A stretch of 64,000 nucleotides of DNA, taken from NCBI GenBank assembly GCA_024679065.1, contig JAGIQG010000048.1, forward strand, positions 186,001 to 250,000. The letters run 5' to 3'. The position numbers and the translations under genes were made by a program. The notes under the pieces were generated by a model. That model ran no database searches and had not been told where the DNA came from. It worked only from the letters and a program-made list of their open reading frames with translations. Of this stretch, positions 1 through 64,000 are shown one piece after another; the stretch's first letter is position 1; each line of letters begins with the position of its first letter. Source of the DNA: Sphyrna mokarran. Its lineage: Eukaryota.

Positions 1-213
1 AGTCTGTACTAAACCTCCCAATAAACTGCTCCGTTCGAAGGGAACCAGACCAAGCACCCAGCTGTTCTGATAGTGCACCTCATGTATGGTTAACGTCAAG
101 CTCCATAAAGACCTCTTACCTCGCGTGTTTCTCCATGATGGAACTTTGACGTGGATTCCCATTAGTCAGTGTCATTGTGTCAAAATAATATTGAAGGGTG
201 GGAGAAGTTCTAG

Positions 214-415
214 GACATAGAACACTACAGCACAAACAGGCCCTTCGGCCCACAAGTTGTGCCTATCATAGCTATACCTACCAGGTCATAGAACTATCTG
301 TAACTCCCAATCCCATTAAATCCCATGTACTCATCCAGAAGTCTCTTAAAAGACCCCAGCGAGTTCGCTTCTCCCACCACTGACGGCAGCCGATTCCATT
401 CACTCACCACCCTCT
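214..415 (-). mobile_element. CR1-type LINE 3' end fragment
   Basis: Begins with the ACATAGAACACTACAGCACAAACAGGCCCTTCGG tail also seen at 39669 and 59826, followed by RT C-terminal sequence on the - strand. Confidence 0.75.
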
Positions 416-1000
416 GATATGTTGGCCTTTATAGCGAGGGGGATCGAATATAAAAGTAGGGAGGTTCTGTTGCAGGTGTATAGGGTACTGGTGAGGCTGC
501 AGCTGGAGTACTGTGTGCAGTTTTGGTCGCCACATTCGAGGAAGGATATATTGGCCTTGGAGGAGGTGCAGAGAAGGTTTACTCGGCTGATACCGGAGAT
601 GAAGAAGGCTGAGAGAGGATCTTATAGAGACGTATAAGATAATGAAGGGGATGGATAGGGTAGAGGCTGAGAGACTCTTCCCGCTTAGCAAAGATAGCAG
701 GACTAGAGGGCACAGCCTCAAGATTAGGGGGGCAGGGAGCAGTTCAATTTGGAGTTGCGGAGGGGTTTCTTCACGCAAAGGGGGGTGAATCTTTGGAATT
801 CGCTGCCTGATGAGGTGGTGGAGGCTTCCTCACTGAATATGTTCAAGTCGAGAGTGGATAGTTTTCTGATAGACAAGGGAATTACGGGGAGAAAGCGGGA
901 AAGTGGAACTGACCCACTTCAGATCAGCCATGATCTTATTGAATGGCGGGGCAGGCTCGAGGGGCTGGATGGCCGACTCCTGCTCCTATTTCTTATGAAG
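416..1000 (+). mobile_element. CR1-type LINE fragment (RT C-terminus and 3' UTR)
   Basis: ORFs 419-637 ([10 protein letters not shown]...VQRRFTRLIP) and 749-1126 (FFTQRGVNLWNSLP) carry typical CR1 ORF2 C-terminal motifs; frameshifted. Confidence 0.85.
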
Positions 1001-1119
1001 AGGAATTATGAAGACCTTCGTTTGCAAGAAGATTTGAGATCGGAGTTAGGTAGGTGTACCTGTGGGTGTGCGGGAGAACCCGGAAGAAAGCCTTATAGAC
1101 ACGGGGAGAAGGTGCAGAC

Positions 1120-1280
1120 TCCATAACATGAGGGTGGGACATGTGGCTAGCACTGCTGCCTCCATTCCCAGCTTGGGCCACTGCCTGTCCACAGTTTGTG
1201 TAGGTTTCCTTCCGGTTTCTTCCCACCGTCTGGAAAGATGTGCTGGTTAGGTGCATTGTCCATGCTAAAGTCTCCGTGGG
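1120..1280 (+). mobile_element. tRNA-derived SINE fragment
   Basis: GTGGCTAGCACTGCTGCCTC head and CCGGTTTCTTCCCAC...AAAGATGTGCTGGTTAGGT core shared with other SINE copies in the window. Confidence 0.6.
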
Positions 1281-1464
1281 CCATTCATTCTTCAACCCAA
1301 AATCACAAAATTGCTGTTTGTTTATCAAACTTGGGAGGCTGTTGTTCCACGAACACTTCCTGCATTCCCAATATTACAGCAACGCATAAATTCAACAAAA
1401 ATACACCAGAGAGTTTTAAATGCTTTGGCGCGACCTAAGTTCGGGGAAAGCGTAATATAAACGT

Positions 1465-1805
1465 GGACGGCGCGGTGGCACAGTGAGATGGCATGGTGAC
1501 ACACTGCTATCTTAGAGCTCCAGAGCCCTGGGTTCGATTCCCAGCGTGGGGTCCCCTGTCTGTGCAGAGTTCACACATTCGACACAAGTTGGCAAAGTTT
1601 CCTCCAGATGCTCCGGTTTCCTCCCACAGTGCAAAGATGTAACGGGTTAGGCCGATTGCTAAATTGTCCCATAGTGCCATAGAATGTACAGGTTAGTGAG
1701 ATTGACAGGGTGAATTGGGTTAAAGGGATAGAACCTGGGTGAGATTGTTATCAATACAAACATGACGGATTGCATGGCCTCCTTCTGCAATGTATGGTTT
1801 CTATA
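1465..1805 (+). mobile_element. tRNA-derived SINE with LINE-like tail
   Basis: A-box-like GGTGGCACAGTG, B box GGGTTCGATTCCC, core TGCTCCGGTTTCCTCCCACAG, tail ...GGTTTCTAT. Confidence 0.7.
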
Positions 1806-3184
1806 TTTCCATGAACTAAATGCAAGCTCTTTCCATATGTTGCCAATACACAATACAATATTTGATATGTTGAAAGCTCTGAGATTGTATTCACTCGGCG
1901 GCTGATGCTTTAACTTGTCCAATTTAAGTAGATCAAATCATCAATCGAATTAGACATTCAGTGGAATACCAACCTGTTCAAATATGTTTTATTTATTTTG
2001 ACATCAGAACAAATGTTTATTTAGAAAGGATCTCTTTATTTGAATTAAACAGCACCTGCTCTAATGGGTATTCAGGAAGATTCTCTTCATTTTGAATCAA
2101 CTGTCAATGTACTTAAATTAAACCGTTATTCTGAGTTAAAACGAATCGAAAAGTGACTCTTTATCTGGTTTTGCGGTCATGAAACTTCATCCCAACCAGT
2201 GAGGCGTTTGTGTAAATAAACAGAGAAATAGCAATCCCAGAATACATTTATTGACTGAGAAAAATCACAAGAAAAATTTCTCCATCAACACAGTACAGAA
2301 ATAGGCAAACGTGGATATAAATCAACGGATTCCAATCCTGATCGTTTCTTGGACATTTTTCTTCATTTGTTATTTTACACAAAAAGGACTATGATCATCT
2401 CTGTGGGAAAGATTCCCTGTAATCTCGAAATACAACGCCACCGCAAATATACTTGTGGAGATTTCTTGTGTTTTATGTCCCTGTGTTTTTCTCCTATCTG
2501 ATTCTCTGTCTTGTCTCTCATGATAGATCATTTTCAACAACATCAGGTCAAGCTCCAGTTATTGTTTTCCTTCAGCCAAATCAATAGGCTTCAAACTAAA
2601 TGGATCTAATTCAATTAATTGGAATATATCAGGGCAGCTTTTCTCCAAAGTGTATATTGGACATTCCCTGGAAATCTAACCTGTCCTGTCCCAGCCACCC
2701 ACCTGTTTGAATGGAGAGATTGATTATTTCTCAACACCCAATATTAGATTGAGACGGTGGGGATGGAGATTCACTTCGTATCTATCCCGTGCCTCGGGAA
2801 CGTTTAATATTGCAATGTGGAGGGAGCTTAACACTCAGCACCTAAACACATGCTGCGCCTGAGCTTGGAATGTTTGATGGGACACTAGGCCCAGTCTCTA
2901 TATAACACTCCTCCGTGACCCTGCTCTGTTGATGTTAAATTAACTAATCAGTATGCCAGTTTATATTAAATGAAGATATTTCTCTGTTCATATTACACTA
3001 GATATGCTCTCTGTTTATACAAAATTAGATGCTGTCTTTGTTTATATGACACACCACCATTTATCTGTTTCTATTAAGCTCGACAGACACTCTGCTTTTA
3101 TTAATGTAGGCCTGTCTCTCTACTAAAGTGGATGCGGTCTTAGGTCTGCACTTTATGTCCACGTTTATTTCATATTGAACACGG

Positions 3185-3653
3185 ATACCGGAGATGAGGG
3201 CGTAGGATTATGAGGAGAGACTGAATAGGCTGGGTTTGTACTCTTTGGAGTTTAGAAGGCTGAGAGAGGATCTTATAGAGACGTATAAGATAATGAAGGG
3301 GATGGATAGGGTAGAGGTTGAGAGACTCTTCCCGCTTAGCAAAGATAGCAGGACGAGAGGGCACAGCCTCAAGATTAGGGGGAGGGGAGCGGTTCAAATC
3401 GGAGTTGAGGAGGAGTTTCTTCACGCAAAGGGTGGTTATTTGGAATTCTCTGCCTGATGAGGTGGTGGAGGCTTCCTCACTGAATATGTTCAAGAGTGGA
3501 TAGGTTTTTGATTGACAAGTGAATTAAGGGTTACAGGGAGAAAGTGGGAAAGTGGAACTGAACCATTACAGATCAGCCCTGATCTTATTGAATGACGGGT
3601 CAGGCTCGAGGGGCTGGATGGCCGACTCCTGCTCCTATTTCTTATGTTCTTAT
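3185..3653 (+). mobile_element. CR1-type LINE 3' fragment
   Basis: ORFs YSLEFRRLREDLIETYKIM and FFTQRVVIWNSLP; 3' tail TTCTTATGTTCTTATG; highly similar to 600-1000. Confidence 0.85.
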
Positions 3654-4057
3654 GACTCAGTTATTACTGCTCTAGACAGGGCGCAGTAATGTGAAAAATG
3701 GCTGGGGAACACATTTCTCTGTGATCTCCTACAGACACCACTCTCTCGGATGGAGACTGGTCTTGGGCACTGGAGCAAGTGATCTCTAGAAATCCAATTC
3801 TGCATTGCAAGTGGATATCAAACCCTGCGCTGGCTGCACTGTCGATGCAATAGTTTCTGTTTCAGGATCCTGCTGAATACAATTGTTTTTAGCACAACAT
3901 AGTAACTTATTCTCACAGAACCGTAGATTAATGTGCCTAGAATTCAAACAAATGCAAAATCCAGTGCATTAATAACAGTGACCTGGTCGCATGAAATGTG
4001 GGCAGAGTCAGGGTCAAATAAACACATACATGGACTGATGGAGCTTTAAGATCATAC

Positions 4058-4482
4058 CATAAGACATAGGAGCAGAATGAGGCCACTCGGCCCATCGAGT
4101 CTGCTCCCCCATTCAATCATGGCTGATATTTTTCTCATCCCCCATTCTCCTGCCTTTTCCCTGATCCCCTTATTAATCAGGAACCTATCTATCTCTGTCT
4201 TAAAGACTCAGTGACCCGGCCTCCTCTGCGGTAAAGAGTTCCACTCGTTCCCCACTCTCTGGCTGAACAAATTCCTCCCCATCTCTGTTTTAAAGGATCG
4301 TCCCTTTAGCCTGAGGTTGTTCCCTCTCTGGTTCGAGTTTTTCCTACTAGTGGAAACATCCTCTCCGTGTCCGCTCTATCCAGGGCCTCGCAGGATCCTG
4401 CAAGTTTCAATAAGATCCCCCCGCCATCCTTCTAAACTCCCAACGAGTACAGACCCAGAATCCTCAACCCGTTCCCCATACA
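4058..4482 (-). mobile_element. CR1-type LINE 3' fragment
   Basis: CATAAGACATAGGAGCAG tail followed by RT C-terminal sequence on the - strand. Confidence 0.75.
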
Positions 4483-4714
4483 GCAAACTCCAACTAAAAC
4501 AAGATCGAGAGCATTTGATTTCATGAACTGTTCAAGCAATACTGTTACCGAAACACTTGTAACGCAAGAATTTTGTTTCAGTTTAGTACACACACACATA
4601 AATATTTTGATGCAGTCGGAATTGAGACGCAGTCAGATTGAAGTTTTGAAGCTTATTTATCAGTGTCATTAGGCCGACATTAACACTGTAATTAAGTTAC
4701 TGTAAAAATCCCCT

Positions 4715-4942
4715 ACTCGGCTGTTGGGGTAGAATTTAAGGGAGAGTGTAGCATGGCCAAAATTCGCCTAAACAGCACGTCCTTCGGACTGTGGGAGGAA
4801 ACCGGGGGACGGGGATAGAACCAGCAGCCACAGGGAGAACAGGCAGACTCCACACAGACAGTCACCATAGCTGGGAAGTGAAGCCAGGTCCCTGGTGATG
4901 TCAAACAGCAGTGATAATCATTGTGCCAACGTGCTACCCATA
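4715..4942 (-). mobile_element. tRNA-derived SINE
   Basis: Reverse-complement core GACTGTGGGAGGAAACCGG...ACTCCACACAGACAGTCACC. Confidence 0.65.
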
Positions 4943-5189
4943 TTAACTGAAATATAGTTCAGCACAGTTATAACTCAGAAAGTACAGTTTAAATAGGGTC
5001 CTGGTCTCATCGAGGAACAACTGATATTGATCCGAGTCCAGAGCGAAAGGAGAACTACAAGTGCGAAGGTCATATATGGTCAGAAAGTTGGTGTTTATTT
5101 CCATCAATTGCCATCCATTCTCAAAGATGCATAATTTTAGTCATCATCCATTCATAAACATTGATATATTGACGTTTTAATTGAAGGGA

Positions 5190-5800
5190 TATGGGTGTTT
5201 CCGGCCAAGTCAGTATTTGTTGCCTATCCCTAATTGTGTTTAGTAAGCTGGTGTTAAGCTGCCTTCTTGAGTTGCTGCCGATCCTGCGGTGTAGCCTCCC
5301 GTACCGTCCTGTTAAGAGGGAGTTCTAAGATTTGATCCAAAGACAATGAAGGAAGGATGATATAGTTCCACATCAGGTATATAACTGACTGGGAGGGGAA
5401 TTTATAGGTGATATTCCCTAGTAACTGTGACCATGTTCCTTCTAGATGGTAACTGTCACGTGGTTGGAAGGTGCTGACTGAGGAATCTTGATGAGGTTCG
5501 GAAGTGAAACTTGTAGATAATGATTCTCTCTGGTGGAGGGAGAGAATATTTGCAAATGTTATACCGGTTGCTTTGTCCTGAATGGAATGAAGATTTTTGA
5601 ATGTTGTTCGAACTGCACTTACTCAAACAAGCGGAGAGAACCATTTCAGTCTCCTGATATGTGTCATGTAGGTGGTGCAGAGATTTGAGGAGTCAGGAGG
5701 TGAGTTACCCACAGCATGTTGACCTGATATTGCAGCCGGAGTATTCACATACCGAACTAATGCCAGCCAATGGTATCCCAGCGAGGTTTGTAGTCTGTGA
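5190..5800. repeat. Degenerate interspersed repeat, probably LINE-derived; related copies near 12740-12980, 22080-22620 and 62800-63350
   Basis: Shared motifs (CCCTAATTG...GCTGCCTTCTTGA...CTGTTA.G.GGGAGTTC...TGAAGGAA) recur at several loci; family not identified. Confidence 0.5.
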
Positions 5801-6364
5801 TTCAGTGTCACAATATCATTATATGACAAGGAGTAGACTTTTCATTTTTGCAAATGGTCATTTCCTGGTGCCAATATTACCAATAATCTTCAATTCACAA
5901 AAATAAATTAATATTTCACCAATTATTATCAATATTTTATCTGATGCCAATTTAATTGCAGTATATTGAACGTAAGATATTAGGATTCAAATGCATTGGC
6001 TTTTCTGCCCCAGAATTCAGCGGGAGATTGAATGAAATCAGGACAAAATAGTAGTAGCTACCCAGCAGCCTCTGAACTTTATTGACAAGTAATCACCTCA
6101 TCATCACACAGAAACTCTTGATATATAACGAGTATGTGACCATTTTAAAAATGGCTGTATGACTGAAACTATCTCTATCTAATATAAATTTATAGAAGCT
6201 TCAAAATCCAGATTGATTTTTACACGGTCCTGACAAATAATTTAAAGCTTCAAATTGTCCAGTGACTTTCACAATATTTGAGTTGCCATATTGTTTATTG
6301 ATTCATTCTTCACTGATTTGTGTAACGTTCTGTTGAGTGATTTTGTTACTCTAGAAAGGCGACA

Positions 6365-7075
6365 TTAGAATATCAGAAATAGGAGCAGGAGTCGGCCATC
6401 CAGCCCCTCGAGCCTGTCCCACCATTCAATAAGATCATGGCTGATCTGAAGTGGATCAGTTCCACTTTCCTGCTTTCTCCCCGTAATTCCCTTGTCTATC
6501 AGAAACCTATCTACCCGTGACTTAAAGATATTCAGCGAGGGAGCCTCTGCCACTTTAACAGGCAGAGAATTCCAGATTCACCATCCTCTGAGTGAAGAAG
6601 TTCCTTCCTCAACTCTGATCTAAACCACCCCCCCTTATTTTGAGGCTGTGCCCTCGAATTCTGGTTTCCTATCTAAGCGGGAAGAATCTCTCTACCTCTA
6701 CCCTATCCATCCCCTTCATTATCTTGTAAGTCTCTATAAGATCCCCCCTCAACCTTCTCTAACGAGTACAGACCCAGTCTATTCAATCTCCCCTCATAAA
6801 CTAACCCCTCATCTCCGATATCAGCCTGGTGAATGTTCTCTGTACTCCCTCCAAGGCCAATATATCCTTACACAAACGCGGGGACCAAAACAGCACACAG
6901 TTCTCCAGTTGCTGCCTCACCAGTGCCCTGTACAGTTACAGCAAGACCTCCCTGCTTTTATATTCTATCTCCCTCGCAATAAAGGCCACCATCCCATTCA
7001 CCTTATTGATCACCTGCTGTAGCTGCAGACTGGGTTTTTGTGATTTGTGCACAAGGATCCCCAGGTCCCTCTCCA
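6365..7075 (-). mobile_element. CR1-type LINE fragment
   Basis: ORF 6936-7157 (ERDLGILVHKS...MVAFIAREIEYKSREV) plus a 3' UTR matching 860-1000. Confidence 0.85.
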
Positions 7076-7341
7076 CCTCCTGATTCCCCAGTGAAGGAAA
7101 TCTGCCGTCCCTACATGGCTCAGCGGGCTGTAACTCAAGTTGGGCCGCCATGTACATAACTAGACAATGCCTTCTAAGATGCCCTCACACACCACTCAGC
7201 TGAAAAGGAATTTAGCACAGGAAACAAATGGTGTTCTTTCCAGTGACTCCCGCGTCCCCTGGAAGAATAAAATGAAATAAAACACAACAATGTTTATACA
7301 GTATAAGATATATCACCTCTCTGAATCAACTCTCACAATTT

Positions 7342-8402
7342 AGAACATAGAACATAGAACATTACAGCACAGAACAGGCCCTTCGGCCTTCGATGTTGCG
7401 CCGACCAATATAAAAAGCAATGCCCCTCCAAAACTAAACCATTCCCTTCTCTTCCATATACTTATCAACTAACCTCTTAAACGCCACCAAACTTGGCGCA
7501 TCTACAACTGCGGCAGGCAGGGCATTCCACTCCCGAACCACCCTTTGGGTAAAGAACCTACCTCTGATATCCGTCCTATAACTATCACCCCTTAATTTAA
7601 AGCTGTGTCACCTTGTGCTAGCTTTCTCCATCCTAGGAAAAAGGCTATCACTGTCCACCCTATCTAAACCTCTAATCATCTTATATGTTTCGATTAGGCC
7701 CCCTCTTAGCCGCCTCCTTTCTAACGAAAACAACCTCAAATCCCTCAGCCTCTCTTCATAAGACCTGCCCTCCATACCAGGCAACATTCTGGTAAACCTT
7801 CTCTGTACCCTCTCCAATGCCTCCACATCTTTCTTATAATGTGGGGACCAGAACTGCACACAATACTCCAAGTGCGGCCGCACTAGAGTTTTGTACAGTT
7901 GCAACATGACGTTGCGGCTCCGAAATTCAATCCCCCACCAATAAAAGCTAAGACTCCATATGCCTTCTTAACAACCTTCTCGACTTGACTGCCTACTTTC
8001 AGGGATCTATGCACATACACACCAAAATCCCTCTGTTCATCTAGACTGCTAAGAATCCTACCATTTGCCCTATACTCTACACATTTATTATTTCTGCCAT
8101 AGTGCATTACCTCACACTTTTCCACATTAAACGCCATTTGCCACCTCTCGGCCCAGCTCTGCAACTTGTCCAAGTCCCTCTGCAAACTATAACACCCCTC
8201 TTCACTATCTACCACTCCTCCGACTTTAGTGTCATCTGCAAATTTACTAATCCATCCTTCAATACTCTCATCCAGATCATTTATAAAAATTACAAACAGC
8301 AGGGGCCCCAAAACAGATCCCTGAGATACACCACTTGTCACCGAACTCCACGATAAATAACTCCCATCAACCACCACCCTCTGTCTTCTATCTGCTAGCC
8401 AA
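7342..8402 (-). mobile_element. CR1-type LINE, ~1.05 kb 5'-truncated copy with RT core
   Basis: ORF 7883-8377 has GVSQGSVLGPLLF and FADD reverse-transcriptase motifs; frameshifts into 7608-7907 ([10 protein letters not shown]); (AGAACAT)n tail. Confidence 0.92.
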
Positions 8403-8944
8403 AATTTGCCGGTAATTATTTCCCATCCCAGTGTTGTATTGGGTTGGGGAAATCATCATTGATCCTAACAAGGTGCCAGAGAATCGGGATACCTTTCTTT
8501 TCCCAAGGAAATGGAAAGCATGCATCAGCTTTCCAGATTTAAAAAAATCATTAAGTTAGCTCCAGTACTGTTACTAGGCAGATTTGTTCATAAATAGGCT
8601 CCATTGACAATGCTGAGAGTTTGAAGTTGGATTGCAGCCAATCGCTCAGCACTGAGGAAACAGATTTTCGACTTACTGAACAAACAGCATCGGATGCTTC
8701 TTGTAAATATCTTGGCGTATTTGGGAGCAAATTGGACTGGAGCCAAATACTGCGTAGGACGGATTAACGTGGACATGTAGGGATAAAATGGGACTTAACC
8801 AGTCCCAGAATAAATACTTGATTCCCACAATAAAGACACGTTTTAAATGGTATTCACTCCAAGCAATATTTTCAGGGACTGTACTGTGATTAAACAGTAA
8901 CAGAAATGGGTAAATTGGATCGATCCATTTGTGTAGATCCATTT

Positions 8945-9301
8945 GGTGATCTAATTGAGGTGTATAAGATGATCAGAGGGTTCGGTAGGGTGGATAGTGA
9001 GAGCATTTTTCCTCGGATGGAGAAAGCTAGCACGAGGGGGCATAGCTTTAAATTAAGGGGTGGTAGTTATAGGACAGATGTTAGAGGTGGGTTCTTTACT
9101 CAGAGGGTGGTAAGGGCATGGAATGCCCTGCCTACAGCAGTTGTGGACTCACCAAGTTTAAGGGCGTTCAAATGGTCAGTGGATAGGCAGATGGATAGCA
9201 TTGGAATACTTTAGGATAGAGGGTCATAAAATTGGTTCCATTGGTCGGCGCAACATCGAGGGCCGAAGGGCCTGTACTGTGCTGTAATGTTCTATGTTCT
9301 A
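8945..9301 (+). mobile_element. CR1-type LINE 3' fragment
   Basis: GDLIEVYKMIRG...TRGHSFKL...FFTQRVVRAWNALP; TTCTATGTTCTA tail. Confidence 0.85.
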
Positions 9302-9319
9302 ACTTCCAAATAAATGTCA

Positions 9320-9617
9320 TTCTGATTTATTTCATAGTAAACTTGCTAGCTTTCGGTCTTTGTGCCTTCATCAGGCGAATGAGGTGTTCTGGTCTGCAAT
9401 AGCACACATATCAGCATAGACAGTTACAGATTGCTGATTAGAATGTGAATCCTTACACCTAACCTGCTATTCAAGTCTTAAAGTGGCTGACAATGTGAGT
9501 GGAACTGAGCACAGATTAGAGAGATGTGTATTGTCTCCAGACAGCACAGTAAGTGAGGTTTTTTGCTAACCCAGGCAAGTCGTGGGGGTTACAGATAGTG
9601 TGACATGAAGCTAAGAT
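9320..9617 (-). mobile_element. Penelope-like element terminal-repeat fragment with hammerhead core
   Basis: - strand CTGATGA-AGGCACAAAGACC-GAAAGCTA at 9342-9380; body homologous to 40440-40688. Confidence 0.6.
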
Positions 9618-9629
9618 TGTAATAACATG

Positions 9630-10110
9630 GAATCATAGAATCCCTACAGTTCAACAGGGAGGTCATTCGCTGCAATAATCCTGCAGCGGGCTTTCCAGCA
9701 CAGCATCCCACCTCGGCAAATCCTCATTAGATCCAGACAACCACACATATTCATAGGCTAATCCACCGAACCTACACATTATTGGACACTAACAGGAAAT
9801 TTAGCAAAGACAATTTACACTGGATCTGGGAAGGATGCTCTGCAGGGTAACTGGTGCAGGCTTGATGAATGGTCTCCTTCTGCACTGTAGGGATTCTATG
9901 ATTCTACTTTGCGCCTCATTGGAAGCTAAGGGGCAATTTATCACAGCCAATCCACCTAAACTGCAAATCCTGGGACTGTGAAAGGAAACTGGAGCACTCG
10001 GAGGAAACCCACATGGATATGGATAGAATTTGAAAACCATACACAGTCACCCAGTGTTGGAATCGATCCCGCTTCCCTGTCGCCTGTGAGGCAGCAAAGC
10101 TAATTGCATC
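9630..10110. mobile_element. Nested SINE fragments
   Basis: SINE tails (ATCATAGAATCCCTACAG and its reverse complement) and - strand core GGAAACTGGAGCACTCGGAGGAAACCCAC. Confidence 0.55.
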
Positions 10111-10189
10111 TCTTAGTGATAACCACATTAGATTTTTTTACTCTTCCTTCACGTGAGTTTGATCAATATTTGTGACAGAAATACTTCAG

Positions 10190-13100
10190 ACATAAGATTT
10201 TTTTAAAATTTAACTTGTCTAATTTAAACAGATCAAATCCTCAATCAAATTAACATTTAGTGGAATATCTGGCTGTTCACAAATGCTTTATTAATTGTGA
10301 CATCAGAACTTTCAGAACTAATTCTGAAATGGAATGTATCATTTTTTTTGAATTAAATGCAACTGGTGTTATAAATGTTCAAAAAGTTTCGATTCATTTT
10401 GAACCAACCGTTAAAATTCTTAAAATAAACCACAATTTTGAATTGAAACTGATCAATAAGTGAGGGTTTATCTGGTTTTGTTGTCACGGACATTTCATGG
10501 TAAACACTGAGGTATTTATGTAAATAAATACGAAAATAGAAATTCCGAATTAGATTGTTGACTGATAAAAACACAGCAAATATTTCCCCACCAACACAGC
10601 CCAGAAATAGAGACAACCATGCAAATCAATCAACGGATTCCAGTGAGGATTGTTTTCAACATTATTTCTTCATCAGTTATGTGAGGAAAAAAAACATCAT
10701 GATGATATCTATGTTCAGAATTAAGGAATAATCCCTCTGATCCTAAATGTAATGACACAGCAAATGTGTTCCTGTAAATCTCCCTGTGTTTCATCTCTAT
10801 CTCTGTCTTTCTCCTGTCTGTGTCCTGTCTCTCCAAAATGGTTCATTGTCTTAACTCCACAGCATAAAGTCCATGTCAGCCCAATGTCTTCTCTCAGCCA
10901 GAGTTACAGGCTTCTAAAATAATGTAATTCAATAAATTGCAATCTATGACTGAGAATTACTCAAACAGATCTCTTGAGAAATCCATGATCTTGAAATCCT
11001 TGATACATTTTCTTCTGCGTCTAACCTGGTGGTAAGGATTCAATGTGGAACTTTTCCCTATATTTAGCCAGTGCTGTCCCTGTCCTTGGAGTATTTGACC
11101 TGACAGAGTAGAGGAATATTTACTCTGTGTCTCAACTCATTGTATTTGGCTTATGGACGTTTGATGCATCTTTGTCAAGGAAGATTTAATCCGTATCTAA
11201 TCTCTGCCGTACCTGGCCTGGGTGTGTTTTGTGGAACTGTGCAGGCGGCTCTTTCCCCTATTCCTAACGCTAATTGAAACCTGCCTCCTGAATCTCTGAA
11301 GGGAGAGAGCAGGAGAGTTTTTACATAGAAGAGCGTCCATGCCCTTTCTGCCTTAATATTGTTTGAACAGATTTGTAGACGGAGTTTCACCCTGTTTATA
11401 GACAGTAGACTGTTCTTGGAATGTTTGAATCGAAGGCGATTCACTTTGCATCCAAATCATGCTATTCCTGCTTTGGGAGTTATTCATTTGCCAGAGCAGA
11501 GGGGAAATTCCGCAGCTAACCCCGTGTTACTCCTGTCCTGTAAGTTTTCAATGGGACAGTCAACTGTCTCTACAAATTTGATGGGGATTGAACCAGTCTC
11601 TTTATATTACAGTAAATGTAGCCTGTGTCAGCTTATATGATAAGCCACATCCACTAGACCCTTTTTATCTTGCACGTAGAATTTTAAGTCTCTACACATA
11701 GTAAATTGGATGTATTATCTGTACTAAATTAGACACTGTTCTGGTTTATGTTTCTGTTTATATTAAACTAGATGTTAATTGTGTTTATATTATTTTAGAG
11801 CTGTCTCTGTTTGTATCAAACTAGATGCAGTTTTACTTCTGTAATTGACTGTCTCCATGTTTTTATTGCATTGGGACATGGGCTCAGTGTTTATTGCACT
11901 GGTCAAGGGCAGTAATGATGAAACTAGCTGGCAGAACACAAATCTCTGCATCCTTCTACAAATGCAAACTCTATCAGGTTTTGAACAGTGGAAAAGAAGA
12001 AGCGATATCTGAAATCTACTTCTGCTGACTGCATTGAAAATGGATATCAAGTCTTGTGCACTGTCAATGAAAAACAAAAGAAAAGCAAATTACAGCACAA
12101 TAAAATACTGGTGAACCAATATGCCTGGTTCTGCATCTTGCCTGATAGCAATCTTTTTTATCCCAACATATGATTTGTTTTTCTCACAAAACAGTGGAGT
12201 AAAACCAACATAATTCAAAGAGAGACGTAGTTAAGTGCAGGAACAAAATTGACCCCGTCTAGTGAGAGAAATACAGGGTCAGTATCAAATATACATAACC
12301 AGAGAGAATGCCGTGTGCAATGTAAACTGAGCTCTGGTCCAGCAGAGTATTAACAGAGCCAGACTTATTTTAATATAAACGGGGGCCTGATACAAGAAAA
12401 TAGAAGTGAGTTAGTGCCGAGTGGGGGGTGGTCAAATGTCAAATCCCAATGACACCCAGATCCCGTGAATGAAACATATTGAAAAATGACAATGCCAAGG
12501 GGAATAAAACTGAGACAGTGTCTCACACACACAGTTTTACTGATATAGGAACTTCTTAGCATGAACTGAGACAGCGCCGAGTAATTAATGATCCTGGAGC
12601 AAATAAGGAGAATGTCAAAATAAAGTTCAGAAAGAGAGTAATTCTTTTCACCAATTACAATCTGTTTGCAATTTAATCATTTCATTCATCAGCTCTCATT
12701 CATACAGAAAGAGGAGAATATTTAAAATGACTTTAAAGTCGGAAGGCGATGTTGTCGAGGCCCCCACTTATTCCCCATTGCCAGCTGCATTCGGCAAGCT
12801 GGTGGGGAGCCGCCTTATTCAATTGCTGCAGAACCTGCAGTGCAGGTACACCGACAGTGCTCTTAGGGAGGATTCCCCCCGGATTCCGAGGCAGCGTTAG
12901 TAAAGGATTGGTCCAAGTGGGGCTTGTGAGTATCTTGGAGAGGAATTTATAAGCGAGGTTGTTCCAATTCTGCAGTTATCATCAATTCATACAATTAGAT
13001 CACCAATTACGTTCATCAGTTTGATCAAAGCAAAATACTGCAGATTCTGGAAACTCAAACAAAAATAATGAATGTTGGAAAATCTCAACGGGTCTGATAG

Positions 13101-14820
13101 CATCTGTGGAGAGAGAATAGAACCAAAGTTTCCAGTCAGTGAGATTTTTTTTATTTGGAGGAAATTGAAGAGAGTAATGAAATTGAGAAATGATGTGAGT
13201 GGATAGGGATTAGGATTTTTTTAAGGATATAGTTCGTGATTGAGTTGTTGATTAGGTTAGGATGAAGAAATTTGTTCTGATATTTGAGATCACTCTGTGA
13301 ATTGATGCAGCTTGTGTTTGTCTGAAATAGCATCTACTATTTCTGTTATTCCCATCTCACAGGAAATTTATCTGGCTTTTCTGACACAATGATTATGTCT
13401 CCAAAGCATCAGGAATTCTCTGCCGAAGCGTCATCCAGATTTGAAACAAAGGATCTGTTCTGCCTCCACAGATGTTACTGATATAATCCAGTATTTTCTG
13501 TTCATTTTCAGTATTTCCTTCTGTATAATTGTACTTTGCTTCGTATCATTTATTGGTATTAAAACTTATAGACAATATATTGGCTTTTTTGTCACCAAGG
13601 AATAAAATCCGTCCCAGAATTCAGTGGGGAATGGAATTAATTCAGATGGAGGATAATGAACCAGCAGCCTCTGCACTTCATTGACAAGTCAGCACCTCAT
13701 CATCACACAGAAAGTCCTGATACAAAGCTGGGTGGGTTTCAAAGTGATGATATAAATGGAGTCACCTGTACCTCATGTGAAGTTACCAAATCTTTAAATT
13801 CCGATTCATTATTTCACTGTTTTGGGAAGTAATGTCACACCTGTAGTTGGCCAGTGAGTTTCACAAATATTTCTGTTGTTGCCGTATTTACTTTTCGCCC
13901 TGTTGCCTTCACTAATTTGGGTGAGGCCATGTTGATTGATTCGATGAAAGAGTCAGTATTTTGTACAGTACAATCATCCCTCCTCAACTACATGATGCTC
14001 CTTCTTCCTGTCTTGGATACGAAGATTCAACATCAGCAGAGAAATGAACCATCTGAACCCCAGGACCATCTCCTCCTTCTCTTCGCGAGGATCAGCTTGC
14101 AAACTCCCGAGAAACTCGGGATGGATTTCACCCAGACACTCTGGAAGGAGTGAAAGCATTAGACGGACACAAATTGAATGAAGAAATTGAATTGAATTAA
14201 ATAGCTAACTCTTTAATATCTTCGAAAGTGTCCCAGAAAAACAATCAATTTAGGGGAATTTGGGAAAGGCAAAAAGTGTCGGTCTTTCCAACCAAACATC
14301 CCAGGGAAAGATAAAAGGAAATAAAATATAAATGTGCATGCTCAAATATAACAACATATAAGCTCTCTGTGAGCCACTTTTCCATCTGCCTGTGATTCTT
14401 TCTATCCGTCCATCACAATCTCCTCATGTATAAATCATCACTGTTATTAATAAGGTGCCAAAGAATGTGTATATTAATCCCTTCTTTAGAGATGGCAACA
14501 CATCATCTCGATTTATAACTTCCAAAAATTCAAGTGCCCCCCCGCACTGTTGCTGGGTAGATTTGTTTATAAATAGTCCACACTGACAACGTGAAGAGTT
14601 TCAAGTTGACTTGCAGCCAAGCGGTCAGTACTGAGGAAACAGATCTTTGATCTACTGCACAAACCCTCCCAGATGCTTCCTGTCAATAACTGAGTATCTG
14701 AAAGCAGCCTGGATTGCTGCCAAATACTGCGTGGCACAGATTAGCGTGAACCTGAATGGACAAAACCGGATTCAGACATTTTAATAATAAATGGTTCATT
14801 CCCTCAAGAAAATGATAATC
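10190..14820 (+). repeat. Old tandem segmental duplication, copy B
   Basis: Same block order and orientation as copy A (1860-8830). Confidence 0.75.
13028..13515. mobile_element. Degenerate element with inverted ends (probably Penelope-like)
   Basis: AAAGCAAAATACTGCAGA...GCATCTGTGGAGAGAG (13028-13140) with a decayed inverted counterpart CTCCACAGATG...CAGTATTTTCTG (13440-13515). Confidence 0.4.
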
Positions 14821-15081
14821 ATTCTAATCAAGTATTTTCATTCAATGCCCTGTTCGTTATGTGAGTAAATAGTATCACTAAACAATAAAGTCACCTTTTT
14901 TTCCCAATTGTATAGTTTCCAGGTAAATTTCATTCTATTAATTAATGTGTATTAACCACATCATGAAATGAGAGAGAGAGATGTTGATGGTAACAGTTCC
15001 CCAGTGAATTGAAATATTAAACCAGCAACATAAAACTGACATGAACAACGGCGATTCCTGTAATATTGTGAAAGTTGTGCA

Positions 15082-15387
15082 CCCTATTAAAACTCAGTAA
15101 GAATTTAGCAACACCAATTATTAATCCAACCGATTTATTTGATAGTAAATCCGCGAGCTTTCAACACTCTTCTGTCTTCCTCAGGCAAGTGCAGTGTTCT
15201 GTTCAGAACACTGCAGAACACACCAGAACACTGCACTTGCCTGAGGAAGACACAAGAGTGTTGAAAGCTCGCGGATTTAGTATCAAATAAATCGGTTGGA
15301 TTAATAATTGGTGTTGCTAAATTCTTACTGAGTTCTTACTACCCCAATCCAACGCTGGCATCTTTACATCATGACCCCTATTAAAAC
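15082..15387. mobile_element. Fold-back (hairpin) non-autonomous Penelope-like element with target-site duplication
   Basis: ~110-bp inverted arms (15091-15200 vs 15225-15335), tail CCCCAATCCAACGCTGGCATCTTTACATCA, flanking direct repeat CCCTATTAAAAC (15082-15093 and 15376-15387), hammerhead cores on both strands; second copy at 61282-61486. Confidence 0.75.
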
Positions 15388-16282
15388 AGCAGCATCTCCT
15401 GTAGCTGATTTGCACCGTGTTTTATTGTACAGTATAAGCTGATTTCTGTTATTAAAGAGTTCCTCTCGTAGTTGCCAATGAGTGGAGAAATGATCATTTC
15501 ATAAGCTGCTTGAATGGAAGGTAAAACATTTATTCTTGTGACATTGTGCAATGTACAATGTGTGTTCCTGATACCAGCGAATGTTGGACAGCCGGTGGCC
15601 AATAGAATGAGCTGCAATGATTTGGATGCTGAAGGAGAACTTTAATGATCTTCGTGTGCATTCCAATTCATTCACTTCTCAGTCAAAAATCAATTTAATG
15701 TTATGTTTCTCTGTCAATTAATTATATAATTCTCAGGAATTCATATTATTTTCAGAGGGCTGTCTTCCAGATTGGGACAGGTTGAAAAAAAATACAAGGA
15801 AAATACTGTGTGAGCTGTTTCTCATCTTCAAACCTGAATCCACACTGGAAATACAATCACTTTGTATATTCCACACATTTAGTTCCAGAAATCGACGCTA
15901 TTTCTTCGGATAAATTGTGTTTTATTATCCCAATGTGGCAGAGGCACGGAATTGTTGCAAAATTGTCTAATTTCCCCAAATGTGATTCCATCATTTTCCG
16001 ATTTGTTTTCTTGTTGGGGGCGGGGTAATAAAATCACCGTATTTACAACGGAATTGGTCATTTTAATAAATAAATGATGAATTGTAATATCACCATCAGG
16101 AATAATCCATGAACAGATTCAGCCAAACAAATAGCCCGACACCGATCAAATGTCCATTTGAGTATGAATTCTTGTCAATCTGGGGAGTCCATTCTATCTG
16201 GGGGTGTGGAAGGTGGATCCAGGCGCCGCCTCCAGCAGGGAATCAACAGGCGGTGCCCGGAAAGCCGTCCCCTTCTACCGGC

Positions 16283-16292
16283 TATTTAAATA
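16283..16292 (+). promoter_or_regulatory. TATA-like box of the VH promoter
   Basis: TATTTAAATA ~100 bp upstream of the leader ATG, inside a CpG-rich patch (16215-16330). Confidence 0.65.
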
Positions 16293-16381
16293 CCGCTCAC
16301 CAGCACCGCAATCCAACAGCCCGGGAGCTGGTTTGTTCACTGAGTTCCTGACACAACCATTTCCCCCAAATCACCAGAAAG

Positions 16382-16427
16382 ATGAGGTCGGCGATTTGTC
16401 TCAGTTTGTTGCTGACTTTCTTATCCG
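16382..16427 (+). CDS. IGHV: IgH leader exon (MRSAICLSLLLTFLS-G)
   Basis: ATG plus hydrophobic signal peptide, phase-1 donor G|GTGAGT at 16428, in frame with the V exon. Confidence 0.93.
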
Positions 16428-16552
16428 GTGAGTAGTTTATTTTCATTGTCCAAGACTCTCATTTTACTGTCTCAATGTTAGTCTATCTCTGGAATGCTCC
16501 AGAATCATTCCACCAGGATTAACCCTTAGAATTTTTGATTTTTTATTTACAG

Positions 16553-16857
16553 GTGTCCAGTCGGAGGTTGTGTTGACCCAGAAAGAGGCAGAGACCGGCC
16601 GTCCCGGAGCCTCCCTGAAACTGACCTGTAAAACCAGCGGCTTTAACCTTGGCAGCTATGCTATGGCTTGGATCCGGCAGGTTCCCGGACAGGGACTGGA
16701 GTGGCTGGTTAGCTACTATAGTTCATCCATTAACGCGTACGCCCCCGGAATTCAGGGCCGATTTACGGCGTCCAAAGACACTTCAAACAACATCTTCTCT
16801 TTGGACATGACGCGTCTAAGGATTGAAGACACCGCCATCTATTACTGTGCAACAGAC
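16553..16857 (+). CDS. IGHV: Germline VH exon
   Basis: Acceptor TTTACAG| at 16552; VQS-EVVLTQ...LKLTC...[12 protein letters not shown]...RFTASKD...[10 protein letters not shown]; no stops; RSS follows. Confidence 0.97.
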
Positions 16858-16896
16858 CACAGCGAGAGGAACCAGGGCTGGAACTGTACAAGGACA
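16858..16896 (+). other. VH 3' RSS (23-bp spacer)
   Basis: CACAGCG + 23 bp + ACAAGGACA. Confidence 0.88.
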
Positions 16897-17222
16897 ACTG
16901 CAGAGGGAATTCAGCATCTTCCTCCGTAACCTGAAGGTCAGCGTCTGTTTCAAATGCAATATGATCGACTGTGGTCAGAACCAAACTATAATCGCCTTTA
17001 AATAAAGTAACACAAAACATTTCACAGTAAAACTTCACAAACTCACGGATATCACTGCTGAGCTTTTCACCGACTTTATATTCATTGGAGTGTCAGCAGG
17101 AACGACACTCCAATATGTTAGTCTTCTTAATATTTCTGACAGACTGTGTTATAGAAACATTTCGCATTAGACCAAAACTAATGGTCCATTTGAAGTGAAT
17201 ATTGAACAGTAGGACTGAATGC

Positions 17223-17305
17223 AGTTTTTGTATGGCTGTGTGTCACTGTGATACTACGGGAGTGGGTCACTGTGCTGAGAAAAACGACATCCTCATACAA
17301 AAACC
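17223..17305 (+). other. D1 segment (17251-17267, ATACTACGGGAGTGGGT) with 5' 12-RSS and 3' 22-RSS
   Basis: AGTTTTTGT-12-CACTGTG | D | CACTGTG-22-ACAAAAACC; all three D frames open (ILREW, YYGSG, TTGVG). Confidence 0.95.
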
Positions 17306-17597
17306 TCAGAGGGACATTGCTTACAATGCCACTGCCGAATGCCATACTAAATGAGGGTTCAACAAAATAATAGGTAGAAACAGCATTGTTTTTTGTTTTA
17401 AGATGTAAAATGCTTCAATCTTATTGTTGTTGTTTTGCACGCTGAATGTGCACAGATACTGTAAAAGTTTCTAATTCCCCTTTATCAATATCATGACCAG
17501 TAAAAATTGAAATATCTCACTCTTACCGAGCTGGAAACAGGCTTTTGAAATTGCAGTGAAATTAATTATCTGCATTTTACAGTTAACAGTCTGTCTC

Positions 17598-17666
17598 AGT
17601 ATTTGTCATGCTGTGTCTCACTGTGATAGCTGGTATAACACAGCAGTTACTGTCAATACAAAAACC
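17598..17666 (+). other. D2 segment (17626-17638, ATAGCTGGTATAA) with 12/12 RSS
   Basis: AGTATTTGT-12-CACTGTG | D | CACAGCA-12-ACAAAAACC. Confidence 0.95.
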
Positions 17667-17993
17667 CCTCAGCACGGATTGATTGAAGCTGGATCAGTGT
17701 CACTTTTAAATTCCAGCTTTAATCACAGGACAGTATTATTTATATCCAGCACAGACCACCTGAGAAAAATAAACATGGAAAATCTTGATAATTACTCAAT
17801 AATTAATTGGCGTTTTCGATAACACGTTCATGAATTACTCTGTGAAATATAAAACATTAGGGTCATTTATAAATATCAAATGGTATCCAGAAATCCCAAA
17901 TTATAATTTACTGAACATTAAATGACTTTGTTTTTCCTTGGGTTTGTCGATATTTAAAATAATGGTGCTTGCGTGTCTATTTAGTGCAGAGAC

Positions 17994-18032
17994 GGTTATT
18001 GTATGACACAGCCCTGGGAATGTGACACTGTG
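17994..18032 (+). other. JH 5' RSS (23-bp spacer)
   Basis: GGTTATTGT-23-CACTGTG. Confidence 0.92.
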
Positions 18033-18080
18033 ACTACTTCGATTACTGGGGACAAGGGACCATGGTGACGGTGACTTCAG
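18033..18080 (+). CDS. IGHJ: JH segment (YFDYWGQGTMVTVTS)
   Basis: WGxG motif, donor TCAG|GTAAG at 18081. Confidence 0.97.
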
Positions 18081-20805
18081 GTAAGAACCATCACTTATTG
18101 AATAACTGGTTTAAATGTGTCTTTGTTTTATAATTTTTATCCGTACTAATAATCCATTTGGTAACATAAATATGCGTTCGGTGGATTCTCCGTTGAGAAT
18201 TTTTACAATGTTTTCTATGATTCTGCTGCAAAGGGGTTTTAGAATTCCGCTCTTCCTTGACAGTGGGTGCTGCTGAGGGCTTCAATCCCAAATTGTTGTG
18301 ATTTTGTGTTTGTCTGTTGAGGTTATTGTGTGGCTGGGTGACTTTAAAAGCCGAACATCTGTTAAACAATTCAGCGTTTCTGCAATGTTTAATCTTGGTG
18401 GCATCTGGTGGCTACGGGTTGTACAAGTGTTTGAAATTTAAACCTAAACTTAAAAACAAAATCTCATTTCTAAATTGATCCAGTGAAAATGTTCCCCTCT
18501 CTCTCAATGCTGTCCAATATTTCTGCTTATTGGAAACATTGATCAGTTTGGTGGTGGGCGAATTGGCTGGAATTTACAGTAAACATTTCTGTAAATGTTA
18601 CATTTCTTTCTGCTGGAAGTGTTTGCAGAACTGTGCTGCTTCTGCATGAAGCGGGGTTCAGTCTCTCAGTGGTGAGTTTGTGCCTGAGTGACTTTAAATA
18701 CGTAAAAATTGTGACTTAATTTGGTGTTTCTGCGTCGTTTGAGCTCAGTGAGACTGAATTGTGACACGTTTTGTGATTGAGTACAAACATACTGCTGTTT
18801 GCCACTGCTTGACGCAGAACTGCAGACAGAAATGAAGCAGGCTTTATTGTATGCCTAGTTTTAAAAATCTTTAGTGATAATGGCTTACACCACTCGTTCA
18901 GAACATAGTTTGTCACAGTTGGGGGTATCTGCAATGTTTAATCTCGGTGGCATTTGATGGCTGGAACTTTTACCATCCAAATGTTTCAATATGTTTGAAA
19001 TATGACCCAATAGGAATAAAATGTGATAAAATTTCCATACTAATTTGTTGGGTATATTCTCGCAATGCTATTGCTATTATTCCAGATTTCTGTTTGATTT
19101 AATAATTAAGAGCTGGTTTGCTAGATTCGATATTGAGATTTTTATTTTGCAATGTTACATTTGATTGTGTTGAATAGATGATTGAGCTGCTTTTCTATGA
19201 GACGGATTCATTGTGTTTTGTTGTGTTTCTGTGGAGGAGATTCTGTGGGTGGGTCACTGTGAATGTTTAAAATGTGTGAAATGGTTTAGTTTTGTGGCAC
19301 TATTGCTGCTGCGTTGTTTAAATAGTGTTTTAACGGTGCCGTTGAGAGCTTAGATGTTTTCTGGTTGAACACAAACAATCTTTGAGTTTGAAAATCCCTG
19401 TCGGGAGAAAAAACCTGGAAGATATCACAGCGTTTTTATAAATTTTAACAAATTCAAGTAAATCATGACTTATTCGCTCATTCGGAGACTAAATCGTTGC
19501 TGCAAATACCAACTTTTCATTAACAAGTTTAATAGTAAAATTAATATAAATCAGAGAATCATTAATTGGTAATATAACTCCATATTCATCACAGATTATT
19601 TTACATTGAATTAGCAAGAATCCCCTTTAATAGCTTTGCTGTGTTCATGCAATTAACATGATCAGAACATTTTCCAGACAGGAAATATTTTGGGACAATT
19701 CCAGAAGCTATTTGAATGATAACACGCTGTTTTCACAGCAGCGCTCAGTTGAACAAGATACTTTGCATTCATGGTTATATCCCAGATTAAATTCGCATTC
19801 ACTGGAATACGAGTTTTGCAGAATAATTTCCTTTTTGGAAAATTTTGTATCCGATTATAATGTTTTCTATGCAATTGCAGCCAGACGATTCGTTCTCGGT
19901 ATTTTTTAATTAGATACCGAGATAATTAATTACTTATCTCATCTCAATTTGTGAATTGGTTTGGCGTCCCTCAATTGTTTTTGCATTGTATCAACTCACT
20001 GAGCACTTCGGACTAAATGAAAATAAAATTGCGTTTGAATATTCTTGTAGGGAAAAAGCAGAAAAGTATTGGAAAATAAATATGTTAGGGCATTTTATTC
20101 ATGTTAACTGATGCTTACATATTAAACTAAAACATGAATTACAATTCACTGTATCTCTGTTAGGGACATTACACTACCCTGAATCTATTATAGTTGAAGT
20201 GCTCATTTTAGAGGAAAAAAATTGCCCAGTTTTGGGGATTTGAGACAGTCGGGGAGAGAGTTGAAAGGCAAAGGGAATTTTAAAAAGAACATTGGGTTAA
20301 TTTAAAATGTTTATTGATGATTTTTTTCTTTGTTGCAATTTGACCTTTTGATCAGGTAGAATCAAACAGTTAATAAAAAATTGACACACTGAACAGTTTT
20401 CTGACAGACGGAATTCGCTGACACAAGCAAATTTGTTACATGATTGTGTTTGAATTGTAGTAAAGTGTCAACAGAAACTGGCTACAGTGACAATTAAATG
20501 CTTGAAATTCAAGAAGATGATTTTATATAAAAATAGTATGATATTATAAATACCATAAAAATAATATTAGCTCTGCACTTAACAAGTCTCCCATTAATGC
20601 TAAACACAGAATAGAATTACAGCAAGAATAAATGACAGAATGGAAGAATTCATACTAACTGAAGCTTATGTTTAATTCTTATTAAATATTATAATGAAAA
20701 AAGGCCCAGACTTATATTCTGCATCGTGTTTTTAGCATTAGAGGATTTGAATCAGTTGTCCTTTGTGTTTGCAATGTTTAATTCAGATCCTCTTTAATTA
20801 ATGTG

Positions 20806-20890
20806 TTCCTAGATTTAATAATTTAGACCATCCATATAACTTGAGTTATAACTGAACTATATGGATGGTCTAAATTATTAAATCTGGGAA
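20806..20890. repeat. Near-perfect hairpin with 28-bp perfect stem in the J-C intron
   Basis: AGATTTAATAATTTAGACCATCCATATA (20811-20838) is the exact reverse complement of 20858-20885. Confidence 0.9.
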
Positions 20891-22679
20891 GCAGTATTAT
20901 TGATTTCAAACGGCCAGACCGTTACAGTCTATATAAACTCAGTATGTGTTTTTAACACCTTTAAGACATATGTAGGAAAAGTGTAAATGTAATATTACAA
21001 TGTGATTAGATTTAAGTAAATGAATGTTTCTGTTCAGTAATTTGAAATTATAGTTGAACATTGAGATTTAATGTAACCTAATTATTTAACAATGTTGGGG
21101 GCAGAAGCAGGTTTTGAATGATTGAAAACTCATTTTATTCGAGTACAAAACAGCTGGCAGGAAAACTAATTGACAATTAATGATAACTTAAAATGTAATA
21201 TTGATGCTGATTAATTCAAAACAAAAGACCTTGAATATTGCACTAGTGTGCAAAATATCATCAGTTTTAGAGAATATTTAATTGTACCAAAATGAATTCA
21301 AAAACAAACCATTTCTTTGCTCGGCTTGATAAAGTGTTTTGCCTTGATTAATTTGTTGATTGGATCTAATTTCTTAATGTAATGTAAATGTTTCCCAGTT
21401 TGTTTAATTCTTACTGTGTTGGGGGACATTGAACTGAGTTGAATCTGCTATTTTGGCTCATTTTCAGCAAAATTACATTTTTACATGAAGTTTTTGAGAA
21501 GTGACACAGGCAGAGAGAAATAATTAAAGGTCGAGAGGAGTTCTGAAATGAATATCAGTTTAATTTAAAATAGGTTAATGATTTTCAGTTGTTGTAAGTT
21601 GACTATTGATCAATTCGAATCCAACAGTTTGAATGGAATTTACAGATTGAAGAGATCTTTCTGAACCGTTGGTGTTTGTTCTGTTTCTCTGAGCTTGGGT
21701 CACTGTGTTGGGACCAGGAATGTGTCTGACTGGTTAAAAAATCTTCTGGTTCCTTCTGCTGTATTTCAGGAAGTGAAATTCTATTTATTTCTTCAATAGA
21801 CTTGTATTTGTGAGAAATGTGCCTGCTAGACTCAGCAAGTCAGAAATTAGATCCCTGAAGCATATTGTGATCGTCAGAGGGAGCAGAAACTTCAGATTGT
21901 AGAGGGAGAATTGGATGATTTTTAAGCAGTGATGTACCAGCCTTGGGAATGTTCGATGACCAAGTTGAAAGTGAGATTTCCTATGTTGTGCTCTGTACTA
22001 CAGCAGTTCCTGAACTGTTTAGGGATAGTTGAAGGGTCAAATTCATTTGTATCTTATTTTTAACCTTCTAAAGGCATTTTCGAGCCATTTGCTTGGCCAG
22101 GATTTTTAACCTTCACTAATTTTTCCTTCACGAAGTGTGGCATCCTTGAATAACTGCAGTCCATATGTCGCAGGCATCCGCCCTGCTGTTAGACAGGAAG
22201 TTCCAGGATTTTGCCCCAGCGATTGTGAAGGAACTGAGATCTTGTTCCAACTCAGGATGGTGTGTTATGGAGGGGAGTTTGCAGGTAGTAGTGTTCATAT
22301 GTAGCTGCTGCCCTGGTCCTATTGGGATGTAAAGGCAGCAGGTTTAGACAGTGTATTATATGGAGCCTTGGTGAGTTGCTGCCGTGCATGTTGTATATAA
22401 TACACCCTGCTTGTTAGTGATGGAGAGAGCAAATAGGATGAATGAGGGCTGGGTGGGGAGCGGGTAAACTTGTGGGTGGCTTTACCCTGGATTGTGTCAA
22501 ATTTCTTGAGGATTTTACAAGTTTATCCCCTTGAGAAGAGAGGAATGTATTCAATCGTGACTGGTAAATGTTTTTCCAACTCTTGCCCCGCAATCCATAC
22601 TGTGCTCGCTTGACAACCCCACTTACTGGGTGAGTGTGTGTGTAGTGACGGTGCTTTTCCAGACTGAATCAGCCAGATA

Positions 22680-24410
22680 GAGATTTACACACTCTCCCAC
22701 ACGTAAATATCCACATATACACACTCATATTCTCTCACACATACATACTCACACTTGTTGTCTCTCTCACACACAACTATACACATGCTCTCTCTCTCTC
22801 TCTCGTTCTACACACTCTCAAATCTGAATACATACTTAGACTCGCTTGCTCATTCACTGTCTTATGCTCCACACACGAAACGCACAAACAACCACACGCG
22901 TTCTGCCTTACACACAGACACACTCTCACACAAACACAGTCATTTTCGCTCTCTCTCTCCCACACTCTCTTATTTATGTTCAAGCTGTCTCTCATTTTTT
23001 TCACACACGCTCTTTCACAATTCCTCTTGCACACACATGTCTCTCTCTTTCTCACACACACCCATGCATATAATTTATCTCTCTTGCACACACTCTCTCA
23101 CACATTCTTGCCCTCGCACACTGGCTCTCTTACAAACACTCTCTCTCAAACACACTCTAACACACCCTCTTAAACGCAGACACTGTCTCTCACAGAAGCA
23201 GATGCGTGCACGCATTCTCCCTCTCTCTCTCTCACACACACACTATCTCTTTCACATTCCCCCTTCCGTATTCTCACTTCCTCTCTCACTCATTCACATG
23301 CTCGCTCTCTCATACAAACACACACATTCTCTCTCTCTCTCAAGATAGATGTCTTTCTTACGCTCACTCCCTTAAACATTACCTCACACATGCACAATCT
23401 TGCTCTCAAACACTGTCTCCCACAAACAGCCTCTCTCTCACATGCACACACTCTCTCCGTCTCACACACGGACACAAATGTAAACACAAACACTCCACCT
23501 ATCACAGACACATGTTCTCACAACAGTTACTTCACTCACACATCCACTCTGTTTAATTTTCACACTTTCTCTCTCACACACATTCTCCCTGCCTTTACAC
23601 ACACACACACACTGAAGAACAGAGACACACTCTCTCACACATAAAGAATAACTCATTAAACACACACTCTCTTTCTCACATATCACATTCTCACATATCC
23701 TGTCTCTCTTCTTGGACACACAGACCACTGTCTCCTACACACATTTACAAAAACACTCATATGTCTGACACTCACACATAAACCACACACAACCTCTCTC
23801 TCTCACACCTAATAAACATCTCTCTCTGCCTCACACAATCGAACACATTGCACACATCTTTCTCACTCGGGTGCAATCCCTTGCACACTTTCAGACACTC
23901 ATCAAACTATTATTTTGTTTCCCAATAGGTACTCCCTGTCTCTCATGCACACAACAGTCTCTTCAACACACACATACCCTTCCTCTCAAGCACACACACT
24001 CTGTTTCACAGACAGACTTTATCTCCTATAGACACACTTCATTTCACATTAACACACACTCAATCACACACTGAAGAACTGTCTCTCTCAAACCCCCCAC
24101 CGTGCACACTCTCCCCACCTCCTCACACACACATGCACACTCTCCCCACCTCTACACACACACTCTCTCACACACACACTTTCAAGAAGGGACACCCTGA
24201 CATAAACAACTGTTCAAACACATATTAATTCTCACACACATTATCATCTCTCACACACTTGCTCTCATGTACACTCTCCCCTCTTGCACACACAGCCCAC
24301 TGTCTCACGTGTGCCAATATGGTCTATCACACACAGGCACTATAACACGCACATTATCTCTCTCTCACACACTTACACCCACACACCCTCTCTCACACTT
24401 TCCATCTCAC
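22680..24410. repeat. Degenerate (CA)n/(CT)n low-complexity tract; mirror 60830-62740
   Basis: Base composition; ORFs here are low-complexity artefacts. Confidence 0.9.
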
Positions 24411-24434
24411 ATACGCCAGTGACAGTTTTTGATA

Positions 24435-25306
24435 ACATAGAATAGAATCATAGGATCCTAGAGCAGAAGGGGGCCATTCAGCCCATCGATTCTGCACCAA
24501 CAGCAATCCCACCGAAGCCCTATCCCCGTAACGTAAAGTATTTACAATTCCCTCTGACACCAAGGGGCAACTTAACGCGGTCAATCAACTAAACCCCGCA
24601 CTGTGGGAGGAAACAGGAGCACCCGGAGGAAACCCAAACAGACACAGGGTGAACTTGCAAACTCCACACAGACAGTGACACAAGTCAGGATTTGAACTGT
24701 GAAGCAGCAGTGCTGTGCCTCCCCACCCCCTCCCGTAACATTTGAATGAAGTGGGATCGAGGAGCCTGATTAATATTCAAGTAGATAAGTTCCAGCGGGA
24801 AATTCTTCTGTTTGGAGTCATTCTTAGCACAAAGCAAGATGGTAATGGTTGTTGGAGGTCAAACATCTCAGCTGAGATATCACTGCAGGAGTTTGGCCGG
24901 GGACTGTTCTGGGACCAACAATCTTCTATCGCTTCATCAATGGGACATTCCATCCTATATTAGATTTACAAGGATGTTCCTGGATTGGGGGGCATGCCTT
25001 AGGTTGAGGGAGCTGGGTCTCTTCTCCCTGGAGAGACAAAGGTTGAGAGGCGACCTGATAGAGGTTTATAACATGTTGAGAGGAATAGATAGAGTGGATT
25101 CTCAGAGGCTATTTGCCAGGGCTGAAATGGTCGCTGCCGTCAGTGGTGGTAGAGGCGAACTCGCTGGGGTCTTTTAAGAGACTTCTGGATGAGTACATGG
25201 GATTTAATGGGATTGGGAGTTAGATAGTTCTATGGCCTGGTAGGTATAGATGTGATCAGCACAACTTGTGGGCTGAAGGGCCTGTTTGTGCTGTAGTGTT
25301 CTATGT
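24435..25306. mobile_element. SINE (- strand, 24435-24720) followed by CR1 fragment (+ strand, ~24830-25306); mirror 59826-60790
   Basis: SINE core GGGAGGAAACAGGAGCACCCGGAGGAAACCC; CR1 motif [22 protein letters not shown]. Confidence 0.75.
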
Positions 25307-25560
25307 AACATCATGCACCCTAACTCAAGATCCTCAATCACTCATCCTCACTCAAACACCTTCCCTCACTCACCGTCACTTACCCACCTTCTGATCATTC
25401 ACACACCACCACTCATCCACTCTCACTCTCGCATTCAATCACTACTCACTCCCACGCACTGACTTCCCTCACTCAGACTCACTCGAAATCTGTGTGGGGA
25501 GGTCGACAACGAGGCCAAGAAAGAGCTCAAGTAGCAGTTTGGCGATCAAATGTTGAGCTT

Positions 25561-25890
25561 GGCCCTGGGAGAGTAGAGAGCTGGAGGGAATCGCTGGGAG
25601 CTCGGGGGCCAGGGGGTAATAGCAAAGAGCCAGGCAAGGACAGGGGCTGAGGGGAAGGGGAACAGAGAGCCGGGGGAAAGGCCACACAGCCGGAGGAAAG
25701 GGCAGAGAGTAAGGGGAAAGAGTAGAGAGACCAGGGAAAGGGGAGAGAACAAGGGGGAAAAATGGGGGCACGATAAAGGGGCAGGGAGGCAGAAGAAAAG
25801 CCAGAGAGCTGAGGGAAAGGGCAGGAGAGTCAGGGGGAGAAGGTCAGAGTTGTGGGGGGGGAAAGGAGACAGAGGGTGAATGATGGAGAG
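25561..25890 (+). repeat. G/purine-rich tract with GAGCT, GGGCT and GGGGT motifs upstream of CH1; longer mirror at 58940-59463
   Basis: Strong G/A skew on the sense strand; repeated AGAGAGCTGAGGG- and GCAGAGAGCCGGGG-type units. Confidence 0.8.
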
Positions 25891-26138
25891 GCTTTCAGGG
25901 CCTTAATGGCCAACTCTTGAAAGATGGCCACTCATTATTGGCCACATTAACGTGTGATCCTTCAATGTTGCATTTATTTGAATCTGTAATCACGTTTAGA
26001 ATTTCCTGATCATTCAGTAAGTATTCATTCCAAAGGTATTTTTGAAGCAAAGTCACTAATCTTTCTGTGGAGTGAGAGGCAGTGAGTTGGAGAGAGGGAG
26101 GGACATCAATCAGTTTGAACACAGGCAATTTCCAAAAC

Positions 26139-26262
26139 TAGTGTGGAGATGCCGGTGATAGGTTGGTGGGGACACAGTAAGGAATCTCCCAACACCGGGT
26201 TAAAGTTTATTTGGAATCACGAGCTTTTGGAGCTCCTTCATCAGGTGAGTGGATGATCTGAA
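26139..26262 (-). mobile_element. Decayed Penelope-like terminal repeat; mirror 58530-58656
   Basis: TCAC-CTGATGA-AGGAGCTCC-AAAA-GCTC-GTGA (hammerhead core with GAAA changed to AAAA) and tail CCGGCATCTCCACA. Confidence 0.6.
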
Positions 26263-26788
26263 TGAAGAGAACTTCTTCATCACAAAGTGCTGTTGTTTGA
26301 GAAACAAATGGTTACAAATAATAGAGAGAATCTTTCCTGTTCTCTATTAATCCAATGAATGAGACGTCATTTAGAGACTATTGGAATGTTTATTTCCTTC
26401 TGAATTTGATGGAGGCGGAGACAGGGATTTGAGTTCCTACAGAGATGACGATTCCCAAATGAAAGAAGTAACATAATCTCAAAGGTGGATGGAAGTTTCA
26501 ATGGAGAAATGTTGGGATAAGTTCAGAATGGAACATAGAACATTACAGTGCAGTATAGGCCCTTCGGCCCTCTAATTCCAATCAACGTTCGAGATAGAAG
26601 CAGGAGTAGGCCATTCGGCACTTTGAGCTTATGCTGCCATTCACAGAGCTCATCAACATGCCTATTTCCCATATCCCTTTCTCACCAAGAGCTATATCTA
26701 CTATAGAAACCTACTTGTAACAAGTTTGTTGACTGAATAAACACAAATAAGAGTCTAACTTGTTCAATTGGCTATTTTTTTTTCCTAG

Positions 26789-27085
26789 CGACACCATCTT
26801 CACCCACTGTCTACGGCCTGATCTCCTCCTGTGGGCAACAGAGCTCCGGCTCCATCACCTACGGCTGTTTGGCGATGGATTACAATCCAGATGTCTCCAA
26901 ACTGACCTGGAAGAAAGATGGGCAGACCATCAACTCTGGGTTTAAGACTTTCCCATCAGTGAGAAACACTAAGGGAACCTACACCCTGAGCAGCCAGTTC
27001 ACCATCAGCGAGTCATCGGGAGAATGCCCCAATATTGGCTGTGAGGTTCGACATCTTGACTTTTCCAAGACCGTTCCAATGCCAT
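26789..27085 (+). CDS. IGHM: IgM CH1 exon, copy 1
   Basis: Acceptor TTTCCTAG|; TPSSPTVYGLISSC...YGCLAMDY...TWKKDG...YTLSSQF...IGCEVRH; donor T|GTAAG; in phase with JH. Confidence 0.95.
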
Positions 27086-27297
27086 GTAAGTGTTGTGCAG
27101 CTTGTGTAAAAGAGAAACACTGTGGTTAACATGTTGGGCTTTGGTTATAACTCATTTAAATAGATGTGCATAATCGGGCCCTCTGGATTGGTCCGGTTAG
27201 TGTCTATTGACTGCAAATGCGTTAGTAATACAGACAAAAGTTGAATTGATCCACATCTTCTGCAGGAAATGACTAATATGTTTTGTTTTTCCTGAAG

Positions 27298-27612
27298 GCT
27301 CTCCGCCTCCTATCCCTCCAACCGTTATCCTCACCGTGAGTTCCAGTGAACAAATCTCAAGCAGCAAATCAGCAACCATGGTCTGTTCAATCTTCGATTT
27401 CCAGCCAGGATCAATGACGGTGAAGTGGCTGAAGAATGGACAACGTGTGGATTCAGGAATTGTCACTGTTGCCCCCTGTGAAGTGAACGGGAACTTCTCG
27501 GCCAGCAGTCGGTTGACAGTCTTCGCTGGGGAATGGTACAGCAAAGCGGTCTATACCTGCCAGGTCACTCATGACGGAGTCACCCAGAGTCAGAACATCA
27601 GCGCATCTCAGG
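27298..27612 (+). CDS. IGHM: IgM CH2 exon, copy 1
   Basis: PPTVIL...[12 protein letters not shown]...VKWLKNG...[14 protein letters not shown]; AG/GT boundaries in phase. Confidence 0.95.
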
Positions 27613-28454
27613 GTAAGAGACTCAGAGGACAAAATTTATCATTCCGATGTTAATTGGAATTAGGGATCTATTAAAGTCGATACAACACATAGAACAACTT
27701 CATGCAGTTTGCTGCATTAGGACAATGCCTCCTTCAGAGTTTAATTAGGAAAAACAATTCCTTGTTATTCCTTCATGAGATGTGCATTTACTCCCCAAAC
27801 CCGGGGGCACTTAAATGTCAACCAGGTTGCTGTGAATCTGGAGTCACATGCATGCCAGGCCAGATAAAAACAGCAGGTTTATTTTGCTAAGGAGCATTTG
27901 TGAACTTGGAGGGGTTTAAGAGCAATGGCTTCACGATAACCATTTCCATTTCGAATTATAGATGTTTATAAAATTCAAATTTCACATTTGCAATGATGAG
28001 ATTTGAATCTGTGCCTCCAAAGTCTTGCCCAAGGTTACAAGTTCATTGACAACGCCATATATCACTGCCTCCCCTTGAAAGAGAGCCCCCTTCCGGTTTG
28101 AACTAATATAGTGAGCGAGGTGGCCTTGATGTCAGCTTCTCCTGAGACAGCTGGTAAGGTTTGGAGAGACAGTAGGGGGCAGACTGTTTCACAGCTCAGA
28201 GCACAGGGGTAAAATATTGGAAAGTTTATCCAATATTTTACCACCCTGTTTATAAACCAACGGTCGGTGTTTTTTCCCTGAGTTCAGGATGGTGTATTTG
28301 TTTGGGAATTCTGCAATGCTGATTCGTGGAAATGGTACCGCTGCTACAATATTTAATACAGGGAATCATTTCATAGAGCAAGCTGGTTTTCCATTCGCCA
28401 TGGAAGTTGAAAAGTGATAGTTAGAGATCGATATATTGAAGGCAATCTCGCCTC

Positions 28455-28945
28455 GTAAGAACATAAGAAATAGGGTTGGACGGCCGACTCCTGCTCCTTC
28501 GAGCCTGCCCCACCATTCAATAAGATCATGACTGAACTGAAGTGGATCAGTTCCACTTTCTCCCCAGAACCCTCAATGCCCTTGTCTATCAGAACCCCAT
28601 CTACCCGTGAGTTAAATACATTCAGCGAGGGAGCCTCCACCACTTCAATGAGAATTCCAACGATTCACCATCCTTTGAGTGAAGAAGTTCCTCCTCAACT
28701 CTGTTCTAAACAGCGGCCCCTCCTTATTTTGAGGCTGTGCCCCCTCTGGTTCTGGTTTCCTTTCTAAGTAGGAAGAATCTCTCTCCCTCTGCCCTATCCA
28801 TCCCCTTCATTATCTTATGTCTCTATAAGATTCCCCCCCCTCAACCTTCTGAACTCTAACAAGTACAGACCCAGTCTATTCAATCTCTCCCCATAGGCTA
28901 ACCCCCCCCTTCATCTCCGGTATCAGCCTGCTCAACCTTCTCCTT
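28455..28945 (-). mobile_element. CR1 3' fragment in the CH2-CH3 intron; mirror 55835-56320
   Basis: AAGAACATAAGAAATAGG tail; homologous to 6365-6830. Confidence 0.8.
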
Positions 28946-29012
28946 CAGGATGAAGATTACTGTCCTGCTTCTGAAGAGGGAACTGGGGTTCATTTTCATT
29001 TCTCATTCACAG

Positions 29013-29321
29013 GTCCTGATCCGTGCCCTGATTCCACAGTGAAGATCCAGCCACCCCGAGTAGAGCAGGTCTTACTGGAGGCGACCGTGACTTTAACCTG
29101 CATCATTTCCAATGCTCCTTATGGAGTTAATGTGTCCTGGATCCAAGAGGGGAAGTATGTGAAATCAGAGATTGCCGAAAAGCCAGGAACGAACCCTGAC
29201 AGCGTGATCAGCAAATTAAACACCTCGACACAAGCCTGGCTGAGCGCGGTTGTGTTTGAGTGCGTGGTGAGCCATCAGGACCTGCCGACTCCTTTAAGAA
29301 CATCCATCCACAAGGAAACAG
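29013..29321 (+). CDS. IGHM: IgM CH3 exon, copy 1
   Basis: Acceptor TTCACAG|; PDPCPD...[20 protein letters not shown]...AWLS...[13 protein letters not shown]; donor G|GTGAG. Confidence 0.95.
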
Positions 29322-29344
29322 GTGAGCTGAGAGATTGAGACAAT

Positions 29345-30072
29345 AATGTAGGGTCAATGGCAGCGTTCTGGGGAATGTGGAGGAACAGATCTTGGGGTTC
29401 ATACCCACAGATCTCTGAAGGTTGCCACTCAAGTGGATAGAGCCATGAAGAAGCTTCTAGTGTTAGTGTTTATTAACAGGGGGGTTTGAGTTTCAGAGCC
29501 GTGGGGTTATGCTGCAACTGTACCAGACCTTGGTGAGACCACTTTTGGAATATTGTTCAGTTCTGGTCACCTCACTATAAGAAGGATGTTGAAGCATTGG
29601 AGAGAGTGCAGAGGAGATTTACCAGGATGCTGCCTGGGTTTGGAGGGTAGGTCTTATGAGGAAAGGTTGAGGGAACTGGGGCTTTTCTCTTTAGAGTGGA
29701 GGGGGATGAGAGGTGACTTAGTAGAGGTTTATAGGATGATGAGGGGGATTGATAGAGTGGATGTGCAGAGACTATTTCCCCGGGTGGATGTAGCTGTTAC
29801 TAGGGGGCATGAATTATTAGGTTCATGGTGGGAGATATAGGAGGGATGTCCGAGGGAGATTCTTCACTCAGTGGTTGGGGTGTGGAATGCACTGCCTGCT
29901 GTGATAGTGCAGTCGGACACTTTAGGAACTTTCAAGCGGTTATCGGATAGACACATGGAGCACACCGGAATGATAGGGAGTGGGATAGCTTGATCTTAAG
30001 TTGGGACATAGCTCGGTACAACATCGAGGGGCCGAAGGGCCTGTGCTATGCTGTCCTGGTCTATGTTTCTAT
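29345..30072 (+). mobile_element. CR1 fragment in the CH3-CH4 intron; internally deleted mirror 54840-55430
   Basis: [15 protein letters not shown]...RGDLVEVY motifs and CTATGTTTCTAT tail. Confidence 0.85.
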
Positions 30073-30507
30073 ATAATTGCATCACTGTGTCTATCTCCAG
30101 TGGAAGTTTGCTGGTCAATAGTTAATATTCAGTGCATGAATGGTCTCGCCCCCAACTGGGCTGATGGATATTTTTACGGGGAAGTTTGATGAATGAAAAA
30201 GTGAACTGAAGGCGATGTTATTGGGTTTAGATCGCAAAAGAAGTGAGGAGCCTGATGTGGAGCATAAAAACCAAAAACTAAAATGTGGACCAGTTGGGCT
30301 GAGTGGCCTGATTCTGGGCTGTAAACTTTCCAATCCGCTCCCCGCTCTGGGTTATTTGAGAAAACAATTGTGCTCACCTCTCCTCCAAGCTGGAATTCAA
30401 AAATGGAAATAGTTAAAATCAACAGCCAAACACGTTTTCCTGATATCTAACCAGCATTCATTGTCTCCAGAATTCTCCAGTTTATTGACATTGTACATTT
30501 TCTGCAG

Positions 30508-30899
30508 ATCCAAACCCACGGGAACCGTTGGTCTCTGTCCTCCTGCCCTCGGCAGAAGAAGTCTCCGCTCACAGATTCGTCTCCCCCAGCTGCTTAGTGA
30601 GACGTTTCTCCCCCCGAGAGATCTTCGTCAAGTGGACCGTCAACGACAAGCCGGTGAATCCCGGGAACTACAGGAACACCGAGGTGGTGGCGGAGAACGG
30701 CAATAACTCCTTCTTCATGTACAGCCTGTTATCCATCGCAGCAGAGGAATGGTCCAGCGGTGCTTCTTACTCCTGTGTGGTGGGACATGAAGCCATCCCC
30801 TTGAAGATCATCAACAGAACAGTTGACAAATCCAGCGGTAAACCCAGTTTTGTGAACATTTCTCTTGCACTGATGGACACTGTTAATTCCTGTCAATGA
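30508..30899 (+). CDS. IGHM: IgM CH4 plus secretory tailpiece exon, copy 1 (internal donor for the TM form after 30837)
   Basis: SCLV..FSP..IFVKW...FFMYSLLSI...EEW...YSCVVGHEA; tail [20 protein letters not shown] with N-I-S sequon and penultimate Cys; AGCG|GTAAA donor. Confidence 0.96.
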
Positions 30900-30926
30900 G
30901 AATCACTCACTTCCATTAAAAACTTC

Positions 30927-30941
30927 AATAAAAATAATAAA
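30927..30941 (+). terminator. Secretory-form polyadenylation signals
   Basis: AATAAA at 30927 and 30936, ~30 bp after the stop codon. Confidence 0.75.
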
Positions 30942-31929
30942 AACATTTTCCTCTAACGAGAAATGAAATACCCAATTGTTTAATTGGTTTTTTTTCAGTT
31001 CCATTAAGTATCTTTGATTTGAGTCAAATATTCTCAGGTCTTGGACCTAAAATTGCTGAACCAGGGCTCCCAACGGGTTAGGGTTAGAGTAGAGCACGTT
31101 CATTGCAAAATATCTTCACTGACTTTCCTCCAGCTGAGGAAAAGATAATTTCAACATTTCTGACAAACACATTTTGACCTCTGTGTGTCCCTGCTTCTCT
31201 CATTGTCCATGTCTTTAATTTAGATGTCAGCTTTAAACTGCTGCACCAAACCCCCTGGGAACTGAAGTGAGGGTCACACACAAAGACATGGAGAAATCAT
31301 CACCCTCCCCATCGGATTGAGGGAGAGTGAAATTGTTAACATCCTAGATTCCCACTAACCCAGCAAAGAGAGGGGAGGAGCAGCAGCTAACCCATGCACC
31401 CCAACTTCCTCAATGAAAAGAGGGGGAATGTCATTATTTAATTCACTCTCCCTCCACCTCCTCAATGGTTAGAACCATCAGAGAGAAGTAAACTCGGAGC
31501 TCTCTCTCCCGTGTTTGGAAAGGAACGACTGTCTACTACAAGGACCCAGTTGCCAACGGTACAAATTCGTTAATTTCTTACAGATGTTGAAGTATCATTA
31601 TCTTAACCATTGTAATACATACATACGCAACATAATTCAAAACTATTTCAACACTGTTCCTGCTAATCATGTGCTGGCATTGATTTTCCCATAATACAAA
31701 TTTAAACAGGTAATAGAATCCTCCCCAGTTTTCACTGTTCTGTCCCTGACATCCATCAATGAATTATTTCATTCACTCTCCTGACAACACCCTCACACAG
31801 TACATTTATACAGTACATTATAAAGTACATTTATACAGCACAACTCTGAAAATATGCTCCATTATTCAGGTTCTCTGGATCACATTCATTTAACGATTGT
31901 TGGTAAAACTTGGTGCAACAGTTTAAAAA

Positions 31930-34012
31930 ATACACACACTGCTAATGCTGCAGAAAACTGTCAGAATTATAAATACACACATGGGTGTGCAGACACACTC
32001 ACAAACACACTCGCATACAGACACACGCTGACATACAGACTCACACATACTCGCACTGACACACACACACATACAGACACATGGACACAATTGCACAAAT
32101 ATACACACAAATACACATGCACACAAATATAGGACATAAATATACACACAAACCCATACACATAGCCCCACACACAGAAATATGGACAGGCACATTCAAA
32201 TACAGACACAGATTCACACAAATACACAACACACATGAATACGTACGCAAAAAGCACAGATAAATTCATAAATACAAATGCACATTCACGGACCATAAGT
32301 ACACACAATTTCTGTACAAACACACACGGTCCCACAAATACACTAATGGACCACATCTACAAACAAAAATACATCCATACACAAATACTCTCTCTTTCTC
32401 TCGCTCTCGGTCTCTCTCTGTCCCACAAGCACCATGTACACACATACACACCCACACATATACAGAACACACAGGCATACACCCACACAGATAGAACATT
32501 ACAGCACAGAAGAGGCTCTTCGCCCTTCGATGTTGCTCCAACCAATTAGAAAAAAGCAGTGACCCTCTAACCTAAACCATTCCCTTTTCATCCATCAACT
32601 TATCCACTAACCTCTTAAACGCCACCAAACTTGGCGCATCTACAACTGCAGCAGGCAGGGCATTCCATACCCTTACCACCCTCTGGGTAAAGAACCTACC
32701 TCTGATATCCGTCCTATAACTACCACCCCTTAATTTAAAGCAATGTCCCCTCGTGCTAGCTTTCTCCATCCTAGGAAAAAGGCTATCACTGTCCACCCTA
32801 TCTAAACCTCTAATCATCTTATGTGTTTCAATAAGGTCTCCTCTTAGCTGCCTTCTTTCCAACAAAAACAAACTCTAATCCTTCAGCCTCTCTTCATAAG
32901 ACCTGCATCCATACCAGGCAACATCCTGGTAAACCTCCTCTGTACCCTCTCCAATGCCTCCACATCATTCTTATAATGCGGGGACCAGAACTGCACACGA
33001 TACTCCAAGTGCGGCCGCACTAGAGTTTTGTACAGTTCCAACATGACGTTGCGGCTCCGAAATTCAACCAATAAAAGCTAAGACTCTATGCCTTCTTAAC
33101 AACCTTCTCGACTTGATTGCCAACTTTCAGGGATCTATGCACATATACACCAAGATCCCTCTGTTCATCAACACTATTAAGAGTCCTACCATTAGCCCTA
33201 TACTCTACACATTTTAGACAGGTACTTGTACAAGAAAGCACAAAAAAATGCACACAAATTATCAAATATGTACAAACACATGCAGAAACACATACAAACA
33301 CACAAGTACACACACACCTGAACATATGTGACAGGGTACACAGACCTGAACGCAAACACATGTATGAACACCTGCTATACGAACAGATAACATTGATGCA
33401 GATCCAAAACATACAAACACATACATGCACTCAAACAAATACATATTCTCACACGTTCACGCTGAAATGAAATGATATGAATAGAGACCCACAATGTTAT
33501 ACATATTATCACTTATACGGGGAGATACAGATAACAATATTAACACACTGCAAATAGATGAACAGAGAGCATATAGATGAACAAACGCAAACATGTGGAT
33601 GCAAACATTCACATGCTCATACAGAACACCACAGCACATAATACTACACATGGAAACATATACATACACTGACACATCGCTATAAATAACTAACAACATG
33701 GCTATACATGCAGTAACATGTTAACAGATACACGAAGGAACAAACACACAGAAAGGGAAGGAAACGTTACTCGACTGACAGAAATTAACACATTGAAAAA
33801 GGCAGAGACACGTGCACACATTAAGAGAGACGTTAATAAATGCACAGAGACTTCACACAGTAATAATCATTTATCCACAATAACTGGAGAATAAAACATA
33901 CAACCAAAAACAGCAACTACACAAATCAACAAACACAGGCAAATGAACAATTTCATTAACACTCACACACATTTAACTCAGGACCAAAGAGTAATGTAGC
34001 TCACAAAGTGTT

Positions 34013-34050
<38 letters not shown>
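31930..34050. repeat. CA-rich low-complexity tract with embedded CR1 fragment (32491-33210, - strand); mirror 50880-52990
   Basis: CA-rich composition; CR1 ORFs 32572-33071 (LEYRVQFWSP, FFTQRVVRVWNALP). Confidence 0.85.
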
Positions 34051-34052
<2 letters not shown>

Positions 34053-34611
34053 ATCTTAAATACAAGCGGCAGGCAAATGATGAAAGTAACATTTAAATGT
34101 GAATTTTAATGCTCATATCCACCCACAACTATCCTGATGCACAACGCACCGCCAAACACGTTGAGAAACTGAATTGAGCTCATGATTTACTAAACAAACC
34201 CACCGTAAATAAACAAAGATCGGAAATTATATCCCAACTCTTAAACAGCAGCATTCACAGTTACAGATCTGACACCGTCTGTGAGAACAATCATCAGTTT
34301 CTCCATATCAATCATAACATTCTTCAATGAGGGATACTGGCAAATACTTCAAAATGAACTGATTCTCAAGGCAACATCTTCAGCGCTTCCTGACACAAAC
34401 AGTCCAAGGAATGTACATAAGGATCAGGCATGAAAATATTTACAGAGATCGGTTACTCAGTGTCCTGAACTTAATGGTAAACATACATTGAAAACTATAC
34501 AAGAGACCGAATGAATGGTTTATGAAGGAGAACAGGGAACAGAAAAATAACAATAACATTCCCGGGATAAATAAAGTAATCTAATTTCAATTTCTGGTCT
34601 CCGTCCCCTAG

Positions 34612-34739
34612 ACCCCACCGACCGCACCTGGATTGAAGACAACGAGGACGATAACAGCAACATCTGGACAACCGCTTCCACATTCATTGTCCTGTTCTTC
34701 CTGAGCATTTTCTACAGCACCGCAGTCACTCTGGTGAAG
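34612..34739 (+). CDS. IGHM: IgM TM1 exon, copy 1
   Basis: Acceptor CCCCTAG|; (D)PTDRTWIEDNEDDNSNIWTTASTFIVLFFLSIFYSTAVTLVK, with the antigen-receptor TM pattern WTTASTF..LF.LS..YS; donor AAG|GTGAG; not in the ORF track. Confidence 0.95.
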
Positions 34740-34879
34740 GTGAGATGGTTCAGTTCACTCACATTTCAAACTGGCAGAACAGATTTGACAGATCTCTCAA
34801 TGTTTCACTAATTAAAAACTGTAACATTAATGTCCCACATCACAAACATCTGCTTCATTATTGTCTCTTTATTTTACAG

Positions 34880-34888
34880 ATCAAATGA
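34880..34888 (+). CDS. IGHM: IgM TM2 exon coding part (I-K-stop), copy 1
   Basis: TTTTACAG|ATC AAA TGA; AATAAA signals at 35332 and 35343. Confidence 0.88.
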   Translation: MK

Positions 34889-35929
34889 TGGGTTGAATTT
34901 TGGAAACTGCAGATTTCCCTCAGCTGATGATCAACACCTCTGTATGGCTCATATACAATATCTGCTCTTGGTGAATCTATCAGTAAAATTCTCTCAGTTT
35001 ATCATTCTGAATCGGAGGCAATCATAGAGCTTATTTCAGTTTTCAATGTGAAATATACCATTTTTTTTGTTATAATGTAATTGTGGTTAATAGTTTCCCT
35101 CTAGTTTAAAGATCATGTATAAATAAGAAACTTTTCTCATTCCTTATTCATGTTTGTTAATTCCTCTTTCTATTACGGTCCTGTTTTCTCTTTCTGGTGT
35201 ATGTAACAGATGTACAAATATTGATGGATTCCCTGGACGTGTTCTGTTCTTAGTGTGAAGCTCGATCGCTCTGTTCATTTTTCTAACTTTAAAAAAAATA
35301 CTTTCGCTGTAAAATATTCTCTTAATTTTTAAATAAATTTTAAATAAAAATTTAACTATCTCTGGTTTGCCTTAATTCCGTTCTGCTAAACCCATCCACT
35401 CCGTTCCATTTCCCTATTATATGGTTTTCGCCCCCTTTCCCAGACAGGAATATTCCCCCCAGTTATGTGTGGGATGTGGTTGAACTCAAAACCCTTTAGC
35501 CACTGCGCCGTCCAGTGACCCATCTGTGTAAAGGCACCTTCATCTCTGCCTTTTTAATAAGAAAATGCAGGGACGGAATGAATTAAGAATGAGGAGAACC
35601 TCAGTCATTTCACTCATAAACTGGTCTGTCACTGACAGAGTTTCAGGTAATTCTAAACAGCAAAAGGCTCTGCTTCCTCAGAGGCCGATGCAGGAGAGTG
35701 TGCGGCAGAAGATAATTTCTTTCACACTGCCCCAGTAAAACACCAGCAGTGTCGCTGCAGCGTGGGTTAACCGAATTTCTCAATATATCCTCCGATTGAA
35801 TACTTCCAAGGCAGTCATAACATCTAACATCTACAATCAAAAACTAATCAATTATAGTCAAAAACTAATCAATTATCGATTTCATACCGATCATTCCCGC
35901 CTCATATTAGTTTAAAATCAATTACACTC

Positions 35930-36585
35930 CACCATTCAATCGTGATGGGTTTCTCATTCCTATTTTCCTGCCCTCTCTACATAACCCAAGATCACTTTCT
36001 TGACTAAGAACCTATTTAACTCTGTCTGAAAGACACCCAGTGACCTGACTCCCCCACAGGCCTCTGCGGCGATGAGTTCCACAGATTCAGCACCACCCCC
36101 TCCTCCCCCCTACCCCCGTGTGAAGGAATTCCGCCTCAGCTCATAGAATCCCTACAGTCCAGAAGGAGGATATTCAGCCCATCAACAGCGAGGAGGAATA
36201 TTCCCACAAGATGCTGGAAGTGATTGCAGTAAACAAAATTGAAAAGTGTAAATGTAGACAATTTTTTCGTATGCACAATCAAGAGTTGCATATGAAATGT
36301 ATAGCTTGAGGAGATGGTAGATTTAAATCAGAGATTTAAAGCATCTCTGCTTCTCACAGAGGATGGTGAATTTATAGAATGCATTGCCCCATAGCGCTGT
36401 GGAGTTTCAATCATTAAATGATTTTTGAAGAAGGAGACGTATATATTCCTGAGAGTAAGAGGGATGAGGTGATATTGGAACAGGTGGGGAGATGGATTTG
36501 AGACCTGGGAGAGATCAGTCATGAACTGATTACAAAGAACAACACAGCACGGGAAACAGGCCCTTTGGCCCAACGAGCCCACGCT
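35930..36585. mobile_element. Degenerate CR1/SINE fragments; mirror 48346-49000
   Basis: CR1 3' UTR-like pieces and a SINE tail ACAAAGAACAACACAGCACGGGAAACAGGCCC. Confidence 0.55.
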
Positions 36586-36969
36586 TCAAAATGTTGCCAA
36601 TAGAGATGGGGATGTAGGGACAATGGGGTAGATTTTATCGATTACATTGACACAAATATTTCCTAGGCCTGCATCCAAATCTCAGCCAAATCACAAGAAA
36701 ACATCTCACTAACTTAAACACTAAGCTCTCCAGTAACTGGCGCACTTATAAATTTATTGTGGTGTCCAAGAGGTGTAGACAAAAGTCTGTAGGTAGAAGA
36801 AGGATTGAAATGAGGCCCTCACTGAGTGTTAAAATGGGCGGTACGGGCTTGTAGGGCCGAAGGGCCTGTTTCCTGTGCTGTTCTTTGTTGAGGCAAAGAG
36901 GGATGCAATCTGACCGCGATTCCCCCTTAATAAAACCATGCTGGATCCCCACCTCCAGTTAATATCGGA

Positions 36970-37042
36970 AGGGGTGTAGCTCAGCGGTAGAGCATTTGAC
37001 TGCAGTTTTAAGAGGTCCTCAGTTCAAATCCGAGTGCCCCCC
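36970..37042 (+). pseudogene. tRNA-Cys(GCA) pseudogene
   Basis: Follows the vertebrate tRNA-Cys pattern (GCTCAGCGGTAGAGCATTTGACTGCAG...AGAGGTC...GTTCAAATCC...TGCCCCC), but has an A:C mismatch at the first pair, TTTTA in the anticodon 3' strand and a T-stem mismatch; T-run downstream at ~37071. Confidence 0.8.
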
Positions 37043-38017
37043 TCTCCCCGTTTCCTTGTTTAATGGATACTTTTTTTTCTATTCTAACTGTCTTTCTTTT
37101 GTTGCAAAGCGCGTTCAGCAACTGGGAAAGGCGCTACACAAATACAAGTCGATCTTCCTTCAATCCCAATCCTTTGGTTACCGACCCTTGTCAGTTTGTC
37201 TCTATCTACTCGATCAAGTGGCCCTTTCCCATGTTAGGAGAAGCGAGTAACCACTAAATGGCAGCAATACTGTAGGGAGAGAAACATCAAGGGGGCTTGT
37301 ATAGTATTGAGAACGATATTGTGGTCATATTGCAGTTCTAGACTATGTTTTACGGAAAGAGAATTAGGTTTGGATACACCCAACACTTACTGACACCCTA
37401 ATATATTATCCCTTAGTCTGAGTGGGGAATTCATTACTGCGTTCCACTCTTAACCACAAATGTTTGGTGTCTCAGGACCATCCAGGGGCAGAGGTTGTAC
37501 TTTAATTTTCCACATATCCACACATTCTCGCGCAGTTCCGGATTGTGAATCTAGGCAACAATAAAAATATCTCTCTAATGCTGCTGTTGTCAGGTGCTGC
37601 CAACAAGAATCATTTAATGAATATTTATATCGAACACATTACATGGTACAATATGTACTTATTACAAATATGCAGTTAAAGTTCAGAATTACTGTCTAGT
37701 CTGGATGTGTGTCAGTTCTTTGATATATATCCTCAGCGGGAAACAATCTCTCAATATTCTGCAGGTTTCAGTAAAATTGCCCCTCAGTCTCCTAAACTCC
37801 AGGCAATTTCAGACAGATTGATACAGTCTCTCATTCCAGGAGAATTCACTCATCAGAATTCAGGAAGCTACCAATCAGACCCTGTCTCATGGAAGGGGAG
37901 CCTTTTTTTCCAAAGAAGAGCATTGCGGATCTCAAAAACACCCCCAATATTTCACACAACAAAACCCTGTAAATGAGCATTTTTATTCTAATACAACAAT
38001 CAGTTGGCAATAAAGAT

Positions 38018-38358
38018 CAAAGAACAAAGAACAAAACAGCACGGGAAACAGGTCCTTCCCCCTAACGAGCCCGCACCGCCACCCCGATGTTCCCACCTCT
38101 ACCCGCGATCCCTGTCTATGTTTATAGATCTATGGATTAAAACCAAATTTGAGACAATTTAGGGAGAACTTGTTTTGCCAATTAGCCTAAGAGCACATCT
38201 TTGGGATGTGGGAGGAAACCGGAGCTCCCGGAGAAAACCCACGCAAGCACGGGGAGAATGCGCAAACTCCACAGACACAGGCCCAAATCCATGTATCTGC
38301 ACAGCACAGCGATAGTCACTGAGCTGTCGTGTTGCCCATCAAATGGTCCACGTCAAGC
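38018..38358 (-). mobile_element. Young SINE copy
   Basis: Near-identical to 40692-41038, 41274-41618 and 48061-48390. Confidence 0.85.
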
Positions 38359-39189
38359 GTACACTAACGACGTGAAGCACTAGGATACTCTCGAAAAAAC
38401 TCCAACAGCAGCCCTCTCACGACCCATTGCGTGTATGTCCCTTGGTAGACAACAAGGTGGACCAAAGCACCTGTAGGATAAAAACAAGTACATCAATATC
38501 AAAATGCCCATTTCCCTTCCTGGACCTCAATGCCATCTTTCTACTTTCCTTGTACAAAGACACCAAATTCTGTCAACATATACACTTATAACGAGGAAAG
38601 AGGATGGCCTGGTGATATTATGGTCAGATCGTCAATCCAGAAACTCTGCTCATGACCAATATAACCGGCCTAGATCATCAAACCGTGCAGTCTGATTGCA
38701 ATTTAAATCCTTGTTTTGTCGAATTATATTTGTGTTGAAAATCTAATCCAGGTGGCAGAGTCGTCAATCTAACATAAGATTCAGAAAGTAAAATTTGTCC
38801 CCAATGTTACCTCTTCCTTCATGACAGCAGTTGCCGAATATTATTCAAGCATTGGGGAAATTGAAATTCCACACGGCTGTGAAAATAATGTGATCCCTTA
38901 ATATTCAATAACACTGAGAGATGGGACAACAGTTTTGAAAAGGTTTTGTCAGTCTTTTTTAATACAATAATCAGTATCCTTCAGGAACACATGGAAATGT
39001 TTAGAATTTCATTCTAGATTCTGCAAAATCTGCTGAGAATTTGCACCATCTAATGATTGTTTTATAAATACAGAACATAAAACACGAGATGGGAACGATA
39101 AATGAAATAGTCCCACAAGCTGTTTGCGCGTAACTTTCAATTTCCAAAACCCACCAATCTCATCATTGCTGATGCTGTGAATCTTTTGT

Positions 39190-39374
39190 TGTAAAACGCG
39201 GCAGACATTCTCTCTCTCAAAGGACTGAAATTTCCTTGTAAAACGCGGCAGACATTCTCTCCCTCTCAAAGGACTGAAATTTCCGTGTAAAACGCGGCAG
39301 ACATTCTCTCTCTCAAAGGACTGAAATTTCCTTGTAAAACGCGGCAGACATTCTCTCTCTCTCAAAGGACTGAA
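39190..39374. repeat. Minisatellite, ~47-bp unit x4
   Basis: TGTAAAACGCGGCAGACATTCTCTCTCTCAAAGGACTGAAATTTCCT repeated four times. Confidence 0.95.
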
Positions 39375-39668
39375 TTGTGAATAATCTGGTCTCAATCTCA
39401 GGTCTTGGCAATTAGAAACAAAACAGCTTTCGGGAGCAAGTTTAACTCCATCATCATTCCACTGATTTTTGCCGCCTTGTTGTGTATTTATTTAATTGAA
39501 TACATTTCAGGTTGGGACAGACAGATTCCTGATCCATCTGCGGGAAAATGGAAACCTTACTGAATGTGATAAACCTTAACTTTATCCCTCGTCAAAATTG
39601 GGTTAAATTTTCAACTTCAGTTATTGAGCATAATAATATTTAAAATGCATAACTTTTAACAAATAATA

Positions 39669-40166
39669 TAGAACACTACAGCACAAACAGGCCCTTCGGC
39701 CCACGATGTGCCGGTCACATCTATACCTCTACCAATCCACAGACCTATCTATAAGACCCTATCCCATTCGTTCCCATATACTCATCCAGAAGTCTTTTAA
39801 AAGACCTCAGCGAGTTCGCCTCTACCACCACCGATGGCAGCCGATTCCATTCACTCACCACCCTCTGAGTGAAAAACTTACCCCTAACATCTCCTCTGTA
39901 TTTGCTTCCCTGCACCTTAAACCTGTGTCATCTCGTATGGACCATTTCGGCTCGGGGAAATAGCCTCTGAGAATCCACCCTATCTACTCCTCTCAACATT
40001 TTATAAACCTCTATCAGGTCTCCTCTCAACCTACGTCTCTCCAGTGAGAAGAGTCCCAGCTCCCTCAACCTATCTTCATAAGGCCTGCCTCCCAATCCAG
40101 GCAGCATCCTTGTACATCTCCTCTGAACTCTCTCAATAGCCTCTACATCCTTCCTATAATGAGGCG
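39669..40166 (-). mobile_element. CR1 3' fragment
   Basis: Same subfamily as 214-415 and 59826-60260. Confidence 0.8.
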
Positions 40167-40344
40167 AATATGTTAAAGATAAATGTTCAATAAACTAATG
40201 ACGGCTAACAGTGGAGGGAAAAACACATGATATGTTCTTTTTAATGTTGCCCAAGGATTCAGAGACAGTTTTAACAAAGGAGAGGCAATGAAAGTAGATG
40301 GAGAGAAAAACCAGTGAATACACCACTCCCTGGATGGTTTTGAA

Positions 40345-40690
40345 ACAAGTCTGACAACACCAGGTTAAAGTCCAACTGATTTATTTGATAGTAAACTCAG
40401 AAACTTTCAGGGTTTGCCCTTCCGTCAGGTGAATGGAGAGTTCTGGCCTCAGACAGAGCATATAACAGCACAGACAGTTTACAGATTGCCGATTAGAATG
40501 TGAATCTTTACATCTAACCTGCTATTCAAGTCTTAAAGTGGCTAACAATGTGAGTCTTGGCTTCATGTCACACTATCTGTAATCCCCCAATGACTTGCCT
40601 GGGTTAGCAAAAAAACCTCACTTACTGCGCTGTCTGGAGACAATACACATCTCTCTAACCTGTGCTCAGTGCTCCTTCCACCCACATTGT
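40345..40690. mobile_element. Penelope-like fragment: antisense terminal repeat (40345-40555) joined to a sense piece (40555-40688)
   Basis: ACAACACCAGGTTAAAGTCCAAC terminus, decayed hammerhead core, homology to 9320-9617 with the distal part inverted. Confidence 0.6.
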
Positions 40691-40691
40691 A

Positions 40692-41038
40692 TGCTTGACC
40701 CTGGACCATTTGATGGGCAACACGACAGCTCAGTGACTATCGCTGTGCTGTGCAGATACATGGATTTGGGCCTGTGTCTGTGGGAGTTTGCGCATTCTCC
40801 CTGTGCTTGCGTGGGTTTTTCTCCGGGTGCTCCAGTTTCCTCCCACATCCCAAAGATGTGCTCTTAGGCTAATTGGCAAAACAAATTCTCCCTAAATTGT
40901 CTCAAATTTGGTTTTAATCCATAGATCTATAAACATAGACAGGGATCACGGGTAGAGGTGGGAACATCGGGGTGGCGGCGCGGGCTCGTTGGGCCGAAGG
41001 GCCTGTTTCCCGTGCTTGTTTTGTTCTTTGTTCTTTGT
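40692..41038 (+). mobile_element. Young SINE copy
   Basis: tRNA-like head GGGCAACACGACAGCTCAGTG, SINE core, (TTCTTTG)n tail. Confidence 0.85.
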
Positions 41039-41273
41039 GGTTGTTCTATTTAACCAGCCAGCGGATTCACTCGGTGTGATGGTGGATTCCAATTCTATAT
41101 CTGTGATCACATCAATTCATGTCACTTAGTGTGAACCCAATATTTCTGATAGGATGGGATGTCCCTGTATTTCCAATATGTTGGATGTTTAACCTAATTT
41201 GCTTGATTTTATATTTCATTATTTTCATCTCAGATCTATTTCCACCAGAGGCAAGTCTCTCTGTCAAAGTATT

Positions 41274-41618
41274 AGAACAAACAAAGAACAAAACAGCACG
41301 GGAAACAGGCCGTTCGGCCCAACGAGCCCGCGCTGTCACCCCGATGTTCTCACCTCTACCCGTGATCCCTGTCTATGTTTATAGATCTATGGATTAAAAA
41401 CCAAATTTGAGACAATTTAGGGGGAATTTGTTTTGCCAGTTAGCCTAAGAGCACATCTTTGGGATGTGGGAGGAAACCGGAGCACCCAGAGAAAACCCAC
41501 GCAAGCACAGGGAGAATGCGCAAACTCCCACAGACCCAGGCCCAAATCCATGTATCTGCACAGCACAGCGATAGTCACTGAGCTGTCGTGTTGCCCATCA
41601 AACGGTCCAGGTCAAGCA
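41274..41618 (-). mobile_element. Young SINE copy; mirror 48061-48390
   Basis: Inverted near-identical partner of 40692-41038. Confidence 0.85.
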
Positions 41619-42101
41619 ATTTGCAGTGTGTGTTTTATAGATCAGAGTGAGTTAGGGGCTGGAAATGCGCTGAAGTCACAAATTATAAGAAGGAGCTGTA
41701 TTTAAATGTACAGAGAACATAACAGAGAGACTGGGTTCAGCTGGATTTCTGAAGGGACTAAGGAAAAAGATGTGGGTTTAAAAAAAAAATGGAAAATTCA
41801 GCGTAAACGAGATTTGTGTCCCATTATACTGAACAATTATTTAATAAATCTGGATGAGAAAATAGAGAAATCTTTCAAACAATACAAGGTAAGCTCATAA
41901 AATAATTAGTTGGCAATCGACATATTTACTCGTGGGAAGAGGAATATGAATGCAAGTACATTTTCCCTGTGAATATTACTGACAGAGAGATTAATGCAGT
42001 TGCTTTACTAATTGTTTGCTTTCTGGGGAAAGAGGGAAATAAAATTTCCCCCAAATCTCTCCTCAAACCTGCTTCACTATCTTGTGATGAGACTGGTACA
42101 G

Positions 42102-42136
42102 CACCACCATCTGGTGGCGGCCCACTGTAACTGCAG
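42102..42136 (-). promoter_or_regulatory. Candidate CTCF site (upstream module + 6 bp + core)
   Basis: - strand CTGCAGTTAC-agtggg-CCGCCACCAGATGGTGGTG. Confidence 0.7.
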
Positions 42137-42476
42137 GCGCTGCTGTTCGTGGGTCTCAGAGAAGGTCAGTCACTCGCTGGGAACATCTGCAAAACCTGGG
42201 GCTAAAATGGGAATATTGAACGATATTGTCCGGGATTGGAGTTTCCAGGAGGAGGAGGAGGAATTCGCCCTTTGTTTTATAACCAGACACCGCACATAAA
42301 CCGTGTTCTTCATTCCCCACAGGGGGATATTGTCTGGAGATTGCAGTTGGGATTATTTCAGACTGCAAATTGTACATTCCATGCAGTTCTCAAATGTTCA
42401 TCAGCTTCAGAATATTAGTGGGTAAACTTTTCTGTCCTCTGTACTTCGTTTGTCAGACGTTTTCAAGGACTTCTCT

Positions 42477-43799
42477 NNNNNNNNNNNNNNNNNNNNNNNN
42501 NNNNNNNNNNNNNNNNNNNNNNNNNNNNNNNNNNNNNNNNNNNNNNNNNNNNNNNNNNNNNNNNNNNNNNNNNNNNNNNNNNNNNNNNNNNNNNNNNNNN
42601 NNNNNNNNNNNNNNNNNNNNNNNNNNNNNNNNNNNNNNCACATATAAACACACACCCACACATATNNNNNNNNNNNNNNNNNNNNNNNNNNNNNNNNNNN
42701 NNNNNNNNNNNNNNNNNNNNNNNNNNNNNNNNNNNNNNNNNNNNNNNNNNNNNNNNNNNNNNNNNNNNNNNNNNNNNNNNNNNNNNNNNNNNNNNNNNNN
42801 NNNNNNNNNNNNNNNNNNNNNNNNNNNNNNNNNNNNNNNNNNNNNNNNNNNNNNNNNNNNNNNNNNNNNNNNNNNNNNNNNNNNNNNNNNNNNNNNNNNN
42901 NNNNNNNNNNNNNNNNNNNNNNNNNNNNNNNNNNNNNNNNNNNNNNNNNNNNNNNNNNNNNNNNNNNNNNNNNNNNNNNNNNNNNNNNNNNNNNNNNNNN
43001 NNNNNNNNNCATGTAGACACACACCCACACACACACACACAATAACACACACCACACACCCACACACACTATACAAACACACANNNNNNNNNNNNNNNNN
43101 NNNNNNNNNNNNNNNNNNNNNNNNNNNNNNNNNNNNNNNNNNNNNNNNNNNNNNNNNNNNNNNNNNNNNNNNNNNNNNNNNNNNNNNNNNNNNNNNNNNN
43201 NNNNNNNNNNNNNNNNNNNNNNNNNNNNNNNNNNNNNNNNNNNNNNNNNNNNNNNNNNNNNNNNNNNNNNNNNNNNNNNNNNNNNNNNNNNNNNNNNNCA
43301 CACACCCACATATCACACCCCACCCACCACACCCCACACACATATAACCACAGACACCCACACACACACACTATAACACCCACCCACCACACACATAAAC
43401 AACACCCCCCCACACACACACACACACCTATAAACACACACCCCCACACACACACCCCACTAAACACACACCCACACCACAACACCTAACACACACCACA
43501 CACATAAACCACACACACACCAACATATAAACAAAANNNNNNNNNNNNNNNNNNNNNNNNNNNNNNNNNNNNNNNNNNNNNNNNNNNNNNNNNNNNNNNN
43601 NNNNNNNNNNNNNNNNNNNNNNNNNNNNNNNNNNNNNNNNNNNNNNNNNNNNNNNNNNNNNNNNNNNNNNNNNNNNNNNNNNNNNNNNNNNNNNNNNNNN
43701 NNNNNNNNNNNNNNNNNNNNNNNNNNNNNNNNNNNNNNNNNNNNNNNNNNNNNNNNNNNNNNNNNNNNNNNNNNNNNNNNNNNNNNNNNNNNNNNNNNN
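42477..43799. other. Four N-runs within a CA-rich tract
   Basis: N at 42477-42637, 42666-43009, 43084-43298 and 43536-43799. Confidence 0.99.
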
Positions 43800-43997
43800 A
43801 CACACAGGTCCTGGAGCACTCAGAGATAGCGGACACACACAAATACATAAGCACACACACACACACACAGGTACAGGGGTATACAGAGCTACAGGGGGCA
43901 TATACTGATTCAGGGCTACATGTCAATGCAGGGGCACACAAAGATTCAGGCGAGCACACACACAGATACTGGAAATTACAAAGTTAGAAGGGCACAC

Positions 43998-44345
43998 GCA
44001 GAATCGCGGTATACAGACAGTGAAACTGGGGCACATACAGATACAAAGGTACACAGAATCAGGGGTATACAAACAGTGAAACTGGAGTGTACACAGGTAC
44101 AAAGGTACACAGAATCAGGGGTATACAAACAGTGAAACTGGGGCATATACAGGTACAAAGGTACACAGAATCCGGGGTATACAAACAGTGAAACTGGAGC
44201 GTACACAGGTACAAAGGTACACAGAATCAGGGGTATACAAACAGTGAAACTGGAGTGTACACAGATACAAAGGTACACAGAATCAGGGGTATACAAACAG
44301 TGAAACTGGAGTGTACACAGATACAAGGGTACACACAGAATCAGG
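43998..44345 (+). repeat. 56-bp minisatellite, ~6 units
   Basis: Unit CAGAATCAGGGGTATACAAACAGTGAAACTGGAGTGTACACAGATACAAAGGTACA. Confidence 0.95.
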
Positions 44346-45235
44346 AGCATATACAATCTCTCAGCTTGCACACTGCCAAACTCTCCCTCGTAGTTCCAGA
44401 CTTTTCAATGAGATCCCATCTCATTATTCCAAACCCCAGAGAGAACCGTGTCATGGTATTAAATCCCTTTTCCGAGGGTAACTGCCTCGCACAGTAATCA
44501 ATCCAGTGAACCTTGGTTACACAGACAGTGAGAGCTTAGAGGGAAATAAGAGGAAAATTGGGAAAGGAGATCTAGGCACAGAGAGAGTGAAATAGACTGA
44601 GGCTGATACACAGAAGCAAGGAGAGACAGGTATAGACAGGGAATGGAGCAGTCAGCCATATCACGTGAATGAAACACAGCAGACATACAACCAGGGGCTG
44701 GATCCCACAGGCACTGGCTCTCGGCAGGGTGAGTTTAATTAGGCTTTAGTTTGAGAACCTGACAATGCAGAGAATCCATCAACACAATTAATTTAAGGTG
44801 TTTGTAGAAGTTGGCTCTGCTCGTTCACATTCTCTTTACCCCTAATTGACAATTCAGAGGAGCCAGTGCCTGTGGGATCCAGCCCCTGGTTGTATGTCTG
44901 CTGTGTTTCATTCACGTGATATGGCTGACTGCTCCATTCCCTGTCTATACCTGTCTCTCCTTGCTTCTGTGTATCAGCCTCAGTCTATTTCACTCTCTCT
45001 GTGCCTAGATCTCCTTTCCCAATTTTCCTCTTATTTCCCTCTAAGCTCTCACTGTCTGTGTAACCAAGGTTCACTGGATTGATTACTGTGAGAGGCAGTT
45101 ACCCTCGGAAAAGGGATTTAATACCATGACACGGTTCTCTCTGGGGTTTGGAATAATGAGATGGGATCTCATTGAAAAGTCTGGAACTACGAGGGAGAGT
45201 TTGGCAGTGTACAAGCTGAGAGATTGTATATGCTC

Positions 45236-46812
45236 CTGATTCTGTGTGTACCCTTGTATCTGTGTATGCCCCAGTTTCACTGTTTGTATACCCCTGATTC
45301 TGTGTACCTTTGTATCTGTATATGCCCCAGTTTCACTGTTTGTATACCACTGATTCTGTGTACCTTTGTATCTGTGTACACTCCAGTTTCACTGTTTGTA
45401 TACCCTGATTCTGTGTACCTTTGTATCTGTGTATGCCACAGTTTCACTGTTTGTATACCCCGGATTCTGTGTACCTTTGTATCTGTGTACGCTCCAGTTT
45501 CACTGTTTGTATACCCCTGATTCTGTGTACCTTTGTATCTGTGTATGCCCCAGTTTCACTGTTTGTATACCCCTGATTCTGTGTACCTTTGTATCTGTGT
45601 ATACTCCAGTTTCACTGTTTGTATACCCCTGATTCTGTGTACCTTTGTATCTGTGTACGCTCCAGTTTCACTGTTTGTATACCCCTGATTCTGTGTACCT
45701 TTGTATCTGTGTATGCTCCAGTTTCACTGTTTGTATACCCTGATTCTGTGTACCTTTGTATCTGTGTATACTCCAGTTTCACTGTTTGTATACCCCTGAT
45801 TCTGTGTACCTTTGTATCTGTGTATACTCCAGTTTCACTGTTTGTATACCCCTGATTCTGTGTACCTTTGTATCTGTGTATACTCCAGTTTCACTGTTTG
45901 TATACCCCTGATTCTGTGTACCTTTGTATCTGTGTATACTCCAGTTTCACTGTTTGTATACCCCTGATTCTGTGTACCTTTGTATCTGTGTACGCCCCAG
46001 TTTCACTGTTTGTATACCCCTGATTCTGTGTACATTTGTATCTGTGTACGCTCCAGTTTCACTGTTTGTATACCCCTGATTCTGTGTACCTTTGTATCTG
46101 TGTACGCTCCAGTTTCACTGTTTGTATACCCCTGATTCTGTGTACCTTTGTATCTGTGTATACTCCAGTTTCACTGTTTGTATACCCTGATTCTGTGTAC
46201 CTTTGTATCTGTGTACGCTCCAGTTTCACTGTTTGTATACCCCTGATTCTGTGTACCTTTGTATCTGTGTACACTCCAGTTTCACTGTTTGTATACCCCT
46301 GATTCTGTGTGTACCTTTGTATCTGTGTATACTCCAGTTTCACTGTTTGTATACCCTGATTCTGTGTACCTTTGTATCTGTGTATGCCCCAGTTTCACTG
46401 TTTGTATACCCCTGATTCTGTGTACCTTTGTATCTGTGTATGCTCCAGTTTCACTGTTTGTATACCCCTGATTCTGTGTACCTTTGTATCTGTGTACACT
46501 CCAGTTTCACTGTTTGTATACCCCTGATTCTGTGTACCTTTGTATCTGTGTAACTCCAGTTTCACTGTTTGTATACCCCTGATTCTGTGTACCTTTGTAT
46601 CTGTGTATACTCCAGTTTCACTGTTTGTATACCCTGATTCTGTGTACCTTTGTATCTGTATATGCCCCAGTTTCACTGTTTGTATACCCCTGATTCTGTG
46701 TACCTTTGTATCTGTGTATGCTCCAGTTTCACTGTTTGTATACCCCTGATTCTGTGTACCTTTGTATCTGTGTACACTCCAGTTTCACTGTTTGTATACC
46801 CCTGATTCTGTG
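45236..46812 (-). repeat. 56-bp minisatellite, ~28 units (mirror of 43998-44345)
   Basis: Reverse complement of the same unit with the same unique flanks. Confidence 0.95.
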
Positions 46813-47543
46813 TGTGCCCTTCTAACTTTGTAATTTCCAGTATCTGTGTGTGTGCTCGCCTGAATCTTTGTGTGCCCCTGCATTGACATGTAGCCCTGAA
46901 TCAGTATATGCCCCCTGTAGCTCTGTATACCCCTGTACCTGTGTGTGTGTGTGTGTGTGTGCTTATGTATTTGTGTGTCCGCTAACTCTGAGTGTTCCAG
47001 GACCTGTGTGTACCGAACTGTAAGTGTGTGTGTGTTTATATGTATGTGTATCTGTGTCTGTGTGTGTGTGTGAGAGAGAGTGAGTGAGTGGGTATATATG
47101 TGTGTAGTGTGTACGTATGTGTGTGTGTGTGGTGTGTGTTTATATATGTGTGTGTGTGTGTTTGTGTGTCCCTTGTAAATGTCTCTGCTTTTGTGCCCTT
47201 GTAAGAGAAGTCCTTGAAAACGTCTGACAAACGAAGTACAGAGGACAGAAAAGTTTCCCCACTAATATTCTGAAGCTGATGAACATTTGAGAACTGCATG
47301 GAATGTACAATTTGCAGTCTGAAATAATCCCAACTGCAATCTCCAGACAATATCCCCCTGTGGGGAATGAAGAACACGGTTTATGTGCGGTGTCTGGTTA
47401 TAAAACAAAGGGCGAATTCCTCCTCCTCCTCCTGGAAACTCCAATCCCGGACAATATCGTTCAATATTCCCATTTTAGCCCCAGGTTTTGCAGATGTTCC
47501 CAGCGAGTGACTGACCTTCTCTGAGACCCACGAACAGCAGCGC

Positions 47544-47578
47544 CTGCAGTTACAGTGGGCCGCCACCAGATGGTGGTG
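47544..47578 (+). promoter_or_regulatory. Candidate CTCF site (mirror copy)
   Basis: CTGCAGTTAC-agtggg-CCGCCACCAGATGGTGGTG. Confidence 0.7.
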
Positions 47579-50048
47579 CTGTACCAGTCTAATCACAAGA
47601 TAGTGAAGCAGGTTTGAGGAGAGATTTGGGGGAAATTTTATTTCCCTCTTTCCCCAGAAAGCAAACAATTAGTAAAGCAACTGCATTAATCTCTCTGTCA
47701 GTAATATTCACAGGGAAAATGTACTTGCATTCATATTCCTCTTCCCACCAGTAAATATGTCGATTGCCAACTAATTATTTTATAAGCTTACCTTGTATTG
47801 TTTGAAAGATTTCTCTATTTTCTCATCCAGATTTATTAAATAATTGTTCAGTATAATGGGACACAAATCTCGTTTACGCTGAATTTTCCATTTTTTTTTA
47901 AACTCACATCTTTTTCCTCAGTCCCTTCAGAAATCCAGCTGAACCCAGTCTCTCTGTTATGTTCTCTGTACATTTAAATACAGCTCCTTCTTATAATTTG
48001 TGACTTCAGCGCATTTCCAGCCCCTAACTCACTCTGATCTATAAAACACACACTGCAAATTGCTTGACCTGGACCGTTTGATGGGCAACACGACAGCTCA
48101 GTGACTATCGCTGTGCTGTGCAGATACATGGATTTGGGCCCTGTGTCTGTGGGAGTTTGCACATTCTCCCCGTGCTTGTGTGGGTTTTCTCCGGGTGCTC
48201 CGGTTTCCTCCCACATCCCAAAGATGTGCTCTTAGGCTAATTGGCAAAACAAATTCTCCCTAAATTGTCTCAAATTTGGTTTTTAATCCATAGATCTATA
48301 AACATAGACAGGGATCACGGGTAGAGGTGGGAACATCGGGGTGGCAGCGTGGGCTCGTTGGGCTGAAGGGCCTGTTTCCCTGTTCTTTGTAATCAGTTCA
48401 TGACTGATCTCTCCCAGGTCTCAAATCCATCTCCCCACCTGTTCCAATATCACCTCATCCCTCTTACTCTCAGGAATATATACTTCTCCTTCTTCAAAAA
48501 TCATTTAATGATTGAAACTCCACAGCGCTATGGGGCAATGCATTCTACAAATTCACCATCCTCTGTGAGAAGCAGAGATGCTCCTCACCTCTGATTTAAA
48601 TCTACCATCTCCTCAAGCTATACATTTGATATGCAACTCTTGATTGTGCATACGAAAAAATTGTCTACATTTTCACTTTTCAATTTTGTTTACTGCAATC
48701 ACTTCCAGCATCTTGTGGGAATATTCCTCCTCGCTGTTGATGGGCTGAATATCCTCCTTCTGGACTGTAGGAATTCTATGAGCTGAGGCGGAATTCCTTC
48801 ACGTGGGGGTGGGGGGGAGGAGGGGGTGGTGCTGAATCTGTGGAACTCATCGCCGCAGAGACCTGTGGGGGAGTCAGGTCACTGGGTGTCTTTCAGACAG
48901 AGTTAAATAGGTTCTTGGTCAAGAAAGTGATCTTGGGTTATGTAGAGAGGGCAGGAAAATAGGAATGAGAAACCCATCACGATTGAATGGTGGAGTGTAA
49001 TTGATTTTAAACTAATATGAGGCGGGAATGATCGGTATGGAAATTGATAATTGATTAGTTTTTGACTATAATTGATTAGTTTTTGATTGTAGATGTTAGA
49101 TTGTAGATGTTAGATGTTATGACTGCCTTGGAAGTATTCAATCGGAGGATATATTGAGAAATTCTGTTAACCCACGCTGCAGCGACACTGCTGGTGTTTT
49201 ACTGGGGCAGTGTGAAGGAAATTATCTTCTGCCGCACACTCTCCTGCATCGGCCTCTGAGGAAGCAGAGCCTTTTGCTGTTTAGAATTACCTGAAACTCT
49301 GTCAGTGACAGACCAGTTTATGAGTGAAATGACTGAGGTTCTCCTCATTCTTAATTCATTCCGTCCCTGGATTTTCTTATTAAAAAGGCAGAGATGAAGG
49401 TGCCTTTACACAGATGGGTCACTGGACGGCGCAGTGGCTAAAGGGTTTTGAGTTCAATCACATCCCACACATAACTGGGGGGAATATTCCTGTCTGGGAA
49501 AGGGGGCGAAAACCATATAATAGGGAAATGGAACGGAGTGGATGGGTTTAGCACAACGGAATTAAGGCAAACCAGGGATAGTTAAATTTTTATTCAAAAT
49601 TTATTTAAAAATTCAGAGAATATTTTACAGCGAAAGTATTTTTTTTAAAGTTAGAAAAGTGAACAGAGCGATCGAGCTTCACACTAAGAACAGAACACGT
49701 CCAGGGAATCCGTCAATATTGTACATCTGTTACATACACCAGAAAGAGAAAACAGGACCGTAATAGAAAGAGGAATTAACAAACATGAATAAGGAATGAG
49801 AAAAGTTTCTTATTTATACATGATCTTTAAACTAGAGGGAAACTATTAACCACAATTACATTATAACAAAAAAAACTGGTATATTTCACATTGAAAACTG
49901 AAATAAGGTCTATGATTGCCTCCGATTCAGAATGATAAACTGAGAGAATTTTACTGATAGATTCACCAAGAGCAGATATTGTATATGAGCCATACAGAGG
50001 TGTTGATCATCAGCTGAGGGAAATCTGCAGTTTCCAAAATTCAACCCA

Positions 50049-50057
50049 TCATTTGAT
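50049..50057 (-). CDS. IGHM: IgM TM2 exon coding part, copy 2
   Basis: Mirror of 34880-34888. Confidence 0.88.
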   Translation of the reverse strand: MK

Positions 50058-50197
50058 CTGTAAAATAAAGAGACAATAATGAAGCAGATGTTTGTGATGC
50101 GGGACATTAATGTTACAGTTTTTAATTAGTGAAACATTGAGAGATCTGTCAAATCCGTTCTGCCAGTTTGAAATGTGAGTGAACTGAACCATCTCAC

Positions 50198-50325
50198 CTT
50201 CACCAGAGTGACTGCGGTGCTGTAGAAAATGCTCAGGAAGAACAGGACAATGAATGTGGAAGCGGTTGTCCAGATGTTGCTGTTATCGTCCTCGTTGTCT
50301 TCAATCCAGGTGCGGTCGGTGGGGT
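50198..50325 (-). CDS. IGHM: IgM TM1 exon, copy 2
   Basis: 128 bp, identical to copy 1, splice sites intact. Confidence 0.95.
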
Positions 50326-53300
50326 CTAGGGGACGGAGACCAGAAATTGAAATTAGATTACTTTATTTATCCCGGGAATGTTATTGTTATTTTTCTGTTC
50401 CCTGTTCTCCTTCATAAACCGTTCATTCGGTCTCTTGTATAGTTTTCAATGTATGTTTACCATTATGTTCAGGACACTGAGTAACCGATCTCTGTAAATA
50501 TTTTCATGCCTGATCCTTATGTACATTCCTTGGACTGTTTGTGTCAGGAAGCACTGAAGATGTTCCCTTGAGAATCAGTTCATTTTGAACTATTTGCCAG
50601 TATCCCTTATTGAAGAATGTTATGATTGATATGGAGAAACTGATGATTGTTCTCACAGATGGTGTCAGATCTGTAACTGTGAATGCTGCTGTTTAAGAGT
50701 TGGGATATAATTTCCGATCTTTGTTTATTTACGGTGGGTTTGTTTAGTAAATCATGAGCTCAATTCAGTTTCTCAACGTGTTTGGCGGTGCGTTGTGCAT
50801 CAGGATAGTTGTGGGTGGATATGACCATTAAAATTCACATTTAAATGTTACTTTCATCATTTGCCTGCCGCTTGTATTTAAGATTGTTTGTTTGTGTGTG
50901 TGTGTGTGTGTGTGAGAACACTTTGTGAGCTACATTAATCTTTGGTCCTGAGTTAAATGTGTGTGTGAGTGTTAATGAAATTGTTCATTTGCCTGTGTTT
51001 GTTGATTTGTGTAGTTGCTGTTTTTGGTTGTATGTTTTGTTCTCCAGATATTGTGGATAAATGATTATTACTGTGTGAAGTCTCTGTGCATTTATTAACG
51101 TCTCTCTTAATGTGTGCACGTGTCTCTGCCTTTTTCAATGTGTTAATTTCTGTCAGTCGAGTAACGTTTCCGTCCCTTTCTGTGTGTTTGTTCCTTCGTG
51201 TATCTGTTAACATGTTACTGCATGTATAGCCATGTTGTTAGTTATTTATAGCGATGTGTCAGTGTATGTATATGTTTCCATGTGTAGTATTGTGTGCTGT
51301 GGTGTTCTGTATGAGCATGTGAATGTTTGCATCCACGTGTTTGCGTTTGTTCATCTATATGCTCTCTGTTCATCTATTTGCAGTGTGTTAATATTGTTAT
51401 CTGTATCTCCCCGTATAAGTGATAATATGTATAACATTGTGGGTCTCTATTCATATCATTTCATTTCAGCGTGAACGTGTGAGAATATGTATTTGTTTGA
51501 GTGCATGCATGTGTTTGTATGTTTTGGATCTGCATCAATGTTATCTGTTCGTATAGCACGTGTGCATACATGTGTTTGCGTTCAGGTCTGTGTACCCCGT
51601 CACATATGTTCAGGTGTGTGTGTACTTGTGTGTTTGTATGTGTTTCTGCATGTGTTTGTACATATTTGATAATTTGTGTGCATTTTTTTGTGCTTTCTTG
51701 TACAAGTACCTGTCTAAAATGTGTAGAGTATAGGGCTAATGGTAGGACTCTTAATAGTGTTGATGAACAGAGGGATCTTGGTGTATATGTGCATAGATCC
51801 CTGAAAGTTGGCAATCAAGTCTATAAGGTTGTTAAGAAGGCATATGGAGTCTTAGCTTTTATTGGTAGGGGATTGAATTTCGGAGCCGCAACGTCATGTT
51901 GCAACTGTACCAAACTCTAGTGCGGCCGCACTTGGAGTATTGTGTGCAGTTCTGGTCCCCACATTATAAGAAAGATGTGGAGGCATTGGAGAGGTTACAG
52001 AGGAGGTTTACCAGGATGTTGCCAGGTATGGAGGGCAGGTCTTATGAGGAGAGGCTGAAGGATTTGAGTTTGTTTTCGTTAGAAAGAAGGCAGCTAAGAG
52101 GAGACCTTATCGAAACACATAAGATGATTAGAGGTTTAGATAGGGTGGACAGTGATAGCCTTTTTCCTAGATGGAGAAAGCTAGCACGAGGGGACATAGC
52201 TTTAAATTAAGGGGTGGTGGTTGTAGGACGGATGTCAGAGGTAGGTTCTTTACCCAGAGGGTGGTAAGGGTATGGAATGCCCTGCCTGCTGCAGTTGTAG
52301 ATGCGCCAAGTTTGGTGCGTTTAAGAGGTTAGTAGATAAGTTTATGGATGAAAAGGGAATGGTTTAGGTTAGAGGGTCACTGCTTTTTTCTAATTGGTTG
52401 GAGCAACATCGAAGGGCGAACAGCCTCTTCTGCGCTGTAATGTTCTATCTGTGTGGGTGTATGCCTGTGTGTTCTGTATATGTGTGGGTGTGTGTACATG
52501 GTGCGTGTGGGACAGAGAGAGACCGAGAGCGAGAGAAAGAGAGAGTATTTGTGTATGGATGTATTTTTGTTTGTAGATGTGGTCCATTAGTGTATTTGTG
52601 GTACCGTGAGTGTTTGTACAGAAATTGTGTGTACTTATGGTCCGTGAATGTGCATTTGTATTTATGAATTTATCTGTGCTTTTTGCGTACGTATTCGTGT
52701 GTGTTGTGTATTTGTGTAAATGTGTCTGTATTTGAATGTGCCTGTCCATATTTCTGTGTGTGAGGCTATGTGTATGGGTTTGTGTGTATATTTATGTCCT
52801 ATATTTGTGTGCATGTGTATTTGTGTGTATATTTGCGCAATTGTGTCCATGTGTCTGTATGTGTGTGTGTGTCAGTGTGAGTATGCGTGTGTCTGTATGC
52901 GAGTGTGTTTGTGAGTGTGTCAGCACGCCCATGTGTGTATTTATAATTCTGACAGTTTTCTGCAGCATTAGCAGTGTGTGTATTTTTTAAACTGTTGCAC
53001 CAAGTTTTACCAACAATCGTTAAATGAATGTGATCCAGAGAACCTGAATAATGGAGCATATTTTCAGAGTTGTGCTGTATAAATGTACTTTATAATGTAC
53101 TGTATAAATGTACTGTGTGAGGGTGTTGTCAGGAGAGTGAATGAAATAATTCATTGATGGATGTCAGGGACAGAACAGTGAAAACCGGGGAGGATTCTAT
53201 TACCTGTTTAAATTTGTATTACGGGAAAATCAATGCCAGCACATGATTAGCAGGAACAGTGTTGAAATAGTTTTGAATTATGTTGCATATGTATGTATTA

Positions 53301-54013
53301 CAATGGTTAAGATAATGATACTTCAACATCTGTAAGAAATTAACGAATTTGTACTGTTGGCAACTGGGTCCTTGTAGCAGACAGCCGTTCCCTTCCAAAC
53401 ACGGGAGAGAGAGCTCAGAGTTTACTTCTCTCTGATGGTTCTAACCATTGAGGAGGTGGAGGGAGAGTGAATTAAATAATGACATTCCCCCTCTTTTCAT
53501 TGAGGAAGTTGTGGTGCATGGGTTAGCTGCTGCTCCTCCCCTCTCTTTGCTGGGTTAGTGGGAATCTAGGATGTTAACAATTTCACTCTCCCTCAATCCG
53601 ATGGGGAGGGTGATGATTTCTCCATGTCTTTGTGTGTGACCCTCACTTCAGTTCCCAGTGGGTTTGGTGCAGCAGTTTAAAGCTGACATCTAAATTAAAG
53701 ACACGGACAATGAGAGAAGCAGGGACACACAGAGGTCAAAATGTGTTTGTCAGAAGTGTTGAAATTATCTTTTCCTCAGCTGGAGGAAAGTCAGTGAAGA
53801 TATTTTGCAATGAACGTGCTCTACTCTAACCCTAACCCGTTGGGAGCCCTGGTTCAGCAATTTTAGGTCCAAGACCTGAGAATATTTGACTCAAATCAAA
53901 GATACTTAATGGAACTGAAAAAAAACCAATTAAACAATTGGGTATTTCATTTCTCGTTAGAGGAAAATGTTTTTATTATTTTTATTGAAGTTTTTAATGG
54001 AAGTGAGTGATTC

Positions 54014-54405
54014 TCATTGACAGGAATTAACAGTGTCCATCAGTGCAAGAGAAATGTTCACAAACCTGGGTTTACCGCTGGATTTGTCAACTGTTCTGTT
54101 GATGATCTTCAAGGGGATGGCTTCATGTCCCACCACACAGGAGTAAGAAGCGCCGCTGGACCATTCCTCTGCTGCGATGGATAACAGGCTGTACATGAAG
54201 AAGGAGTTATTGCCGTTCTCCTCCACCACCTCGGTGTTCCTGTAGTTCCCGGGATTCACCGGCTTGTCGTTGACGGTCCACTTGACGAAGATCTCTCGGG
54301 GGGAGAAACGTCTCACTAAGCAGCTGAGGGAGACGAATCTGTGAGCGGAGACTTCTTCTGCCGAGGGCAGGAGGACAGAGACCAACGGTTCCCGTGGGTT
54401 TGGAT
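54014..54405 (-). CDS. IGHM: IgM CH4 plus secretory tail, copy 2
   Basis: 392 bp open exon; FVSLSCLV...; tail [20 protein letters not shown]. Confidence 0.96.
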
Positions 54406-55454
54406 CTGCAGAAAATGTACAATGTCAATAAATTGGAGAATTCTGGAGACAATGAATGCTGGTTAGATATCAGGAAAACGTGCTTGGCTGTTGATTTTAA
54501 CTATTTCCATTTTTGAATTCCAGCTTGGAGGAGAGGTGAGCACAATTGTTTTCTCAAATAACCCAGAGGGGGGGCGGATTGGAAAGTTTACAGCCCAGAA
54601 TCAGGCCACTCAGCCCAACTGGTCCACATTTTAGTTTTTGGTTTTTATGCTCCACATCAGGCTCCTCACTTCTTTTGCGATCTAAACCCAATAACATCGC
54701 CTTCAGTTCACTTTTTCATTCATCAAACTTCCCTGTAAAAATATCCATCGGCCCAGTTGGGGGCGAGACCATTCATGCACTGAATATTAACTATTGACCA
54801 GCAAACTTCCACTGGAGATAGACACAGTGATGCAATTACATAGAAACATAGACCAGGACAGCATAGCACAGGCCCTTCGGCCCCTCGATGTTGTACCGAG
54901 CTATGTCCAAACTTAAGATCAAGCTATCCCACTCCCTATCATTCCGGTGTGCTCCATGTGTCTATCCGATAACCGCTTGAAAGTTCCTAAAGTGTCCGAC
55001 TCCATTATCACAGCAGGCAGTGCATTCCACACCCCAACCACTGAGTGAAGAATCTCCCTCGGACATCCCTCCGATATCTCCCACCATGAACCTAATAATT
55101 CATGCCCCCTAGTAACAGCTACATCCACCCGGGGAAATAGTCTCTGCACATCCACTCTATCAATCCCCCTCATCATCCTATAAACCTCTATCTGGTCACC
55201 AGTGACCAGAACTGAACATAATATTCCAAATGTGGTCTCACCAAGGTCTGGTACAGTTGTAGCAAAACCCCATGGCTCTGAAACTCAAACCCCCTGTTAA
55301 TAAACACTAACATTAGAAGCTTCTTCACGGCTCTATCCGCTTGAGTGGCAACCTTCAGAGATCTGTGGGTATGAACCCCAAGATCTCTGTTCCTCCACAT
55401 TCCTCAGAACGCTGCCATTGACCCTACATTATTGTCTCAAATCTCTCAGCTCAC

Positions 55455-55763
55455 CTGTTTCCTTGCGGATAGATGTTCTCAAAGGAGTCGGCAGGTCCTG
55501 ATGGCTCACCACGCACTCAAACACAACCGCGCTCAGCCAGGCTTGTGTCGAGGTGTTTAATTTGCTGATCACACTGTCAGGATTCGTTCCTGGCATTTCG
55601 GCAATCTCTGATTTCACATACTTCCCCTCTTGGATCCAGGACACGTTAACTCCATAAGGAGCATTGGAAATGATGCAGGTTAAAGTCACGGTCGCCTCCA
55701 GTAAGACCTGCTCTACTTGGGGTGGCTGGATCTTCACTGTGGAATCAGGGCACAGATCAGGAC
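55455..55763 (-). CDS. IGHM: IgM CH3 exon, copy 2
   Basis: 309 bp open exon, splice sites intact. Confidence 0.95.
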
Positions 55764-57162
55764 CTGTGAATGAGAAATGAAAATGAACCCCAGTTCCCTC
55801 TTCAGAAGCAGGACAGTAATCTTCATCCTGAAGGAGAAAGTTGACCAGGCTGATACCGGAGATGAAGGGGGGGGTTAGCCTATGGGGAGAGATTGAATAG
55901 ACTGGGCCTGTACTTGTTAGAGTTCAGAAGGTTGAGGGGGGGGAATCTTATAGAGACATAAGATAATGAAGGGGATGGATAGGGCAGAGGGAGAGAGATT
56001 CTTCCTACTTAGAAAGGAAACCAGAACCAGAGGGGGCACAGCTTCAAAATAAGGAGGGGCCGCTGTTTAGAACAGAGTTGAGGAGGAACTTCTTCACTCA
56101 AAGGATGGTGAATCTTTGGAATTCTCATTGAAGTGGTGGAGGCTCCCTCGCTGAATGTATTTAACTCACGGGTAGATGGGGTTCTGATAGACAAGGGCAT
56201 TGAGGGTTCTGGGGAGAAAGTGGAACTGATCCACTTCAGTTCAGCCATGATCTTATTGAATGGTGGGGCAGGCCCGAAGGAGCAGGAGTCGGCCGTCCAG
56301 CCCTATTTCTTATGTTCTTACGAGGCGAGATTGCCTTCAATTTATCGATCTCTAACTATCGCCTTTCAACTTCCATGGCGAATGGAAAACCAGCTTGCTC
56401 TATGAAATGATTCCCTGTATTAAATATTGTAGCAGCGGTACCATTTCCATGAATCAGCATTGCAGAATTCCCAAACAAATACACCATCCTGAACTCAGGG
56501 GAAAAACACCGACCATTGGTTTATAAACAGGGTGGTAAAATATTGGATAAACTTTCCAATATTTTACCCCTGTGCTCTGAGCTGTGAAACAGTCTGACCC
56601 CTACTGTCTCTCCAAACCTTACCAGCTGTCTCAGGAGAAGCTGACATCAAGGCCACCTCACTCACTATATTAGTTCAAACCGGAAGGGGGCTCTCTTTCA
56701 AGGGGAGGCAGTGATATATGGCGTTGTCAATGAACTTGTAACCTTGGGCAAGACTTTGGGGGCACAGATTCAAATCTCATCAGTGCAAATGTGAAATTTG
56801 AATTTTATAAACATCTATAATTCAAAATGGAAATGGTTATCGTGAAGCCATTGCTGTCAAACCCCTCCAAGTTCACAAATGCTCCTTAGCAAAATAAACC
56901 TGCTGTTTTTATCTGGCCTGTCATGCATGTGACTCCAGATTCACAGCAACCTGGTTGACATTTAAGTACCCCCGGGTTTGGGGAGTAAATGCACATCTCA
57001 TGAAGGAATAACAAGGAATTGTTTTCCTAATTAAACTCTGAAGGAGGCATTGTCCTAATGCAGCAAACGGCATGAAGTTGTTCTACGTGTTGTATCGACT
57101 TTAATAGATCCCTAATTCCAATTAACATCGGAATGATAAATTTTGTCCTCTGAGTCTCTTAC

Positions 57163-57477
57163 CCTGAGATGCGCTGATGTTCTGACTCTGGGTGACTCCG
57201 TCATGAGTGACCTGGCAGGTATAGACCGCTTTGCTGTACCATTCCCCAGCGAAGACTGTCAACCGACTGCTGGCCGAGAAGTTCCCGTTCACTTCACAGG
57301 GGGCAACAGTGACAATTCCTGAATCCACACGTTGTCCATTCTTCAGCCACTTCACCGTCATTGATCCTGGCTGGAAATCGAAGATTGAACAGACCATGGT
57401 TGCTAATTTGCTGCTTGAGATTTGTTCACTGGAACTCACGGTGAGGATAATGGTTGGAGGGATATGAAGCGGAGGGC
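57163..57477 (-). CDS. IGHM: IgM CH2 exon, copy 2
   Basis: 315 bp; starts (C)[10 protein letters not shown]; acceptor TTCCTGAG|. Confidence 0.95.
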
Positions 57478-57688
57478 CTCAGGAAAAACAAAACATATTA
57501 GTCATTTCCTGCAGAAGATGTGGATCAATTCAACTTTTGTCTATATTACTAACGCATTTGCAGTCAATAGACACTAACCGGACCAATCCAGAGGGCCCGA
57601 TTATGCACATCTATTTAAATGAGTTATAACCAAAGCCCAACATGTTAACCACAGTGTTTCTCTTTTACACAAGCTGCACAACACTTAC

Positions 57689-57988
57689 ATGGAATTGGAA
57701 CGGTCTTGGAAAAGTCAAGATGTCGAACCTCACAGCCAATATTGGGGCATTTTCCCGATGAGTCGCTGATGGTGAACTGGCTGCTCAGGGTGTAGGTTCC
57801 CTTAGTGTTTCTCACTGATGGGAAAGTCTTAAACCCAGAGCTGATGGTCTGCCCATCTTTCTTCCAGGTCTGTTTGGAGACATCTGGATTGTAATCCATC
57901 GCCAAACAGCCGTAGGTGATGGAGCTGTCGGAGCTCTGTTGCCCACAGGAGGAGATCAGGCCGTAGACAGTGGGTGAAGATGGTGTCG
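57689..57988 (-). CDS. IGHM: IgM CH1 exon, copy 2
   Basis: 300 bp (3 nt longer than copy 1, in frame), splice sites intact. Confidence 0.95.
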
Positions 57989-60900
57989 CTAGGAAAAAAA
58001 AATAGCCAATTGAACAAGTTAGACTCTTATTTGTGTTTATTCAGTCAACAAACTTGTTACAAGTAGGTTTCTATAGTAGATATAGCTCTTGGTGAGAAAG
58101 GGATGAAGGGATATGGGAAATAGGCATGATCAGGATATTGATGAGCTCTGTGAATGGCAGCGTAAGCTCAAAGTGCCGAATGGCCTACTCCTGCTTCTAT
58201 CTTGAACGTTGATTGGAATTAGAGGGCCGAAGGGCCTGTACTGCACTGCAATGTTCTATGTTCCATTCTGAACTTATCCCAACATTTCTCCATTGAAACT
58301 TCCATCCACCTTTGAGATTATGTTACTTCTTTCATTTGGGAATCGTCATCTCTGTAGGAACTCAAATCCCTGTCTCCGCCTCCATCAAATTCAGAAGGAA
58401 ATAAACATTCTAATAGTCTCTAAATGACGTCTCATTCATTGGATTAATAGAGAACAGGAAAGATTCTCTCTATTATTTGTAACCATTTGTTTCTCAAACA
58501 ACAGCACTTTGTGATGAAGAAGTTCTCTTCATTCAGATCATCCACTCACCTGATGAAGGAGCTCCAAAAGCTCGTGATTCCAAATAAACTTTAACCCGGT
58601 GTTGGGAGATTCCTTACTGTGTCCCCACCAACCTATCACCGGCATCTCCACACTAGTTTTGGAAATTGCCTGTGTTCAAACTGATTGATGTCCCTCCCTC
58701 TCTCCAACTCACTGCCTCTCACTCCACAGAAAGATTAGTGACTTTGCTTCAAAAATACCTTTGGAATGAATACTTACTGAATGATCAGGAAATTCTAAAC
58801 ACGATTAGAGATTCAAATAAATGCAACATTGAAGGATCACACATTAATAGCAAGAGTTGGCCATTCAGGCCCTGAAGCCTCCTCCATCATTCACTGAGAT
58901 TACACATGAGCTGATTGTGGTATTTGCTCTATTTTGAAACCCCCCCCACTCCGCCCATCCATCACCCGCTCTCTGCCCATTTTCCCCGGCTCTCTGCCTC
59001 TCGTGGTGCCTCTTTTTTCCTCCCATCCGGCTTTCTTTACTTCCACCTGGTTCTCTACACTTCCCTACTGCCCTGTGCCCTCTCCCCCGGCTCTCTGCCA
59101 TTTCCCTCAGTCCCCTATGCTTTCCCTCAGCTCTCTGTCCTTGCTCCTGACCCTCTTTCTCCATTCCCCCCCACAACTCTGACCTTCTCCCCCTGACTCT
59201 CCTGCCCTTTCCCTCAGCTCTCTGGCTTTTCTTCTGCCTCCCTGCCCCTTTATCGTGCCCCCATTTTTCCCCCTTGTTCTCTCCCCTTTCCCTGGTCTCT
59301 CTACTCTTTCCCCTTACTCTCTGCCCTTTCCTCCAGCTGTGTGGCCTTTCCCCCGGCTCTCTGTTCCCCTTCCCCTCAGCCCCTGTCCTTGCCTGGCTCT
59401 TTGCCATTACCCCCTGGCCCCCGAGCTCCCAGCGATTCCCTCCAGCTGTCTACTCTCCCAGGGCAGTGTAGTTTGAGTGAGGATGAGTGATTGAGGATGA
59501 GTAAGTGTGGGTGAGGGAGAGAGTGTGAGTGTAAATGAGGGTGTTGAGAGAGTGTGGGTGAGTGGAGGTGGCTGGATGTGTGAGTGAAGGTGGGTGAGAG
59601 AGAGTTGGTGAGCAAGAATGAATGAATGAGGGAGGGAGGGAGGTTAGTGGAGGAGGCTGAGTGAATGAGGCTGAGGGAATGAACGTGACTGACTAAGTGA
59701 GGGATGAGTCAGGATATGTTACTGAGGGTGGGGTGTGAGTGTGTAAAGTGGAGTGTGGGAGAGTGAGTGAAATTTTTGAGTGAGGATGAGTGATTGAGGA
59801 TCTTGAGTTAGGATGCATGATGTTACATAGAACACTACAGCACAAACAGGCCCTTCAGCCCACAAGTTGTGCTGATCACATCTATACCTACCAGGCCATA
59901 GAACTATCTAACTCCCAATCCCATTAAATCCCATGTACTCATCCAGAAGTCTCTTAAAAGACCCCAGCGAGTTCGCCTCTACCACCACTGACGGCAGCCG
60001 ATTCCATTCACTCACCGCCCTCCGTGTGAAAAACTTACCCCTAACATCTCCTCTGTACTTGCCCCCCAGCACCTTAAACCTGTGTCCTCTCGTAGTGACC
60101 ATTTCAGCCCTGGCAAATAGCCTCTGAGAATCCACTCTATCTATTCCTCTCAACATGTTATAAACCTCTATCAGGTCGCCTCTCAACCTTTGTCTCTCCA
60201 GGGAGAAGAGACCCAGCTCCCTCAACCTAAGGCATGCCCCCCAATCCAGGAACATCCTTGTAAATCTAATATAGGATGGAATGTCCCATTGATGAAGCGA
60301 TAGAAGATTGTTGGTCCCAGAACAGTCCCCGGCCAAACTCCTGCAGTGATATCTCAGCTGAGATGTTTGACCTCCAACAACCATTACCATCTTGCTTTGT
60401 GCTAAGAATGACTCCAAACAGAAGAATTTCCCGCTGGAACTTATCTACTTGAATATTAATCAGGCTCCTCGATCCCACTTCATTCAAATGTTACGGGAGG
60501 GGGTGGGGAGGCACAGCACTGCTGCTTCACAGTTCAAATCCTGACTTGGGTCACCGTCTGTGTGGAGTTTGCAAGTTCACCCTGTGTCTGTTTGGGTTTC
60601 CTCCGGGTGCTCCTGTTTCCTCCCACAGTGCGGGGTTTAGTTGATTGACCGCGTTAAGTTGCCCCTTGGTGTCAGAGGGAATTGTAAATACTTTACGTTA
60701 CGGGGATAGGGCTTCGGTGGGATTGCTGTTGGTGCAGAATCGATGGGCTGAATGGCCCCCTTCTGCTCTAGGATCCTATGATTCTATTCTATGTTATCAA
60801 AAACTGTCACTGACGTATGTGAGATGGAAAGTGTGAGAGAGGGTGTGTGGGTGTAAGTGTGTGAGAGAGAGATAATGTGCGTGTTATAGTGCCTGTGTGT

Positions 60901-61281
60901 GATAGACCATATTGGCACACGTGAGACAGTGGGCTGTGTGTGCAAGAGGGGAGAGTGTACATGAGAGCAAGTGTGTGAGAGATGATAATGTGTGTGAGAA
61001 TTAATATGTGTTTGAACAGTTGTTTATGTCAGGGTGTCCCTTCTTGAAAGTGTGTGTGTGAGAGAGTGTGTGTGTAGAGGTGGGGAGAGTGTGCATGTGT
61101 GTGTGAGGAGGTGGGGAGAGTGTGCACGGTGGGGGGTTTGAGAGAGACAGTTCTTCAGTGTGTGATTGAGTGTGTGTTAATGTGAAATGAAATGTGTCTA
61201 TAGGAGATAAAGTCTGTCTGTGAAACAGAGTGTGTGTGCTTGAGAGGAAGGGTATGTGTGTGTTGAAGAGACTGTTGTGTG

Positions 61282-61486
61282 CATGAGAACTCAGTAAGAA
61301 TTTAGCAACACCAATTATTAATCCAACTGATTTATTTTATAGTAAATCCGCGAGCTTTCAACACTCTTGTGTTTGCGGATTTACTATCAAATAAATCGGT
61401 TGGATTAAAAATTGGTGTTGCTAAATTCTTACTGAGTTCTTACCACCCCAATCCAACGCCGGCATCTTTACATCGTGTTCATGAGA
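61282..61486. mobile_element. Fold-back Penelope-like element present only in the right arm
   Basis: Same family as 15082-15387; flanked by CATGAGA repeats (61282-61288, 61480-61486); empty site at ~23945 in the left arm. Confidence 0.85.
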
Positions 61487-64000
61487 GACAGGGAGTACCT
61501 ATTGGGAAACAAAATAATAGTTTGATGAGTGTCTGAAAGTGTGCAAGGGATTGCACCCGAGTGAGAAAGATGTGTGCAATGTGTTCGATTGTGTGAGGCA
61601 GAGAGAGATGTTTATTAGGTGTGAGAGAGAGAGGTTGTGTGTGGTTTATGTGTGAGTGTCAGACATATGAGTGTTTTTGTAAATGTGTGTAGGAGACAGT
61701 GGTCTGTGTGTCCAAGAAGAGAGACAGGATATGTGAGAATGTGATATGTGAGAAAGAGAGTGTGTTTAATGAGTTATTCTTTATGTGTGAGAGAGTGTGT
61801 CTCTGTTCTTCAGTGTGTGTGTGTGTAAAGGCAGGGAGAATGTGTGTGAGAGAGAAAGTGTGAAAATTAAACAGAGTGGATGTGTGAGTGAAGTAACTGT
61901 TGTGAGAACATGTGTCTGTGATAGGTGGAGTGTTTGTGTTTACATTTGTGTCCGTGTGTGAGACGGAGAGAGTGTGTGCATGTGAGAGAGAGGCTGTTTG
62001 TGGGAGACAGTGTTTGAGAGCAAGATTGTGCATGTGTGAGATAATGTTTAAGGGAGTGAGCATAAGAAAGAAATCTATCTTGAGAGAGAGAGAATGTATG
62101 TGTTTGTATGAGAGAGCGAGCATGTGAATGAGAGAGAGAGGAAGTGAGAATACGGAAGGGGGAATGTGAAAGAGATAGTGTGTGTGTGTGTGAGAGAGAG
62201 AGGGAGAATGCGTGCACGCATCTGCTTCTGTGAGAGACAGTGTCTGTGTTTAAGAGGGTGTGTTAGAGTGTGTTTGAGAGAGAGTGTTTGTAAGAGAGCC
62301 AGTGTGCGAGGGCAAGAATGTGTGACAGAGTGGGTGCAAGAGAGATAAATTATATGCATGGGTGTTTGTGTGTGAAAGAGAGAGACATGTGTGTGCAAGA
62401 GGAATTGTGAAAGAGCGTGTGAAAAAAATGAGAGACAGCTTGAACATAAATAAGAGAGTGTGGGAGAGAGAGAGCGAAAATGACTGTTTGTGTGAGAGTG
62501 TGTCTGTGTGTAAGGCAGAACGCGTGTGGTTGTTTGTGCGTTTTGTGTGTGGAGCATAAGACGGTGAATGAGCAAGCGAGTCTAAGTATGTATTCAGATT
62601 TGAGAGTGTGTAGAACGAGAGAGAGAGAGAGAGAGAATGTGTATAGTTGTGTGTGAGAGAGACAACAAGTGTGAGTATGTATGTGTGAGAGAATATGAGC
62701 GTGTATATGTGGATATTTACGTGTGGGAGAGTGTGTAAATCTCTATCTGGCTGATTCAGTCTGGAAAAGCACCCTCACTACACACACACTCACCCAGTAA
62801 GTGGGGTTGTCAAGCGAGCACAGTATGGATTGCGGGGCAAGAGTTGGAAAAACATTTACCAGTCACGATTGAATACATTCCTCTCTTCTCAAGGGGATAA
62901 ACTTGTAAAAATCCTCAAGAAATTTGACACAATCCAGGGTAAAGCCACCCACAAGTTTACCTGCTCCCCGCCCAGCCCTCATTCATCCTATTTGCTCTCT
63001 CCATCACTAACAAGCAGGGTGTATTATACACAACATGCACTGCAGCAACTCACCAAGGCTCCATACAATACACTGTCTAAACCCGCTGCCTTTACACCCC
63101 AATAGGACCAGGGCAGCAGCTACATATGAACACTACTACCTGCAAACTCCCCTCCAAAACACACCATCCTGAGTTGGAACAAGATCTCAGTTCCTTCACA
63201 ATCGCTGGGGCAAAATCCTGGAACTTCCTGTCTAACAGCAGGGCGGATGCCTGCGACATATGGACTGCAGTTATTCAAGGATGCCCCACTTTGTGAAGGA
63301 AAAATTAGTGAAGGTAAAAATTCTGGCCGAGCAAATGGCTCGAAAATGCCTTTAGAAGGTTAAAAATAAGATACAAATGAATTTGACCCTTCAACTATCC
63401 CTAAACAGTTCAGGGACTGCTGTAGTACAGAGCACAACATAGGAAATCTCACTTTCAACTTGGTCATCGAACATTCCCAAGGCTGGTACATCACTGCTTA
63501 AAAATCATCCAATTCTCCCTCTACAATCTGAAGTTTCTGCCCCTCTGACGATCACAATATGCTTCAGGGATCTAATTTCTGACTTGCCGAGTCTAGCAGG
63601 CACATTTCTCACAAATACAAGTCTATTGAAGAAATAAATAGAATTTCACTTCCTGAAATACAGCAGAAGGAACCAGAAGATTTTTTAACCAGACACATTC
63701 CTGGTCCCAACACAGTGACCCAAGCTCAGAGAAACAGAACAAACACCAACGGTTCAGAAAGATCTCTTCAATCTGTAAATTCCATTCAAACTGTTGGATT
63801 TGAATTGATCAATAGTCAACTTACAACAACTGAAAATCATGAACCTATTTTAAATTAAACTGATATTCATTTCAGAACTCCTCTCGACCTTTAATTATTT
63901 CTCTCTGCCTGTGTCACTTCTCAAACGTCATGTAAAAATGTAATTTTGCTGAAAATGAGCCAAAATAACAGATTCAACTCAGTTCAATGTCCCCCAACAC

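Follow-up and report, generated by a model that had tools for sequence, protein, structure and literature searches.

Two IgM constant regions in mirror order around a 139-bp spacer suggest inverted duplication of a heavy-chain cluster in Sphyrna mokarran

The 64,000-bp stretch of Sphyrna mokarran DNA analysed here (the window) contains two immunoglobulin M constant regions in mirror order, and the 3′ flanks of both clusters converge, about 14 kb past CH4, on a spacer of 139 bp. The sequence differences between the two arms support their being distinct, separately evolving copies. We consider the pair probably to be the outcome of a germline inverted duplication of a whole IgM heavy-chain minilocus, giving two V-D-D-J-Cμ clusters that face each other.

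Results

A repeat search of the window returned 44 inverted pairs that tile both arms, the innermost being 44175-44720 and 44860-45405, and BLAST of the left half against the right half gave collinear mirror blocks running from 21416/64000 inward to 44720/44860. Both searches bear out the original prediction of mirror-order IgM constant regions with arms that meet at 44720/44860 around a 139-bp spacer.

21416..44720, + strand: left arm, 23,305 bp; it carries the left IgM cluster from the J-C intron through CH1-CH4 and the TM exons to the 3′ flank, and its outer limit, 21416, reflects only where the window cuts the partner arm
44721..44859, no strand: spacer, 139 bp, 40% G+C, between the two arms
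44860..64000, - strand: right arm, 19,141 bp to the window end, where it is cut; mirror copy with the second IgM constant region

The CH4 exons of the two clusters are ~23 kb apart and inverted. The spacer matches its own reverse complement at 34 of 139 positions and so is not self-complementary, and no similarity to any other sequence in the window was found for it. No microhomology was seen at either spacer junction, with no bases shared past the arm ends; after 1.55% divergence, any original junction microhomology of 1-4 bp would no longer be recognisable. A short unique spacer linking inverted copies, as found here, is a feature of fold-back or template-switch inverted duplication. For words from the unique centre, eight sequencing runs were listed, all of them as Logan contigs; the best contains 0.78 of the words, and the values in three other organisms were 0.22, 0.12 and 0.05.

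The gene segments and exons of the two clusters are as follows.

16570..18090, + strand: V-D-D-J part of the left cluster (V-set match and RSS scan)
26789..30899, + strand: left constant region (boundaries, open frames, Pfam C1-set, mu-chain alignment)
54014..57988, - strand: right constant region (open frames, AG/GT splice sites kept)
26789-27085 (+) and 57988-57689 (-): CH1, left and right; 5 substitutions and a 3-bp in-frame indel
27298-27612 (+) and 57477-57163 (-): CH2; 5 substitutions
29013-29321 (+) and 55763-55455 (-): CH3; 9 substitutions
30508-30899 (+) and 54405-54014 (-): CH4 and secretory tail; 4 substitutions
34612-34739 (+) and 50325-50198 (-): TM1; 0 substitutions, copies identical
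34612..34888, + strand: left TM1 and candidate TM2, the latter with coding part 34880-34888 (IK and a stop) after a polypyrimidine tract
50049..50325, - strand: right TM1 and candidate TM2 (50057-50049)

The left VH is an open frame (16570-16857; Pfam V-set, E 9e-17) with a 23-spacer RSS whose heptamer is CACAGCG. D1, at about 17251-17267, is flanked by a 12-RSS and a 22-RSS; D2 follows a 12-RSS heptamer at 17619-17625 (its 5′ RSS), its 3′ RSS not being picked up in the scan of the left cluster, and J follows a 23-RSS heptamer at 18026-18032. An orphan RSS is also present in the left cluster, at 19255. The V-D-D-J part is seen for the left cluster only, that of the right cluster falling beyond the window end. 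From the mirror sum of 85416, the right-side counterparts of the orphan RSS and of the J-linked motif are predicted at 66161 and ~67016.

Stops are absent from the exons of both copies, and every AG/GT splice site is retained. Searched singly, exon by exon, the four constant-exon translations each match Pfam C1-set (E 4e-9 to 2e-19), and residues 6-128 of CH4 plus tail align to the last residue of solved "immunoglobulin heavy constant mu" chains (E ~1e-41). A mu-type secretory tailpiece follows the four C1-set exons, the arrangement of an IgM minilocus. TM1 is a membrane exon with a hydrophobic span and AG/GT sites, and CH4 contains a GGTAAA donor from which it would be spliced. No TM2 was found by a simple pattern, and a looser acceptor scan gave the one candidate listed; poly(A) signals are present at 35332 and 35343 in the left cluster. 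Judged by their sequence, the genes of both arms are of IgM type, with four C1-set exons, a mu-like last domain and a tailpiece.

Alignment of the arms over 16,427 sites shows 255 differences (1.55%; identity 98.45%). In the exon alignment there are 23 substitutions in 1441 bp (1.6%), the number given in the original count (23 in ~1450 bp, ~1.6%). Transitions outnumber transversions by 161 to 94 (Ts/Tv 1.71), and 87 of the 255 substitutions (34%) are at CpG, while the 423 CpGs make up only ~3.8% of left-arm bases. Seventeen of the exon changes are non-synonymous and six synonymous (dN/dS 0.85); all 10 changes in CH1 and CH2 are non-synonymous, which is not significant against the ~75% expected. 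Between the two C regions there are 17 amino-acid changes and a one-residue insertion, so transcripts of the two clusters can be distinguished in RNA data. Substitutions are clustered (59 neighbouring pairs at ≤10 bp against 36.8 expected, P=0.0002), but several clusters are at indel edges, and the pattern is therefore left without interpretation.

The arms are further distinguished by six indels of between 95 bp and 4.7 kb and by deletions within LINE fragments. The predicted 4.7-kb indel, minisatellite copy difference and element with a target-site duplication could each be placed.

36586..41299, no strand: left-only block, 4.7 kb, bounded by a ~55-bp direct repeat
43999..44345, no strand: 56-bp minisatellite, left, 6.2 copies, starting 364 bp left of the spacer
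45235..46813, no strand: 56-bp minisatellite, right, mirrored relative to the left one, 28.2 copies and a higher-order period of 447 bp
61289..61474, no strand: right-only insertion, ~174 bp; its hairpin arms are 66 nt long, and the target-site duplication on its flanks is 12 bp with 1 mismatch

The left-only block holds two extra copies of a ~340-bp flank segment, one direct (38018-38363) and one inverted (40688-41037), in addition to a 49-bp tandem array and a LINE fragment; the collinear copy of the flank segment is at 41280-41618. The minisatellite differs 4.5-fold in length between the arms. The arms have diverged by ordinary germline mutation, in the form of CpG-biased transitions, together with indels, an insertion, repeat changes and the 4.7-kb rearranged block.

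Gene conversion between the arms had been proposed to keep the centre homogeneous, on a count of 2 substitutions in the ~375 bp beside the spacer. The count recurs in the alignment (2 mismatches in 364 bp), but the proposal is not supported: 2/364 does not fall significantly short of the mean divergence of 1.55% (binomial P=0.078), the rate within 921 bp of the spacer is 11/541 (2.0%), and the only significant low-divergence tract (permutation P=0.002) is ~20 kb from the centre.

23383..24986, no strand: J-C intron tract in which the arms are most alike, with 5 mismatches over 1600 aligned sites

The arms are homogenised neither overall nor specifically at the centre. A palindrome maintained by gene conversion, of the sex-chromosome type, was rejected on the 1.55% divergence and the lack of a conversion gradient.

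The left arm is interrupted close to the centre.

42477..43799, no strand: CA-rich low-complexity tract with four N-runs; its mirror is a 192-bp GT-rich interval, 47012-47203

The N-runs (162, 344, 215 and 263 N, separated by islands of 27-238 bp) are located 921-2244 bp from the spacer, so that 21 kb of left arm is joined to the centre only through them. As assembled, the tract is 1323 bp long on the left against 192 bp in its mirror. Its left flank, 41300-42476, matches right-arm 48380-47204 and its right flank, 43800-43976, matches 47011-46833, while the three islands are 85-94% A+C and the reverse complement of the 192-bp right-arm interval is 78%; the two sides of the N-runs thus agree with the mirror in order and orientation. 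From 43800 across the spacer to 64000 the sequence is gap-free. Within it, the 921 bp on the left side of the spacer are not identical to their mirror (2/364 and 9/177 mismatches, 6.2 against 28.2 minisatellite copies), so the join is not one molecule read twice.

Discussion

Three technical explanations for the mirror arrangement were weighed against a germline inverted duplication. The N-runs that part 21 kb of left arm from the centre could mark a scaffolding or gap-closing error, in which the contig of the right cluster ends in a small palindrome with ~0.9-kb arms and a separate, paralogous IgM cluster was misattached to it; both clusters would then be real, yet not tail-to-tail neighbours. 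We regard this as unlikely, since the left arm breaks off and resumes exactly at the mirror-predicted 47204 and 47011, the islands show the CA-rich composition expected from the mirror, and four odd-length N-runs with islands between them do not resemble one scaffold join. The similarity and collinearity of the arms, the proximity of N-runs to the join and the high polymorphism that immune loci can show would all fit two haplotypes of one IgM cluster misjoined in inverted order. Such a false duplication is distinctly improbable: 1.55% substitutions, six indels of up to 4.7 kb and the 4.5-fold minisatellite difference go far beyond ordinary shark heterozygosity, which is a few per thousand, and a misjoin would not yield a unique 139-bp spacer in gap-free sequence with inverted flanks on both sides.

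Short-spacer palindromes are also the typical product of fold-back chimeric long reads, in which a missed adapter or a template switch in the library turns the contig round. Such a read predicts identical arms, whereas here they diverge already in the first kilobase and onward from it, the substitution spectrum is biological, and the 139-bp spacer is made up of ordinary mixed sequence; we give this explanation very little credence. The claim that the palindrome is not one read folded back on itself is upheld by the CpG-biased substitutions, the element insertion, the repeat-number change and the differences in the 921 bp by the spacer. An assembly artefact with arms identical bar random errors was rejected on the Ts/Tv of 1.71, the 34% of substitutions at CpG and the structural differences.

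For a germline inverted duplication, a fold-back type of origin is plausible from the arrangement of the copies. The pair may have arisen in a single event of the fold-back, template-switch or breakage-replication-fusion kind, possibly initiated in or close to the minisatellite, 364 bp away from the centre; as the junctions show no microhomology, the sequence singles out no one mechanism. Since then the evolution of each copy would have been almost independent of the other, any conversion being confined to local patches, and the coding exons may be drifting at an approximately neutral rate. For a palindrome of 19 kb or more to be stable, a spacer of 139 bp is very short, which counts against the germline duplication. 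Because the two J-C introns are mutually inverted, an exchange between them, whether by homology or by switching of the AID type, would turn the interval round instead of deleting it and would swap C regions between VDJ units with no loss of DNA.

Shark immunoglobulin miniloci number tens to hundreds, and their origin and separateness are an old question that, to our knowledge, was out of reach until chromosome-level assemblies became available. An intact and dated mirror pair centred on 139 bp makes a concrete duplication mechanism open to testing, and such close, convergent clusters are a natural experiment in whether neighbours are excluded, co-expressed or exchanged. The pair also bears on the claim that an inversion-rich IGH architecture is confined to birds. 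More speculatively, and with considerable doubt, the IgM clusters of this cartilaginous fish might regularly have been multiplied by inverted duplication, with the mirror geometry letting neighbours exchange C regions by inversion during inter-cluster switching; if so, an architecture claimed as unique to avian IGH would also be present at the base of the jawed vertebrates.

The layout of the left cluster, with one VH, D1, D2 and JH within ~1.5 kb, an 8.7-kb J-C intron, four Cμ exons, a secretory tail and TM exons, resembles that of the known cartilaginous-fish IgH miniloci. According to the available text of PMC2435157, nurse-shark miniloci lie 120 kb or more from one another and their linkage is mostly unknown, in contrast to the inverted CH4 exons ~23 kb apart here. 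Clusters and their chromosomal linkage are treated in PMC5192425 and in section 6 of PMC12227049, and mirror-image pairs are not described in the accessible parts of either; Table S1 of PMC12227049, as outlined there, gives Ig gene coordinates for four elasmobranch assemblies and may show orientations. In the literature covered, which leaves most subscription journals outside, we found no description of shark IgM clusters arranged as palindromes or tail to tail.

The ampliconic palindromes of primate sex chromosomes have kilobase-scale spacers and arms kept >99.9% identical through arm-to-arm gene conversion. The present pair is like them in having multi-kilobase arms with intact genes about a unique spacer, and differs in its 98.45% identity, its lack of a homogenisation gradient and its 139-bp spacer. 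Breakage-fusion-bridge or breakage-replication/fusion cycles generate inverted duplications and closely spaced fold-backs, described in the consulted portion of PMC12807874 for somatic amplification in cancer and cell models, whereas the product here is germline, old (1.55% diverged) and low-copy. In avian IGH, recurrent inverted duplications copy Ig segments and form palindromes with a non-palindromic centre, for which the authors propose template switching (FoSTeS/MMBIR), as far as the accessible text goes (bioRxiv 10.64898/2026.09.05.749481). The avian units described there are mostly <5 kb, carry V (pseudo)genes and are tied to somatic gene conversion, whereas in this shark a whole V-D-D-J-C cluster forms the unit and each arm extends over at least 19 kb.

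Two IgM clusters in mirror order

Two IgM clusters stand tail to tail in this assembly: the sequence from 21416 to 44720 (left arm, + strand) is repeated from 64000 to 44860 (right arm, - strand), either side of 139 unique bases. The palindrome of the original prediction, both its mirror arms and its 139-bp spacer, was confirmed, with the left limit of 21416 being merely the image of the window end. Sampled 31-letter words from the 867-bp centre occur in three other organisms from a single study (22%, 12% and 5% of words), and parts of this centre may be conserved in relatives.

The IgM heavy-chain minilocus on the + strand appears to be complete within the window.

Features of the left IgM minilocus
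16570-16857, +, VH open frame with a 23-spacer RSS and a V-set match (Pfam)
~17251-17267, +, D1, with a 12-spacer RSS on one side and a 22-spacer RSS on the other
17619 (12-RSS before the segment), +, D2
18026 (23-RSS before the segment), +, J
26789-27085, +, CH1
27298-27612, +, CH2
29013-29321, +, CH3
30508-30899, +, CH4 and secretory tail
34612-34739, +, TM1
34880, +, candidate TM2

All four C exons match the Pfam C1-set, and CH4 plus tail shows an end-to-end alignment to solved 'immunoglobulin heavy constant mu' chains. A mu tailpiece and four C exons mark IgM as against IgW or IgNAR. The VH RSS (16858-16896) has the heptamer CACAGCG, with one departure from the consensus, and a nonamer with three mismatches, and may be a weak signal. 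The J-to-CH1 intron is 8.7 kb long and contains an orphan RSS of J polarity at 19255, 1.2 kb past J, made up of a heptamer, a 22-bp spacer and a nonamer with two mismatches. Left and right coordinates of the outermost mirror block total 85416, and this sum predicts the mirror of the orphan RSS at 66161 and that of a site ~315 bp past J at ~67016, both beyond the window end.

Differences between the arms

The arms differ at 255 of 16,427 aligned sites (1.55%), by 161 transitions and 94 transversions. One copy has a CpG at 87 of these 255 differences, while the 423 CpGs make up only ~3.8% of left-arm bases; such an excess is characteristic of methylated DNA mutating in the germline rather than of errors in sequencing. 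Of 44 small indels, 21 lie in single-nucleotide runs, and short-repeat tracts in the J-C intron differ in length. Each arm has a deletion of its own within a LINE 3' fragment, of 95 bp in the left and 141 bp in the right. Many fragments of one LINE family, comprising its reverse-transcriptase end and 3' tail, are present (7354-8377, with copies near 749, 8906, 24812, 29553, 32572 and 51717-52448), and the two arm-specific deletions fall inside fragments of this family. An element of ~174 bp, whose hairpin arms are 66 nt long and whose target-site duplication measures 12 bp, is present in the right arm alone. A 56-bp minisatellite has 6.2 copies in the left arm versus 28.2 in the right, where the array (45235-46813) shows a higher-order period of 447 bp (8 units, 96% match).

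A 4.7-kb block is found only in the left arm (36586-41299), with a ~55-bp direct repeat at its bounds. It carries the adjoining 340-bp segment (41280-41618) two more times, directly at 38018-38363 and inverted at 40688-41037, the inverted one being a further, small inverted duplication of local DNA. The block is not a plain insertion, and its inverted copy forms a small palindrome with the resident one around a ~240-bp spacer. Within it lies a tandem array of 49-bp (96-bp) units with 94-98% match (39189-39374).

Real palindrome or assembly error

The sequence makes it probable that the palindrome is real. An artefact in which one read folds back on itself, already discounted in the original prediction, is ruled out by the differences between the arms: even the 921 bp left of the spacer depart from their mirror image, with 2/364 and 9/177 mismatches and an altered minisatellite length, so one molecule was not read twice. 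The arms are separate copies.

Two further errors could join sequences that do not belong together. A mis-join of two haplotypes would need alleles 1.55% apart plus six large indels, and it does not explain the unique spacer with inverted flanks on both sides, since gap-free sequence (43800-64000) takes in the spacer and 921 bp of left arm. The remaining candidate is a paralogous cluster wrongly attached across the four N-runs (162, 344, 215 and 263 N) at 42477-43799, 921-2244 bp left of the spacer. Here the flanks are mirrored on both sides (41300-42476 in 48380-47204, and 43800-43976 in 47011-46833), the right-arm counterpart of the tract is 192 bp of GT-rich, low-complexity sequence, and A+C makes up 85%, 90% and 94% of the three islands that separate the N-runs (+ strand), the composition expected from the mirror. 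The N-runs therefore lie inside one expanded CA-rich tract common to both arms, which no coding frame crosses. The sequence keeps a consistent order and orientation from one side of them to the other, an agreement that bears on neither length nor physical continuity. Wrong attachment is less probable: chance would then have to reproduce both the break points and the strand composition that the mirror predicts.

Gene conversion and the two constant regions

The suggestion that arm-to-arm gene conversion keeps the centre homogeneous was not borne out. The few mismatches in the 364 sites beside the spacer do not depart clearly from the mean rate (binomial P=0.078), and 11 of 541 aligned sites (2.0%) are mismatched within 921 bp of it. 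Divergence per kilobase ranges from 0.5% to 2.9% and shows no trend with distance from the centre. The lowest-divergence window is instead at left-arm 23383-24986 (5/1600 mismatches, P=0.002, 1000 permutations), and contains the longest run identical between arms (561 bp, P=0.037). It lies ~20 kb from the centre and may represent a single conversion patch. Substitutions are clustered across the arms, with 59 neighbouring pairs at most 10 bp apart versus 36.8 expected, which might be the trace of small conversion patches donated by third clusters. In CH2, four of the five substitutions crowd into a 25-bp stretch at the start of the exon (27300-27324), and four residues are changed.

Both constant regions have open frames and keep every splice site. 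Their exons differ by 23 substitutions, 17 non-synonymous and 6 synonymous (dN/dS 0.85), and by one in-frame codon in CH1; TM1 is identical. The 17 residue changes and the 3-bp CH1 indel would serve to tell transcripts of the two C regions apart. Since exons (1.6%) have diverged as much as introns, the copies are drifting or diversifying and are not being held alike.

Origin and comparison with known systems

An inverted duplication around a very short unique spacer would be the product of fold-back priming, template switching or breakage-replication/fusion, and the minisatellite 364 bp from the centre is a plausible site of breakage or stalling. The event is old, given the 1.55% divergence (~1.06% outside CpG, from counts). 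Elasmobranch rates are slow, and an age of millions of years leans on them as a guess, not a computed value. Exchange in the J-C introns of mirror clusters would invert the interval between them, swapping C regions.

V(D)J joining is kept within one cluster and switching between clusters does occur, according to one study (PMC5192425). Section 6 of a paper mapping IgH clusters in four elasmobranchs leaves orientation unmentioned (PMC12227049), and the passage counting 37 IgM clusters in bamboo shark does not give it (PMC8692893). Mirror-image shark IgM clusters were not described in any paper found by a literature search of incomplete coverage. Nurse-shark miniloci are described as spaced at least 120 kb apart (PMC2435157). 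Behind the pair are two already-known kinds of arrangement, the multi-cluster IgH locus and the inverted duplication.
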